Shown: piece after piece, positions 1 through 64,000 of the stretch | Layout of the letters: the number at the start of each line of letters is the position of its first letter | Position numbering within the stretch: position 1 is the first letter of the stretch | Source: Opitutales bacterium | Lineage (GTDB): Bacteria > Verrucomicrobiota > Verrucomicrobiia > Opitutales > PNEW01 | Direction: 5' to 3' | NCBI GenBank assembly: GCA_965197745.1 | Contig: CBDANS010000007.1 | Location: 352,001 to 416,000, forward strand | Length of the DNA: 64,000 nucleotides | The notes under the pieces: model-generated | What the model was told of the DNA's origin: nothing | Seen by the model: only the letters and a program-made list of their open reading frames with translations | Databases searched by the model: none | Program-made: the position numbers and the translations under genes

Positions 1-216
1 AGCACAAACAGTATTGAAAGCGTATGGGCTTTGCTCAAGCGGGGCTATCATGGGACCTTTCACCACTTCAGCGTAAAGCACCTCAACCGCTATATCAAAG
101 AGTTTACATTTCGATTGAATGAGGGTAACTGTGCAATTCCCACTGTAGAGAGAATAAAGAACGTTTGCTCTGCTGCCAAGGGGAAAAGATTAACCTATTT
201 TGATCTGGTAGCATGA
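1..216 (+). CDS. IS1595-family (ISXO2-like DDE) transposase, C-terminal part; truncated by the window edge
   Basis: The frame is open from base 1: STNSIESVWALLKRGYHGTFHHFSVKHLNRYIKEFTFRLN...GKRLTY. This matches the IS1595 signature TNxIE(S/G)xWxxLKR...G.yH..S.KHL.RY..EF.FR.N. Confidence 0.92.
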   Translation, partial: STNSIESVWALLKRGYHGTFHHFSVKHLNRYIKEFTFRLNEGNCAIPTVERIKNVCSAAKGKRLTYFDLVA

Positions 217-274
217 CTAAGAAGGACACACGTGTATCGATTCTGGATGGCTTAGATTTCCACAAAACAGAAAT

Positions 275-2878
275 TTGTTTTGTGAGAAACAAAACCTTAC
301 TAATGAAGCCAGTGTTGAGCAATTTTTCGTATCGAGATTGCTGGAAGATTTAGGATTCAAAGATAATCAGATTCTTCCAAAATCATCTATCAAAAAATAT
401 ACGATTTCAATAGGCAGTAAGAGTGTTAATTACAAACCCGATTATATTATTAAGGTAGGAAACACTCTAAAATTAGTGATAGATGCAAAGTCTCCTTCTG
501 AAAATATCTACGATTGGATTGATCAGTGCGCTCATTATTGCCTCAAATTGAATCAGAAAAATAAAACAGTACACTATTTTTTATTATCAAATGGTCTCAA
601 AACAGGACTGTTTGTATGGGATCAAGCAAATGCAATACTTGAGCTTGGTTTTGAGGATTTCTATTTAGGAGGTGAACTCTATGAGAAACTTAGGAATATT
701 ATCTGTGTTGATACGTTTAAAAAAGGACTGGGGGCACCTGATCCAGGTAGAAATATTCTATTACGTAAGATTCATAAAGAAGAAGCACAAAAAGTCTTTA
801 TAAACTGTCACAAGTATATTTGGAATACCGAGAAAAGGGGCCCACTATCGGCATTTACAGAGTTCGTAAAGTTGATATTCCTTAAATTGTGGAACGATAG
901 AATTTTGCACGAGAATTTTCGTCCCGATTATTCAGGTAAGTTACTTGTCCCGCAATCTGCTAATACTTTCTCAATTTTGTGGATAGAATCCAGAGAGAAA
1001 GACCACGGCTCCCCGGTAAACGATATCTCTTTCAAGAACCTGATAACACATATTGAAGACGATATAGACAAACGGAATAAAAAGAGAATTTTTGATCAGA
1101 ATGAACAGATTGAGTTGAAGCCTACAACAATTAAAGGAATTGTAAAAAAACTTGAAAAAATAGATCTTTACGGAATCGATGAAGATTTAAATGGGAGGTT
1201 GTTTGAGACCTTTTTGAATGCGACAATGCGAGGTCAGGCATTGGGGCAATATTTTACACCACGAAGCATTGTTTTACTTGCTACCGAATTGGCTGAATTG
1301 AGGACAGATTCAAATTATATTGAAAAGGTTTTAGATGGTAGCTGTGGGACAGGTGGATTCTTGATAGAAGCCATGTCAATTATGAGAAACAATATTCGTG
1401 AGAATGATTCTTACTCGATTCAAGAAAAAAAGAAATTAATAGAGGTAATTTGCAATGAAAAGATATTTGGAATAGATGCGGCATCCGAGCCAAATCTGGC
1501 AAAGATATCAAGGATAAATATGTATCTGCATGGGGATGGAGGCAGCCATATCTATTTTGCGGACGGTTTGATAAAAAATATTCAGGTCGATAAAACTGAT
1601 CCGCGGGAACTACAACGGGAAATTGAGGAAATGAAGCATGAGTTTGGTCCCAGTTCTTTTGATGTTGTTTTAACCAATCCCCCTTTCTCAATGTGGTACG
1701 AGGAAAAGAATGAGTCTCAAAAACATATACTTGAGCAATACAACCTAACCCAATATAAAACAAAACCCCCGAGAACACGACTAAGAGGAAGTGCACTTTT
1801 TATCGAACGATATTGCGATTTACTACGACCAGGGGGCAAACTGATCACTGTTTTGGATGAAACTGTATTATCTTCAGGACAATATTCTTACCTGAGAGAT
1901 TTCATCCGAGAAAAGTTTATCATTCGAGCTGTGATCTCATTGCATGGTGATGCATTTCAGATGGCGAAAGCCAGGGTCAAAACTGCTTTAGTATATTTAC
2001 AAAAGAAAAAATATCCGGATGATGACCAACCAGCTGCATTTATGTACTCTTCTATTAGATTAGGTGTAGATGATATGCCAATCACAACTAATCCAGAAAA
2101 GGTGAAAAGTGCTCGTGAATTGGCAAGGGAAGAAATCAAAACAATTCTGGAGCTCTATAAAAGATACAGAAAGGGCGAAAAGGGTGAGTGGTTCGTCCAA
2201 ACAGCAAACCTGAACGATCGCTTGGACGTTAAGTCATGTGTGGATATGAGAGGCCGGATGATTGAACGCTGGGAAAAGGGAAGTTACGAGGTTAGTTCGC
2301 TCGGCGAGCTGTTGACACCCCAAAATGATACTGTAATGCCAAAAGATAATCCAAACAAGGAATTCAGAATACTCGAAATCACGTACTCGGGCAGGTGTTA
2401 TATAAAAGAAAAGCGAGCTGGACGAAATATTAACTATAAAAAAATGACGGTAGTACATACTGGGGACCTGATATTTTCGAGTTATAATACTTTTCAAGGT
2501 GCAATGGGTTATGCAACAGAGGAAATTGATGGCGCGGTAGCATCAAATAGTTACATCGTTACACGTGCGAATAATATAGAAGATTCCCTTTATTTATGGT
2601 CTATTCTAAGAACAACAGAAATTCGTGCAGAATTTCTTACCTCTGCAATCGGGATGGGTAGGCAAACAGTAAAATGGGATAAGATTTGCACAGTCCAAGT
2701 TCCATTATTGCATCCAAGTCAAAGAGAAGCTATCGGACAGAGAGTAATGGAGCATTGGGAAGCAGAAAAAAGGGCGAAGGATGGAATAAGCGCGATCTCA
2801 AGAGAACTGCACAACAAATTTGATGTTGAGTCTCTAAGTTCACAAAAACGGTTTTTAGGGGCAAAACCACCCAAATAA
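275..2878 (+). CDS. Single-chain Type IIG-like restriction-modification enzyme (PD-(D/E)xK nuclease + gamma-class N6-adenine MTase + C-terminal target recognition domain). The true start may be ATG 213 with a 1-bp deletion near 257-261.
   Basis: Nuclease motif PDYIIK...VIDAK; MTase motifs GQYFTP, VLDGSCGTGGFL and TNPPF; HsdS-like C-terminus (GDLIFS...G.GRQ.VKW...VPLL). Confidence 0.85.
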   Translation: MFCEKQNLTNEASVEQFFVSRLLEDLGFKDNQILPKSSIKKYTISIGSKSVNYKPDYIIKVGNTLKLVIDAKSPSENIYDWIDQCAHYCLKLNQKNKTVHYFLLSNGLKTGLFVWDQANAILELGFEDFYLGGELYEKLRNIICVDTFKKGLGAPDPGRNILLRKIHKEEAQKVFINCHKYIWNTEKRGPLSAFTEFVKLIFLKLWNDRILHENFRPDYSGKLLVPQSANTFSILWIESREKDHGSPVNDISFKNLITHIEDDIDKRNKKRIFDQNEQIELKPTTIKGIVKKLEKIDLYGIDEDLNGRLFETFLNATMRGQALGQYFTPRSIVLLATELAELRTDSNYIEKVLDGSCGTGGFLIEAMSIMRNNIRENDSYSIQEKKKLIEVICNEKIFGIDAASEPNLAKISRINMYLHGDGGSHIYFADGLIKNIQVDKTDPRELQREIEEMKHEFGPSSFDVVLTNPPFSMWYEEKNESQKHILEQYNLTQYKTKPPRTRLRGSALFIERYCDLLRPGGKLITVLDETVLSSGQYSYLRDFIREKFIIRAVISLHGDAFQMAKARVKTALVYLQKKKYPDDDQPAAFMYSSIRLGVDDMPITTNPEKVKSARELAREEIKTILELYKRYRKGEKGEWFVQTANLNDRLDVKSCVDMRGRMIERWEKGSYEVSSLGELLTPQNDTVMPKDNPNKEFRILEITYSGRCYIKEKRAGRNINYKKMTVVHTGDLIFSSYNTFQGAMGYATEEIDGAVASNSYIVTRANNIEDSLYLWSILRTTEIRAEFLTSAIGMGRQTVKWDKICTVQVPLLHPSQREAIGQRVMEHWEAEKRAKDGISAISRELHNKFDVESLSSQKRFLGAKPPK

Positions 2879-2897
2879 ATAAAATCCCGATACTACA

Positions 2898-3035
2898 ATG
2901 AAAACAAAACAAGAGAAAACCCTAGCCGGAGCAGTCAAAGCCATCGGAGCCTACAAACCAACGGCACTGCCTAAGCAACCAAAGCAAACACCTCCAATCA
3001 AAGAGCTTAAAAGGAAATGGAAAATAAGCAGGTAA
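2898..3035 (+). CDS. Small basic 45-aa ORF near the right end of the IS1595 element
   Basis: MKTKQEKTLAGAVKAIGAYKPTALPKQPKQTPPIKELKRKWKISR, too short for the ORF track. It resembles, from memory, small ORFs at the ends of IS1595 elements. Confidence 0.4.
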   Translation: MKTKQEKTLAGAVKAIGAYKPTALPKQPKQTPPIKELKRKWKISR

Positions 3036-3046
3036 TACCTCCTTTT

Positions 3047-3069
3047 GGGGCAATAAGTATATAATTCCC
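3047..3069. repeat. Putative right terminal inverted repeat of the IS1595 element
   Basis: GGGGCAATAAGTATATAATTCCC followed by AT-rich TTATTTAT (candidate 8-bp TSD). It coincides with the point where PhyH homology is lost. The partner IR is not in the window. Confidence 0.5.
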
Positions 3070-3191
3070 TTATTTATTCGTTCTAATTCATTGTCGAGCT
3101 TATCAATTTCAGCCGGATTTAAAAACCCCTCAACAATAACAAAGCCATCATCTTTGAATCTTTCACTGAGTTTAGCGTTATCGTATGCCAT
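3070..3191 (-). pseudogene. 5' fragment of a phytanoyl-CoA dioxygenase (PhyH) family gene, interrupted by the IS1595 element
   Basis: MAYDNAKLSERFKDDGFVIVEGFLNPAEIDKL is a typical PhyH N-terminus (F..DG(F/Y)v.v.g.l...Ei..l). The frame then runs into IR-derived sequence (GIIYLL) and has no HxD motif. Confidence 0.7.
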
Positions 3192-3248
3192 ATTAATTTC
3201 CTTTCACGGAATTTATTAAAATGATTATTCTGTTTAACGAGGGTTGTA

Positions 3249-6239
3249 TTACAATTCCTGCTTAATTTTATCGTAGATTTGTTCAATCGATAGTTGTCCT
3301 AAATCATAAGGGGACAATCGATTTTCGTTTAATGGGGGTAGGTGAATTATAGGCTCATTGAGGCGAAGGTTGCGGTTGGCGTTAACTTCATCAACGCGAT
3401 CCACGGGTGTAAAAAAAGGTGTTTTATTGAGTATTTCAGGATTTTCATGAATAAGCATTATAATACACTTTACCGCTTCGGCAAAACGATCGAGTTCACT
3501 TTTACTGTAACTTTCAGTAGGTTCGATCATCAGGCCGAAGGCTTCCGGCCAGTTTACGGTCGGGGCATGAAAGCCAAAGTCGAGAAATAATTTTCCAATT
3601 CGACTGATGGCTACTGCTTTACTCAGTCCTACAGCATCCAGTCGTTCGAAATCTTCCTCCTCGAGGGTGAGGATAAACTCATGCATGCGCGGTAAGCTTT
3701 CAGAGGCCTGCGGGAGTGCGGGATAATGCTGCCGGAGATTTTCGAAAAGATAACGTGCCGATAGTACCGCAATAGCTGACATTCGTCTGACTCCTTTATT
3801 TCCCAGGCGCAAGAGGTAGGCATAACAACGAACTTTGTGGGAAAAGTTTCCCCAATGCCGGTGAAAGGATCCGATACTCGCAGGTGGTTTAACCGGGACA
3901 TATTGATTTCCCACCTTAGTGATTTGATAACCGGGCAGGTAATCCAACAACTTTTCACTGACAGCGACTACCGCGTCACCCGGACCTCCTCCCCCGTGAG
4001 GGATAGTCCAGGTTTTATGTAAATTCTGGTGAACAGCGTCGACACCCAATCGATCCAGGTTTACCCATCCGGCAATGGCGTTCATATTTGCTCCATCCAT
4101 GTAAACAAGTCCACCAGCCGAATGAATTTTGTCTGCGATAGATTTAAATTCGGTCTCAAATAAACCGCTGGTGTTAGGGTTTGTAATCATTATCGCGCTG
4201 ATGCGAGATCCGTAATCAGTGATTTTACGGTCGAAATCTTCCTTATCAATAAGGCCGGAAGGGGCTGCCTCTAAATGGACAATACCCACGTTCAGATTAT
4301 CTATTTTTTTATTTACAAATCCAGCCATGGTGGCCGTGGCAAAATTTGTGCCATGAGCGGATTTGGGAATTAAAATTACATCCCGATCTGTCTCCCCCCG
4401 CGCTCGGTGGTAGGCTTGGATCATTTTTATCCCCATCAATTCACCTTGTGCCCCAGCTACCGGTTGCGTTGTTACGCCGGACAGGCCTGTAATCCCTTTA
4501 AACCATTCCTGTATTTCATACAGTAATTCCAAACAACCCTGTACCTCTTCGATAGGGGCCTGGGGGTGTGTATTGACGAAACCCGAGAGGTTTGCCGCCC
4601 AATCGTTAATATAAGGATTATATTTCATTGTGCAGGAACCCAGGGGATAACAACTGTCATCGGGACTCACATTCAGGTCACCCAGTTTTTGATAGTAGTG
4701 TTTAATTTCGTCCAGGGGAATTTGTGGTAAGTCCGCAGCATCCACTCTTAAAAGATCGACTGGAATACTATAGTTTTGACTGTCACTCGAAGGTATCAGT
4801 GAATCTGAAACACTATTTTTTTCGAATAATTCTATGAGCGCGGCAAGATTCCGTTTTTTGTCTGAAAATGATATTTTTAATAGATTTCTAGAACCCGAAA
4901 TGCGTTCAGAAACATCAATACCGGGAAGCAATCCGACAAGGCGGCCTTTTTCAGTGAGCTCAGATACCGAACCAGGTAACTCGAGGACAAATTCGTTGTA
5001 AAATGGCGCATCAGGGTATGCGAGTCGAATGCCGGGTATTGAGGAGAGTGTTTGCGCCGCTTCCAGGGCTTGCTCTCGCGCTTGCGTGCAGGTTCGCTGC
5101 ATTCCCGATTCTCCCCGCGCAAGTAAAGCGGCCCCCGCGAGGCTGGCGAGAAAAGCCTGGTTGGAACATATATTGGAAGTGGCTTTGTCTTTGCGGATAT
5201 GTTGCTCACGTGTGGAGAGCACCATGACTTGACATTCACGGCCATTGATATCTTCAGCTTTGCCAACATACCGGCCAGGTGTGTAACGCACATCATTCTT
5301 TGTCTCATCGTTAAAACGGACTCCAAATACTCCCAGACCCGGTCCCCCGAAATTAGGACCTATCGCCAGATGCTGCCCCTCGGCCACTATCATGTCGGCC
5401 CCTTTCCTCCCATATTTTATGGGGGGCTTGAGACCCCCGGTGCCCAGTAATACAGGGTCGATGATCGCGATACTTTTTGTTCCCGTGTCTGTGCAGAAGT
5501 CAGCTAAGGCATCGACATCTTCGAGGATCCCCAGAGAATTTACTTGAGGAAAGACAAAGGCCGCAAGGCGGGCATCGAGTTCGGCAGCTACAGCCGCTGT
5601 GGCATCCATGTCGATACGGCCGCTTTTCGGGTCGAGCGGGATTTTAATGATTTTTGTCGGCGTATCAGATACCAGTGTTTCTATTACATCCAGATCGCCG
5701 AGGTATATTCCTTCAGAGACAATAACTGTATCGGCATTCTTTTTTATTCGGATTGCGGTGCAGATCGCTTCATAAATGGCTGTCGAGCGATCATAGAGAG
5801 AGGAGTTGATCGCCTCGAAACCGGTTAGCATGGTCATAAGGCATTGGTAAATCCAAAGACTCATCAATGTTCCCTGGCTGCGTTCAGGTTGATAGGGGGT
5901 ATAGGCTGTTGTAAGATTTCGAATGCCCGCTACGAAAGAGACAATTTCGTGAACTTCGTAATCAGGGAGGCCGTCACCAATAAAAGACTCGCAGGGGTTA
6001 TTTTTTAAAGCCAGTGAATCCAGTCGCTCCTGTAAAGCATCATAGCTGAGCTCTTCAGGCAAGTTGAAGTCTTCATTAAATAAAACATCAGGGGGGATAT
6101 GACTGAAAAGTTGATCCAGATTCTTCAGGCCCAGCTTATCCAGCATGGCTGCGATATCTTCATTCGTGGCGGATATATAGTGCCGCTTGAGTTCTCGCGG
6201 CAAAGTTGCCGGGTTGTAGGGGAGCGGTGTTTTAGTCAA
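3249..6239 (-). CDS. gcvP: Glycine dehydrogenase (decarboxylating), P protein; GcvPA-like and GcvPB-like halves fused
   Basis: YTPYQPERSQG, TREQHIRKDKATSNICSNQA, PLGSCTMKYNP, DGANMNA, LHKTWTIPHGGGGPG (PLP lysine), MIEPTES. Confidence 0.95.
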   Translation of the reverse strand: MTKTPLPYNPATLPRELKRHYISATNEDIAAMLDKLGLKNLDQLFSHIPPDVLFNEDFNLPEELSYDALQERLDSLALKNNPCESFIGDGLPDYEVHEIVSFVAGIRNLTTAYTPYQPERSQGTLMSLWIYQCLMTMLTGFEAINSSLYDRSTAIYEAICTAIRIKKNADTVIVSEGIYLGDLDVIETLVSDTPTKIIKIPLDPKSGRIDMDATAAVAAELDARLAAFVFPQVNSLGILEDVDALADFCTDTGTKSIAIIDPVLLGTGGLKPPIKYGRKGADMIVAEGQHLAIGPNFGGPGLGVFGVRFNDETKNDVRYTPGRYVGKAEDINGRECQVMVLSTREQHIRKDKATSNICSNQAFLASLAGAALLARGESGMQRTCTQAREQALEAAQTLSSIPGIRLAYPDAPFYNEFVLELPGSVSELTEKGRLVGLLPGIDVSERISGSRNLLKISFSDKKRNLAALIELFEKNSVSDSLIPSSDSQNYSIPVDLLRVDAADLPQIPLDEIKHYYQKLGDLNVSPDDSCYPLGSCTMKYNPYINDWAANLSGFVNTHPQAPIEEVQGCLELLYEIQEWFKGITGLSGVTTQPVAGAQGELMGIKMIQAYHRARGETDRDVILIPKSAHGTNFATATMAGFVNKKIDNLNVGIVHLEAAPSGLIDKEDFDRKITDYGSRISAIMITNPNTSGLFETEFKSIADKIHSAGGLVYMDGANMNAIAGWVNLDRLGVDAVHQNLHKTWTIPHGGGGPGDAVVAVSEKLLDYLPGYQITKVGNQYVPVKPPASIGSFHRHWGNFSHKVRCYAYLLRLGNKGVRRMSAIAVLSARYLFENLRQHYPALPQASESLPRMHEFILTLEEEDFERLDAVGLSKAVAISRIGKLFLDFGFHAPTVNWPEAFGLMIEPTESYSKSELDRFAEAVKCIIMLIHENPEILNKTPFFTPVDRVDEVNANRNLRLNEPIIHLPPLNENRLSPYDLGQLSIEQIYDKIKQEL

Positions 6240-6360
6240 TGTTGAGCTCAGTCTTATTACCTCGGGTATTGCGGTGATGGGTCAAATTTCTTGAAGTGAT
6301 GCTGATGACTTTATTGTTTTGTGCAACCGGACTTTTTAATTTATTTAAATTTTCCCCCCC

Positions 6361-7014
6361 ATGAAGAAAAAAGAGCGCGCTGAATACATCCATTGCCGAC
6401 TCAATGAAATATACCCTGATCCGCCCATCCCCTTGAAGCACAATGACCCCTATACCTTGCTTATTGCGGTTTTGCTTTCTGCGCAGTGCACCGATGTAAG
6501 GGTCAATCAGATCACCCCCAAACTCTTTAAAAAAGCAGATAACCCGCGAGATATGACCCGTTTATCGGTGAAAAGTATCGAGGCCATCATCCGCCCCTGT
6601 GGATTGGCACCGGCCAAAGCTAAAGCGATAGCCGGACTGTCTGAAATTATTATTGAAAACTATGCGGGTAAAGTGCCTGACTCCCTGGAAGAATTAGAGA
6701 CCCTGCCCGGCGTGGGACACAAAACGGCTTCTGTAGTTATGCTCCAGGCCTTTGGGGTGCCCGCTTTTCCCGTCGATACACACATCCACCGTCTCGCTCA
6801 ACGATGGGGGCTCACCAGTGGAAAAAATGTCGTTCAGACCGAACGCGATCTCAAACAACTTTTTCCTGAGGAATGCTGGAATCATCTCCACCTTCAGTTT
6901 ATCTATTATGGAAGAGAACATTGCACCGCTCGCGGTTGTGATGGAACCGTCTGTGAAATCTGCTCTACCTGCTTTCCCCGCCGCCGTAAACCTTTCTTGA
7001 ATAAGAAAGCATGA
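6361..7014 (+). CDS. nth: Endonuclease III (HhH-GPD DNA glycosylase)
   Basis: LLIAVLLSAQCTD, LPGVGHKTA (HhH), VDTHIHR, C-terminal cysteine cluster. Confidence 0.95.
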   Translation: MKKKERAEYIHCRLNEIYPDPPIPLKHNDPYTLLIAVLLSAQCTDVRVNQITPKLFKKADNPRDMTRLSVKSIEAIIRPCGLAPAKAKAIAGLSEIIIENYAGKVPDSLEELETLPGVGHKTASVVMLQAFGVPAFPVDTHIHRLAQRWGLTSGKNVVQTERDLKQLFPEECWNHLHLQFIYYGREHCTARGCDGTVCEICSTCFPRRRKPFLNKKA

Positions 7015-7048
7015 ACCTTTAAGCCAATATTTTCCGACTTCCTTTAAG

Positions 7049-7396
7049 ATGAAGATCTATACCTATAAGAACTGTGATACCTGCCGTAAGGCGCTCAAGT
7101 GGCTTGATGCTCGGGGCAAGGGATATGAGCTAAAAGCCATTCGTAAAACGCCACCTACGGTTAAAGAACTCCAGTCTATGCTGGACGCCTATAATGGTGA
7201 AATCCGAAAACTGTTTAATTCCTCAGGCCGTGATTACAAAGCTTTGAATATTAAGGATAAACTCCCTGAATTGACATCAGCGCAGGCGCTTGACCTTCTT
7301 GCCGGGAATGGAAATCTTATAAAAAGACCTTTTCTTCTCGCTGGGACCGCAAATCTTGTCGGATTCAATGAAGTAGAATGGAGCGAGAGGCTCTAG
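7049..7396 (+). CDS. ArsC/Spx/MgsR family thioredoxin-fold protein
   Basis: IYTYKNCDTCRKALKWL ... LIKRPFL...VGF. Confidence 0.9.
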   Translation: MKIYTYKNCDTCRKALKWLDARGKGYELKAIRKTPPTVKELQSMLDAYNGEIRKLFNSSGRDYKALNIKDKLPELTSAQALDLLAGNGNLIKRPFLLAGTANLVGFNEVEWSERL

Positions 7397-7420
7397 GTGT
7401 TATCAGTGAAATCAGTAGCC

Positions 7421-7448
7421 GTGTTAAGTTTTAGGTGTTAGGTTTTAG
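7421..7448. repeat. Heptamer tandem repeat (GT(G/T)TTA(A/G) x4)
   Basis: gtgttaa-gttttag-gtgttag-gttttag; the same unit occurs at 22272-22299 and inverted at 22381-22407. Confidence 0.7.
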
Positions 7449-7533
7449 AAGGAGAATAAAATAACATCCTATATCTCTGCGTCTCTCGCTGTTTAATCTC
7501 TTTCCCCATATCTGAAATCCGCAATCGATCACT

Positions 7534-8382
7534 TCAGACAGCTTTAGCCAATTCCTCATTGTTCGGGTCGAATTGTTTAAGATATTCCCGGGCGGTTTTT
7601 ATATAGTCGGGATTGATATCAAAACCGATAAACTTTTTAACCCCACATCGCATGGCCCCGATTGCAGCGTGACCGATTCCAACGAAGGGGTCCAATACCA
7701 CCGTCTTACTTTTAACACCGTGAAGATTAATGCAATTTTCCGCTAATTTTGCCGGGAAGGTTGCAGGGTGAGGGCGATCTTTGGACCTGTTTTGAATGGT
7801 TTTGTATGAGATGAACCAATTATTACCGCGGCATCTTTTGTCCCGGCCGCCCGTATGACTCCAGCGTACGATATTTGATTTATCACTGTAGGGTACGCCT
7901 AGACTAAGACGGTCTATGGGTGTGTTTCCCGAATGAGTTAAGTGGAAAATATATTCATGGCAGTCGGTCACGTATCGCTTTGAATTGATGGGTTTGAAAT
8001 GACCGACCGATAGCTCCTCTCCTTTCGGAGTTTCGACAGTGATCGACTTAATCCAGTGAAATGTATTCTGAAGGATAAAATAATTACTCATGACGTTAGC
8101 GATTTGGTGCGGAAGCATCGGATTAGACGGACAGGTTCCGATGTTGAGAAAAAAGGATCCCTTTTCTTTTAATATTCTCTTTATTTCCAGCGCCCATTCT
8201 TTGCTCCAGTTTAAATACAAGTAGCGGTCACACGCATCATTGTATTCATCGTATTCAACACCCAAATTGTAAGGTGGTGAAGTGACCACAATATCAATTG
8301 AATCCGAATTGAGTTTTCGCATGCCTTTCAAGCAGTCCTGACGTATCAATTCATAGTCGTGGTTCTCTCTTCTCACTTTCAT
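7534..8382 (-). CDS. Beta-class amino-DNA methyltransferase (N4-C/N6-A); no adjacent endonuclease
   Basis: Catalytic VVTSPPY precedes HPATFP and the SAM-binding VLDPFVGIG. SPPY is typical of m4C enzymes. Confidence 0.9.
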   Translation of the reverse strand: MKVRRENHDYELIRQDCLKGMRKLNSDSIDIVVTSPPYNLGVEYDEYNDACDRYLYLNWSKEWALEIKRILKEKGSFFLNIGTCPSNPMLPHQIANVMSNYFILQNTFHWIKSITVETPKGEELSVGHFKPINSKRYVTDCHEYIFHLTHSGNTPIDRLSLGVPYSDKSNIVRWSHTGGRDKRCRGNNWFISYKTIQNRSKDRPHPATFPAKLAENCINLHGVKSKTVVLDPFVGIGHAAIGAMRCGVKKFIGFDINPDYIKTAREYLKQFDPNNEELAKAV

Positions 8383-8530
8383 GATTTTCGGTCCTTTGCA
8401 GAGTCATTAAAGTAAAAGAGTAATAAAGTACAAGCCTGTTTTTACACAAAATGAAATCTAATCAGAGGGCATCGCGTCGTCGGGCTGCTTTGATCTGTTT
8501 AATTATGGAGATGTCCCTTATTTACTCATA

Positions 8531-8547
8531 TGTGCCATTATGACACA
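8531..8547. promoter_or_regulatory. Dyad TGTGCCAT-T-ATGACACA; candidate upstream activator site for clpB
   Basis: Imperfect palindrome (TGCCA-N3-TGACA core) about 140 bp upstream of a sigma-54-like promoter. Confidence 0.4.
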
Positions 8548-8686
8548 TTCGTGTCTATCTGCCCGTTGCTTAATCGGGAGTCGAAGCGATTAGAGAATAG
8601 CCAGTTTATTCCATAAACTATTTATAAATAATTTCTTATATATATTAAGCAGTTACCATATGAGAGTGATAATAAAAAAAAGAAAA

Positions 8687-8701
8687 TGGAATAATTCCTG
8701 C
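8687..8701 (+). promoter_or_regulatory. Sigma-54-like -24/-12 promoter of clpB
   Basis: TGGAATAATTCCTGC has GG-N10-GC spacing, ends 17 bp before the ATG, and follows an AT-rich tract. Confidence 0.5.
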
Positions 8702-8718
8702 GTAATATAAGGTAAATC

Positions 8719-11352
8719 ATGAATATAGACCCAAATAAATTTACTGAAAAGTCAGGAGCAGCCCTCCAGAAGGCTCAGGACATTGCACGCCGTCACAATC
8801 ATCAGCAGGTTGATGGATTGCATTTACTGTCAGCCCTGGTGAACCAGGAGTATGGCGCGGTCCCGGCTATCTTGGAAAAGATGGAAATCACCCCGAGTGC
8901 AGTGCAACTTTCATTGGAAAGAGAACTGGATAAATTGCCCAGTGCATCTAGCAGTGTCGATGCATCGCGTGTTTATGTAACGCCATCTTTTCAAAATGCC
9001 ATCACAGGAGCTGAGGAAGCGGCTAATCGTTTACAGGATGAATATATCAGTGTCGAACACCTGTTACTAGGGATGATCGAGGATAGCGATAACAATGTGC
9101 TCCAGCAGTTTTTTAAACAGTTTGGTATTGATGGCAAAAAAGTTCTCACCGCGATGAAAGATGTCCGCGGTAATCAAAGGGTAGCATCACAGAACCCGGA
9201 GGCCACCTATCAATCCCTGGAAAAATATGGTATCGATCTCGTTGACCATGCGCGCTGTGGAAAGTTGGATCCGGTCATTGGACGCGATGCAGAAATACGA
9301 AGAGCCATCCGTATCCTTTCCCGTAAAACAAAGAACAATCCCGTTCTTATCGGTGATCCGGGTGTAGGAAAAACCGCTATCGTTGAAGGACTTGCCCAGC
9401 GCATTGTTCGCGGTGATGTGCCTGAGGGCTTAAAAGACAGAACCGTTTATGCCCTCTATATGGGAGCCTTACTGGCCGGCGCAAAATTCCGCGGTGAATT
9501 TGAGGAACGTCTCAAAGCAGTGCTTCAGGAAATAAAAAACAGCGAGGGCCGCATCATTCTTTTTATTGATGAGTTACATACTATTGTAGGAGCAGGTAAA
9601 GCTGAAGGAGCTATCGACGCGGGGAATATGCTTAAACCCATGTTGGCCCGAGGTGAACTCCATTGTATCGGTGCTACCACCCTCGACGAATATCGCAAAC
9701 AGATCGAAAAAGACGCCGCCCTTGAACGGCGCTTTCAAACCGTGATGGTTGATCAACCTACGGTCGAAGATACCATTTCAATTCTCCGCGGACTTCGTGA
9801 ACGTTATGAATTACATCATGCCGTCCACATCCAGGACAATGCAATCGTAAATGCGGCAGTGCTCTCTAATCGTTACATCACGGATCGGTTCTTACCAGAC
9901 AAGGCTATCGACCTCGTCGATGAAGCCTGTGCCATGATTCGCACGGAGATGGACAGCATGCCGACGGATTTGGACGAACTCAGCCGTCGAGTCATGCAGT
10001 TGGAAATAGAAGAAGCTGCTCTGAAGAAGGAAAAGGACGATGCCAGTAAGCAGCGATTAAAACAGCTTGAAAAAGAGCTCGTTGAAACACGGGAAAAGGC
10101 TGACGTCTTTCGCCGCCAATGGGAATCCGAAAAGCAATCACTCGGTGAGGTGCAGAAAGTACGTGAAGAGATCGAAAAAACAAAACGAGACATGGAACAG
10201 GCAGAACGCGATTATGATCTCAACCAACTGGCGGAATTGCGCCATGGTCGTTTGCCTGATCTGGAAGCTGAACTTAAAAAATTGGAATCAGCGGAAAGTA
10301 AATCCAACGGTGCACGTCTTTTCAAAGAGGAAGTTTCAGCTGAAGAGATTGCGGAAATCGTCTCGCGATGGTCCGGTGTCCCGGTCACGCGTTTGCTTGA
10401 AGGGGAAAGAGAAAAACTGCTACGTCTGGATGAAGAATTGCACAAACGTGTTATTGGACAGAATGAAGCTGTTGAGCTTGTCTCCGAAGCTATACTACGC
10501 GCACGTTCGGGGATTAAGGATCCCAGGAGACCCATTGGTTCGTTTCTTTTTCTTGGACCGACGGGTGTTGGAAAGACCGAGTTGGGCAAGACCCTCGCTG
10601 AATCACTTTTCGACAGCGAGGACAATATGGTGCGACTGGATATGTCAGAATATATGGAGAAACACACCGTATCGCGGTTGATCGGAGCCCCTCCAGGTTA
10701 TGTCGGTTTCGAAGAAGGAGGACAGCTCTCTGAAGCCGTGCGCCGCAAGCCGTATGCCGTTATATTATTTGATGAAATAGAAAAAGCGCATCCCGATGTC
10801 TTTAACGTTCTTCTTCAAATCATGGATGATGGGCGTATCACGGACGCGCAAGGTCATACCGTAGATTTCAAAAATACGGTTATCATCATGACTTCGAACA
10901 TCGGCAGTCGCTATTTGCAAGATGGAGTATCTGGAGATGAAATTCCCGAGTCGGTGCGCGAATCTGTGTTTGCGGAACTGCGTCAGGCCATGAGGCCAGA
11001 ATTTCTCAACCGTATTGATGACCTCGTTCTTTTCAAACCGCTGACCCTTGAGGAAATTCGGAGTATTGTTGATCTGCAACTTGTGGAATTAAACCGACGC
11101 TTGAAAGATCGCCGTATTACTATAGAACTCGACGGCGAAGCCCGCGATTGGGTAGCTGAGCGTGGCTATGATCCTGTCTTCGGCGCTCGCCCCTTGCGAC
11201 GCTTCCTGCAAAAACGTATCGAAAATAAACTGGCTCGGGCGCTCATTGCCGGTCAGGTGGAAGAGGGACAAACAGTTGATTTCATTTTAGAGGACAATGA
11301 AATCACCATGCACACCTTTCCCGAACCTCAGGTAATTATTGATAATAATTAA
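8719..11352 (+). CDS. clpB: ATP-dependent chaperone ClpB
   Basis: Clp N-domain, two AAA+ modules ([14 protein letters not shown] and [15 protein letters not shown]), long coiled-coil M domain, GYVG pore loop; 877 aa. Confidence 0.97.
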
Positions 11353-11398
11353 TCCTCGTCTTGGTCTTCGTCCCTACAGTTATTTGCATCAATATCAT

Positions 11399-11524
11399 GG
11401 TGGAACGCACTGTCCTCAGTGCGTTTGACTATGTCGTAACTGCAGAAGCGTGCTAGGGACAGCCCGCTCCACCGTAGCCCTCCAAAAAATGAAAAAAAGG
11501 GAGGGCCACGCTCCGTCGTGGCCG
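11399..11524. repeat. REP/REPIN-like palindromic cluster
   Basis: GGTGGAACGCACTGTCCTCAGTGCGTT (11399-11425) with an inverted relative at 11446-11473, then the GGAGGGCCACGCTCCGTCGTGGCCG hairpin. It lies between convergent genes. Confidence 0.7.
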
Positions 11525-11614
11525 CTTAGTAAGTTTGAACTATAGGCTCAGATTGAGCACCTCTAATTAATTTAAGAGGCAGACGAAGACGAAGCGGTGG
11601 TCGGAGCTTTACTA

Positions 11615-12385
11615 TTAACCTGACGAATAACCGGCATTAATCATCACGGGGGCTCCGGTTAAGGCAGAGGCTTCATCATGGCACAAGAATAATATCAGTG
11701 CTGCTACTTCTTTTGGTTCGAGAAGGCGTTTAAGCGCGGTGGGTCCAATGGCTATCTTTTCGATCACCTCATCTTCAGTCATTCCGCGTTCACGTGCTTG
11801 ATCGGCAATCTGATTCTCAACAAGAGGGGTCCGAACATATGACGGACATACCGCATGAGCGGTGATCCCATGAGGACCGCCTTCGAGGGAAGTAACGCGG
11901 GTGAGGCCAAGTATTCCATGTTTTACCGTGGTATAGCCCACTTTAAAAGCTGAAGCACGAACGGAAAGAACCGAGCCCATATTAACGATGCGACCCCAAT
12001 GCTGTTTTTTCATGTAAGGCCAGGCATAACGGGTAAGGAGGAAGGGAGCAGTTAACATCACCGCTATCATCTTCTCCCAGGTGTCATCGGAAAAATTTTC
12101 CAAGGGTGCAACATGTTGAAAACCTGCACTGTTTATGAGGATATGAACGGTCCCGAATTTTTCGACTGTCTTTTCGATAAGTTTTTTGCATTCCGTACCC
12201 TTACTTAAATCCCCTTCAATAAATGAACTGTTCAAACGTTGAGCTGCTGATGCACCTTTCTCCGTTTGCACATCGTTTATAACTACCTTTGCTCCTTCAG
12301 AAGCAAATCGTTCGGCGACGGCCAGGCCGATTCCACTGGCGGCTCCCGTGACGATCGCAACTTTATCCTTTAAGTTTATCTCCAT
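11615..12385 (-). CDS. 3-hydroxybutyrate dehydrogenase-like SDR
   Basis: TGAASGIG, AGFQHVAPLENF, YTTVKHG, CPSYVRTPLVENQI: BDH-family signatures. Confidence 0.8.
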   Translation of the reverse strand: MEINLKDKVAIVTGAASGIGLAVAERFASEGAKVVINDVQTEKGASAAQRLNSSFIEGDLSKGTECKKLIEKTVEKFGTVHILINSAGFQHVAPLENFSDDTWEKMIAVMLTAPFLLTRYAWPYMKKQHWGRIVNMGSVLSVRASAFKVGYTTVKHGILGLTRVTSLEGGPHGITAHAVCPSYVRTPLVENQIADQARERGMTEDEVIEKIAIGPTALKRLLEPKEVAALILFLCHDEASALTGAPVMINAGYSSG

Positions 12386-12418
12386 GCTAAGTGTATCTAA
12401 TTCACCAAGCTCAACGGT

Positions 12419-13696
12419 TCACCAGCAAGTAAGGGTGTTGAGGAATAATTCTTTCAGATCATCGGCACTGGCGGGGCGGGGCGACAGTTTGGTCACACGG
12501 TGTTGCGGTAAAGTGCCCTCAACAAGCTGATCGATATCACCGGAAGTGTATCCCACTGCCTGTAATCCGTTAGGCATTCCTGTTTTTTGCATTAAGTCAA
12601 TAATCGCACCGGCAAGCATTTCACCCGCATCTTCTGGCTTTGCTTCAGAGATATCCACTCCCATTAAACTTGCGGCTTTAAGGTGTAGGATAGGGTTGGT
12701 GGGCGCGGTAAAACGAAAGACGGCGGGAGCGTTCAGAATAACCGACATGCCGTGAGGAATGATCGGGTGATCGGGCGCGTAGCCCTCGGGGGTAAAATTA
12801 CGCACCATCCCTGAAACGGGATAGGACATGCCGTGCGGTAAATGCACGCCGGCATTCCCAAAACCAATCCCCGCAAATGTAGCTGCCAGCAACATTTCTC
12901 CGCACGCTTCTTCATCGCTCGAATCATTAATTGCGCGTTCAATGTTCGAGGATACCATAGTTATCGCTTTTTTTGACCAAATATTGCTGATGGGGTTGGC
13001 TCCCTGGTAGGCAGGACGCATGCGAGGATGTTCGGGAGCGGGACGATTATTAAAAGGTAGAGCCGTCATGGATTCCAGAGCGTGGCTTAATACATCAAGG
13101 CCGGTACAGGCTGCTACCATTTTTGGGAGTTTGCGCGTATTATGAGGATCCACAATACCCAACACCGGACGCAGGGCCCAATGAGCGATGCCTGTCTTAG
13201 CATGCATTTCCTTAAGATCAAAAATCGCCACCCCGGTTGTTTCACTGCCCGTACCCGCCGTCGTTGGTATGGCGATCAAAGGTTTTAATTGGCCTGGAAC
13301 CGGTTTCCCTTCACCTATGGGTGGGTTTACATAAGTGAGAAAATCCGCAGGGTAAGTAGTGTATAGGTTGGCTGCCTTGGCAGTATCCATCGTTGAACCT
13401 CCCCCGACCGCGATAAAACCGTCGAATTTTCCTTCACTTGCGAATCGGATTGCATCATTGAAAGATATATCTGTTGGCTCGACATAAACCTGGTCGTATA
13501 AAACCGCGTCGATGCCTTCTTTTTTTAAGGCGTCAAGCGTTACCGATACAGATTCACTCTGAGAAAGGTGAGGATCAGTCAGGACCATGACACGTTGGGC
13601 CCCATAATCTTTTATATCAATCCCCACTTCGCGGGTGACGCCAGGACCATATTTGATCCGCGAAGTATCCATGATATAGGAGGTCTCTAAAGTCAT
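12419..13696 (-). CDS. Hydroxyacid-oxoacid transhydrogenase (HOT/ADHFE1-like Fe-ADH)
   Basis: GGGSTMDTAK, YVNPPIGEG, PTTAGTGSETTG, RPAYQGANPIS, GVHLPHGMSYPVSG, GTLPQHRVTKLSP. Confidence 0.92.
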   Translation of the reverse strand: MTLETSYIMDTSRIKYGPGVTREVGIDIKDYGAQRVMVLTDPHLSQSESVSVTLDALKKEGIDAVLYDQVYVEPTDISFNDAIRFASEGKFDGFIAVGGGSTMDTAKAANLYTTYPADFLTYVNPPIGEGKPVPGQLKPLIAIPTTAGTGSETTGVAIFDLKEMHAKTGIAHWALRPVLGIVDPHNTRKLPKMVAACTGLDVLSHALESMTALPFNNRPAPEHPRMRPAYQGANPISNIWSKKAITMVSSNIERAINDSSDEEACGEMLLAATFAGIGFGNAGVHLPHGMSYPVSGMVRNFTPEGYAPDHPIIPHGMSVILNAPAVFRFTAPTNPILHLKAASLMGVDISEAKPEDAGEMLAGAIIDLMQKTGMPNGLQAVGYTSGDIDQLVEGTLPQHRVTKLSPRPASADDLKELFLNTLTCW

Positions 13697-13778
13697 AGTC
13701 TTTCTCTTCCGATCTTCTTTAATAAGGCGGGTTTTATTTAATTGTCGATTTAATCTTTATCTCCCGCCTTCGGGATAT

Positions 13779-13924
13779 ATCAGTCCCAAAAATCAGTAAC
13801 ACCCTTTTATATCCGTTCATGTCTACAGAGTGTAATGAGCATCGCCATAGATATTTTGCCCGTGACGATTTGAAATTGGGGTAGAACAAAACCCAGTCAT
13901 GTCCGCATAGCAGTTGGGACTGAT
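13779..13924. repeat. 146-bp segment bounded by 11-bp perfect inverted repeats (possible MITE remnant)
   Basis: ATCAGTCCCAA (13779-13789) ... TTGGGACTGAT (13914-13924). Confidence 0.35.
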
Positions 13925-13963
13925 TTTTATTTTATGCGCGTATTAAGAGGTGCGGAATGAAGA

Positions 13964-15016
13964 TTAGTTTACAACATTCACAGACTTGGCTTCATATTCC
14001 TGAAGCGCCTCCTGGGCGGCTATCGCCTGTTCCGATGTCGAATCGCGTTTGATCAATCGTTTCAAGGCAAAACGCGCATGTTCATCTCCACTCCTTGCCA
14101 ACTTTAAAGCTTCAGCAAATCCCTTTTCCCCAAAACTGAGGTCTCTCGGAATAATCGGGAAATCGAGAGCTTTCCAGTAATACTGTAAATTTTTCGATTC
14201 CCATTTGGCGTAAATCTGATCCCAGGTTATATCACTAAAAGTGTTCAAGTGAGGCTCTAACATATGCTCGTTGAGAGGATGTTCCAAAGCCTGGTAGCGA
14301 TTGTCGAGCGATATTCTCAATCGATCCTCAGTTAAATTGGGCAATGCTCGATGAAGGGTCAGACAGTGAAAGATAAGGGTATCCCCAATTTCATAATTGG
14401 TTGTCACCCAGTTCCCCGGATATTTTTCAGTATCTACGGTTAAGGCCCCAGCACCCAGGGAAAAATGATGGTCAAAAACAGCATTCTCTTTGTGAGATCC
14501 CGGTAATATTGCGAGGCCACCGAGTTCGATCGGGCTTTCGCCTACAGGGGTCCAACAGGTATAGGTCTCATAATTACCCTGGAAATGAACAAAGTCCTGA
14601 TGCGCGGGAGTGGTGTGTTCCGTGTATTGTGGGAACCAGAGCCGGATAATTTTGTGGGGATAAGGAAAGACTGTATCGCCAATAATTTTCTGCATCATTT
14701 CAAGCACTTCTGGCCAGTGTCCCGACTGATGAAAAGATTCAAGCTTATAGACTTCGTGATAGACGTCGGTATATTTAATGTCTCCCTCCGTGCATCGACG
14801 CGAAAGATCAGCCACTCCGTCAGCAAGGTCTGATCCCTCTTTTAACCATCCCCCTTCACGGATCACTTCCAGCATATCCAAACGCAAGGCCTTGAGCTGA
14901 TCGGGGTTTTGCAATTTACGGAAAAATAAATACCCCTCATCATTCATCCGGCGGCGCAGCTCCTCCGCGTCGTCAATTGCGTCGTTTGATACTCTAAATT
15001 CACTAAATTCAGCCAT
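13964..15016 (-). CDS. PhyH-family Fe(II)/2-oxoglutarate dioxygenase (PtlH-like)
   Basis: DEGYLFFR, TPAHQDF (HxD), LAILPGSH, FHCLTLHRALPN, RISLDNRYQ. The likely start is ATG 15016. Confidence 0.9.
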   Translation of the reverse strand: MAEFSEFRVSNDAIDDAEELRRRMNDEGYLFFRKLQNPDQLKALRLDMLEVIREGGWLKEGSDLADGVADLSRRCTEGDIKYTDVYHEVYKLESFHQSGHWPEVLEMMQKIIGDTVFPYPHKIIRLWFPQYTEHTTPAHQDFVHFQGNYETYTCWTPVGESPIELGGLAILPGSHKENAVFDHHFSLGAGALTVDTEKYPGNWVTTNYEIGDTLIFHCLTLHRALPNLTEDRLRISLDNRYQALEHPLNEHMLEPHLNTFSDITWDQIYAKWESKNLQYYWKALDFPIIPRDLSFGEKGFAEALKLARSGDEHARFALKRLIKRDSTSEQAIAAQEALQEYEAKSVNVVN

Positions 15017-15192
15017 TGAGAAGTCCTCGAAATAAGATGCAGTTGTTTTGAAACAGAATTTTATAGAAAAAATCGCATAACAAACAAGCAATTTGTAATA
15101 ACAATCAACGCATATTAATGGCTAAGCTCGAGTATAATTCTTGAACCCTTATTGTTCATGTGTAATAAGTGCTATCTTTCTTATAATTTAAT

Positions 15193-16152
15193 ATGAACTA
15201 CCGCCAATTTGCTGACACGGAATTAGAAGTATCTGAAATCTGCTTAGGCCCCATGCGGTTGTCCGCTAAATTTCCATCCGATGACGATAAGTCTAAAGCC
15301 GGTAAGCGTGCCATGGAAAGAGCGCTTGAGCGGGGAGTAAATTTTATTCATTCCAGCTATGAATATGGCACCCGATGGGCAGTAGGGGAGGTCCTTAAAA
15401 ACCATCCCCGACGAGACGAGATACATCATATTATCAAAGTCCCGGTTCCTGATTTCGATGACGGTGGTTCCTTCGATGCGGCTAAGTTCAGGTTGAGGAT
15501 AGAGGAGGCGCTGAGCGACTTACATACGGACTGTATTGACGTATTGCAGCATTTACAGCGGGCGCGCCCCAACGACGAAGAATTAAGAATTCCCAATATT
15601 CCTAGTGTGAGTGAGGCGATGCTGGAGGTTTTCGAAGCGTTAAAAGGGGAGGGCAAGGTCGGTTACCTGACTACATTTCCTTATACACCCGGGTATGCAG
15701 GTGCGGCCTTAAAAACAAATACTTTCAAGGGTATGGTTGCTTACTATAACCCGATCGAAATTGAAATGGCCGAGTTTTTCCCCCAGATGGAGGCACAGAA
15801 CCGGGGATTCTTTTGCATTCGCCCGTTTATGTCAGGATTGTTGACTGATAAACGTGTCAATCGAAATCAACTTGATAAAGACGATCGTTTTAATGATCCG
15901 TTGTGGGATGCATCCTATGATAGATTGGCACTGTTAAATTCTGAACTTGGCATAGAAATCAATTCATGGTCCGATTTCGCCATAAAATTTGGCCTGTACC
16001 ACCCAATCGTAACCAGCCTCATTGTCGGTCTCAACACCGAGGAACAGGTCGATGGGGTCCTCGAAGCCGCTGATGGAAATTACCCGGATAAAACAGTATT
16101 TGATAGTGCTCTCAGGATCTACCGTGAATACGGCCTTGTTAAATCAAATTGA
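15193..16152 (+). CDS. Aldo/keto reductase family protein
   Basis: MNYRQF...LEVSEICLG, ALERGVNFI, L..L.TD.ID, EGKVG, GLLT, IVG..T.EQV. Confidence 0.88.
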   Translation: MNYRQFADTELEVSEICLGPMRLSAKFPSDDDKSKAGKRAMERALERGVNFIHSSYEYGTRWAVGEVLKNHPRRDEIHHIIKVPVPDFDDGGSFDAAKFRLRIEEALSDLHTDCIDVLQHLQRARPNDEELRIPNIPSVSEAMLEVFEALKGEGKVGYLTTFPYTPGYAGAALKTNTFKGMVAYYNPIEIEMAEFFPQMEAQNRGFFCIRPFMSGLLTDKRVNRNQLDKDDRFNDPLWDASYDRLALLNSELGIEINSWSDFAIKFGLYHPIVTSLIVGLNTEEQVDGVLEAADGNYPDKTVFDSALRIYREYGLVKSN

Positions 16153-16258
16153 AGGGGAAAATAAGGATAAGTAATAAAGTTCGAGAATTTATTCGCTCTA
16201 TTCCCGTAGCCTTTGTCACCCTGTAATTAATAGCATTGATCAATAAAAATCTATAATT

Positions 16259-17053
16259 ATGATGAAAATCACCATCCTTGGATCTGGTGCCGGGACCGAA
16301 CCTATGCCCGGGCGCCATCACAGTGCCTTTACCATCGAATATAATGGTTCTTTGTATTGGATAGACGCGGGCGAAGGTTGCACTTACACAGCTCATCTTG
16401 GCGGTATTGATCTCCTCACTACAAGGGCAATATTTATTTCCCATCCCCATATTGATCACATCGAAGGGCTTCCCCATTTAATTTCCATATTGGAAAAACT
16501 GAACTCGAGAGCGGATCCCGGATCAACCACTTTGACTGGAAAAACAATAGACGTGTTAATCCCCGATCTTGATGTGTGGAAGGCCATAATGGAAATGAAC
16601 AAGTATACCTTTCCTGCTTACGATAATAATAACATCGAATATAAATCTTCATCTTATGAAGATGGGATTATCTTTAATGAAGATGGTATTAAAGTTACGG
16701 CATTGCATAATTTACACATGGGGGAGCCGTTGAACGGGGAACCATGGCAGTCATACTCATTTCGCATTGAAGCGGGTGAAAAGTGTTTTGTTTATTCTGG
16801 AGATTTGCATGGTCCTGAAGACGTCGACCCGCTTTTTGATACCTGTGATTTGCTTTTCATGGAAGCAGGGCACTTTCCCATAGATAAAGTTTGCCGCTAT
16901 TTGAAAGATTCGGGTAAATCGTTTAATCAACTGGGAATAATTCATAACGGAAGAGAGTCCCTGGCCGACCCTCAGGGGGAACTTCAAAAAGGTAAAGACA
17001 TCCTGGGTGATAATATTTTTGTCGGTGAAGACGGCATGGTTTTTAATTTATAA
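16259..17053 (+). CDS. MBL-fold metallohydrolase (RNase Z-like)
   Basis: ITILGSGAG, IDAGEG, SHPHIDH, YSFRIE...VYSGD. Confidence 0.88.
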   Translation: MMKITILGSGAGTEPMPGRHHSAFTIEYNGSLYWIDAGEGCTYTAHLGGIDLLTTRAIFISHPHIDHIEGLPHLISILEKLNSRADPGSTTLTGKTIDVLIPDLDVWKAIMEMNKYTFPAYDNNNIEYKSSSYEDGIIFNEDGIKVTALHNLHMGEPLNGEPWQSYSFRIEAGEKCFVYSGDLHGPEDVDPLFDTCDLLFMEAGHFPIDKVCRYLKDSGKSFNQLGIIHNGRESLADPQGELQKGKDILGDNIFVGEDGMVFNL

Positions 17054-17103
17054 AAATTCTCATAGGGCTCGAGTCTTCCCCAATCGTAAATTTGAATTTG
17101 AGT

Positions 17104-18117
17104 ATGAATTCCGTCACGATTGAAGAGATCAACCGGCTGGTATCGGGCCTGCTTGTGGGGTCTCCAGACTTGATCATTACCGGGGTCGAGCAATTAGACA
17201 AAGCTGGGCCTTCACAGTTAACATTCATCGGCCAGAAAAAATACATAAATGCCTGGGCGGATTGTTGTGCAGCCGCGGCGCTAATTGATGAAAATCTGGA
17301 ATTAGAGCCGGGTCATGGTCGCGCCTTTATCCGTGTTCCCGACACTGATCTTGCATTAGCAACAGTTTTGGAGATCTTTGCCCCCGAAGTTCCGAGATGT
17401 GAACCGGGAGTGCATTCCAGTGCGATTATCGATCCCTCGGCTGAATTAGGTGATGGTGTAGCTATCGGTCCCGGGTGTGTAATTGGCGCACGCGTTCGAA
17501 TTGACAGGAATGCCGTGCTCTATGCCAATGTTACGGTTCTTGATGATTCAAGCATCGGTGAAGGCACGACAATCTGGCCGGGTACTGTCATTCGCGAGCG
17601 CTGCCTCATAGGTAACGGTTGCATCATACACCCCAACGTAACAATTGGTGCAGATGGGTTTGGCTATCGGCCCTCATCAGACGGTGAAAGTTTAGTTAAG
17701 ATCCCGCAGATCGGGACTGTGTGTATTGGTGACAATGTTGAAATCGGAGCAGGTAGTTGCGTTGATCGAGGTAAGTTCAGTGCCACTGCAATCGGAGATG
17801 GCACCAAGATTGACAATCTGGTTCAGATAGCACATAACTGCACCATAGGACGGTCTTGTGTGATTGCGGGTCTGGTTGGCATCAGCGGCTCGGTAACCAT
17901 TGGCAATGGTGTCATGATTGGGGGCAATGTGGGAATCGCAGATCATGTTTCCATCGGTGATAGGGCAGTACTTGGAGCAAAGGCTGGAATCATGCGAGAT
18001 GTCCCTCCGGGTAAATTTGTCGTCGGCGCTCCAGCCCGCGAGACCAAAAAAGCGATGAGGGAATGGGCCGCTCTTTCAAGGCTCCCTGATCTGATTAAAG
18101 AATGGCGGAAGAAATGA
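17104..18117 (+). CDS. lpxD: UDP-3-O-acylglucosamine N-acyltransferase
   Basis: LpxD N-domain, hexapeptide repeats, GADGFGY, KIPQIG.V.IGDNVEIGA..CVDRG, KIDNLVQIAHN. Confidence 0.95.
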   Translation: MNSVTIEEINRLVSGLLVGSPDLIITGVEQLDKAGPSQLTFIGQKKYINAWADCCAAAALIDENLELEPGHGRAFIRVPDTDLALATVLEIFAPEVPRCEPGVHSSAIIDPSAELGDGVAIGPGCVIGARVRIDRNAVLYANVTVLDDSSIGEGTTIWPGTVIRERCLIGNGCIIHPNVTIGADGFGYRPSSDGESLVKIPQIGTVCIGDNVEIGAGSCVDRGKFSATAIGDGTKIDNLVQIAHNCTIGRSCVIAGLVGISGSVTIGNGVMIGGNVGIADHVSIGDRAVLGAKAGIMRDVPPGKFVVGAPARETKKAMREWAALSRLPDLIKEWRKK

Positions 18118-18151
18118 AACGGGGTCCTCACTGGATGATCCTGAGATAAGA

Positions 18152-18174
18152 TCACTTTTCATCTTGAAAAGTGA
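18152..18174. other. Perfect 10-bp palindrome (operator or hairpin)
   Basis: TCACTTTTCA-TCT-TGAAAAGTGA downstream of lpxD. Confidence 0.45.
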
Positions 18175-18322
18175 AAGTGCGCGATGATTATCGCTGCTTA
18201 AAGGTGAAGAGTTCGAGGCTATTGCCTGATTCGACTAAGCTCATCACCGGCTGATCGATTAAAAATCATGATACCCGGCTGTTGACTCTCTTTATTTTTT
18301 TTCATCATACTGGGTAACCACA

Positions 18323-18535
18323 ATGAGTTTATTTGGTCCGATTTTCTATTTTATACTTGTAGCCCTGCTCTTTATGTTCTGGAGGAAGACTCGCGGTTTG
18401 TCGCTTGATAAACTTCTTGCAAAAAGCGCCCACGATCATCACCAAATTAATAAAGTATCGGCCGGGCATCCGCGCGGTGGAACATGGGAAGAACACCAAC
18501 AATGGGTGAAAGATATAGAATCTACAGGGGATTAG
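18323..18535 (+). CDS. Small single-pass membrane protein, unknown function
   Basis: N-terminal hydrophobic helix; upstream TTGACT-N18-CATACT promoter-like sequence (18282-18311). Confidence 0.5.
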   Translation: MSLFGPIFYFILVALLFMFWRKTRGLSLDKLLAKSAHDHHQINKVSAGHPRGGTWEEHQQWVKDIESTGD

Positions 18536-18568
18536 CTCATTCTTACGCAGCTAATCACTTAAGCTACA

Positions 18569-19960
18569 TCAGATCTCACTGGTGGCCGCAGTAATCATTT
18601 GAATGCGCTCTACTTGTTCAAGAAAATCTTGAACATTTTCTTTGAAATCTACTTCCTGCGCCTCGGTTAATAGCTCAGCAGCTTTGTCCCAGTCTTTGAT
18701 CTTAGTCAATAACTGTGCGTGGGCAACAAGAGCTTCAGCCTTAAAATCATCCAGCTTCTGCGCTTTTTCAAACATGTCTACTGCTCCTTCGATGTTGTCC
18801 TCCTGTCCATAATAATTGGCTAAAGTAATCAAGGCTCTCCCGCGTTTATCATCGCGTTCGATTATTTTTTCCAGTGTTGCTTTTGCTTTTTCACCCTCAC
18901 CGCGTGCAATGGCAATTTGCGATTGCATCGTCAAAAGCGTTAATTCCTCTTCGTCGGGGGTACGACCGCGATATACTCTCCGGATTTTATTTATCAGTAT
19001 TGCTGCTTCATCATACGCGCCAAAATTTGTTAAAGAACTCGCTGCTCTTATGGGGCCGTTAATATCTTGTTCGCGATCCTTATCAATTGAAGCGAGGTAG
19101 GCCTGCTGGGCGAGTTTGAGCATTTGTTTGTTTATATAAATATCTCCAAGGAGCAGAAGGCTATCCGGTGGAGCTTTATTCATGCGTTTTAATATTTCGA
19201 TATTAGCAGCAGCGTCTTCAATTTGGTTTAACCCGATAAAACCATTAAACTGCAGCAACCAATGGTCCTCATTATCCGGATCTTTGAGAAGCATTTCCTG
19301 GAAGAGAGCGTTGCTCTCTAAATATTTATCCTGGGACAGTAAGCTATGAGCCAGGCCGGTCCTCCATTGTTTTTCAGTCGGTTCTATAATTACCGCTTTT
19401 GTGTAGGCTTGCTCTGCCGCGTGGGCTTTATCTTGAAGTTGGTAACAGTAGCCGAGGAGTCCGTAAGTTCGCCCTTCTGTGTTTCCCATGTTAATGGTCC
19501 GTACAAGGTAGGGGATAGCTTCATCGTATTTTTCATTTCGCACATTGAGATAAGCCAATGCTTTCTGGGGGATTAAATAGTAAGGGTGTTGTCTCGCAAC
19601 TCTATCTATATAAATCTTAGCTTGTTCAAAGTTATCATTTTGAATGTAGAGATTACCGAGAATTAAAATCATAGCAGGGCTGGATTCGCTGTTTATAGAT
19701 ACCTCCAGTATATTTATGGCGGAAGTGATGCCGTCTGGTAAAAGTGCCTGAATCTGTTGAATCAAATCCCGCTCTTCGACTGAAATCCTGGGTGCTTTGT
19801 TAATAATGTAATTGAGCTCACCAATATAATACTTCTGCCAGAAACTATCATCAAATAATTCTTTCATGGGATTGGGCAGAGACTTAACTCCATTCGCGGA
19901 GCCATATACACCCACGCACAATATGATAGACAGGAAAATTGAGTTCTTATACTTTTTCAT
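18569..19960 (-). CDS. Secreted tetratricopeptide-repeat protein
   Basis: Signal peptide, then many TPR units (LILGNLY, YGLLGYCY...AEQAY..A...EP, LLLGDIY). Confidence 0.85.
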   Translation of the reverse strand: MKKYKNSIFLSIILCVGVYGSANGVKSLPNPMKELFDDSFWQKYYIGELNYIINKAPRISVEERDLIQQIQALLPDGITSAINILEVSINSESSPAMILILGNLYIQNDNFEQAKIYIDRVARQHPYYLIPQKALAYLNVRNEKYDEAIPYLVRTINMGNTEGRTYGLLGYCYQLQDKAHAAEQAYTKAVIIEPTEKQWRTGLAHSLLSQDKYLESNALFQEMLLKDPDNEDHWLLQFNGFIGLNQIEDAAANIEILKRMNKAPPDSLLLLGDIYINKQMLKLAQQAYLASIDKDREQDINGPIRAASSLTNFGAYDEAAILINKIRRVYRGRTPDEEELTLLTMQSQIAIARGEGEKAKATLEKIIERDDKRGRALITLANYYGQEDNIEGAVDMFEKAQKLDDFKAEALVAHAQLLTKIKDWDKAAELLTEAQEVDFKENVQDFLEQVERIQMITAATSEI

Positions 19961-20244
19961 TAACTATTTAAATAAAACGTATTGGAATTATATTTGAATT
20001 CGAATTACGCTTTTTTGGTCTTTAATCTTTAGCGTGAACGGGCAATATTGATAATGGTGTTGGATAATACAAACAAAATGTGTAAATTGATGAATCCGTA
20101 ATCGTGAGGGGAGTCAATCAGATAGTCAGGCATTATCATATCTAATTATTGCCTAAAGAGCAGCTCTTTCACATATTGTGACTGTAGGGGTCCATGCGTG
20201 GGACTCAATTAAATGACCAATAATATTTATAATCAGGACCTTAA

Positions 20245-20679
20245 GTGAATGGATCTATATATTCAGTAAAAGCGGTTAAATTTGGACTCTACGGATTATT
20301 TGTGACGGTATTATGCACAGTCACCCTTATGGTTTATGCCGCTCACCCCTGGGGTGACAATTACGCTTACCAGACGCTGACCGATTACATATTTCTTACG
20401 GCCTTTGCTTTTTGGGCGGTTATACCTTATCTCGCTCTCATGTTGCTCATTCAAATCTTTCACCGTCATAAAATATCCATCTACGTCACTCTGATAGGTG
20501 CGGGTATCATATGCCTGGCGAGTGTCGGTCTTCTCATCGATATGGTATTTATTCACGTCGATGCGCAAGGTTCACTTCTCTTTCTCTTCTTACCGGTTTA
20601 CCAGTGGGTGGCTATTTTTATTTTAGGTGTAATTTGTGTTATCGTCAATTACACCCTGGAAAAAACAGAGGAAAAATGA
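20245..20679 (+). CDS. Four-helix integral membrane protein, unknown function
   Basis: Four hydrophobic segments; DAQGSLLFLFLPVYQW motif. Confidence 0.7.
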   Translation: MNGSIYSVKAVKFGLYGLFVTVLCTVTLMVYAAHPWGDNYAYQTLTDYIFLTAFAFWAVIPYLALMLLIQIFHRHKISIYVTLIGAGIICLASVGLLIDMVFIHVDAQGSLLFLFLPVYQWVAIFILGVICVIVNYTLEKTEEK

Positions 20680-20709
20680 ACCTCCCATTAACATTCTTAT
20701 AATATAAAC

Positions 20710-21734
20710 ATGGCCATAAAGAAAAGTTGTGAAATTCACTTGAAACAATATCCGGAGGGTATGCCGACTTCAGATATTTTTAAAGGGTGGAGGTTAATCT
20801 TCCTGAATTAAAAAAGGGTGAAATTCTCATTAATAATCTATGGATGTCGGTGGATCCCTATATGCGTGGGCGTATGAGGGATGTGAAAAGCTACGCGGAG
20901 CCGTTTAAAATCGGCGAAGCATTAAATGGAGGGGCCGTTGGCCAGGTGATTGAGTCCTTACATCAGGATTACAAACCCGGCTTCTTTGTAAAAAGCATGC
21001 AGGGTTGGAGAGATATTTTTATCTCCGACGGTGAGGGGTTGGAAATAATCGATCCCGAACGCGCACCGCTCCAGACCTATTTGGGCATTATGGGAATGCC
21101 GGGTTTGACCGCCTATGTCGGCCTGATGATAATAGGAGAAATCAAACCTGAAGATACGGTGTTTGTTTCGGCGGCATCAGGGGCGGTTGGTTCTCTCGTG
21201 TGCCAGATTGCGAAATTGAAAGGTTGTCGCGTGGCAGGGAGTGCCGGGTCAGATGAAAAAGTCAGCTGGTTGATTGATGAAGCTAAAATTGACGCGGCCA
21301 TCAACTACAAAACGGCCGTCGACCTGGAATCTGAAATCGCGAGTGCATGCCCTGAGGGGATTGACCTTTACTTTGACAATGTTGGGGACAAACACCTGGA
21401 AGCTGCGCTAAACCTGATGAATCAATTCGGTCGTATCGTTATATGCGGAGCGATTGCGACTTATAATGATACGGAACCTAAACCAGGCCCCCCCAACCTT
21501 CGCCAGGTATTAGTGAAAAGACTTAAAGTGCAGGGCTTTATCGTAACCGATAACAAGGAATTATATCCGGTGTTTTTAGAGCAAATGTCGAATTGGATTG
21601 CCGAGGGAAAAATTAAATGGCGTGAAACAATCGTTGAGGGTTTAGATAAAGCACCGGATGCATTCATGGGTCTATTTAAAGGAGAAAATACCGGTAAGAT
21701 GTTGGTAAAACTGAGCGATCCGGATACGTTTTAA
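20710..21734 (+). CDS. NADP-dependent alkenal/prostaglandin reductase-like oxidoreductase (CurA/PTGR family); apparent 1-bp frameshift at ~20782-20787
   Basis: MAIKKSCEIHLKQYPEGMPTSDIFK (from ATG 20710) continues in the -1 frame as VEVNLP...SVDPYMRGRM, GMPGLTAY, VSAASGAVGS, FDNVG, GENTGK. Confidence 0.88.
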
Positions 21735-21866
21735 CATTATTTATATTACTGCCTCAGCTTTAACATAGATTGACACCCTGGGACTCTGTCTTTTTTGTTA
21801 AACCTGTAATGCTTAGAAGGGGAGAGATTATTATGTTCTGCGTATTTCAGGGTAACCAGTAGTGTT

Positions 21867-22235
21867 ATGAAAAGAATACTTGTAGTGGATGATGACCCTG
21901 GCATGCGGGAAATGGTAAAGCTGCTTTTAAATGATGAAGGGTATCATGTGTTTGAAGCTGCAAACGGAAAGCATGCCATGGAATGTCTGAAAAACGAATC
22001 ACCTGATCTTGTGATTACTGACATCATCATGGAGGAAATGGATGGAGTGGAAATTATTATGGAAATTCGGGAAAATTATCCTGATATAAAAATTATAGCG
22101 ATGAGCGGTGGCAGTAAAATATCTGCCGCCCACTACTTGGAATCAGCATCAGATCTGGGTGCAGATTACGCTTTTACAAAGCCCTTTGCGCTCCCCGATA
22201 TGTTGAAAGCGATTAAAGAACTGATAGAAGAATAA
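21867..22235 (+). CDS. Single-domain CheY-like response regulator
   Basis: ILVVDDD, LVITDIIM, AMSGG, KPF. Confidence 0.92.
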   Translation: MKRILVVDDDPGMREMVKLLLNDEGYHVFEAANGKHAMECLKNESPDLVITDIIMEEMDGVEIIMEIRENYPDIKIIAMSGGSKISAAHYLESASDLGADYAFTKPFALPDMLKAIKELIEE

Positions 22236-22271
22236 AATTTATTCTTCAACTCTCAGCTTTCTTTGGTAATT

Positions 22272-22407
22272 GTGTTAGGTGTTAAGTTTTAAGTGTTAGG
22301 TAAAAGAGAATTAAATTTTAATGCCTAGGGTCAATTGTTGAAATTTTACCTTTTGACTTAAGTTTACCGACTATTTCCCTTAACACCTAAAACTTAACAC
22401 TTAACAC
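22272..22407. repeat. Inverted pair of heptamer tandem repeats
   Basis: gtgttaggtgttaagttttaagtgtta (22272-22298) versus taacacctaaaacttaacacttaacac (22381-22407); 25 of 27 positions are complementary. Confidence 0.8.
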
Positions 22408-22444
22408 TGCTATTATAACTTTTAAGTTTCGATCACTGCTAATC

Positions 22445-23494
22445 ATGCCATTAAAAGTAGAGCTTAATGAAACGGATCGTCGGATATGGGAAGAACTCGA
22501 TGCATTCGTCCCACCGGAAATAATTGACGTTCACACCCATCTCTATCTTTGGAATTTCAATAGTGATCCAAAGAAGGATGATGTACCGGAAGCGGGTAAT
22601 ACATGGCCGGCGAAACCGTTCCGTGAAGATTTTCCCATCGCCGGTTGGCGAGAGAGTGATAAGTTTGACCAGCTTCTTATGCCCGGTCGAAAAGTTCACC
22701 GTCTATCTTTTGGCATGCCTTTCCCGATGGTGGATTTCGAAGCATCCAATAAATTTACGGCCGAGGAAACAGCCAATGATCCCGATTCTCGTGCTTTAAT
22801 GTTGGTGGATCCAAAAATGAACGCCGACTACCTGGAAGCGCAGGTGCAAAAATACGGGTTTATCGGTTTTAAACCTTACCGTCTCTACTCGATTACTGGA
22901 GATGTCGACAATTGCAGAATTACTGACTTTATTTCCGAACATCAGGTTGAGGTCGCCCACCGGCTTGGGCTCATAATCATGATGCACGTTTCTAAACGCG
23001 ACGCGATCGCCGATCAGGATAATATCGATGACTTGCAGCGACTATCTGAAAAGTACCCAAACGTAAAATGGATACTCGCGCATTGCGGTCGCAGTTATTC
23101 CTCATGGGCTATAGAAAAAGGCGGTAAATTTATGAGGGACTTACCCAATGTATGGTTCGACACCTCGGCGGTAACCGAGACCGATGCCATCGATGCCCTC
23201 TTATCTACAGTCGGAATCGATCGGGTTATGTACGGGAGTGACGATATTCCTTTTGGCATCATGCGGGGAAAATTAATTGCCTTTGGCTATTCATGGGCGC
23301 TTCTTACTGATGATAATCACTCATTTAATCTCAACCATTGCGATGGACGACTGACTTTCATTCGTTACGAAGAACTGCGTGCCATACAAAGGGCCCTTAT
23401 AAAATACGGTCTGACCGATAAAATTTGCCAGGACCTTTTTTATAACACCGCAAAAAACTTAATCGGTTCCGTCGGTTCTCAGGTTTCGGGGTAA
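22445..23494 (+). CDS. Amidohydrolase_2 family protein
   Basis: IIDVHTH, IMMHV, WILAHCGR, WFDTS, VMYGSD. Confidence 0.88.
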   Translation: MPLKVELNETDRRIWEELDAFVPPEIIDVHTHLYLWNFNSDPKKDDVPEAGNTWPAKPFREDFPIAGWRESDKFDQLLMPGRKVHRLSFGMPFPMVDFEASNKFTAEETANDPDSRALMLVDPKMNADYLEAQVQKYGFIGFKPYRLYSITGDVDNCRITDFISEHQVEVAHRLGLIIMMHVSKRDAIADQDNIDDLQRLSEKYPNVKWILAHCGRSYSSWAIEKGGKFMRDLPNVWFDTSAVTETDAIDALLSTVGIDRVMYGSDDIPFGIMRGKLIAFGYSWALLTDDNHSFNLNHCDGRLTFIRYEELRAIQRALIKYGLTDKICQDLFYNTAKNLIGSVGSQVSG

Positions 23495-23729
23495 GCGTAT
23501 ACGCACCAGTATTAGGACTAAGGAAACGAAAATATAGCCACTACCGAACGTAGCGAGATCTTCCAAAGGCACAAAAAGGACAAGATTATATTCATGCAAA
23601 TCGGATGCCTGATCCCACAACCGCTGGACTCGTTAGTGGCTATTCAATCTTCTCCTCATATTGTATCCGTATTTATCCGTGCCATCCGCGGTCAATCTAT
23701 CCTGACAATCGACAATCGTAAATTGAGTA

Positions 23730-25025
23730 CTAGTTCTCAAACCATTCAAGGGGGATGATGAGAAGTTTATGATCGGAGAGAGTGAGATGGGGATAGTCCC
23801 CGATCTGCCACTCACGATAAGAGAGATAAACATCTCGATTGTAAATACGCGCAGATACATAATCGTAGGTTCGACCGAGCATAGGTTGAATGATCTTTCG
23901 AAACTTAAAAGACTTTCCTGCGTCCTTACTTACGGCAAAAGCTAAAGGAGTCCGGTCACAGTTGCGGTCTCTTTCACCTACCGGGTTGTTGTTATAGATG
24001 ACCGCTATATGGCCTGAATCTGGCAGGCGGAACAGGGTTTGGGGAGAAACAGGGGTTTGTAATTCCTTGATCGGAACGGGTTGACTCCAGGTCTTACCGC
24101 CATCTGAGGAAATACTCTTAAAGGGATTACCGAGTTTAGTGCGCATGATCATAAACACCCTGCCTTCCTTAAGCTCAATTAACCCGGGTTCTTGCAGCGT
24201 TAATTTTTTGTATTCCTTATCGGGAAAATCTTTTTGAAGCAAGGTGCAGTATTCACCCTGTTCCCAACTTTTTCCTTCATCGTCGGAGTAATAAGTGAGA
24301 CAGGATTGTTTCATCCACCTGAATTCCTGGCCGGGGTCGAGAGAGACCGCTGCCGGCACCAGAATTCTACCGGTTGAGAGCTGGAGGACGCGGGCATTAT
24401 TGACAACATAAAAATGGTCCCGATCTGATATTCGTTCGGCTTTAGTGAATATTTTTCCATCACTTGTAAAGCGGACATAAATGGAACAGCGCATCTTACG
24501 GTAGTCATCATCGCTATCTCGCTCTACCTCTTCCTTGCCGAGGTAAACTAACATTACTTTGTCGCTGGACTGCAACCGTAGCAAACTGGCGTCCATCAGA
24601 TTTGAATTCTTTCTGTGTTCTTTTTCGGAGAGGGTCGCAAATGGTTCAATCCCTCCCCAGCTCATACCGAAATTGTAACTGCGTCGTCCGATAATAATCG
24701 ATTCGGAAAGGTCACTGCGATTACTGTGGCGCGTCCACACTGCCAGTAGACTACCATCGGCAAGTTGCGCGATATCGCCCTCGGAATGCCTTTGGTAAAT
24801 CTCATCCGATCTCCCGAGAACAATTTCTCTACCCGGTGCGGCAGGATCACCTTCGTCAAAGCGTTCTCTTACGTGTATGAGATCAGAATTGCTGATCGGT
24901 TCCGACTTTTCCATTTCTTTCCTATTTTTGGACTCGGTTATGCCACTTCCCCTTGTTGTAATAAAAGTGTAGAATACTACAATTATTATTAACGCGTTTC
25001 GAAATATCGGTTTTTCTTGATTCAT
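23730..25025 (-). CDS. BNR/Asp-box beta-propeller (sialidase-like) protein, membrane-anchored or secreted
   Basis: Asp boxes SYNFGMSW, SDDEGKSW, SSDGGKTW, SKDAGKSF; QEPGLIEL..G; RTPL. Confidence 0.85.
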   Translation of the reverse strand: MNQEKPIFRNALIIIVVFYTFITTRGSGITESKNRKEMEKSEPISNSDLIHVRERFDEGDPAAPGREIVLGRSDEIYQRHSEGDIAQLADGSLLAVWTRHSNRSDLSESIIIGRRSYNFGMSWGGIEPFATLSEKEHRKNSNLMDASLLRLQSSDKVMLVYLGKEEVERDSDDDYRKMRCSIYVRFTSDGKIFTKAERISDRDHFYVVNNARVLQLSTGRILVPAAVSLDPGQEFRWMKQSCLTYYSDDEGKSWEQGEYCTLLQKDFPDKEYKKLTLQEPGLIELKEGRVFMIMRTKLGNPFKSISSDGGKTWSQPVPIKELQTPVSPQTLFRLPDSGHIAVIYNNNPVGERDRNCDRTPLAFAVSKDAGKSFKFRKIIQPMLGRTYDYVSARIYNRDVYLSYREWQIGDYPHLTLSDHKLLIIPLEWFEN

Positions 25026-25110
25026 TGTAAATACATTTCAATAAACATTTCATTGAAGATTACTGTCAATAAAACCAAATATACTTTTACTCTTATCCCC
25101 TTGCTTCCCA

Positions 25111-27690
25111 TCAATCTTTTTTAGGGTGCATTGTATAAAGCGTGAGCCCCTCGAGTGACCTCTTACGCTCCGGAATAATCAGACTGGCAAAATACCCAAC
25201 TATGAAACAGACGGTGAAACCGATCGCAGAGTAGAGAAAGAAGTGTATCGGTGTATCATATTTTACGGAATAAAGTATAACCGCACTGGCGATCGCGCCA
25301 ACTATAGCGCCCATACCATTCGCACGTCGTGTAAAAATACCCAGGGCAAACAGTCCACCCAACCCGCTGATAAACAAACCGGCGATATAGGCAGCAAACA
25401 ATGCGGCGTTATGAATGTCAAAAGTTACCAATAGGAGAGTGATAGCGGTGGCAAAGAGACCAACGACCAAGGTAACTGAGCGAGCGAGAAATAAATAGAG
25501 GCGATCGGGTTTGTCAGGTTTGAAGCGTCGGTAAAAATCGGTGACAAAAACTGTGGCCACCGAATTCATTCCGCTGTCCAGGCTAGACATCGCAGCAGAA
25601 ATGATGGCGGCAATGACAAAACCAGCAAGCCCGTAGGGAAGATTTTGTGCGATGAAGAGAGGAAAAATCGCGTCATTCTGCATTCCCATGCTGACTGAGG
25701 CTGGATGCGTTTTATAATAGGCGTAAAGGGCGGAACCCATACCATAAAATAAAAAACCGATGGGAATACCAATTATAGCATTTAACCATATCCCTTTCGC
25801 GGCCGCTTTTTCATCCTTGGTTGTAAGATACCTTTGGATCGTGGTTTGTTCGGTGGCTGGACCTATAAAGGAACCAAAAGCACTATTAATTAATATTACC
25901 CATAGAACGGGCGCAGTAAAGTCCCACTCCAGATACAACATGCGGTATTTATCATCTGCCATTCCAATATCGAACATTCCCTTATAACCATTATCGATAT
26001 GAAAAGGAATAACGATGAGGGCAATTATGATGCCGACAAAAAATATGATAACCTGTAAAACGTCCGACCATACGACCGCTTCGATACCACCCAGCACGGT
26101 GTAAAAGGTGCTGATCAGTCCCATAAAGAGAATGCATAAGTATATATTAATCCCCGCGATGGTGGAGAGAACGACTGCTGGTAGATAAAGAATAATGCTG
26201 ATCCTGATTAATTGAAAAATTATGAATTGAACACTCCCGTATAAGCGAACAGGTAGATTAAATCGTTTTTCCAGGTATTCATAAGCGGTGGTAACATTAA
26301 GCCTTCGGTAAAACGGCAGGTAAAAATAGATAACAATTATAGGTGCAATGATTAACCCAATCCTTCCGGGAAATAGAAACCAGTCCGATGTGTAAGCCAA
26401 TGCGGGATAGGAAATATAAGTTAAGGCGCTGAGTCCGGTTCCCAGAATACTGAGCCCTGCTGCCCACCAGGGTACGCGATGACTGGCGAGAAAATAATCT
26501 TTTGTCCCTTTCTCCCGCTTGGAAAAATAAAAACCCATGTAGACAAGCGCCACCATGTAGATAATAAGAAAAGCGTAATTTATAGTTCCAAAGGAAGCGT
26601 TCGCTCCCGCGTCGTGAATCATTAGTTGCATCTTAGGCGTCGTTACACCCGGGTAAATTTCTCCACTCGTCAGGACGATCCCTTCATCCCAGGATACCGC
26701 TTCAGAAAAGACTACACCTAACGGTATTTCATCTTTTAGTAGCCAGGTATCCGTTACCGTATGATAGACGAGAAGATCGCGTGAATAATTGGTATGATCA
26801 TCTCTGAAATTCTCATCTGTGTGTTTCTGGGTATTACCCCCAAAAATAAGAATATGCGATTGCCCATAGGCAATACCAGGAGCTGCGGTTACCGGGTGAG
26901 GGGTGTCAGCGATCGGTTCCCAACGCTTATAACGAAGAGAATAGCGGTAGCCGTCAGTCAATTGCCTGGTTTTAATCTCTCGATTCTCGTTCCAGACCAA
27001 TTCTTCGCCGCCAATAATGTATACATATCTTCTATTTCCGATAGTCTGACCTACGACGATGGCCATTCTCCGGGCCGGGCCATCCCAGGTTTCTAAAGGT
27101 TTCCACCCCGCTTCCAATTTATTAAGGTCAAGTGACCAGAAAATTTTCTTCAGGCTGGAGACATCGCGGTCTAACCGGCTACCCGCAATGTAAATAACAT
27201 CATCAATTTCAACAGCGCTGAAAAAAGAGAGGGGTTGTGGTAGAGGTGGCAGGGATACGTGATCTATTTTTCGAGAACTTGCATTCCACCTCAATTGCGT
27301 CACCCGGTTTTGATAGCCCGCAGCGTTGTTTCCTCCAATCAAGATCAAACTATCATCATGACTTACGGATGCACCGAAGGCGATCGGTTCATTCAGTTTG
27401 TATCCTGTCAGCCACGTTTTCTCTTTTGTATTCGTAAGAATATAGATGTCATCATGCCAGACTCTGCTTCCCCCCTTCTTATCCATGACATCGGGTATAT
27501 TAGATCCCCCGGCAACGATTAACACTCCGTTGCTGACACCGGAAAAGGCTCCTCCCACCCCAAGGGCATTGGGGAAATCAGGAAGTTCTATCCAATTGAT
27601 GACTTCTGTCGCTGCTCTTGCGGTTTCACTGCGCCCTGTATTGTAAAAAACAGAAGATATACATAATAAAATAGTACAGGCACGCTTCAT
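25111..27690 (-). CDS. Kelch/NanM-like mutarotase propeller fused to a sodium:solute symporter (SSS/SiaT-like)
   Basis: Signal peptide and Kelch repeats (LIVAGGSN, LILIGG, YIIGG), then SSS motifs: DYFLA.HRVPWWAAGLS, TAYEYLEKRF, YT.LGGIEAVVWSD, Q..IQRYL, AAMSSLDSGMNS. Confidence 0.92.
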   Translation of the reverse strand: MKRACTILLCISSVFYNTGRSETARAATEVINWIELPDFPNALGVGGAFSGVSNGVLIVAGGSNIPDVMDKKGGSRVWHDDIYILTNTKEKTWLTGYKLNEPIAFGASVSHDDSLILIGGNNAAGYQNRVTQLRWNASSRKIDHVSLPPLPQPLSFFSAVEIDDVIYIAGSRLDRDVSSLKKIFWSLDLNKLEAGWKPLETWDGPARRMAIVVGQTIGNRRYVYIIGGEELVWNENREIKTRQLTDGYRYSLRYKRWEPIADTPHPVTAAPGIAYGQSHILIFGGNTQKHTDENFRDDHTNYSRDLLVYHTVTDTWLLKDEIPLGVVFSEAVSWDEGIVLTSGEIYPGVTTPKMQLMIHDAGANASFGTINYAFLIIYMVALVYMGFYFSKREKGTKDYFLASHRVPWWAAGLSILGTGLSALTYISYPALAYTSDWFLFPGRIGLIIAPIIVIYFYLPFYRRLNVTTAYEYLEKRFNLPVRLYGSVQFIIFQLIRISIILYLPAVVLSTIAGINIYLCILFMGLISTFYTVLGGIEAVVWSDVLQVIIFFVGIIIALIVIPFHIDNGYKGMFDIGMADDKYRMLYLEWDFTAPVLWVILINSAFGSFIGPATEQTTIQRYLTTKDEKAAAKGIWLNAIIGIPIGFLFYGMGSALYAYYKTHPASVSMGMQNDAIFPLFIAQNLPYGLAGFVIAAIISAAMSSLDSGMNSVATVFVTDFYRRFKPDKPDRLYLFLARSVTLVVGLFATAITLLLVTFDIHNAALFAAYIAGLFISGLGGLFALGIFTRRANGMGAIVGAIASAVILYSVKYDTPIHFFLYSAIGFTVCFIVGYFASLIIPERKRSLEGLTLYTMHPKKD

Positions 27691-27701
27691 TAATCAGGAT
27701 A

Positions 27702-27732
27702 ATGATGCGAATCGAGCATGTAGCTGTCCAGT
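27702..27732 (-). promoter_or_regulatory. Putative promoter (TGGACA-N17-CATCAT), conserved with the paralogue
   Basis: The 11-mer AGCTGTCCAGT occurs at the same distance upstream of both Kelch-SSS genes. Confidence 0.5.
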
Positions 27733-27817
27733 TATCTTTAAGATACCTGGAACGGGCGACACCGACTCTATCTTATTGAGTAATGAACGATGGGTTTCAT
27801 TACTCAATAGCTGAAAT

Positions 27818-28483
27818 TTATCTATTCAGTCTTTTCTTGGTTTTGTGCTTTTCCAACCAACGGGCAACGGTGCGTTCGGCGTCTTTGACTTGTACCTCAG
27901 TCATTTCTTGTTTCAGAGTGAATAAATTAGCATCGGTGTTATATTCTCTCCCAGAGGCTGCGATGCTATACCACGTGTAGGCCCGAACATAGTTTTTTGG
28001 CACCCCTTTGCCTAAGGCATACATTTCTCCTAAATTGTATTGAGCACTGGAATTATTCTGATCCGCGGCCTTGCGGTACCATTTAAAGGCTTCTTCATAA
28101 TCCTGCTCTACCCCAAGACCCCATGCATACATATCACCCAGGTTGTTCTGGGATTGTGCTATTCCCTGACCGGCAGCTTTGCGATACCATTTGATAGCCT
28201 TACTGTAGTTTATACGGACTCCCTGACCCTTTTCATACATCAAACCCAGGTTGCTTTGGGCGGGCGGATATCCTTGCACCGCAGACTTGCGAACCCAATG
28301 AAATGCCATGGCGTAATCTTGTGTAAGATAATGGCCAAAGTAATAAAGCTCACCTAAATTGTTTTGGGCGCGGGCGTCTCCACTTTCCGCTTTCGTTCTC
28401 AATGAGAATATCTCACCGCTTTCATCCCCTAATCCAAGGGTCGGTATAAGACTGACAGCGATGAACAGAACCGCAAATTTCAT
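27818..28483 (-). CDS. Secreted Sel1-like repeat protein
   Basis: Repeats of AQ.NLG.MY..G.GV..DY..A..WYRKAA.Q after a signal peptide. Confidence 0.93.
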   Translation of the reverse strand: MKFAVLFIAVSLIPTLGLGDESGEIFSLRTKAESGDARAQNNLGELYYFGHYLTQDYAMAFHWVRKSAVQGYPPAQSNLGLMYEKGQGVRINYSKAIKWYRKAAGQGIAQSQNNLGDMYAWGLGVEQDYEEAFKWYRKAADQNNSSAQYNLGEMYALGKGVPKNYVRAYTWYSIAASGREYNTDANLFTLKQEMTEVQVKDAERTVARWLEKHKTKKRLNR

Positions 28484-28706
28484 GATAGCAATAAATAATG
28501 TTTTTCCTTACATGGCAACCGCGAGTGGCGCAATCACAAGGATATAAGGTTACATAATTCAGAGAGCTCGTTGCTCAGAGAGAACTCCTTCAGGTAACTT
28601 CTGTTCTACAGCGTAAACTGAGAATTTTCTTAGGCTGAGTTTATAAATAATCGCTAAAAGCTCAGACTCTTAATCGCGTGTCGATTTGAATGCAACGAGT
28701 GTGAAA

Positions 28707-29117
28707 TTATCCGGACATTGTTTCTTTTTCGGATTTCTCCTTTGCCTTGGATTTTTTCTCGGTAGCTTTAAAACCTGTTTTATTAATTACCTTTAAGATC
28801 TTTTTTTCATTTAATTTCGCAGGATCGTAGACAACTTTCCCGCCTTTACCTTCATGGGAAATATTCGTTTTTATAACACCATCGAGTTTATCCAGTGAAG
28901 CGAGGACACTATTCGAACAACTGGTGCAAACCATGCCCGATATAGCGAGATCCATCGTTTTATAATTTTTCTTAGCAGCCTGAGATCCCGGTTGCCCCAT
29001 CTCGCTTACTGATGATTGATCCGGCGCCTCACTGGTGCCTGATCCCCACGTCTGTACCGGTGCCATTATCAGCATGCTGGCAATCCCTATACCTGTAAAT
29101 ATATTGGTTAATTTCAT
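28707..29117 (-). CDS. Periplasmic heavy-metal-associated (HMA, MerP/CopZ-like) protein
   Basis: Signal peptide from MKLTNIF; ISGMVCTSC...LDGV...I.KTGF. Confidence 0.85.
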   Translation of the reverse strand: MKLTNIFTGIGIASMLIMAPVQTWGSGTSEAPDQSSVSEMGQPGSQAAKKNYKTMDLAISGMVCTSCSNSVLASLDKLDGVIKTNISHEGKGGKVVYDPAKLNEKKILKVINKTGFKATEKKSKAKEKSEKETMSG

Positions 29118-29249
29118 AATAATTATCCTTAATCTAATTGTATAATTCAGCGCAACAAATAAATAGGCAGAAGTCCCTTGTAAATGGTACAAAGACAGAA
29201 TATTTCTCTTTAATTGAGTGATGGAGAGTGCTTTTAACTGACACCGCAA

Positions 29250-30143
29250 ATGAATGAAGAGGAAATTATATCGCTCTATCAGAATGACGGCTACGTTGTA
29301 TTAAGGGATTTGATTGCCGATTTGGATCTCGATCCAATGCGCGATTATTTATCCGGAAAAGTGAACGAATTTGCCCGCGAACTCTTGAATCAAGGTAAAG
29401 TAAAGACACTTCACGATAGTGAATCTTTTGAACGTCGCCTGGCAGCTCTCAACGAGGAGGCCGCCTTTCCCCCTTGGAATATTTCCCTCAAGTGTTTTGG
29501 CCGTGAATTTTATGACCTTTATAATCATCCCAAAATATTAAGTGTCCTGAGGCAGCTCTTAGGCTTGGAAGTGACCAATCACGGGATTCCGGCACTACGG
29601 ACCAAATTACCTGGTGATCTTAAAACTACCTTCCCCTGGCACCAGGACAGCCTCTATTACAATGAGCCTGTGCGTGGGAAATGGAAGAGTAAGACCGAGC
29701 ACTTGCACGTTGTCACGGTTTGGGTTCCTCTCGTGAATGCGACCATTGAAAATGGCTGCTTGTGGATTATTCCCGGCAGCCACCGGTGGGGATTGCTCAA
29801 AGGCGCTCGATCTGCAGATAATATCGTGCGTATGGAGGATGATGTCGAATCGCGCAGTGAGCCGAAACCCCTGCCGATGAAAGTGGGTGATGTGCTTTTC
29901 CTGACAAATCTGACGATGCATACAAGTAAACTTAATAAAACCCAAAATTCGCGATGGAGTATTGATTTCCGATACCATGCCACGCCGAAAAAGGTTAGCA
30001 TGAAGCAATCGGAAAGCGATGCGGCCCAGTATTTGATTGAGAAAGCGCGATCCCATAAGCGGGAACCACTGATAGTGATTACCGAGGGTCACAAACCTGG
30101 GTGGGAAGAGTGGCTTAAAGCTAATGAGCAATTAAACAATTAG
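29250..30143 (+). CDS. PhyH-family Fe(II)/2-oxoglutarate dioxygenase
   Basis: YQNDGYVVLR, PWHQDS, NGCLWIIPGSH, GDVLF...TMHTS..N...RWSIDFRY. Confidence 0.92.
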   Translation: MNEEEIISLYQNDGYVVLRDLIADLDLDPMRDYLSGKVNEFARELLNQGKVKTLHDSESFERRLAALNEEAAFPPWNISLKCFGREFYDLYNHPKILSVLRQLLGLEVTNHGIPALRTKLPGDLKTTFPWHQDSLYYNEPVRGKWKSKTEHLHVVTVWVPLVNATIENGCLWIIPGSHRWGLLKGARSADNIVRMEDDVESRSEPKPLPMKVGDVLFLTNLTMHTSKLNKTQNSRWSIDFRYHATPKKVSMKQSESDAAQYLIEKARSHKREPLIVITEGHKPGWEEWLKANEQLNN

Positions 30144-30206
30144 CATTAGTGCGACTTGAGGTGTGCCAAGAGGGGATGAATGCTGCTCTTTTCCATCTTC
30201 AATTAT

Positions 30207-31208
30207 ATGAATACTATTAAAGTGGGGGTAATCGGAGTCGGTCAATTTGGTCGGGAACATATCCTCCATTATGCGTCAATGCCACAGATTGAGGTCGGTG
30301 GAGTGTTTGATGTCGATAAAGCACTGGCAGATACAATTGGCACCGAGTATAACACGAGATCTTATTCCAGCCTGGATGATCTTTATAATGATGAATCAAT
30401 TTCACTGGTCTCCGTCGTTACTCCCGAGGATGCGCACGCAGAACCCTTTGTCAAAGCGGTCGAAGCGGGGAAAGCGGTTTACGTGGAAAAACCATTGGCG
30501 ACAAATTTGACCGATGCCCGGACTATGGCGGAAGCGGCAGAGGGCGCTATTGCTACTTGCGGGTATCTACTTCGGTTCGAATCCCATTATGCTCAAATCA
30601 AACTTCAGATTGCTGAGTATGGTCGGTTGTGCCACATGTATTTTCGGCGACATTGTGATCAACAACTTCATCAGATTTATTCAAGAACCCATCCCGCTCA
30701 ATTAACAATGACACATGATATCAACATTACTCACTGGTACGCGGGGAGTTCATTCAAGCAAGTGATCGCTCGAGAGAGACACTTCAATGATAACAGGCAG
30801 CCCGACCAGATCACGGCAATGATTGAGTGTGAGAACGGTGTAACCGCTACCCTCGAGGCGGACTGGCTCGGTGCAGGTGACGCCGGTCTGCAGCATGATG
30901 ACACCTGTTCTCTTCTTCTCGAAAATGGTGAATTGAATCTTAATTTACCCGGTCAGGATTTCATTTTGAGATCGAATAAAGGAGTGCAGCATATCAACGC
31001 GCCATTTGATCTTGATCTTCACGGACAAAAGTACGGCCCATTAAGAGCGGCTCTCGATGACATCGTCAATTGCACGCTTAAACAGACAAAGCCAACAATC
31101 AACACCATTGAAGATGCCGTGGAAACGGTGGCCACCGTGGATGCGGTAATGCAATCTGCTCTGGAATCAAGACCGATAACAAGAAAGGAAATCTATGCCC
31201 ATCATTGA
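30207..31208 (+). CDS. Gfo/Idh/MocA family oxidoreductase
   Basis: VGVIGVGQFG, VVTP..AH, VEKPLA, HDI. Confidence 0.9.
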   Translation: MNTIKVGVIGVGQFGREHILHYASMPQIEVGGVFDVDKALADTIGTEYNTRSYSSLDDLYNDESISLVSVVTPEDAHAEPFVKAVEAGKAVYVEKPLATNLTDARTMAEAAEGAIATCGYLLRFESHYAQIKLQIAEYGRLCHMYFRRHCDQQLHQIYSRTHPAQLTMTHDINITHWYAGSSFKQVIARERHFNDNRQPDQITAMIECENGVTATLEADWLGAGDAGLQHDDTCSLLLENGELNLNLPGQDFILRSNKGVQHINAPFDLDLHGQKYGPLRAALDDIVNCTLKQTKPTINTIEDAVETVATVDAVMQSALESRPITRKEIYAHH

Positions 31209-32061
31209 TACCCACATACATTTGTTTGATCGACCCTTTGCGTTGGCATTCAATGCCGATCATATCAAGAGAGGACCGGAAGGAGAGGTGACCCAGTATG
31301 AAAATTTTCGCCGCACTCATGATATTTCTCATGCATTCATCATATGCTACGAATATCGCCCGAATCCCAGGAATAACGAATACGTCTTAAATCTTTCTAA
31401 ACGTCGCAAGTGGATCCTTCCCTTCGGATTTCTGAGGTCCAATCCCACGACGATGGCAAGGCATGCGGCGAAGCTTTTAAAGAAGAAATTTTTCGGTCTG
31501 ACGTTTTACCCGGATTCCACTGACGGCGTTTGGAATACCAAAAGCACCCGTTGGATGGCCGAGCGTAAAATGCATGACTTCTGGGCTCTGGTGGAGGAGC
31601 AAGAGGTGCCGGTTAGTATAAACATGAGTTACCGAAGTATTCCAACCCTGCTTAAAGCGCTGGATCGTTACCCAAATTGTATCTTGTTGCTCGCTCACAT
31701 GGCCTTCCCAGTCGTTAAAAACGGAAAATTGAACAAACCCTTTCTGGTCACTAAAGAACTAAAAAATTACCCCAATGTGTTTGTTAAGTTATCCGGCTTT
31801 TATGATTTATCTGCGAAAGGGTGGAAGTACCCTCAGGACGATATGTTTCCCGCGGTGGACTTTTTGCGTGATCATTTTACGCCCAAGCGCCTGTTGTTTG
31901 CGTCGGACGCCGCTCCGGTCCTGCCATTCAATACCATGAAACAGACGGTGGAAATGTTGCGAACGGAATATCGTGGTTTTTCCAAAAAAGAGATTCAGGA
32001 CATTTATTTTCGAAATGCGGCAGAAATTGTCCGACATCGCCAGGCAATTTTAAAAAGATAA
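31195..32061 (+). CDS. Amidohydrolase_2 family protein (lactonase-like)
   Basis: IIDTHIH, NNEYVL, LLAHMAFP, PNVFVKLSG, RLLFASD; overlaps the upstream gene. Confidence 0.88.
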   Translation: MPIIDTHIHLFDRPFALAFNADHIKRGPEGEVTQYENFRRTHDISHAFIICYEYRPNPRNNEYVLNLSKRRKWILPFGFLRSNPTTMARHAAKLLKKKFFGLTFYPDSTDGVWNTKSTRWMAERKMHDFWALVEEQEVPVSINMSYRSIPTLLKALDRYPNCILLLAHMAFPVVKNGKLNKPFLVTKELKNYPNVFVKLSGFYDLSAKGWKYPQDDMFPAVDFLRDHFTPKRLLFASDAAPVLPFNTMKQTVEMLRTEYRGFSKKEIQDIYFRNAAEIVRHRQAILKR

Positions 32062-32180
32062 TATCAATATTATTAAGAAATTATAATAAAGAATTGAATT
32101 AATTATCAAAGATAGCAGTCTCGTGGCTTTCGCTTATCCTTCATATGATTTAATTCAATCGCGAAAAAATCTAGAAAGTT

Positions 32181-33017
32181 ATGTACGATCTTAATGGCAA
32201 AGTAGCCATAGTTACGGGTGCGGGTGCGGAGCTGGGTATCGGCCGGGCTATTGCTACGCGTCTGGCAAAAGAGGGGGCTGACGTGGTCGTCAGCGACATC
32301 ATAGCTCAACCATTTCCCGATCTTTCACCCGGATGGGATGGTCTGTCGTCAGTGGCAGGCGAAATAGAAACCTGTGGTCGGAAGGCATTGAGCATCCTTG
32401 CGGATGTAACGGATGCCGATAGTGTGCAACAGTTGGTGGACCAGACAATGGCAGCGTTTGGCCGAATTGATATTCTCGTGAATAACGCCGGCTCCAGTCC
32501 CGGAAAGGACAGGGTTCTCGTTGTCGATTTAGAGGAAGAAGCCTGGGACCGGATCCAGAAGATCAATTCCAAAGGAACATTTCTCTGCTGTCGTGCAGTT
32601 GCCCGTGTGATGATTGAGCAGGGGGAAGGCGGCAAGATCATTAATATGTCGTCAGTGTCTGGAAAAACCGGAACCTCCCGCTTCGCCGCTTACTGCGCGT
32701 CCAAGTTTGCGGTTGTTGGATTTACACAGGTATTGGCGAGGGAGTTGGGTGAGCACCATATCAATGTTAATGCTATTTGTCCCGGTCACGTTGAAACTAA
32801 CCGGATGGATCATATGGCATCCGCCCTTATGCCGGTTGACATGACAAAAGAGGCATTCATCGAGAAGTATCATAAAAACGTACTCGCAAACACGCCTCTT
32901 AAGCATCTGGCAAATGGAGAAGATATCGCTAAAGCAGCCGCATTTCTAGCATCATCCGAGTCCGATTATCTTACGGGTCTTTCGCTTTCCGTCACGGGAG
33001 GAAGCTTCATGCTTTAG
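32181..33017 (+). CDS. Classical SDR oxidoreductase
   Basis: TGAGAELGIG, NNAG, SSVSG, YCASK, ICPG. Confidence 0.93.
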   Translation: MYDLNGKVAIVTGAGAELGIGRAIATRLAKEGADVVVSDIIAQPFPDLSPGWDGLSSVAGEIETCGRKALSILADVTDADSVQQLVDQTMAAFGRIDILVNNAGSSPGKDRVLVVDLEEEAWDRIQKINSKGTFLCCRAVARVMIEQGEGGKIINMSSVSGKTGTSRFAAYCASKFAVVGFTQVLARELGEHHINVNAICPGHVETNRMDHMASALMPVDMTKEAFIEKYHKNVLANTPLKHLANGEDIAKAAAFLASSESDYLTGLSLSVTGGSFML

Positions 33018-33143
33018 AAGGGAGATCCTTGCCATTACGGATTTTACCGTTGAATCAATGAAGCTGAAAGAAAATTCGGCATTCGTTCAGTTGAGAGTAA
33101 ACTTTATCATCTAAACGCTGATTGGAGACAACAGGCATCCCCC

Positions 33144-33268
33144 TGGATTGCCGCGGCTGACAAGCAGCCTCGCAATGACAATCGAAAAATCAGGCAACGT
33201 GTAATATCTATTTATTAAAGATTTTACCCCTGTTGTCATTGCGAGGAGTGAAGCGACGAAGCAATCCA
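33144..33268. repeat. Pair of GTCATTGCGAG...GCAATCC-type palindromic elements (RPE/REP-like)
   Basis: TGGATTGCC...CCTCGCAATGACA (33144-33180) and TGTCATTGCGAGG...GCAATCCA (33234-33268), in inverted orientation. Confidence 0.8.
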
Positions 33269-33500
33269 AGCGAATAATCATTGTTCCTACAAATACAATT
33301 CTCCACTTAATTCATTCCGAAGAGAATTCGGCTACAAATTCTCCTTTAAAATAGTCAACATTAATAAAATGGCTATGAACAGTCGGCATTCTGTTGTCGC
33401 GGGGCCACAATTGACATGGCAAGAACCACAAGAAAGAGAAAAAGAAAATAACCAATAAAATCCAATCGACATTTACGCTAAACATTTTAAACCGTTGTAA

Positions 33501-34457
33501 ATGAAAATCGTATTGGCTTTTGATTTAGGAGAAGCATTCGTTAATGATTTGCGGGCATCGTTTCCCGATCATGATTTTCGAACGGCCTACACACCCGAGG
33601 GCCAATTGAGAGAAGTAGTTGATGCTGAGGTCCAGTTCGGAGAAATCAGTCGGGAAGCATTCGATGCGGCTGAAAAACTGCGCTGGTTCCATTTTATCGG
33701 TATGGGTGTCGATAACTATATGAATAATTTCCCGGAAATGTTCGATCATAAGTTCATCGTTACCCGCGCACCGGGAACGCATGTTATCCCCATGGCGGAG
33801 CATACTTTTGCCATGATCCTCGCCTATGCTCATAAAATTCCCGATTTTATCGACGAACAAAAAGCGCATCAGTGGAGAACAGAAAATTACATGAACGTCA
33901 TAATGGAGCTGGCTGGAACGACTATGGGAATTATCTCCATGGGGGGTATCGGCAAGGCCATTGCGCAGCGTGCCCAGGGATTTGATATGGACGTTTATGC
34001 GGTCGATAAGTACCCCATGTCTTCACCACCCGGTGTTCGGGAAGTGTGGGGAATGGATCGCTTGGATGAACTCCTCGGACAGTCTGACTGGCTGGTTGTC
34101 ACCACACCCTATACCAGGGAGAGTCATAATCTACTGGACCGCGAACGTATCGCGCGGATCAAGCAAGGAGCCTATTTCATGGTAATGTCAAGAGGGGGGA
34201 TCGTCGACGAAGATGCTCTGATCGATGCGCTTCGATCGGGACAGATCGCCGGAGCTGGATTCGACGCCTTCGCCCAGGAACCGCTCCCTTCTGACAGTCC
34301 AATATGGGACTTGCCAAATGTGCTCATATCCCCTCACGTATCCGCGCACACGCCGCAACTATGGGTGCGAAGAGGGCAGATATTTAAGGATAATCTCCAA
34401 CGCTATATTGCCGGTGAACCGCTCATGCATGTGTGTGATCTTAATACCGAGTTTTGA
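33501..34457 (+). CDS. D-2-hydroxyacid dehydrogenase family protein
   Basis: MAEH, MGGIGKAIA, SRGGIVDEDAL, DAF..EPLP, SPHVS. Confidence 0.92.
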   Translation: MKIVLAFDLGEAFVNDLRASFPDHDFRTAYTPEGQLREVVDAEVQFGEISREAFDAAEKLRWFHFIGMGVDNYMNNFPEMFDHKFIVTRAPGTHVIPMAEHTFAMILAYAHKIPDFIDEQKAHQWRTENYMNVIMELAGTTMGIISMGGIGKAIAQRAQGFDMDVYAVDKYPMSSPPGVREVWGMDRLDELLGQSDWLVVTTPYTRESHNLLDRERIARIKQGAYFMVMSRGGIVDEDALIDALRSGQIAGAGFDAFAQEPLPSDSPIWDLPNVLISPHVSAHTPQLWVRRGQIFKDNLQRYIAGEPLMHVCDLNTEF

Positions 34458-34473
34458 TCGCTGGGAAGTAGTC

Positions 34474-34849
34474 GGGGTTCAGGGTTCAGGTAAAATAACG
34501 ATAGTTAGAAGTGAACAGTAATCGGTAAACGGTGAATGAATCATCTTCCAGAAAGTGCCCATCGTTGGCCAGAAACCATACGCAAGATAAGAGAACCGTA
34601 CGGGGGCTCCCATTCAGGCTTTCCAGAACCCTTAACCCCGAACCCTGCCTTTTGTATATCTTTCTTAGTTATGTGTGAGGAGGGATTGATATCCGACGTT
34701 TGATATTTGATATGAGAGATGTCGGTTTTTAACCTCGGTACGAAGTTCGAGTTATTTAATTTCCTTCGTATATCACATATCGGATATCGTACCGAGGACG
34801 AAGTCCGACATCTTCCAAATCGTATATCTCTCTCTAAACCCTGAACCCT
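34474..34849. repeat. Intergenic mosaic of heptamer repeats and nested inverted repeats
   Basis: GGGTTCA units with complementary (T/C)GAACCC units; GATAT(T/C) heptamers; perfect IR CCTCGGTACGA (34733-34743)/TCGTACCGAGG (34787-34797). Confidence 0.75.
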
Positions 34850-34866
34850 CTCAAACAAGAATTCCC

Positions 34867-34944
34867 ATGTATGATTTAAATGGCAAAGTTGCCTTCGTCC
34901 CAGGCGGTGCGTTTACATTTTACTTTGATGCAATAGCCGATTGA
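34867..34944 (+). pseudogene. 5' remnant of an SDR gene
   Basis: MYDLNGKVAFVPGGA versus MYDLNGKVAIVTGAGA of the SDR at 32181; stops after 25 codons. Confidence 0.65.
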
Positions 34945-34973
34945 CTAATGAAAAATCACAAGAAAGAACTTCT

Positions 34974-36176
34974 ATGAAAATTAAAGAGCTTAAGACTTAC
35001 GTCGTGGCCAATCCACCGCCCCATCGTGGGGGACTTTATTTTGTTTTCTTGAAGTTGACGACGGATGACGGAATCGAGGGCATCGGTGAAGCTTACGGAG
35101 TGCCTTTTCACCCGAACAAAGTTGCAGGGCTGATTGAAGATATCGTTGAACGTTATGTTATAGATTGGGATCCCTTTAAAATTGAAAGCCTATGGCGGAT
35201 CATCTACTCGAGTGGGTTTTCTCAGCATCCCGATCTGACTTTAATGGGAATCCTTAGTGGAATAGAAATGGCTTGTTGGGATATAATCGGTAAGGCACTC
35301 AATCAGCCGATTTATAACTTACTCGGCGGTCAGGTCCATGAAAAGCTTCGCTCATATACCTACATCTACCCGGCACCCCAAAGTGATACTAAAGATGCCT
35401 GGTCCATAGCCGATGTATTCGGCCACCCTGAGCTCACTCCAAAAAGAGCTGCCGATTACATGGCGCAGGGATTTACAGCGATAAAATTCGATCCCGTGAT
35501 GCCCATGGGATCCTTTGACCCAAGACAGCTTTCACTTGAGGTCTTGGATAATGCGGAGCTGGTTATAAAGAATACTCGTGAAGCCGTCGGAAGCAAATGT
35601 GACCTGCTTATCGGAACACACGGGCAAATGACAACGTCCAGTGCCATCCGCCTCGCTAAAAGAATGGAGCCGTTTGACCCGCTGTGGTTTGAAGAGCCGG
35701 TGCCACCGGAAAATAGAAATGAGATGGCTCGGGTTGCCCGGTCAACGAGCATTCCCGTTGCCTCGGGCGAGCGTTTGACGACAAAGTATGAATTTGTCGA
35801 GTTACTGGAAAAACAGGCCGCTGCTATTATTCAGCCCGCGCTCGGACGAGTGGGGGGGATATTAGAGGCCAAGAAGATTGCGGGCATGGCGGAAGCGCAC
35901 TACGCCCAGCTTGCCCCGCACTTATATTGTGGACCGATTGAAGCGGCCGCCAATATACAGATTGGAACCTGCAGCCCCAATTTCCTGATCCAGGAAAGCA
36001 TTGAGACTTTCGGCGGTTTCCATGCCGAGATAATCAAAGAACCTATTCTTTGGGAGGACGGTTACATTATACCCCCTGAAAAACCTGGTCTCGGCGTCGA
36101 GTTGAATGAGGAAGTAGTAGCTGACATCCCCTATACCGGCCCCATCTTCCCTGAGATGGAGGATAAACCCATTTGA
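34974..36176 (+). CDS. Mandelate racemase/muconate lactonizing enzyme (galactonate dehydratase-like enolase superfamily)
   Basis: TDDGIEGIGE, IEMACWDIIGK, LLGG, KFDP, WFEEP, ASGE, APH, PGLGVELNE. Confidence 0.92.
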   Translation: MKIKELKTYVVANPPPHRGGLYFVFLKLTTDDGIEGIGEAYGVPFHPNKVAGLIEDIVERYVIDWDPFKIESLWRIIYSSGFSQHPDLTLMGILSGIEMACWDIIGKALNQPIYNLLGGQVHEKLRSYTYIYPAPQSDTKDAWSIADVFGHPELTPKRAADYMAQGFTAIKFDPVMPMGSFDPRQLSLEVLDNAELVIKNTREAVGSKCDLLIGTHGQMTTSSAIRLAKRMEPFDPLWFEEPVPPENRNEMARVARSTSIPVASGERLTTKYEFVELLEKQAAAIIQPALGRVGGILEAKKIAGMAEAHYAQLAPHLYCGPIEAAANIQIGTCSPNFLIQESIETFGGFHAEIIKEPILWEDGYIIPPEKPGLGVELNEEVVADIPYTGPIFPEMEDKPI

Positions 36177-36326
36177 TTGTCGATTTTCGATGATGGATGT
36201 CGGTCTTCGCCCTCGGTAGCCGATTGATCCAGGATTATCGATACAGATTTTCGAGGTTCAGGGTTAAGCAAAGATAGCAGTAATTTCTTGAATCAATCGA
36301 CAATCGACATTCTAAAATCGAAAATT
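36176..36326. repeat. GATTGTC/GACAATC heptamer inverted repeats plus a copy of the 23-bp unit
   Basis: gattgtcgattttcga... versus ...aatcgacaatcgacattctaaaatcga; GATGTCGGTCTTCGCCCTCGGTA at 36196-36218. Confidence 0.65.
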
Positions 36327-36329
36327 GAT

Positions 36330-38912
36330 TCAATCCTCTCTTTTAAGGACCGTATAAAGGGTCAGTCCCACCAATGATTTTTCCCTCTCGGGTAAAATCA
36401 GGCTGGCCAGATACCCGGCGATAAGACAGACCATAAATCCAATTGTGGGGTAGAGAAATAAATTTATCGGAGTGTGGTATTTAACATAATAGAGGACTAC
36501 GGCACTGATGATCGCACCGACTAAAGCCCCAATACCATTCGCCCGTCGGGTAAAAATACCCAATGCAAATAATCCACCCAATCCACCGATAAAAAGCCCT
36601 AATACAGAGCTGGCAAATATAACGGCAGAATAAATATTAAAGGATACCAGCATTATGGCGACGGCCGTAGCAAAGAGTCCAACAATAAAGGTAATGGCAC
36701 GCGCCAGTTTTAAATAAATATGATCAGATTTATGGGGTTTAAATCTACGATAAAAATCAGTGACAAAGACGGTGGCTATAGAGTTCATCCCACTGTCCAG
36801 ACTTGACATCGCTGCGGAAAAGATGGCGGCAATAACAAATCCGGCAAGACCATAGGGAAGATTCTGCGCAATGAAGAGAGGAAATATCGCATCATTCCGC
36901 ATTCCCAAGCTGACATTGGCCGGGTGCGTTTTGTAATAAGCGTAGAGAGCTGATCCCATGTAAAGGACGATTGTGGCAAGAGGAAGAGCGGCAAAAGTAT
37001 TTAACCATAAGCCTTTCGCGGCTGATTTTTCATCCTTCGTCGTAAGAAACCTTTGGATCCTGCTTTGGTCGGAGGATAAGACAATAAAAGTACCCATAGC
37101 ACCACTAATTAATAATACCCATAATGTCGGTTCGGTAATGTCCCAGTCCAGATACCACATGCGATATTTATCATCAGTGATACCAATATCGATCACCCCC
37201 TTAATACCGTTATCGACATTAATGAAGATGACGATCAGGGCAATAATGAGTCCGGCAATGAAAATAAACACTTGTATAACATCTGACCATATCACCGCTT
37301 CAATACCGCCCAGTACCGTGTAGATGGTACTTATCAGCCCTAATGAGAGTATGCACACATAGATATTCATCCCCGTGATGGTGGAGAGAACAATTGCGGG
37401 TAGATACATGATCAGACTGATCCGCAACAATTGAAATAAAATAAACTGTGAACTCCCGAATAAGCGAACAGCGAGGTTAAATCGTTTCTCCAGGTATTCA
37501 TAAGCGGTAGTAATATTCAGCCTTCGATAAAATGGCAGGTAAAAATAAATAATCATGATAGGTGCGAAAAAGAACCCGATCCTCGCGGGAAAATAAAACC
37601 AGTCCGTAGAAAAAGATAATGCCGGATGGGCAATATAAGTTACGGCACTAAGCCCAGTCCCTAACAAACTGAGCCCTGCCGCCCACCAGGGAATTCGGCG
37701 GCCAGCAATAAAGTAATCCTCTGTTCCCTTCTCCCGCCTGGAAAAGTAAATACCAATATAAATAATGGCCACCATATAGAGAACGAGAAAAAAGTAATTT
37801 ACAGTGCCGAAGGAAGTGTTCGCGCCCGAATCGTGAATCACTAATTGCACCTTTGGCGTGTTTATCCCGGGTTCGGTCTCTCCACTGGTTAAGACGATGC
37901 CTTCTCCCCAGGATACTGCTTCCGCAGATACTACGCTTAAGGGTATTTCATCTTTAATCAGCCAGGTATCCGTGATCGTATGATAGACGAGAAGATCAGG
38001 TGAATAAGGCTGATCATCATCTCCCTTTTCTACGGGTTTTACCCCCACCTCATTTATGGCCTTACCACCAAAAATTAGAACATGTGATTGACCGTAGGCA
38101 ATTCCGGGAGCCGCAGTTACGGGATGGGGAGCGTCGGATATCCGTTCCCACTGCTCTTCATTCAGTGAGTAGCGGTGGCCGTCAGTCAATTGCCTCGTTC
38201 GAATTTCACCCTTTTCATTTTCGGACAGTTCTTCTCCTCCAATAATATATACATTTTTTCTATAACCGGTATTTTGGGCTACGACGACAGCATTTCTTCG
38301 GGCTGAACCCTTCCAGGTTTCTAACGGTTTCCAGCTTGCTGTTAGATTTTTAAGGTCGAGTGACCAAAAGATTTTTCTTAAGTTCGATTCCTTATCTTCA
38401 ATCAGTCCGCCGGCAACATATATGACCTCATCGATTTCAGCGGCGCCCATTAATGAGAGCGGTTGCGGGAGGGGTGGCAGGGACACCTGATTTATTAATT
38501 GAGATGCGGCATTCCATCTTAATTGAGTGACCAGGTCATGATTACCTTCAGCATTGCTCCCCCCAATGAGGATCAAACTTTCCCCCCTGCTGACGGATGC
38601 GCCGAAAGCTAATGGCATTTTCAGTTTAAACCCCGTTCGCCAAGTTTCATCTTCAGCGTCAGTCAGGACATAAATATCATCATACCATGTTCTTCTTATC
38701 CCGTCTCTTGCATCGTGATAATTGGATCCCCCCGCAACGATTAAGGCGCCGTTGCTGACACCGGCGAAAGCTCCGTCCAGCCCATGTTCATTGGGCAGTT
38801 CGGGTAGTTCCTCCCAGTCAATTACGTCTTTTTCCGGAGTTGCGCTTTCAGAAATTCCTGCAATGGTGAAAAAAACGGATAGAAAAATGACGGTTGCAGA
38901 GGAATTCTTCAT
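36330..38912 (-). CDS. Kelch/NanM-like mutarotase-SSS symporter fusion; paralogue of 25111-27690
   Basis: Same architecture and colinear, with high similarity (860 vs 859 aa). Confidence 0.92.
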   Translation of the reverse strand: MKNSSATVIFLSVFFTIAGISESATPEKDVIDWEELPELPNEHGLDGAFAGVSNGALIVAGGSNYHDARDGIRRTWYDDIYVLTDAEDETWRTGFKLKMPLAFGASVSRGESLILIGGSNAEGNHDLVTQLRWNAASQLINQVSLPPLPQPLSLMGAAEIDEVIYVAGGLIEDKESNLRKIFWSLDLKNLTASWKPLETWKGSARRNAVVVAQNTGYRKNVYIIGGEELSENEKGEIRTRQLTDGHRYSLNEEQWERISDAPHPVTAAPGIAYGQSHVLIFGGKAINEVGVKPVEKGDDDQPYSPDLLVYHTITDTWLIKDEIPLSVVSAEAVSWGEGIVLTSGETEPGINTPKVQLVIHDSGANTSFGTVNYFFLVLYMVAIIYIGIYFSRREKGTEDYFIAGRRIPWWAAGLSLLGTGLSAVTYIAHPALSFSTDWFYFPARIGFFFAPIMIIYFYLPFYRRLNITTAYEYLEKRFNLAVRLFGSSQFILFQLLRISLIMYLPAIVLSTITGMNIYVCILSLGLISTIYTVLGGIEAVIWSDVIQVFIFIAGLIIALIVIFINVDNGIKGVIDIGITDDKYRMWYLDWDITEPTLWVLLISGAMGTFIVLSSDQSRIQRFLTTKDEKSAAKGLWLNTFAALPLATIVLYMGSALYAYYKTHPANVSLGMRNDAIFPLFIAQNLPYGLAGFVIAAIFSAAMSSLDSGMNSIATVFVTDFYRRFKPHKSDHIYLKLARAITFIVGLFATAVAIMLVSFNIYSAVIFASSVLGLFIGGLGGLFALGIFTRRANGIGALVGAIISAVVLYYVKYHTPINLFLYPTIGFMVCLIAGYLASLILPEREKSLVGLTLYTVLKRED

Positions 38913-38924
38913 AAGAATGGCATA

Positions 38925-38955
38925 AGGGTGGTTTCAGTATATAAAGCTGTCCAGT
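38925..38955 (-). promoter_or_regulatory. Putative promoter (TGGACA-N17-CACCCT), conserved with the paralogue
   Basis: AGCTGTCCAGT at 38945-38955. Confidence 0.45.
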
Positions 38956-39102
38956 AAACTTTTCTATTTCCGGTTTGAGTAAGGCTGAATATATCTCATT
39001 GAGAAATGGTGAACATCGGTTAACTCTATTGGCATCGATGGATCATATTTAGCACTAATGGGTAAGCGAACCCCCTATGGGATAAATGAAATGGAGTAAA
39101 AA

Positions 39103-39900
39103 ATGAGTGACCGTTTAAAAGAAAAAATAGTGATCGTAACCGGTGCCGGTTCCGGTGGACCGGGTTGGGGAAATGGCAAAGCGGCAGCTGTCCTCTTTGC
39201 CCGGGAAGGAGCAAAAATATTCGCTGTTGATATTAACCCAACAGCTGCCGAGGAAACAAAAGCTATAATTGATGAGGAGGGGGGTGAATGTACCGTTCAT
39301 GAAGCCGATGTTTCACAGGTTGAGAAGGTTGAGCGTATGGTAAATCGTTGCCTTGAGATATATGGTCGAATTGATGTCCTACATAATAATGTGGGTATCA
39401 ATGAAATTGGTGGATGTGTCGAAGCGAGTGAAAAAAGTTGGGATCATGTTATGGACGTAAATCTCAAAAGCATGTTTCTGACTTGTAAATATGTCTTGCC
39501 TCATATGGAGCAACAAGGGGGTGGAGTAATTGTAAACCTCTCATCCATAGCTTCGATTCGGTGGTATGGTATAGCCTCGGTTGCTTATAATGCCAGTAAA
39601 GGGGCCATAAATCAACTTACCCAGAGTATCGCAATTCAGTACGCTAAGAAAAACATACGGGCCAATGCGATATTGCCCGGTCTTATGAATACACCCCTGG
39701 TTGTGAATGCCTTGGGTGATTACTATGCAGGCGATATACAAAAGATGATAGAAATCCGTGATAACTTATGCCCCACCGGAAAAATGGGCGATGCCTGGGA
39801 TGTTGCTTATGCCGCCCTCTTCCTCGCCTCGGACGAAGCAAAATATATTACGGGCACCCAGCTCGTCGTCGATGGCGGCCTCACTTGTAAGTGTGTATAA
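39103..39900 (+). CDS. Classical SDR oxidoreductase
   Basis: TGAGSGGPGWGNGKA, HNNVGI, SSIAS, YNASK, LPGLMNTP, GDAWDVAYAALFLASDEA. Confidence 0.93.
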   Translation: MSDRLKEKIVIVTGAGSGGPGWGNGKAAAVLFAREGAKIFAVDINPTAAEETKAIIDEEGGECTVHEADVSQVEKVERMVNRCLEIYGRIDVLHNNVGINEIGGCVEASEKSWDHVMDVNLKSMFLTCKYVLPHMEQQGGGVIVNLSSIASIRWYGIASVAYNASKGAINQLTQSIAIQYAKKNIRANAILPGLMNTPLVVNALGDYYAGDIQKMIEIRDNLCPTGKMGDAWDVAYAALFLASDEAKYITGTQLVVDGGLTCKCV

Positions 39901-39925
39901 AATAATTAAAATGTAAATTGTCGTC

Positions 39926-41020
39926 ATGTCGGCTGAAAATAAATCCTCTGATCGGAATAACTTAATGAATATTTCCGATGCGGACATTCTAAAGCAGAAC
40001 GAGAGACTACAGGCCGCATTGCTTGCAGAAAATGAGGCCTGGACAGTCTCCGAATGTAAGCGAATATTAGAAAAAAATTCTCAGTGGGAGAGAGACTATA
40101 CCTCCTTGCGTGCTTACGAAAAGTGTATGGATCCCTATAGAGAAAACTGGCGGGAGACGATAGGTGAGATAAAAGTTGAAAGTGAATTCCAGCCGGAAAT
40201 GGAACCTTTTTTTGAAGATGATATTTCGGTGGGAGAATCAGTATCGATTAACGTCTTACCAGATTTAAAGGCGAGAGCAGTGTTGGCCCTGCCCAAGAAT
40301 AAGACAGGGCCATTGCCTCTCGTGGTTGCTCTGCATGGGATGCTGGGATCACCCTCCGTGGTCTTCGGCTTTAAAGACCCACAGGAAGCTGCCTATCATG
40401 GCTACGGGAGAGCGCTATTGAAAAAAGGATTTGCCGTGTTAGCGCCGGTTAGCATTAACGAATCCACTCCCAGGATTCGAGTGCATCGACTGAGTATGCT
40501 CTTGGGCAGTTCAATTACCGGTCTGGAGATTGGGAAAATTCGAAGATTGTTGGATTATGCTTCAGGTTTACCTGATATTGACGAGGAGCGGATAGGGATG
40601 TGGGGAATATCACTGGGGGGACTGTATACCATGTGCATAGCTGCTTTGGACAAGAGAATAAAAGCGGCTATCATGTGCGCATTCTTTATGGACCGGTTTG
40701 AAAAAATAGCCGTTGAATCATCACACTACAGTAGTTGGTTTCTCCCTCATGAAGAACACTTGTTGATACCGGGCTGGTTTAAGGGGGGCTTTTCCGACGC
40801 TAATCTTTTAAGCATGGTCTGTCCACGAGCGTTGCAGATTGCTGAGGGAAAAAAAGATCCAACCGGCTGGTGGCGGTTACAGGAAAAAGAATTTCAAAAG
40901 CTCTACCAACACTATGACCGGCTTGGTTTAAAAGAGAATATCGAATTCCTCTGTCACGAAGGAACGCATGAAGTCGTCATAGAGCCCGGCCTGCGGTTTT
41001 TGGAGAGAACGTTATTATGA
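39926..41020 (+). CDS. Alpha/beta-hydrolase (dienelactone hydrolase/acetylesterase-like)
   Basis: PLVVALHG, GISLGG nucleophile elbow, PRAL...G..D, GTH. Confidence 0.85.
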   Translation: MSAENKSSDRNNLMNISDADILKQNERLQAALLAENEAWTVSECKRILEKNSQWERDYTSLRAYEKCMDPYRENWRETIGEIKVESEFQPEMEPFFEDDISVGESVSINVLPDLKARAVLALPKNKTGPLPLVVALHGMLGSPSVVFGFKDPQEAAYHGYGRALLKKGFAVLAPVSINESTPRIRVHRLSMLLGSSITGLEIGKIRRLLDYASGLPDIDEERIGMWGISLGGLYTMCIAALDKRIKAAIMCAFFMDRFEKIAVESSHYSSWFLPHEEHLLIPGWFKGGFSDANLLSMVCPRALQIAEGKKDPTGWWRLQEKEFQKLYQHYDRLGLKENIEFLCHEGTHEVVIEPGLRFLERTLL

Positions 41021-41025
41021 AAATT

Positions 41026-41473
41026 TGGAACTCAAGAACTGAGGAAATAAAGAATGATTAACCTCGGATTACACGGATAAGCGCGGATTTTTTTTTGAGG
41101 AGTCGAAGGCTACATCTTCCAATAGCGTAAAAGGCAGAAAATAGAAATTAGGTGAAACGCGATGCTTGATCTCAATAGCTCAGGTTTACCTGAGCGCCGG
41201 ATCATCCCTATGCCTTTTTGAAATCAAAATTTAAAAAAAGCAGCAGGGAATATCCGTTGTCAATCCCTCCCGCAGATGCGGGTGGGATGACATTGATCTC
41301 ATTCATCGCGTTTCACCTAATCTCTATCTATTATTCTCTGCGATCTCAGCGTCTTTGCGGTTAATTCATTTTCTGTCCTGTAATATCTGTTACTCTTTTC
41401 CTGATTTCCTGAGTTCCATATTTTAAATTCTCATCCTTATATCAAATCCGTGTATATCCGCGTTATCCGTGGT
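41026..41473. repeat. Interleaved inverted-repeat arms surrounding the MITE-like element
   Basis: Arm A 41026-41047 pairs with 41397-41418; arm B (9-mer CxCGGATxx units) 41061-41090 pairs with 41444-41473. Confidence 0.7.
41141..41327. mobile_element. 187-bp MITE-like element
   Basis: 24-bp TIRs with 1 mismatch (ATAGAAATTAGGTGAAACGCGATG / CATCGCGTTTCACCTAATCTCTAT), TA near both ends, two internal hairpins, no ORF. Confidence 0.6.
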
Positions 41474-41649
41474 CCAATCTATCCTTTCTTCCTGTAAAAA
41501 TCTTTCTTGTGCCTCTTGCCTGCCGTCCATAGTCCCGCAACTGCGGGACGACGACAGATCGTGACCGCCAGGATTAAGAAATATATTTCTCGTTGCCAAA
41601 GATGCTACCGATAATTTAGAAATTATAAACGTCCAACGAAAGAAACACC

Positions 41650-43860
41650 GTGAATTTTACTAAGGCGCTAGCGTCCTTCCTCATTACTGTAAGTTTACCC
41701 TGTTCACTTCCTGCTGCTCCTCAAGATCTGGAAGTATTTTTAGATTTTGAAGATGCTGATGGAACAGGTGATTTTATACTCGGTGAACCGCCCAATGATA
41801 TCCGTTTTATCGGCTTCACCGTGGAAACATTGGAGGATCCCAATCTCCTGCATTCGGGGAATAAAGCATTAACCCTTGGGTCCGGTCAGGAAGGGAAAAT
41901 CTTCACAGAAAAAGGGATTCATCTGCTGGAATTCTATGTTGCCGAATCAACGGGCGCGGGCAAGATTGAGATCCGGGGTAGAGTCGATGAAGACAGACGG
42001 GAACTGGTTGACTTTCGCGAAGATTTTTATCTCTCAAATCCCAATGGGGTTGTAACCGGATTGCCTGCTAATATCAGTCCCGGTGCGAATCCTCCACTTC
42101 AAAGTTTCGTTGCCTTTAGTGGCAACTTCTTCGACGATACGGATCTCAATTTTGTCTACGGAATGAAAGAGATTAAGTTCGTAAATGTTACCGGAAAATT
42201 GTCGATCGATAATCTGGGTTATACCCTTGTCGATGGACCGACAAATAACACCGTTTACTCGGATTTTAACGAATTCATTGATAAGGAGACAGGTTTCGAT
42301 GATTTCACGGTTGGAGTATCACCATTTTCCGCGACCTTTACAAATGGCTTCGCGCCGTCCACCCCTAATTTTTTTGCGGCTAACGGCTGGTTAATTCAAA
42401 ATGGCGAAACCGGGACGATCACCTTCGAAACACCGGCAGCACGGGTTCAATTTTATGCTTCAACTATCGTGGAGACCGCGCAAGGGGAGAGTGACGCTAC
42501 GATACAGGCATTTGATACTGAAGATAATTTACTGACCATAATCGGGAACCTGGGTACAGATATCAGACCTGGAAATGGAGCTCCTCAGATTAAATTGATT
42601 GCCAGCGAATTGGGAGCTGAGAGCGGTATCGCTAAAATTACTTTAAGCGATAAAGTTGACGTAAATCCTACTTTCAGCCGGACACGACTTTCCGACTTCG
42701 GCTTTACCCCTATTCGCGCACCGGGTAGCGATGGTGGATCACCCCCTGCTGACGCTCCCTCTATCACTACCCAACCCACGAGCCAGGAAGTGCAGTCCGG
42801 AACAGCAGTCGTTTTAACGGTTGTCGCCAGCGGTGATGATCTTACATACCAGTGGTATACCGGCATCAGTGGTCACGACGACACTCCCATCGCCGATGCT
42901 ACCGGCAGCACCTTGAACACAGGCGCTCTCACTATGAGTAGCAATTTCTGGGTGCAGGTAAGTAATGCCGGAGGCAGTGCTGACAGCGACACCGCGGTTA
43001 TCACCGTAGCAGCTCCCTCCGTGCCTCTCGTCCTCGACGGTATGGGTGATATCGCGGGTGAGAATATACAGCATCCCAACGGCAATGTTTTCGACCAGAT
43101 TTTACTCACCGGTGAATCCATCCAACTCCAGGCCAGACCGGGACAAATTACAAGGGTCTCTTTCATGGACGAAACCGAAGACATTGTACAGGTAGAATTC
43201 TCTGGATCAGGGACCTTTACCGTAACCCTCGACCCGGCGACTTTCCTGCCACCCGGCACGCCCCCGCGCTACAACCAGTCCGTCGAGTACGTGACCGGCA
43301 AACCCAGCGTGGTCATCGACGGAGCGGACTCCAGTACCTTCTTCAGCATCTTCACCGTGGGAAGGATCAACGCGTTTAACCAGGCGCTGTTCCCCGAAGG
43401 ACAGGTCTATGACGCCCAGGCCGATGTGGCTCTCGTAGAAGTAGTCAACTCCACGGGACTCGGAGGAGTACAGTTATCGAATGCCGTATTCAGTGGAAGC
43501 ACGGGCAAGGTGGGCTTCGATGCGCGTGGCGTACCGATAGCGGTACGCTTGACCGTTGGCGACATTGACGCCGATGGCGATGCGGTACCACACCTGTTAT
43601 TTGGTTCAGGATCGTTCACTGTGCCGGCAGGCAATCCCGGTTTGCGGATCACAGGAGGAGATCTAGCCCAGACGAACGGAGCATCGATCGTCGTCGCAGA
43701 GAGTGGATCGACGACAACCGGGTTTGAAGAGACTTTTATTTCCCAGAACAACTTCAAGTCTGACAATACACCGCAACCGACACAGTCCGTAAATGCTACT
43801 TTTTCTAACGAAGATGGTGAGGAAATATCTGTCTCTGTGGATGAGGTGACGATAGAATGA
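41650..43860 (+). CDS. Secreted acidic multidomain protein: two tandem beta-sandwich repeats, an Ig-like domain and a ~270-aa C-terminal domain B
   Basis: Signal peptide; Ig motif PSITTQP...LTYQWY...VSNAGGS; C-terminus colinear with that of 59148-61748. Confidence 0.85.
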   Translation: MNFTKALASFLITVSLPCSLPAAPQDLEVFLDFEDADGTGDFILGEPPNDIRFIGFTVETLEDPNLLHSGNKALTLGSGQEGKIFTEKGIHLLEFYVAESTGAGKIEIRGRVDEDRRELVDFREDFYLSNPNGVVTGLPANISPGANPPLQSFVAFSGNFFDDTDLNFVYGMKEIKFVNVTGKLSIDNLGYTLVDGPTNNTVYSDFNEFIDKETGFDDFTVGVSPFSATFTNGFAPSTPNFFAANGWLIQNGETGTITFETPAARVQFYASTIVETAQGESDATIQAFDTEDNLLTIIGNLGTDIRPGNGAPQIKLIASELGAESGIAKITLSDKVDVNPTFSRTRLSDFGFTPIRAPGSDGGSPPADAPSITTQPTSQEVQSGTAVVLTVVASGDDLTYQWYTGISGHDDTPIADATGSTLNTGALTMSSNFWVQVSNAGGSADSDTAVITVAAPSVPLVLDGMGDIAGENIQHPNGNVFDQILLTGESIQLQARPGQITRVSFMDETEDIVQVEFSGSGTFTVTLDPATFLPPGTPPRYNQSVEYVTGKPSVVIDGADSSTFFSIFTVGRINAFNQALFPEGQVYDAQADVALVEVVNSTGLGGVQLSNAVFSGSTGKVGFDARGVPIAVRLTVGDIDADGDAVPHLLFGSGSFTVPAGNPGLRITGGDLAQTNGASIVVAESGSTTTGFEETFISQNNFKSDNTPQPTQSVNATFSNEDGEEISVSVDEVTIE

Positions 43861-45413
43861 ATTCCCAAATAAAAATATATGCAAAGTTAGCGCTCGCGTT
43901 ACTATTATTGCCCTCTTTTTCCCCGGGACAGGATTTTAATATAGATCTAGTAGCGACGGGCCTCACACTACCTGTTGCGATCACCCATGCCGGTGACGGC
44001 ACAAATCGACTCTTTATTAACCTTAAAGAAGGCCAAATCGTCATCTTTGACGGTAATAATATTTTACCTATACCCTTTCTTGACATTGAGTCGCTTGTCT
44101 CCAGTGACGCCTTTGAAAGAGGATTATTGAGCGCGGCTTTTCACCCTGATTACACAAACAACGGATTTTTCTATGTCAACTATACGGACATTAATGGTGA
44201 TACCGTGATTGCCCGATACAGTGTGTCGGGTAATCCGGACATTGCTGATCCGAATTCTGCTGCTATTATCACAACTATTGCTCAACCTGCCAGTACACAT
44301 AATGGTGGACAACTTCAATTTGGCCCTGATAGTTACCTTTACATTGGGATGGGTGATGGTGGTGGTGGCAACGGCGCTAACGCCCAGGATCTGAATTCGC
44401 TCTTAGGAAAGATGCTGCGCATTGATGTAGATAATGGGTTTCCCTACGCTATTCCTCCTGACAATCCCTTTGTGGGGGTTCCAGGCGCACAGGATGAGAT
44501 CTGGGCCTATGGTCTTCGCAATCCATGGCGTTTTAGTTTTGATCGCTTCACCGGAGACCTTTTTATCGCTGACGTCGGTGAGAATGATTGGGAAGAGGCG
44601 AATTTCCAGTCAGCGAGCAGCACCGGTGGCGAGAATTATGGATGGATTTTAATGGAGGGTACTCACTGCTTTATTCTTCCTACCAACTGCAATGATGGGA
44701 CATTGACGCTGCCCATTCTTGAGTATAACCACGCATTGGGTTGCTCGATTACGGGTGGCTACCGTTACCGGGGAGCTGAGATTTCCCAGCTGTTAGGGAC
44801 CTATCTTTACGCTGACTTCTGCTCCGGGCGAATCTGGGGAGCGACAGAGAGTAGTAGCAGCGTTTGGACGACGACAGAATTTATAGACAACGATTTTACG
44901 ATCAGTACTTTTGGCGAAGACGAATTTGGCGAGATTTATTTTGCTCAGTTCTCCCAAAATGGGTCCATCTATCGCCTGAGTTCTGATTCCCTGCCATGCC
45001 CTCCAGGTGATCCTCTATCCATCTGTTCTAACCAAGCAAACTTCACTACCGGAGAAACGCTGAGTGTCACCTTGAGAAGAGACAACCCGGGGTTCCCCTT
45101 GACCGTAGACTTTTACGCGGGGGTGATCTTACCGAATGGCGACACAACCATATCCTTCACCGGTCCAGGCAGTTCTTTCGGAAGTCTGTCCAATCCGATT
45201 ACCCTGATTCCTTTCCAAACGGGTGTAGATCTATCCACTCCTGTAGTTATCGATGATCCTAACTTCTTCCTTTATACCTGGACGGGTGGAGAACCTGCCG
45301 GCACTTATGTTCTCTATCTGGCTGCGGTCCTGGCCGGAGCTTTTGACGATGGCACCAATGATCCGGGAGATGTCCTTGAGCTGAGCACATTGCCTTTCGT
45401 CTTTACTCCCTGA
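43857..45413 (+). CDS. PQQ-dependent glucose/sorbosone dehydrogenase (GSDH) family protein with a C-terminal ~130-aa domain A
   Basis: ERGLLSAAFHP, HNGGQLQFGPD, GKMLRID, WAYGLRNPWRFSFD, ADVG, STFGED; ATGA overlap with the upstream gene. Confidence 0.92.
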   Translation: MNSQIKIYAKLALALLLLPSFSPGQDFNIDLVATGLTLPVAITHAGDGTNRLFINLKEGQIVIFDGNNILPIPFLDIESLVSSDAFERGLLSAAFHPDYTNNGFFYVNYTDINGDTVIARYSVSGNPDIADPNSAAIITTIAQPASTHNGGQLQFGPDSYLYIGMGDGGGGNGANAQDLNSLLGKMLRIDVDNGFPYAIPPDNPFVGVPGAQDEIWAYGLRNPWRFSFDRFTGDLFIADVGENDWEEANFQSASSTGGENYGWILMEGTHCFILPTNCNDGTLTLPILEYNHALGCSITGGYRYRGAEISQLLGTYLYADFCSGRIWGATESSSSVWTTTEFIDNDFTISTFGEDEFGEIYFAQFSQNGSIYRLSSDSLPCPPGDPLSICSNQANFTTGETLSVTLRRDNPGFPLTVDFYAGVILPNGDTTISFTGPGSSFGSLSNPITLIPFQTGVDLSTPVVIDDPNFFLYTWTGGEPAGTYVLYLAAVLAGAFDDGTNDPGDVLELSTLPFVFTP

Positions 45414-45669
45414 TCTCACTGTCAGATAGAATTCTGCTATTATTATCCCGGGTCAACGAATGGGCGTTTATAAATTGAGTTGGGTTTAGAGTGCTCGGAT
45501 CAGACGGAAGATGCTTCAGTATAGGGGTAAGCAAATACTCTTGATCCTCACAAGGCAAAGAACATGATGCCCTATCGACAAGTAGGTAGCGCTGACAACA
45601 AGACATTAGCATACCTGGAGGCTACCCATCCCAGGGGAATATTTTATCAGAGAAAAACGCATGGATTAA

Positions 45670-46827
45670 ATGAAGAGTAATTTACTAAAAAATTTTTTGC
45701 TGGCTGCTGCGTCCTTTTGTCTGACATTCCTGGTTTTAGAACTGTTTTTTTATTACGTGCTGGATCTAAAACCGCGAAGTTATAAACCTGAACGGATCTT
45801 TGAATTTTCTCTCCTTACGGGTCATTTTCATAAACCCAACGCGAGAGGTTACTGGTATCGATATCGTGGCGGAGGTAAATTCCATGTTTCAATCAACAGC
45901 TACGGATTTGCCGATGCCCCCAGGAAGCTTGAGAAGGACCGGCCAAGGATAGCATTAATTGGGGATTCTACCACCCAGTTTTGGGAAGCCAGGCTTGAGG
46001 ATAGAGGTCAGTTTGTGATTGAAGAATTACTTTCAAATACTTTTGAAGTATTAAATTTTGGGGTTCGTGGGTACGGGACTGACCAGACCTTTATCTTATT
46101 CGAAAATACCGGGATCAAATTCTCTCCCGATACTGTCATTTATACCTTTTGTGTGAACGACTTTACCGATAATCTCAGCAGAGAATCAAAACCGTTTTTT
46201 AGAGTGGATAGCACTGCTGACAAGCTGGTTGTGGACGGATACCCGATCGAGAGGCCGTTGAAGAATGATGATTCTGAACGTTTTTCTGTGAGGTCCCTGG
46301 ATGAATTTCTAAAACAAACGTCTTATATCTACCGAAGGTTAAGGCCTCTAATAAAGCATATGTCCGGCTATGTAGGTCCTTTGGAATCCTACGTCTTACT
46401 CGCACCTTTCAAAAGAACTTACAGTGATAAAGATAATGCAGGGGTCGAAATTACCTTAAGAATTATTTCGGAAATGAAAGAATATGTGGAATCCCAGGGC
46501 ATGAAGTTCATGATGGTCGAAGGTGTTTCCCGCCCCTCGGTTGATGAAAAGATGCAAAGCGAGGTAGTTGAAGTATTCGGCGATAATTTTGACTGGGATA
46601 AAGTGACGAATATCCTGGAGGAATATTCTACCGCCAATAACATTGAATTCCTATCACTCCCGCAATTAGCAAAAAGCAAGGGTATTCCCATTACAGAGAT
46701 AATGCACGACGAGGACTATTGGCATCTTGATAAAAATGGTATCCGTTTTTATGCGAAGCTCCTCGTAGATAAGCTTGACGCACTGGGTTGGTTGAACGAA
46801 ACCGAAGGTCCCGGTAACAGCCTGTAG
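45670..46827 (+). CDS. Membrane-anchored SGNH/GDSL hydrolase
   Basis: N-terminal TM; INSYGF, IGDSTT, NFGVRGYGTDQ, ND, D.WH...G. Confidence 0.88.
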   Translation: MKSNLLKNFLLAAASFCLTFLVLELFFYYVLDLKPRSYKPERIFEFSLLTGHFHKPNARGYWYRYRGGGKFHVSINSYGFADAPRKLEKDRPRIALIGDSTTQFWEARLEDRGQFVIEELLSNTFEVLNFGVRGYGTDQTFILFENTGIKFSPDTVIYTFCVNDFTDNLSRESKPFFRVDSTADKLVVDGYPIERPLKNDDSERFSVRSLDEFLKQTSYIYRRLRPLIKHMSGYVGPLESYVLLAPFKRTYSDKDNAGVEITLRIISEMKEYVESQGMKFMMVEGVSRPSVDEKMQSEVVEVFGDNFDWDKVTNILEEYSTANNIEFLSLPQLAKSKGIPITEIMHDEDYWHLDKNGIRFYAKLLVDKLDALGWLNETEGPGNSL

Positions 46828-46848
46828 TTGGGACTTAAATCCACTGTT

Positions 46849-48972
46849 TCAAGTCTCCTGGTAATTTACGTTCACATCGGGCTTGATCGTTTTGATCCCG
46901 GCTGAGGTGAGCTTTTCGCATTCCTGGATGTCTACACTCTTCAATGATGGAAATTTGTTTAAAGTGGACAAACCCGAGTCCGACAGATTTGAACAATTCC
47001 AGAATAATAATTCTTCGAGTGTCTTGATCTGGCTCAATAATTCTAAACTATGGTCTGTAATTTTGGTCCCCCAAATGTGATATACCTTGAGTTTTTTTGC
47101 GTTTACAAGGTGCTCGGATGCGCGATCCGTGGTGTTTTTACAATACATATTAACCAATAACTCGAGATTGGGAATCTGCGAAATAGAGGCAAATACCTCA
47201 TCGGTGAATGTATTTTCGTTCGCGGTCCAAAAATGTTGTAAAGCGGCAAATCCCGGTAACGATGCGAGGGACTCGTCGTTTAACTTTTTTCCTCCCAAGG
47301 CTAAGAATCTGAGATTGGGCAAAGTGCTTAAGGCCTTAACACCCACACCGGTTAAGTTGTTTACTGACCATGCGAATATTTTTTCAAGACCCAGGCATTG
47401 TCCCAGGGTGGAAAACCCATCGTCACCGGCAACTGCCTGGCCGCATTCCAGCGACTGCAATGCAGGAAATGTCGCCACCGTATTTAAGCTCTGGTCATCC
47501 ATGTCCCTCATACCCAATTCATGCAATTTTGGCAGCCCTGCCAATGCTCCTATACCTTGATTGATGCTGGGATTTACCTTAAAAAATTGGATCGCTTTCA
47601 AGCCATTCAAACCGCTCATCGCTTTTAAGCCCTCACCGGAAATATTCTTACTATCAAGGATAATATGGGAATCGGTAGGGTCTTTATACTCGTTAATTTT
47701 GAACCCCATGGGTGAGGCCAAAGGATTTTTAAGTCCGGGCAATTCGCAAATCAACGACAATCCGCGATCGGTAATTTTTTCAGGTAGATGGAGATGGGTC
47801 AGATACTCTTTATCTATCAGTAATTCAAGTCCCTGATCATCCATGGCCGTTCCCCCCAGGGTCAGAAGCGACAAACGGTCCAGCCCAACGGTGTGCCGCA
47901 AGGTATTGCTCGTTAATTGCGAACAGCCTTCAAGACGAAGGGATACCAGATGGGGCATCGCTCGAATAATCGCCAGTCCCTTGTCCGAAATATTCTGACA
48001 TCCGCTCAAAACCAAATATTTTAAAGCCGTAAGAGACTTAAGATGGGCGAGTCCTTCATCACTAATGTCAGGACAACGGGAAAGGTCCAAATACTCTAAA
48101 TGAGTCAAGCGGCTGATGTCGACTAGATGCTGGTCGTTAAATTCCCCCCCACCGGAAAGACCAGGAAACTTGTGTTGAGCAATCTCATCAACCAGCATTT
48201 CCCATACGTCTTTCTGGGGTTTGCTCCTCAATTCAACATACCACACGCGGCATTCGGGGACATTCACCGAGACCCGGTTCAAAGTCGTGACGCCCAACTT
48301 ATGTTCTCCTCCTCCTGACGGATCATTATCGCCATCTAACCCAATCCATCCTACAAGCAAGGGGAGGGTATTGCGTAATACTTGACGTTCAAATACCTTG
48401 TCCTCTTGCCCGCCATCTTTTTTCAAATTATCTTCAAACATTTTTAAAATACTTTCTTTTAATTGTTTTTTTGCCGTTCGTATTCTGTTTTTGATCGTTG
48501 AGATTGGTATTTCGAGAAATTCAGCCATTTCTTTTTGGCTGTTCCCACCCATAAAGAAAAGCATGACCGCTTCCCGTTCTTCGGTGCTCAGTTCGCGAAT
48601 TGCGCTGAGGAGAAATTTGAGTTCCGTTGTTCGCTCGATAGTCTCCGGAGGATTTCTCTCACTCGAAGTAAGATGGGGAAAACTGTCAATGGATTCGTAA
48701 TTGATGCGATTATCCTCCTGTATCAACCGGCGACAATGGGTGGAAATGATTCTGCGAAACCAGGCAGAAAATGCTGTTGGATTCTCAAGCTGTTTCAATT
48801 TTGCATAAGCATCTATAAAAGCCTTTTGTGCCGCATATTCGGCGAGATGGAGTTCACCAAGCAGCGAATAGGCATACCCAATAGCCATACTCCGATACCT
48901 TCTGACGATTTCGGCAAATCCGTTATGGTCACCGGATTGTGCCAATTGAACTATGTCAGTGATGTCTTTCAT
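46849..48972 (-). CDS. ECF sigma factor fused to a C-terminal leucine-rich-repeat domain
   Basis: Sigma2 (FAEIVRRY...F.AWFRRI) and sigma4 (LS.EEREAV.L...SQKEMAEFLEIPISTIKNRI), then many LxxLxLxxCxxI(S/T)DxGL repeats; no TM segment. Confidence 0.9.
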   Translation of the reverse strand: MKDITDIVQLAQSGDHNGFAEIVRRYRSMAIGYAYSLLGELHLAEYAAQKAFIDAYAKLKQLENPTAFSAWFRRIISTHCRRLIQEDNRINYESIDSFPHLTSSERNPPETIERTTELKFLLSAIRELSTEEREAVMLFFMGGNSQKEMAEFLEIPISTIKNRIRTAKKQLKESILKMFEDNLKKDGGQEDKVFERQVLRNTLPLLVGWIGLDGDNDPSGGGEHKLGVTTLNRVSVNVPECRVWYVELRSKPQKDVWEMLVDEIAQHKFPGLSGGGEFNDQHLVDISRLTHLEYLDLSRCPDISDEGLAHLKSLTALKYLVLSGCQNISDKGLAIIRAMPHLVSLRLEGCSQLTSNTLRHTVGLDRLSLLTLGGTAMDDQGLELLIDKEYLTHLHLPEKITDRGLSLICELPGLKNPLASPMGFKINEYKDPTDSHIILDSKNISGEGLKAMSGLNGLKAIQFFKVNPSINQGIGALAGLPKLHELGMRDMDDQSLNTVATFPALQSLECGQAVAGDDGFSTLGQCLGLEKIFAWSVNNLTGVGVKALSTLPNLRFLALGGKKLNDESLASLPGFAALQHFWTANENTFTDEVFASISQIPNLELLVNMYCKNTTDRASEHLVNAKKLKVYHIWGTKITDHSLELLSQIKTLEELLFWNCSNLSDSGLSTLNKFPSLKSVDIQECEKLTSAGIKTIKPDVNVNYQET

Positions 48973-49131
48973 CCTAATACATTAGGTGCGTTATAAGAAT
49001 GGAGCTTGATCTTTCAATAAAGTGTACGTTTATACGAAATAAAATACTTTTAGACTAGATCTTCCACAACCCTACCTGTTAATTGAAAGATAGTTTAATT
49101 GGTGGAAGACAATAGGGCCACTCCTTGAATT

Positions 49132-49159
49132 TTGACATTCATATTTAAATCGGTATCAT
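49132..49159 (+). promoter_or_regulatory. Sigma-70-like promoter
   Basis: TTGACA-N16-TATCAT upstream of the DUF5916-like gene. Confidence 0.4.
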
Positions 49160-49218
49160 CTCGAAAGCATGTCAACAGGCAGAAAAGGGGATCATGCTGT
49201 GAATAAGCCTAACGCGCA

Positions 49219-51447
49219 TTGCCAGGAATGATCCCTTTTGCCTCCTTTACTTTTTGCTTCCGAGTAATCGTCCTCTTATGCCTCTTACTGGCTTTAAGGG
49301 GTCCTGTCTTTTCGGAAGATTCCGCGAGCGATCAAAATGGAGTCCACCCGATTGAAGAAAACCAATTGGGGGAAGGTGATTACAGGGTCACTATGATTCG
49401 CACCGAGACCCCTCCGACCATCGATGGGTATGTTGATGAAGCGAGCTGGGCCACTGCACCGGTCATTTCCAATTTTACCCAGGTTCAACCCGATGAAGGT
49501 TCACCCCCAAGCGAAAAGACAGAAGTCCTGCTCCTTTACAGCTCAGATTATATCTATGTGGGTATTCGCGCCTTCGATTCAGAGCCGGATGAAATAACAG
49601 CCCGGATAATGCAAAGGGATGGTTCGATGCGCTATGAAGACTCGGTGCGTATGACCTTCGATACTTTCCATGATTTCCGTAATGCTTATTATTTTGAAAT
49701 TAACGCATTGGGCGCTTTGAGAGACGCGCTTATCCGGTCCGGCAAATTTCCTAACTATAATTGGGACGGTATCTGGGATGGCAAGGCGGTCATGGACGAA
49801 AACGGTTGGTCCGCAGAACTGGTCATTCCGACAAAAACACTTTCCTTCGATCCCCGGGGAAAAAACTGGGGGTTCAATGTCGAAAGGTCCATCCAGCGCA
49901 AAAGAGAGCGGGTCCGCTGGTCGGCCCCCTATCGCAACAACTCGATTAATGAGTTGGGAAGCTCAGGGGTCTTGACCGATATCACGGGTCTGCAACAAGG
50001 CCTGGGTCTGGACTTTGTGCCATACGCGAACATGAAAGCCACGCGCGACCAGGTTTTGAACGACAGTTCATTCGAGTTCAAACCGGGATTCGACCTATTT
50101 TATAAATTCACCCCGGCGATTACCGCAGCGCTGACCGTGAATACTGATTTTGCCGAGGCCGAAGTAGACGACCGCCGCGTTAACCTGTCCCGATTTGAAC
50201 TCTTTTTTCCGGAAAAACGGAAATTTTTTCTTCAGGATGCCGAGATATTCAGATTTGCCGGTCTCAGTCGTTCACCGGTCCCTTTTTTCTCGCGGCGCAT
50301 TGGTCTGGATGCCGATAACCAGCCGATTGATATCCGCGGGGGGATTAAAGTGACGGGAAGGATGCGCCGGGTAAATTTTGGTATTCTCGATGTTCAGGTC
50401 GATGACACCAGCAGCATTGAATCAAAAAACCTGGCCGTGGCCCGTGCCACCGTAAACGTTCTAAAGGAATCACAAGTGGGAGTTATATATACCAATGGCG
50501 ATCCCCAAACCAATGATGACAACAGCCTGATCGGCGCGGACTTTACTTATCGGACCTCAAAATTATTGGGCGCTAATGATGTATTTGAGACCAATTTCTT
50601 TATTCAAAAATCTTCAACCACGGGATTTACAGATAATCAAGGTTCGATCGGTGGATCCGTGCGGTATCCGAATGACAAATTCGCAATGTGGTTATTTGTC
50701 GAGATGATGGACGAAAACTACAAACCCGCGCTGGGCTTTGTCAATGAGTCTGGAGTGAGGGATTATGATTTATTTTCCCGCTACCGCATACGGCCCGAAA
50801 AATTCGACAGTATCGATTTCAAAATTGACGCGCACTACCGCACCACCATCGATGGTGAAGTGGTGAGGTCCCGTTTTAACTTTCCAGATTTTAGAATTAC
50901 GAATAAAGCCAAAGATTATATTGACGTGAGCGGGCAATTTCACCGGGAACAGCTTTTTGAGCCATTCGAGATTGTTGATGGAGTCATCATCCCCGTCGGA
51001 GATTATAAATTCCGAAATGCCGAGATCAGAGTCAGGACCGCCAGGGAGAGGGCGTTGAGCGGGAATTTTACCCTGGGGGTGGGCGAATTTTATGACGGCG
51101 ATAGGTTGGAGCTCAGAAGCGAGATTGTCTGGAAACCATCCCCTTTATTCAACACCGAGTTTCTCTATGAGTATAACAATGTGGATTTACCGGTTGGAGA
51201 TTTTGATACCCATGTCGCACAGTTAAACCTGAATTTTAATTTTTCTCCAAAATTATTTTGGAACATCACTAATCAATATGACAATGTTTCCGACAGTTTT
51301 GGTATAAACAGCCGCATACGCTGGAATGTAAAGCCGGGCAATGACATTTACCTGGTTTTTAACCAGGAAGTAGATACTTTCGACGGGCGCTGGCAACCCA
51401 GCAAGAGACAACTCAATACAAAAATTAACTGGACCCTTCGATTTTAA
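49219..51447 (+). CDS. CBM9-like domain + DUF5916-like outer-membrane beta-barrel protein
   Basis: PTIDG..DE..W, FDTFHD, GWSAELVIP..TLSF, TVNTDFAEAEVD, FPEKRKFF, FFSRRIGL; terminal ...WTLRF. Confidence 0.87.
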   Translation: MPGMIPFASFTFCFRVIVLLCLLLALRGPVFSEDSASDQNGVHPIEENQLGEGDYRVTMIRTETPPTIDGYVDEASWATAPVISNFTQVQPDEGSPPSEKTEVLLLYSSDYIYVGIRAFDSEPDEITARIMQRDGSMRYEDSVRMTFDTFHDFRNAYYFEINALGALRDALIRSGKFPNYNWDGIWDGKAVMDENGWSAELVIPTKTLSFDPRGKNWGFNVERSIQRKRERVRWSAPYRNNSINELGSSGVLTDITGLQQGLGLDFVPYANMKATRDQVLNDSSFEFKPGFDLFYKFTPAITAALTVNTDFAEAEVDDRRVNLSRFELFFPEKRKFFLQDAEIFRFAGLSRSPVPFFSRRIGLDADNQPIDIRGGIKVTGRMRRVNFGILDVQVDDTSSIESKNLAVARATVNVLKESQVGVIYTNGDPQTNDDNSLIGADFTYRTSKLLGANDVFETNFFIQKSSTTGFTDNQGSIGGSVRYPNDKFAMWLFVEMMDENYKPALGFVNESGVRDYDLFSRYRIRPEKFDSIDFKIDAHYRTTIDGEVVRSRFNFPDFRITNKAKDYIDVSGQFHREQLFEPFEIVDGVIIPVGDYKFRNAEIRVRTARERALSGNFTLGVGEFYDGDRLELRSEIVWKPSPLFNTEFLYEYNNVDLPVGDFDTHVAQLNLNFNFSPKLFWNITNQYDNVSDSFGINSRIRWNVKPGNDIYLVFNQEVDTFDGRWQPSKRQLNTKINWTLRF

Positions 51448-51475
51448 ACCGGACCGCTTTTTACCTTCTGACTAA

Positions 51476-52222
51476 TTATCTCCTGGACCGGAGCTTGGCC
51501 AGCAGTCTGAGAATTTCGATATAGAGCCAGATGAGCGTTACCATTAAACCGAAGGCGGCATACCATTCCATGTACTTAGGCGCTCCCTGCGATGCCCCGT
51601 TTTCGATAAAATCGAAGTCCAGGACCAGGTTCATTGCGGCGACGACAACGACAAAGAGACTGAACCCGATGCCTATTAATCCACTGTCATGAATAAAGGG
51701 TATCCCGATGCCAACAAACCTGAGAATAAATGATAAAAAATATATTAAGGCGATTCCTCCCGTCGCGGCGACAACGCCAAGCTTGAAATTCTCTGTAACT
51801 TTAATGAGCCCTGACTTGTAGGCGGCCAGAAGGCCGAAAAGGGTACACATAGTTAATCCAATCGCCTGCACGACAATCCCCGGAAATTGCGCTTCAAAAA
51901 CGGCCGAAATACCGCCCACAAAAAACCCTTCAAGAACGGAATAGATCGGAGCGGTAAGAGGTGCCCATTGTTTTTTAAACACGGTGATGAGGGCTACAAT
52001 AAACCCTCCGATGGCTCCACCAATCATCCAGGGCAGCACTACCGCAGGGGTCCCAGTTGAATAAAACTGGTTCCATATCCAGACGGCGGGTAGGGTGAGA
52101 AAAAATAACATTAGCAATGTCTTATTGACCGTGCCCTGAATCGTCATCACTTGGTCACCGAGGGACTCTGATCCAATTCTATCGAAAGTTTTTGCGTTTA
52201 AAGCGGGATTCGCTGTTCTCAT
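51476..52222 (-). CDS. Bax inhibitor-1/YccA-like membrane protein
   Basis: MRTANPAL, MTIQGTVNKT, LVLDFDFIE, APKYMEWYAAFGL.VTLIWLYIEILRLL. Confidence 0.92.
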   Translation of the reverse strand: MRTANPALNAKTFDRIGSESLGDQVMTIQGTVNKTLLMLFFLTLPAVWIWNQFYSTGTPAVVLPWMIGGAIGGFIVALITVFKKQWAPLTAPIYSVLEGFFVGGISAVFEAQFPGIVVQAIGLTMCTLFGLLAAYKSGLIKVTENFKLGVVAATGGIALIYFLSFILRFVGIGIPFIHDSGLIGIGFSLFVVVVAAMNLVLDFDFIENGASQGAPKYMEWYAAFGLMVTLIWLYIEILRLLAKLRSRR

Positions 52223-52255
52223 TTTTTCAATCCTGGGTATGACATTATAACGGTT

Positions 52256-54091
52256 CTAGTTTTTAATTTCCTGTTTCAATGAAAAAGAGACACTCCCGAT
52301 TTTTTCTACCTCACCAATCCCTTTGATTTCACTGTTTTTTACGGCTTCTTCGGGTATGGTAATTCTTTCTGAAATTCTCCCAAGGGTGATCACATCACCG
52401 GGAAATAAGGTAATATATTGAGTTATATATTCAAGAACCTGGGGAGTCTTTGCAACATATTCGGCTGTCGAACCTTTAATCCTGCCAAAGTTTTCAACAT
52501 TTAATGACATACCTGAATTGTTAACCTCGGTACTGTTGAAATTTACCGGTTGATCTGATATTACGTTAAAGCCATCTGCCCATCTGCCATAAATGGGTGG
52601 TAATCCTGTCACGTCCGTTTCAGAACGCTCAGCCTTATAGCTAATAGCTTCTTTAAAAGATTCATCACACAGGGACACCAGGGGCGTGTACCCTAAAATA
52701 AAATCATCGCTCTCTTCCTCGCTGATATTAAACGCGATCTTTTTAATGACCAGGGCAAGTTCTATTCCTATTTTCAATGAAGTAGCCCTGGGAGGGATTT
52801 CTATATGAGAAGGGGAACTGCTTAGCGAGGACGCGGGCCCGTTTAAAAATCTTGGGCCATAGGAGGAATATAATTTTCCCTGTTTATCGACAAATTTTTT
52901 ATGATTTGCATATACCGTCCAGAAGTGCCGGACATTTTTTATCGCCCAGTTTTCAAGCAAATTAATTCCATCACCCTCATTTTTTATAACGTCTCTTACC
53001 GCGGGCGATGAATGGATCAGGGTGTCATCATTCTTTTTGTCCCGCCAATCATCATGGTCGATAACCACTACGCGATTTTTCAGTGACCCAATTTTTTCTA
53101 TTTCCGCCTCGATGTAATCGTGGGGACCAAAATTGACATCGCGCAGGCCATCTATTCCCATCGTACCGAGGTGCATGACGTCTCCCGGATAGATAGTGGC
53201 GAAGGATGAATACCAAACAACAACTCTTTCTATCCCCTCGAGCAAATTGCCGGTATAAGCTCTATCTCTTAATATCCCGGATTTTCTGGTATAGACCAGT
53301 AAATCATATGGATCTTCAATTTCGTCTTTGGTTACAAGATACGGACCCATCGGGCACCCCGTATCCGCCTTTTTTCCACACCATGAGGCGGTAGCGCGTA
53401 ATAAAAAGTCCGCGTCCTGGGGAAGTTTGTGTCCGATATTCTCTTTGTTAATGGTATTAAAGTAACAACCACCTGCAATATCATTTACCGAGGTATAGCC
53501 CGCGACATAATTCATCGCTTCAGGACCTTGGATATACCGACCTTTTTTTCCAATAATGATTCCGAATTCAACGTTGTAACCCCAGTCCGTCCCATTCTTT
53601 GGAATGATTACCGGTTCATCAGGTCCGACGACTGTTCCCTGGCACCGTTGGTGACCGAGGGGATAGAAATTCGCAACCTGTAATTTAGGATTACCACTAA
53701 TAAATCTGGGGCTGTTTCTAACCAGCTCGAAATATAACCGCGGTCTTGGTATCGGTGCTTTGACTTTCACCGACTTCACCGGATGTCCAATCCCCGCAGG
53801 GACCTTCGGTTCAGATTGATTTAAACATTTTTTGACCGCTTCTTCTAAAAGGCGCAATGCATGTATCCCGTCTTCTTCCAGGGCCAAAAACGAAACCATA
53901 TCCCGGGGCCATCCGTTTGTCATAATGGATTCCAGCTCCTTCAATATAAGTTGAGATTGGGGATTATTTATTGAAACTAAATATTCCTGGAATATTTAGG
54001 GTTCAAAAACCCAATCTTCATTATAAACCGGGTGAGATAGGACCATACCCCATCGTTCGGTGTTATTAATTTCAAAAGTTGATAAACGCAT
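52256..54091 (-). pseudogene. Tandem two-domain fumarylacetoacetate hydrolase (FAH) family protein with an in-frame TAA at codon 32
   Basis: ATG 54091 MRLSTFEIN..ERWG...FEP*(53996-53998)IFQ... continues in frame into the 562-aa ORF. FAH motifs (EFGIIIGK, AGYTSVND, K..DT.CPMGP, PGDV) occur twice. Confidence 0.8.
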
Positions 54092-54314
54092 ATATTCTTT
54101 AATGCCTGGTGGGGAGGGAAATAGACAGGTTAATTTTCGATCTGCTTCGGGTCAGTAATCCCCGGGGATGTAGGAGCAAAGCAAATCAATTAAATTTACA
54201 TGGCCAACTTCTACTTCCGGAGAATGAAAATGCAATAAGGTAAATATGATTGTCGCTAATCTTTTAATTTACCCGGCTGGCCCTTTTTCGGGGGCACATT
54301 ATCAATGACCGTGA

Positions 54315-54680
54315 TTATATGAGCAATGAATTAACAGCGGTTGTTAATTCCTCTAATGAGAATGGTTTCACGATCGAACAGTCTGCGCCCAAACCTTTGG
54401 CTGCCTCCAGGTACCTTTCAGGCCCCAGGAGTCCGCCCCCTGAGATGGCAATGATTTTCACTTCAGGGTTCTGCTTTTTAGCATGAATCATTACTTCGAA
54501 ACCATTCATGTCCTCCATTATAATATCTGTAATAATAAGATCAGGTTTTAATTCCTGGAGAATGTTCTTCGCTTCAAGACCACCCGGAGCTACGAACACT
54601 TTATGCTGTTCTTCTTCTAACGCGTACAACAATAAAGAACGGTAACTCTCATCATCTTCAACAATAAGAATGGTATTCAT
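54315..54680 (-). CDS. Single-domain CheY-like response regulator
   Basis: ILIVEDD, LIITDIIM, ISGGG, KPF; paralogue of 21867-22235. Confidence 0.92.
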   Translation of the reverse strand: MNTILIVEDDESYRSLLLYALEEEQHKVFVAPGGLEAKNILQELKPDLIITDIIMEDMNGFEVMIHAKKQNPEVKIIAISGGGLLGPERYLEAAKGLGADCSIVKPFSLEELTTAVNSLLI

Positions 54681-54747
54681 AAGGCGGGTTGAAGTTCAGC
54701 AATTTATTAAATCGAATACTTGATAATGACGTGACAGAGTGGTCGGG

Positions 54748-55705
54748 TTACACAAACTGGTCCACCGGGAGAGTTAGTCTGGAGAGGTTAATGTTGAAGT
54801 TAAGTTGGTAGAGGAAGTCAAGGCTTGGGCGCAATGAGGGCGTAGCCCGAATGGAGCCCGAGCCTTCGGTATTGAGGTTTTCAGTGAAGTGCCGTGGAGT
54901 GATGTTGCCGAGGCTGCGGTGGGGTCGGACATGATTGTAAAGCCAGCGCCAATCTTCGATGACCACGCGGGCTTCGGTCAAAGTCCATAACTGTTCACGG
55001 TTTAAACACTCCTCGCGAAAACGGGCATGGAACGATTCAATGTATCCGTTCTGCCAAGGGCTTGCTGGTTCGATATAGAGGGTTTTGATTTTCATCGCAG
55101 TTAGCCAGGCTCTCAATTGGCTTTCAATAAACTCGGAACCGTTGTCGCTACGAATATATTTTGGCGGCCCATGCCGGTCGAGCAGTTTTTGCATGATACC
55201 GCGCACCGTTTCCGCATTGATATGGCGATCAACATGGATCACCCGGCACTCGCGGGTGTACTCATCGAGCACGGTCAGCATTTTTAGACTGCCGCCGCGA
55301 ACCGTCTTATCGTGGATAAAATCCCAGGTCCAAACATGGTCGGGATGTTCGGCCTTTGTCGGTAGCCCGGTGCAGACACCCCTGCGCCGGCGTCTTGGCT
55401 TGCGTGGGGGGATCGCCAGACCCAGTTCACGTCGCAGACCTTGCACGAGACGTTTACCCACCTGCCAGCCTTCGTCCTTCAACAGCTTCGTGATCTTGGG
55501 ATAGCCCCACCTCGCGTATTGCCGTGATAACCGCCTTACTGCCGCTTTTAGTTTCGTTAGCCAGGCATCCGGATGCTTGGCCCTATACGCATAGGTGGAA
55601 CGGTGCAGCCGAAAGTACCGGCACCCCGCTCGCATCGAACACTGGCCCCGAGTCACAAGTCTCTCTGCCACTTGCCGCTTGTGCCCAGGGCTTACAGTTT
55701 TTTTT
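54748..55705 (-). CDS. IS3 transposase OrfB (DDE integrase core), reached by a -1 frameshift
   Basis: WTWDF, LDEYTRE, IRSDNGSEF, PWQNGYIESF, YNHVRPH; slippery GAA-AAA-AAA-CTG at 55698-55705. Confidence 0.93.
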
Positions 55706-55958
55706 CGAGGGTCTCCTGCAGGATCTCTATCCCCAGCATCTTGTCCGCCAGCATCCGTTTTAACCGCGCGTTCTCCTTCTCGAGCTCCTTCATCCGCTTG
55801 GCCTGGTTGACATCAATCATCCCAAACTCACGTTTCCAGCGGTGGAAGGTCTGTTCGCTTATGTTGTTCTCGCGGCATGCTTCCAGGATCGTTTTCCCTT
55901 TGTCCGCCTGGCGCAGCATCCGTATTTTCTCTTCGGTCGTGTATCTTTTGCCTTTCAT
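55692..55958 (-). CDS. IS3 transposase OrfA (HTH)
   Basis: KRYTTEEKIRML...CRE.NISEQTFHRWKR...LEKENARLKRMLA. Confidence 0.95.
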   Translation of the reverse strand: MKGKRYTTEEKIRMLRQADKGKTILEACRENNISEQTFHRWKREFGMIDVNQAKRMKELEKENARLKRMLADKMLGIEILQETLEKKL

Positions 55959-56533
55959 TGTCTGTGTCCTTTCTAGTTGGACCAGACTAACTTTTCAAGT
56001 GGACCAGTTTTCGTGGTCACGACCAAGAGTTACCCAATAGTTCGAAGGATAATTCCAAATAATTTTTCGTAGACGAGGTAAATGAGGTTTCCTTTTTGAA
56101 TTCGGGTTTGTAAGTAACTGAATTTATTGACCTGGCATACTGTCTCAAGAAACTGTCCATGACCTTGCTCCAATATCGTTAGTAGCTCTAATAATTTCAA
56201 TCTATTCCCAAGCAAAAATTTTCTAATAGTAATAATATCAGTAACTTATAAAGCATAAACCGAACCAAACTTGTAAATCATAGGCGAATTACCTTACTTA
56301 GTTAGTTATTATACATATTTACTATATTTGTGTGTAAAATTATACAGACTTTGCCTCTGGAATCAAATTCAGAGGGATTTTAAACAAACATATAAGGTGC
56401 ATACTTCATAATATAATAATTAATATTTATTATGAAAGAATCCATGGGATAGCCCGAACTATTTTATTGGCTAAAGACGATGACACCATATGACATAAGT
56501 TGAGAGTCAGTGTTTGAAGAACAGAATTAAATC

Positions 56534-57528
56534 ATGCCTAAACGTATCATTATCTGCTGTGACGGCACCTGGAATACTCCTGAACCAAAATACGTAACAA
56601 ACGTTACAAAAATTGCCCGTGCCATTGAGCCTACAGACGAAATAGGAAATGAACAGGTTGTTTTTTATGACTGGGGTGTCGGCACCGAAAATAAAATTGA
56701 CGCAATGAGGGGGGGTGCGTTTGGCAAGGGAATCGATAAAAATATACAGGATGCGTATAGATTTCTTGTTCACAATTACTCACCCCGAGATGAACTTTTC
56801 TTCATCGGATTCAGCAGAGGCGCCTATACGGTCAGAAGTGTGATCGGAATGATACGGAACTGTTGGATTTTAAAAAAGTCTAACGCGGCCTTAATACCCA
56901 AAGCCTATGCCATATACCGATCGCGTTCTGGTCCGGATGATAAAGCAGCGCAGAAATTTCGATTAAAATATGCGAGGAAAGCCAATATACATTTTTTAGG
57001 AGTTTGGGACACCGTCGGTGCGTTAGGAATTCCTCTTGGACTCTTTCGTAAATCAAACGAAAAAAAATACGGTTTTCATGATACCGTAATCAGTCGCATT
57101 GTTAAAAATGCTTATCATGCATTGGCCATTGATGAAAAAAGGAAGCCCTTTACTCCGACCATCTGGAAAACAAAAATAAGGCGGAAAAATACAGAACAGG
57201 TATGGTTTGCCGGTGTGCATAGTGACATCGGCGGCGGCTATAAAGAAGCGGGGTTATCTTTTCACACCCTGAAATGGATGCTTGGTAAAGCCGGGCAGTG
57301 CGATCTCTCGATAAAAAATTCGTATATTAATTCTATTCTTAGAGAGAGATCGCCGGATAAATTACATAATTCTTTTTCAATACTGTATAAATTTTTGGGG
57401 CCATACATCAGAAAATAGGGATCACAAATAATGATGAATCGCTGCATCCTTCGGTTCTCAAACGGTATCGCAGCAACAAAAACTACAGGTCAGCCAACTT
57501 GAGAAATTATATTAATTCCCATTCATAG
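56534..57528 (+). CDS. DUF2235 (Tle1-like) alpha/beta hydrolase; apparent 1-bp frameshift at ~57412-57415
   Basis: IIICCDGTWN, TNV, GVGT, GFSRGAYTVRS, GVWDTVG, HALAIDE, VWFAGVHSDIGGG. The -1 frame continues IGITNNDESLHPSVLKRY...YRSANL, the usual family tail. Confidence 0.87.
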
Positions 57529-57541
57529 TATTGCAAGCGAC

Positions 57542-57619
57542 ACCGAACCCCTCGAGTCCACGGAGCACCGTCGCTCCCGCCAGACCATGCTCCCGCGCCT
57601 TTTTAACAATCCACTCGAA
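57542..57619 (-). pseudogene. DUF190 (PII-like) gene fragment
   Basis: FEWIVKKAREHGLAGATVLRGLEGFG is the DUF190 signature; the flanking sequence is unrelated. Confidence 0.75.
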
Positions 57620-57719
57620 ATGTGGCAGCCAGGTGATTACGAATAAATTTAAATGGTGTTGCAATAATGACGAGTGACCAGGGGGTAAATCCTTCCCTCC
57701 CATTAAATAAATCTTACAG

Positions 57720-58895
57720 CTATTCTTTCGAAGGGAATAAAAAAACCCCTTGGATGCCGCAGATCTTTTTGGCTTCGTATTGGGGATGATTCCTCGGTAC
57801 TACCTGTTCCCCTTTATCGGTGCTGAATGCCATGAATGATTTTCCGTCGAGATTGACGGAACTGGAGTAGCCGCCGTCAGTATCGTAATCCTGGATTATC
57901 TGACGCGGTGACCAGGTCATGCCCTGATCCAACGAAGTGTGCATGATCATGTCCTGGGCGGGGGTAAATCTTCCGTGCAGGACCAGGGTCTTGCCAACCC
58001 AGTGAAGGACGGGGCAGCGGACCGATATTTCCTCGACAAGCCGTACAGGTCCCCAGCTCTTTCCATCGTCAATACTCACCCGTGTATAATTCCTCTCTTC
58101 CCCGTCGGGCATGTAAGCCAGGGCCAGAACATAAATGCTGCCATCGGGGAGAAAAGTAATGGTTGGATACCGCATTACCGCGGTATATACATCGGGTTCC
58201 CATTCTCTTGGAGCGATTGGTGAAGGAAAAACAGCGCTGCGCCTTTGCCATGTCTCACCATTATCTTCACTGGTGTGTAATAATACACCCGCATAAAAGC
58301 TGGGTGAGACGAAATAGAGGGTCCCGTTGCGGGTGAGGATATTAGAAGTGGATCCTTCGATGTAATGGGGATGTTCCGGATCGACGTAGCCCTTGTATAC
58401 ATAGGTCTTACCATGATCGTCACTGATGAGGTAAACACACCCTGCAAACTGTTCTCCCCCCAGCACCAGGTTTTTAGCTTCAGCTTCGAGGATTAGCTCC
58501 GGGTTTGTGGTTTGAACCAATAGCACCAGTTTCCCGTCCGGTGTTCGCGCAAAGGTAGATCCATAAGCGCTTTCGCCAAGATGTCTTTCACTATGTTCGT
58601 AGATAACGCCTTCATATTTCCATGAGGCACCGCCATCCGTGCTGCGCGCTTGCACAATATTTCCTACACCATGCACGCGTCCCTGGCCGCTTGCGACCAG
58701 GAGATCTCCGTTAGCGGCTACGATCGTTGTCGGCCCATGAAAATAAGTATCAGGATTACCGAAGGTGTGTGGAATTATATCAAAGGGGGTACCGACTATT
58801 GGTGTGGCCGCAATAAATTGCAGTTTCAGGCCCCCCATAAAAACAAATAAGGTGAGGCCCATAAAAGCGACGAATAATAAGCGTTTTTTATTCAT
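57720..58895 (-). CDS. BNR/Asp-box (sialidase-like) secreted protein
   Basis: STDGGASW, SDDHGKTY, SEDNGETW, SIDDGKSW, SLDQGMTW, DGGYSS. Confidence 0.85.
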   Translation of the reverse strand: MNKKRLLFVAFMGLTLFVFMGGLKLQFIAATPIVGTPFDIIPHTFGNPDTYFHGPTTIVAANGDLLVASGQGRVHGVGNIVQARSTDGGASWKYEGVIYEHSERHLGESAYGSTFARTPDGKLVLLVQTTNPELILEAEAKNLVLGGEQFAGCVYLISDDHGKTYVYKGYVDPEHPHYIEGSTSNILTRNGTLYFVSPSFYAGVLLHTSEDNGETWQRRSAVFPSPIAPREWEPDVYTAVMRYPTITFLPDGSIYVLALAYMPDGEERNYTRVSIDDGKSWGPVRLVEEISVRCPVLHWVGKTLVLHGRFTPAQDMIMHTSLDQGMTWSPRQIIQDYDTDGGYSSSVNLDGKSFMAFSTDKGEQVVPRNHPQYEAKKICGIQGVFLFPSKE

Positions 58896-58986
58896 GACTT
58901 AGAAAAGTTTGCTACGACCATACCTCTCGTTTGAGTAGTAATAAGCCAGGTAATATACGAGCTTACATATAGCGTATAATTATGAA

Positions 58987-59041
58987 GTCAGTCCAATCTT
59001 TTTAATGATATATATTAAATATCAAGGAAGATTGGACTGAC
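58987..59041. repeat. REP-like hairpin with 14-bp perfect arms
   Basis: GTCAGTCCAATCTT-N27-AAGATTGGACTGAC; degenerate relative at 63758-63812. Confidence 0.7.
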
Positions 59042-59147
59042 CCCTTACCTGTATTTCAACAGGTATTATGTCCCAGAGGGATGGAACTGTTATTTTTTAC
59101 AATGACAATTGCTGTTCTCGATCACCTGTATCGGGTGACTCATAAAT

Positions 59148-61748
59148 TTAATCAATCGTCATTTCTTCCACATGGACTGCAATTTCCCGACCATCCGCGT
59201 GTGAGAAGGTTGCATTGATGCTTTGGGTCGGTTGATAAATTCCCTCCGAATTCACATTGTTCTGCGAAATCAATGTCTCAAACCCCGGGGTGATCGATCC
59301 ACTACGCGCGATCACGATTGAAGATCCATTGCTTTGAATAAGATCGCCCCCGGCTATCGGCAGCCCTGGATTGGCCGCATTGACCGTGAAGGAACCCTCA
59401 CCAAAAAGAAGGACCGGAACCGAACTGCCGTTGGCGTCAATGTCACCTATCAAGACACGAACTGACACCGGTATACCAGGAGCCTTTAATCCCACTTCTC
59501 CATCCAAATCACTAAAGCGGGCGTTCGCACAAAGGATTCCTCCAAAACCTGTGGAATTAGTGATCTCCAGCAAGGATACATCCGCCATTCCGTCATACAC
59601 TTCGCTTTCCCGGAATAACGACTGGTTCACTGCATTAATCGGCCCCACGGTGAAGATGCTCATGAAAGTGTTTTCGTCAGCTTCTTCGACCTTAATGCTG
59701 GCACGACCTTTAACATAATTCACCGATGGTTGATTATATTTTACCGGGGTTGCAGCCGCTTCGAAGGTGTCCGGGTCCAGGGAAATTGTCACTACCGCAT
59801 TACCGGAAAATTCCACCTGCACAATGTCATCGTTTAAGTCTAAGAAAGAGACACGTGTGATCTCCTCCTCATCGGACTGCAATCTTACGCTTTGCCCGGT
59901 GAGCAAGACCTGGTTATAGACATTGCCGTTGGCGTGGGTAATGTTCTCACCAACCGTCTCACCACTGCCTTCAACGACGAGATCAACCAAGCGCACTTCA
60001 TCATCAGCGAGATCTTCGATTATCACTTCAACCCTTTCATGGTCCAGTATGATTCCTGAGAGGGGGTCTATTGCAGCGCTGTTGGTTTCTTCTATAATGC
60101 CTTCTTCGAAGGCATCTCTAATGTCGCTTAAACCCGTTTCAAAGTCATATATATGAGAGGAATCGAGTCCATCAGCAGTGGCGAACAGGTCATTAGCAGT
60201 GGCCCCTGTAAATGTGGACGATACCGTATCTATTACGAGGATATCTCCCGGATCCATGGTGCCATCGGCAAATGCTTCCGGATAAACTACAGCTACGCTA
60301 AATTCGTATTCGCCTGGAAGTTCATTTCCCGACCAGGTGTGCTGAAAAAATTCGGGATCATCCAAGGTAAAAGGCGTTGATAGATTGACGCTACTTTCGA
60401 AAGGTATGAGTGTTCGCGTATCGTACAAACTACCTAAAGTCATTCCTGAATCGGTAACTGAATAGACTGTCTCACGATCAGGCAAGGTGATCCAGGCGTA
60501 AAAGTTGACGGTCACCGGATATCCCTGGTTAAATCTCCTCAAAGAGAGATTTAAGGTTTCCCATGGACTGAATCTGTCCTGGTTCAAGTTAATGGAAATA
60601 GGATCGTTAGCTTCACTGTCTTCAGATGTGTCCGAATTGATGGGATCAATTACAATGTCAGCTGCTTCAATCGCATTGTCAGAGATCACAATATCGTCCA
60701 CGTATAAGGTCGCCGCTTCATCGCCGTAACTGTGTGCGGTTATACCGATCTCTAAATAATTGTATATCGTTTCATCCAGAAGAAGGGTTTGGCCCAGGGT
60801 ATCTATAATTTTTTCTCCGTCTTGCCAGACCTCAATTATGCCGTCGTCGTCGTCGGATAGCGTCAGATGGATTTCGATGTGCACCCATTCACCGGTGGGA
60901 AACACCACTTCTTGCCCTTTGGGTTGATAATATTTCTTTTTCGACACCCATTTTAATTCCATCAATAATTCACCTTCGGGAGGGAGCATGAGTCTTATCC
61001 CCGGTCTTTGTTCATACCAGGTTGTCTCAAGATCCCATAAAGTGAATGGGATACCCCCTTCGGCAATATAGTACCATCCGGAAAACCATACGTCATCACC
61101 CCTGACATAATGGAACATTTCTGACCCAAGGAATGCCTTGGCTGTAACCATCTCATCCGACTTCGGCACGCTATAAGCTTTTAACGCGCTACTTCCCGTA
61201 TGGACATTTTCTGAACTCGGTTCTATCCGGTTATCGAGGAAATCAGATTCCCCCCGTAAGATCAGTTTCCTCAGTGAGACATAGTCTGGGACTGTAGGCG
61301 TCAAGGGGGATTGCACCACGAAATCCGTCCACCCCTGTTCTATGTTTACAAGGTCCCGGATAGTGTAAACGTTTTCATAGTCTTCCTCAAAATACCTTTT
61401 AACTTCAAATTTCTGTTGTCCGGTATAGGGATCCTTTCTATATATTTTGTTTTCAATTTCAGTGTAGTTTTTTTGATAATAGTCATTGTCATAAAGTTCG
61501 TATATATATGACAGGGTGTTGCTATTATCATCCACCTTGTAAACATCGCCTTCGATTATTATGAAGTCGATGCCCTGAATGTTAATACTGTATTCACTTA
61601 AGTATTGATCAGAGAGTGGTCGGTCTTGTGATCCTTGAGAAAAGGATGAATACAAGAAGACAGCCATCCCAAGTAATATCAGCCTTATGGAATTGCCCGT
61701 CCCTTGTAATCGTAGTTTGTAGTAATTATCAGTAACATTTGTTTTCAT
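59148..61748 (-). CDS. Secreted multidomain protein: polysaccharide-lyase-like/LamG jelly-roll + domain A + C-terminal domain B
   Basis: Signal-like N-terminus; GDDVWFSGWYY...PTGEWVHIEIH..LS...DGIIEVWQDG...LYVDDIVIS; the two downstream modules are shared with 43857-45413 and 41650-43860. Confidence 0.8.
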   Translation of the reverse strand: MKTNVTDNYYKLRLQGTGNSIRLILLGMAVFLYSSFSQGSQDRPLSDQYLSEYSINIQGIDFIIIEGDVYKVDDNSNTLSYIYELYDNDYYQKNYTEIENKIYRKDPYTGQQKFEVKRYFEEDYENVYTIRDLVNIEQGWTDFVVQSPLTPTVPDYVSLRKLILRGESDFLDNRIEPSSENVHTGSSALKAYSVPKSDEMVTAKAFLGSEMFHYVRGDDVWFSGWYYIAEGGIPFTLWDLETTWYEQRPGIRLMLPPEGELLMELKWVSKKKYYQPKGQEVVFPTGEWVHIEIHLTLSDDDDGIIEVWQDGEKIIDTLGQTLLLDETIYNYLEIGITAHSYGDEAATLYVDDIVISDNAIEAADIVIDPINSDTSEDSEANDPISINLNQDRFSPWETLNLSLRRFNQGYPVTVNFYAWITLPDRETVYSVTDSGMTLGSLYDTRTLIPFESSVNLSTPFTLDDPEFFQHTWSGNELPGEYEFSVAVVYPEAFADGTMDPGDILVIDTVSSTFTGATANDLFATADGLDSSHIYDFETGLSDIRDAFEEGIIEETNSAAIDPLSGIILDHERVEVIIEDLADDEVRLVDLVVEGSGETVGENITHANGNVYNQVLLTGQSVRLQSDEEEITRVSFLDLNDDIVQVEFSGNAVVTISLDPDTFEAAATPVKYNQPSVNYVKGRASIKVEEADENTFMSIFTVGPINAVNQSLFRESEVYDGMADVSLLEITNSTGFGGILCANARFSDLDGEVGLKAPGIPVSVRVLIGDIDANGSSVPVLLFGEGSFTVNAANPGLPIAGGDLIQSNGSSIVIARSGSITPGFETLISQNNVNSEGIYQPTQSINATFSHADGREIAVHVEEMTID

Positions 61749-61943
61749 TATTAACCTAGCTAAAATTAATATATTTAAACAGTAGTCATGCTAATGTAAT
61801 TACGGTCTTAAAGCAACAACATAAGATTTGTAAGTACCTTTTTATAAATAATTTACAAATATATTTAAAAGTTTTTTTACGGGGCGAAGAGAAATGTTGA
61901 ATATATCACTTTATATAAGAAATAATTTAACATACTTTTATAA

Positions 61944-61968
61944 TGTCGCAACGAATGGGGTTGCGACA
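61944..61968. promoter_or_regulatory. Perfect 9-bp dyad in the AT-rich upstream region (operator or hairpin)
   Basis: TGTCGCAAC-N7-GTTGCGACA, ~200 bp upstream of the 61748 start. Confidence 0.4.
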
Positions 61969-62208
61969 CGCGGTGATTAAAGAGGTCCTAATTTTACGCA
62001 CTGTGATTGATAATAAAATATTAGTTGGCTAAAACAAGTATAAGATAACTGTTATTTCGCTAATATTCCCCAATCAACTCAATCTGATATAGAGGACACC
62101 GGGTAAGACCAAACGGTCTTTTTTAATACTGAAAACACCCCATACCATGGCGATCTCATGGGAGTCGCCAACAATCTATTGGCTGCAGTGCTGTCCAATG
62201 TCTGAGTA

Positions 62209-63203
62209 TCATGATAAGCGTGCCCGTCGCCTGACCCCTTTTAGGATGCGAAAGAATAATCCTATAAGGGGAGATCGACCAGCACCTGGCGTGAAGAATT
62301 TTTTTCAGGTTTAAAAGGACTGTAGAGAAACAGTAATGCCACCAGAAACATACTGTAGCGAAAGTTAATGGAAAATATCAGTGACGTTCCAATATGAAAT
62401 AAAATTAAGGCAACGCCCCAAAGTTTGTGGAGCGAGGGACGGAAGGCGGCCCAAAATGCGAAGAACTGAATATAAAGCATGCTTATCATCAAGGGGAATC
62501 CCCACACGGTATGCTCGATAAACCAATTTCCCATCAAACTATTTGTATTATTCTGGAGAAGCCTTTCCGCTACATGAAGGGATAAGGCACGGGGATGAAA
62601 GGCATGGATCTGCCCGATAAAAAACTGATAAACAGCTCCACCCATTTTACCGATACCTGCCATTGTAAAGGTAAGCATCACCAGGGCCTGACAGCACCAG
62701 CACACACGCAGGGTAATTTGCTGTGTCAAGCGGGACACCGTTCCAGGGTGAGCCCAATGACGGGGCAGGAAAATGAGTATAAAAGAACAAATCAGCCAGA
62801 GATGCATGCCATGGTGAATATTTCCACCGTAGGAATATTTCAGCGCTAAATATTCGAGCAGTCCGAAGAATACTAATGAACGCGCCCATCGGTGTTCGCA
62901 GAAGATAGCACCCGCTAAAGCCGCGATAAAACTTCCCGCAAGAATTAACCGAACTCCGACCAGGGAGTTATTCAAGATATTCAACCAAATGACCGGCCAC
63001 AAGGGATCGGTGGGCTTTAATTTTTGATAATAGTCCCAGAGGTGAATATTGAATAAGGCATAAAAAAGGAGGAAACCATAAAAAACACGGAGCAGCACTT
63101 TCGCCACCTGGTAGGCATGCTCTTGCAAGCGCAAGGTTACATCCCAGTTAGTCTTATCCGACGATGCGAAAAACCTGTAGATTCTTTTCCAGAACAGCTT
63201 CAT
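62209..63203 (-). CDS. HTTM-like (SdpB/gamma-carboxylase-related) polytopic membrane protein; apparent 1-bp frameshift at 62268-62271
   Basis: Multiple TMs, SYGGNIHH..HLW, F.MAGIGK, FHIG...F.I.F. Adding one C extends DLPL* to DLPLIGLFFRILKGVRRRARLS*. Confidence 0.7.
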
Positions 63204-63208
63204 TACAG

Positions 63209-63664
63209 TCAGGGGGTGGAATAAGTTCTTACTGATTTTTCTAGCATGTTACCGGTCTTCCATCTGTCTACCGGATCGTACGTAACGGCCACCAGTTCAT
63301 AGCGGGAGGAAAGTGGAATGTAATTTTTTTCTAGTATTAATCGAAGACGCTCTATTTCAGACGTATTGTTTCGGTTTTCGGCCTTTCCTAATTGTTGTAC
63401 TATCTTGTATACACTGATTGAGTGCGGGTCATCGACGATAGCTGAAGCCTTTTCATAATACTGAGGGGAATCCAGTGTCTTCCCTCCCACTTGGTGTAAG
63501 AGGAGAGCGAATTTAATTTCTGGATTAGGGGTCAAAGGAAAAAGAAACCAGCAATAAACTGGAAACACTTCATGCTTCGGGGTAAGAGAAGAGAGCAACC
63601 CGCCAATAAGATAAAAGACCAGGAAAAAATGAACACCAATTACGATTAATTGATATTTTCTCAT
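63209..63664 (-). CDS. Single-TM exported partner of the HTTM-like protein (SdpA/DUF5819-like)
   Basis: TM followed by EVFPVYCWFLF; ends 5 bp upstream of the HTTM gene. Confidence 0.6.
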   Translation of the reverse strand: MRKYQLIVIGVHFFLVFYLIGGLLSSLTPKHEVFPVYCWFLFPLTPNPEIKFALLLHQVGGKTLDSPQYYEKASAIVDDPHSISVYKIVQQLGKAENRNNTSEIERLRLILEKNYIPLSSRYELVAVTYDPVDRWKTGNMLEKSVRTYSTP

Positions 63665-63867
63665 TTATTTCGACAAAAGTGGGATACCCCGTGAATGATA
63701 TTTGCGGCCCAAAAACTGCGGGCCTCAACACTATGATTTCAAAAAGATAATAAAGGAGTCTGTCTAATTATTATGGAATGATATATTAATTTCAAAAAAA
63801 ATAAATCTGACCGCTTTCCTGATTGTGTCAGTGATAACTATAGAATAGAAGAGAATTACATTCTCAA

Positions 63868-64000
63868 ATGAAATTATTATATCCCATTCTGACAATTCCG
63901 GGTGTCGTTGCTCTTTTTTTATCATTTACCTACTCCACATCACCCTGGGATGTAATAAGAGAGGAGGTATTCACGAGGGATTCATCGTCACGTCTGCAGT
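63868..64000 (+). CDS. 5' end of a putative secreted protein (runs off the window)
   Basis: MKLLYPILTIPGVVALFLSFTYS... stays open to the window end. Confidence 0.5.
   Translation, partial: MKLLYPILTIPGVVALFLSFTYSTSPWDVIREEVFTRDSSSRLQ

Follow-up and report, generated by a model that had tools for sequence, protein, structure and literature searches.

Do two modules that recur in otherwise unrelated exported proteins work together, or are they independent accessories? The question is raised by a stretch of 64,000 nucleotides from an Opitutales bacterium (Verrucomicrobiota), hereafter the window, in which a module B closes one protein, a module A closes the product of the overlapping downstream gene, and a third protein carries both. 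From this layout the initial annotation proposed that A and B cooperate. The analysis of the whole genome and of related genomes favors a different answer, to which we assign a probability of roughly 0.6: A and B are independent accessory modules of exported proteins and not partners, and B is a shared module for surface attachment or assembly.

Three exported proteins with shared modules

The three reading frames are present as first described. Their features are the following, with coordinates of the window:

41650-43860, forward strand: exported 736-aa protein with signal peptide, variable head of ~340 aa, Ig_7 and B (Pfam, translation)
42757-43008, forward strand: Ig-like spacer, PF19081 Ig_7, residues 370-453, directly before B (Pfam E 3.2e-8)
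43021-43857, forward strand: module B, residues 458-736, running to the stop codon, all-beta (alignment, model)
43857-45413, forward strand: exported 518-aa glucose/sorbosone dehydrogenase (GSDH) protein, PF07995 at residues 37-373, A at the C-terminus; its start overlaps the upstream stop (ATGA)
44979-45407, forward strand: module A, residues 375-517, predicted Ig-like beta-sandwich (alignment, model)
59148-61748, reverse strand: exported 866-aa protein with PF14099 Polysacc_lyase (residues 173-353), A, acidic linker and B
60207-60635, reverse strand: module A copy, residues 372-514, internal (alignment)
59151-59987, reverse strand: another copy of module B, residues 588-866, of a divergent subtype (59% identity with the copy at 43021-43857)

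Both modules are shared in the way that was first reported. The 59% identity of the B copies extends over 280 residues (E 7e-104), in an alignment that pairs positions 458-736 of the 736-aa protein with positions 588-866 of the 866-aa one. The A copies are 48% identical over 143 residues (E 2e-36), which are residues 375-517 of the 518-aa GSDH protein and 372-514 of the 866-aa protein. The order catalytic domain, A and B was also confirmed in the 866-aa protein, where the Polysacc_lyase domain is followed by A, a linker of 73 residues and B. In this protein, A occupies the position where most B proteins carry the Ig_7 spacer. Neither A nor B belongs to a named family, as judged from Pfam-A and NCBIfam, which gave no match at E up to 1.

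The payloads of the three proteins are unrelated. The first has a head with no Pfam match, followed by Ig_7, which scores 34.2 bits against a cut-off of 27.3 bits. The second is a GSDH domain that spans PF07995 over its full length (positions 2-332 of 332, E 6e-40, 138 bits), and the third is the Polysacc_lyase domain. All three have Sec-like N-termini, judged by eye. The N-terminus of the 866-aa protein has a long stretch of 20 residues ahead of the hydrophobic segment. The ATGA overlap between the first two genes is seen in the sequence (...GAATGAATTCC) and suggests that they may be co-translated.

Module B, its heads and its relatives

The 4.45-Mb genome contains about 100 matches to B. These copies were invisible to the initial annotation, and their number changes the meaning of the A/B pattern. 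B is carried by 93 of 3966 reading frames (~2%), of which 83 are near-complete. The position bias that had been proposed as a check is evident, with B ending at most 15 residues from the stop codon in 79 of the 83 near-complete copies; the remaining four have 33-150 extra residues after B. By a crude rule, at least 57 of the 83 frames begin with a signal-peptide-like segment; the rest are for the most part truncated. The family that shares B as its constant C-terminal module is very large, Sec-exported and confined to a few marine Opitutales lineages. The suggestion that B could anchor or export is reasonable, since B is a common C-terminal module on many unrelated exported proteins.

The heads placed before B are diverse. 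The type found in the 736-aa protein is present in 47 of the 83 near-complete frames, and the window protein is one of about 47 paralogues. Heads across the genome include trypsin-like peptidases, FG-GAP, RCC1, cyclophilin, GSDH and lyase domains. Among 19 frames with a divergent B, Pfam recognized trypsin-like domains with PPC/CARDB (four frames), FG-GAP_2, RCC1 with Ig, cyclophilin, Flg_new_2 and an Ig_7 behind a GSDH remnant, and nine frames gave no Pfam match.

B is under strong constraint and nearly frozen across paralogues. Identity between paralogues is about 87% in B, compared with 38-58% between the head of the 736-aa protein and those of 47 other full-length paralogues. In 300 random pairs drawn among 45 frames of 700-800 aa, B has a pS of 0.59, a pN of 0.074 and a dN/dS of 0.064; the head of the same frames has a pN of 0.36 with saturated pS. 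Recent gene conversion was rejected as the source of the uniformity of B, because its synonymous sites differ at 59%. The invariant acidic and polar residues of B are D52, D56, D133, Q219 and N221.

Three lineages of the Opitutales are the only ones in which B was found. It is present in 3 of 3 other genomes of the same family; in the rest of the order, one of 37 genomes from different families has it. All three genomes of one additional genus carry B, and the other 397 genomes sampled in the phylum gave no match. It lies near the C-terminus in those other lineages too. A homologue search with B passed 900 proteins and was dominated by close paralogues; the best 120 of these 900 are 86-100% identical and named only "hypothetical protein". 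The same name alone was given by the ESM Atlas clusters for B and for the head of the 736-aa protein (scores up to 0.90). The part of the literature consulted yielded nothing on a family of this kind from Opitutales or Verrucomicrobia.

The model of B is confident (pLDDT 94.4, pTM 0.92). Foldseek against the PDB and viral models (BFVD) gave nothing at E ≤ 0.001, and the B profile gave nothing meaningful against PDB chain sequences. In VIA-align, most of the rows are right-handed beta-helix lyases, hydrolases, tailspikes and adhesins. Such proteins (pectate lyase-like, tailspikes, autotransporter passengers) cover most of the B model, 160-190 residues, but only at Z 5-6.5 and rmsd 4-5 Å; the best row has Z 6.5 (rmsd 4.3 Å, 166 residues), a range that the tool reads as a common arrangement. 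An outer-membrane beta-barrel was rejected for B, as the model is not near the barrels in the list and the C-terminus is acidic, not aromatic. The Autotransporter family of T5SS translocators has no Pfam match in the three window proteins, and B ends in ...VTIE, with no terminal aromatic residue.

Around the B genes lie mainly genes for uptake and catabolism, namely NANM-SSF symporter fusions (13), SBP_bac_5 (11), PhyH and sulfatases. IS3 elements (30) and fragments of broken paralogues are also found within three genes of the 93 B frames. This company, together with the beta-helix proteins that dominate the VIA-align list and the invariant residues, would fit a B that acts on a substrate and not on the cell, as a large beta-helix-like module that binds or cleaves polysaccharide and so targets all these proteins to one abundant marine glycan. 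Such an activity is nevertheless quite unlikely. The structural scores stay at the level of a common arrangement and Foldseek is empty, trypsin-like peptidase and cyclophilin payloads fit poorly with the targeting of a glycan, and a binding function would fall more naturally to the variable heads.

An export signal for a dedicated outer-membrane translocation system, perhaps removed afterwards, is another possible role of B, and it is an unlikely one, even though several traits agree with it. Like the C-terminal domains of the T9SS in Bacteroidota (Por_Secre_tail/CHU_C), B is an extreme C-terminal module on dozens of Sec-exported, unrelated payloads. B is also restricted to certain lineages in an all-or-none manner, with dozens of copies where it occurs. 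The T9SS domains are also often preceded by an Ig-like spacer, as B is, and Ig_7 is annotated as "CHU_C associated" in Pfam. However, the T9SS domains have roughly 70-100 residues, whereas B, at about 280 residues, is some three times as large as the known C-terminal export signals. B also belongs to another phylum and is nearly frozen between paralogues, a conservation far above the need of a recognition tag. The four copies with residues beyond B also argue against a terminal signal. Por_Secre_tail and CHU_C gave no match in the three window proteins (Pfam-A, E up to 1) or in 19 further B carriers. A search for SprA (PF14349) gave no match in this genome, nor in any of 14 control genomes. 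The linked secretion genes that had been proposed as a check did not appear: no secretion, transport or processing gene recurs within three genes of the 93 B frames.

The preferred role of B, attachment to the surface, has a parallel in non-covalent anchors such as the SLH and CWB2 repeats. These families comprise dozens of paralogues with variable functional parts, as the B family does, and a constant module could in the same way tether exported proteins of variable make-up to a polymer of the envelope. On the other hand, B has no sequence match to them, is a single all-beta domain of 280 residues and not three short repeats, and its host is a diderm of the Verrucomicrobiota.

Module A and its relation to B

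According to its model (pLDDT 94.7), A is an Ig-like beta-sandwich. The closest structure is the FnIII-type domain of RbmA (Z 9.5, rmsd 2.6 Å over 102 residues), and 15 chains were found at Z ≥ 8. The same sandwich is seen in the MG domains of alpha-2-macroglobulin and complement (Z 8.5-8.8) and in the Ig-like domain of dextranase (Z 8.4-8.6). Foldseek gave five matches at E ≤ 0.001, with Ig-like sandwiches such as NPC2/ML, RbmA and CARDB at the top. A differs from these domains in its low identity (10-16%) and in its own conserved motifs (N36, G38, D44, P52, W101 and Y110). Its profile had no match below E 0.1 among PDB sequences, and neither in the window proteins nor in 70 further carriers is A covered by a Pfam family.

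A is widespread, with 733 representative clusters in public data at E ≤ 0.001. Its relatives occur in metagenome-assembled genomes of Methylomirabilota, Thermoplasmata, Acidobacteriota and Desulfobacteraceae. In the related-locus search, alignment A4 gave relatives and alignment A2 gave none. In the best 150 carriers, A lies at the C-terminus of 75, at the N-terminus of 35 and internally in 4, and the other 36 are proteins of up to 230 aa. Payloads in the 70 carriers scanned of these 150 include S8, FG-GAP, BNR, beta-helix, GSDH, CAP and GH114. Within the phylum, A was matched in 3 of 401 genomes including this one, the other two being marginal. This genome has four copies.

The proposal that A and B cooperate, because they are fused in one protein and split in neighboring genes in another place, is not supported. 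As B is fused to nearly everything in this genome, a single fusion with an A-bearing protein says little. The only fusion found is the 866-aa protein: of the best 150 A carriers it alone has B, and of the 100 B frames in this genome it alone has A. The co-occurrence that had been proposed as a check failed as well: A was found in none of the seven other B-bearing genomes (G001, G002, G003, G028, G143, G223 and G258), in a search that recovered all four A copies of this genome as positive control. Most of the outcomes that the initial annotation had named as speaking against its proposal were observed, with the exception that neither module falls in a characterized family.

The exchange of C-terminal modules between homologous proteins is visible in several cases. 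The GSDH orthologue of the sister genome G002 (74% identical) has the architecture GSDH-Ig-B where the window protein has A, and the two sequences diverge right after a common "...IYRL". A GSDH-Ig-B remnant is present in this genome too. A metagenomic FG-GAP_2-A protein is 51% identical to the FG-GAP_2-B protein of this genome, and the G001 homologue of the third A protein has a different Ig-like domain at its C-terminus. No homologue of the lyase head of the 866-aa protein was found in G001, G002, G003 and G028, by a search that had no positive control. Domain shuffling among genes of secreted proteins is the best reading of both the single A-B fusion and the ATGA-coupled pair.

The gene order in this genome leaves room for a different account, along the lines of the initial annotation, in which A docks onto B or onto a B-bearing protein in a cohesin-dockerin-like manner, and the A enzymes of this genus are displayed via B-anchored partners. 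Of the four A copies, one is fused to B and two more directly follow a B gene on the same strand. The share of two in three unfused A genes compares with a base rate of 49 in 3873 frames (1.3%); the naive binomial P of ~5e-4 comes from a tiny sample and ignores the clustering of secreted-protein genes. The ATGA overlap points in the same direction. A GSDH protein that lacks its own B and sits behind a B gene fits with compensation by docking, given that the sister orthologue has its own B and that an A beside a B gene could replace the one that was lost. Docking is still very unlikely. Besides the lack of A matches in the seven other B-bearing genomes and the single B among the best A carriers, relatives of A extend to distant phyla that showed no B. 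No B gene borders the third unfused A gene (C7:454008-455021), and a frameshift interrupts the B gene of the second adjacent pair. The complex prediction for A and B gave 0.00, 0.43 and 0.00 in three runs, against a mark of 0.32, a split outcome that favors neither side.

The cellulosome resembles the present case in that many enzymes of one genome carry one small constant module. It differs in that A and B do not co-occur across genomes and that A is found once per protein, with no scaffold protein of repeated A; dockerin and cohesin had no Pfam match in the three window proteins. A mixed account, with B as the attachment module of an Opitutales-specific display of about 80 cargos per cell and A recruited in this genus as a non-covalent adaptor, the GSDH protein riding on its B neighbor, is the least probable of all. 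A and B probably do not form a two-part display system.

A proposed display of variable proteins at the cell surface

With A and B taken as independent, the most likely role of B is that of a surface-attachment or assembly module, which we infer from its position, copy number and constraint. The B proteins would cross the inner membrane via Sec. Subsequently, they would pass the outer membrane by a general route, and secretin genes are present (three matches in the genome). B would then retain them at one common site, the candidates being a conserved glycan of the envelope, a common receptor protein or a layer formed by self-assembly. In this way the heads (lectin-like, peptidases, dehydrogenase, lyase, prolyl isomerase and repeat proteins) could vary on an almost unchanged B, and many binding and catalytic heads would be displayed beside sugar-uptake systems. 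A is a widespread Ig-like sandwich, which elsewhere sits on many other payloads without B, and which here occupies positions that sister genomes give to other Ig-like domains or to Ig-B.

About 2% of the reading frames of this bacterium end in a domain that has no match in protein-family and structure libraries and that stays nearly constant across deep synonymous divergence. A pattern of this kind usually reflects a common route of sorting or anchoring. Docking between A and B would be the more striking finding, and an adaptor role of A would provide Verrucomicrobiota with a two-component display comparable to the cellulosome, but the comparative evidence points the other way. Verrucomicrobiota play an important part in the degradation of marine polysaccharides, and to our knowledge the way in which they retain enzymes and binding proteins at the surface is largely unknown. 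If B is an anchor, it would offer a direct handle on the retention of enzymes at the surface of these bacteria.

Modules shared by three window proteins

The three reading frames of the initial annotation are present as it described them (translations checked), and the stop codon of the first overlaps the start codon of the second in an ATGA. Pfam assigns one domain to each protein:

41650-43860, plus strand: 736-aa protein; Ig_7 at residues 370-453
43857-45413, plus strand: 518-aa protein; GSDH at residues 37-373
59148-61748, minus strand: 866-aa lyase-like protein; Polysacc_lyase at residues 173-353

Module B, a C-terminal domain of about 280 aa, is common to the 736-aa protein (residues 458-736) and the 866-aa protein (residues 588-866), with 59% identity in BLASTP (E 7e-104). 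Module A, of about 140 aa, is common to the GSDH (residues 375-517) and the 866-aa protein (residues 372-514), with 48% identity (E 2e-36). The sharing of both modules is correct and far beyond chance. In scans of the three proteins neither module matched Pfam or NCBIfam; the initial annotation, too, could assign neither to a named family. In the 866-aa protein, A and a linker occupy the place of the Ig_7 spacer that directly precedes B in other B proteins.

Expansion, constraint and distribution of module B

Module B gave 100 matches in the 4.45-Mb genome both by tblastn and by a second genome search. A census of 3966 frames placed B in 93, and it is near-complete in 83 of them; a stop codon lies within 15 residues of the end of B in 79 of these 83. 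The head (the variable N-terminal part) of 41650-43860 is present over at least 300 residues in 47 of the 83, which makes this gene a member of a set of about 47 paralogues; their heads are only 38-58% identical, whereas B is about 87% identical. Among the other heads are trypsin-like peptidases with PPC/CARDB, FG-GAP_2, RCC1 plus Ig, a cyclophilin and a GSDH remnant. By a crude rule, at least 57 of the 83 near-complete frames have a signal-peptide-like start; most of the rest are truncated or frameshifted. One paralogue of 41650-43860, directly upstream of an A-bearing gene (locus L059, 3614-5906; G000:C6:1232613-1234905, minus strand), has been broken by a frameshift that leaves two frames, of 357 and 431 aa, and at least nine similar head fragments adjoin B frames in the genome.

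For 300 random pairs drawn from 45 frames of 700-800 aa, the B part gave a pS of 0.59, a pN of 0.074 and a dN/dS of 0.064, values that rule out recent gene conversion as the source of its uniformity. For the same pairs, the head has saturated synonymous sites and a pN of 0.36, a figure inflated by the few frames with other heads. Mean GC3 over the 45 frames is 0.62-0.64 in the Ig spacer and B (window 42757-43857) versus 0.41 in the head (window 41720-42744).

All three other genomes of the same family contain B, and a first look gave 85-104 candidates in the two complete genomes among them. Of 37 genomes belonging to other families in the order, one has B; by profile search B occurs in three of three genomes of one further genus and in none of 397 other sampled genomes of the phylum. 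A position at or near the C-terminus recurs in these lineages, with 0-43 residues after the match at 13 of 16 loci; two loci have 164 and 266 residues, and one runs off its contig.

The model of B, built on a 24-sequence alignment, is confidently predicted as all-beta (pLDDT 94.4, pTM 0.92). Foldseek returned no match at E <= 0.001 among PDB or viral models. The best VIA-align Z was 6.5, in a range that this program itself rates as a common arrangement, and the list was filled by right-handed beta-helix enzymes, tailspikes and adhesins. As modelled, the fold of B is without a close solved relative. The protein-homologue and structure-atlas sources looked up hold no name for B, and the literature listings and opening lines of abstracts contained no account of the family.

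Module A and its relation to module B

The genome holds four copies of A, two in the window and two on its contigs C7 and C6:

C7:454008-455021: A copy with an unrelated head, 87% identical to the GSDH copy
C6:1231212-1232402: A copy, 36% identical

The C7 gene is apparently split (locus L064, 4009-5585; G000:C7:454008-455584, minus strand): one frame of 165 aa has a signal peptide, another of 337 aa carries A at its end, and Pfam matches neither of them.

When 1.84 billion representative proteins were searched with a profile, A was detected in 733 clusters at E <= 0.001, of which 371 reach E <= 1e-10. The 150 best carriers comprise 75 with A at the C-terminus, 35 with A at the N-terminus, 4 with A in an internal position and 36 proteins of at most 230 aa. 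The payloads of 70 scanned carriers include subtilases, FG-GAP, BNR, beta-helix, GSDH, CAP and GH114, and relatives occur in MAGs of Methylomirabilota, a Thermoplasmata archaeon, Acidobacteriota and Desulfobacteraceae. The model is an Ig-like beta-sandwich (pLDDT 94.7), closest to the FnIII-type domain of RbmA (Z 9.5, rmsd 2.6 A, 102 residues) and matched also by macroglobulin domains (Z 8.5-8.8). A is a new sequence family inside a common Ig-like fold.

The initial annotation had proposed that A and B work together, which the comparison does not support: A was not found in any of seven other B-bearing genomes, and B occurs in one of the best 150 A carriers, the window's own 866-aa protein. 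A was not found by a single sequence and a 4-sequence profile in the B-bearing genomes G001, G002, G003 and G028, nor in G001, G002, G143, G223 and G258, likewise B-bearing, by a 33-sequence profile that recovers all four copies in the window's genome. Of the 401 genomes sampled across the phylum, 3 match A, the window's included, and the matches of the other two are marginal (E 2e-4 and 9e-4). Within the window's genome, one of 100 B frames has A.

Related payloads carry A or B by turns, which also counts against a partnership. In the GSDH orthologue of the sister genome G002 (74% identical), '...IYRL' is followed by Ig-B, and in the window GSDH by A; a GSDH-Ig-B remnant is present in the window's genome. 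An FG-GAP_2-B protein of that genome shares 51% identity with a metagenomic FG-GAP_2-A protein, and the homologue in G001 of the C6 A protein has a different Ig-like domain at its end. In the GSDH-Ig-B gene of G002 (locus L089, 1408-3600), the B frame breaks off about 60 residues short of its usual end; the gene adjoins an IS3 transposase and may be decaying.

Within this one genus a partnership keeps a small probability. In the window's genome one copy of A forms a fusion with B, and two of the three remaining A genes directly follow a B gene of the same strand, an arrangement with a base rate of 49 in 3873 frames (naive P about 5e-4), which leaves a real residual signal. This signal comes from three genes; a frameshift affects one of the two B genes concerned, and secreted-protein genes also cluster. 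Across the genomes compared, a partnership is not supported.

Genomic setting and proposed role of module B

B genes lie among genes for sugar uptake and catabolism (NANM-SSF fusions, SBP_bac_5, PhyH and sulfatases). The window itself encodes, at 36333-38912 (minus strand), a fusion of an N-acetylneuraminate-epimerase-like Kelch propeller (PF24996) to a sodium:solute symporter (PF00474); 13 further copies lie near B genes (e.g. G000:C4:10149-12743), in a family of at least 13 members recurring within three genes of B-bearing genes. An IS3-type transposase (rve, HTH_21) lies at 54751-55671 (minus strand), and 30 IS3-related frames occur within three genes of B genes in the genome. Other window genes encode a Tle1-like T6SS phospholipase domain (56534-57415, plus strand; PF09994, E 1.9e-85) beside a BNR-repeat protein (57723-58895, minus strand) with a weak Tli3 immunity-protein match (E 5.7e-6), which may form an effector-immunity pair, and an unusual 707-aa fusion protein in which leucine-rich repeats are joined to an ECF-type sigma-70 with its regions 2 and 4 (46852-48972, minus strand).

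Position, copy number, constraint, narrow distribution and unrelated Sec-type cargo are established for B. It could be an export tag; holding or assembly at the envelope is preferred because B is large, is frozen between paralogues and has no recurrent transport gene within three genes of its 93 frames in the genome. In its logic B is comparable to T9SS C-terminal domains, SLH/CWB2 anchors and dockerins, but it has no sequence and no clear fold in common with any of them and is therefore no member of those families.

As a C-terminal module, B is real, highly expanded and undescribed, and it is plausible as a candidate surface anchor. It would hold proteins at one common envelope site, or assemble them there, after general outer-membrane passage through secretins, which are present in the genome. 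Binding and catalytic heads would thereby be displayed near transporters, which fits the place of B genes among those for sugar uptake and catabolism.
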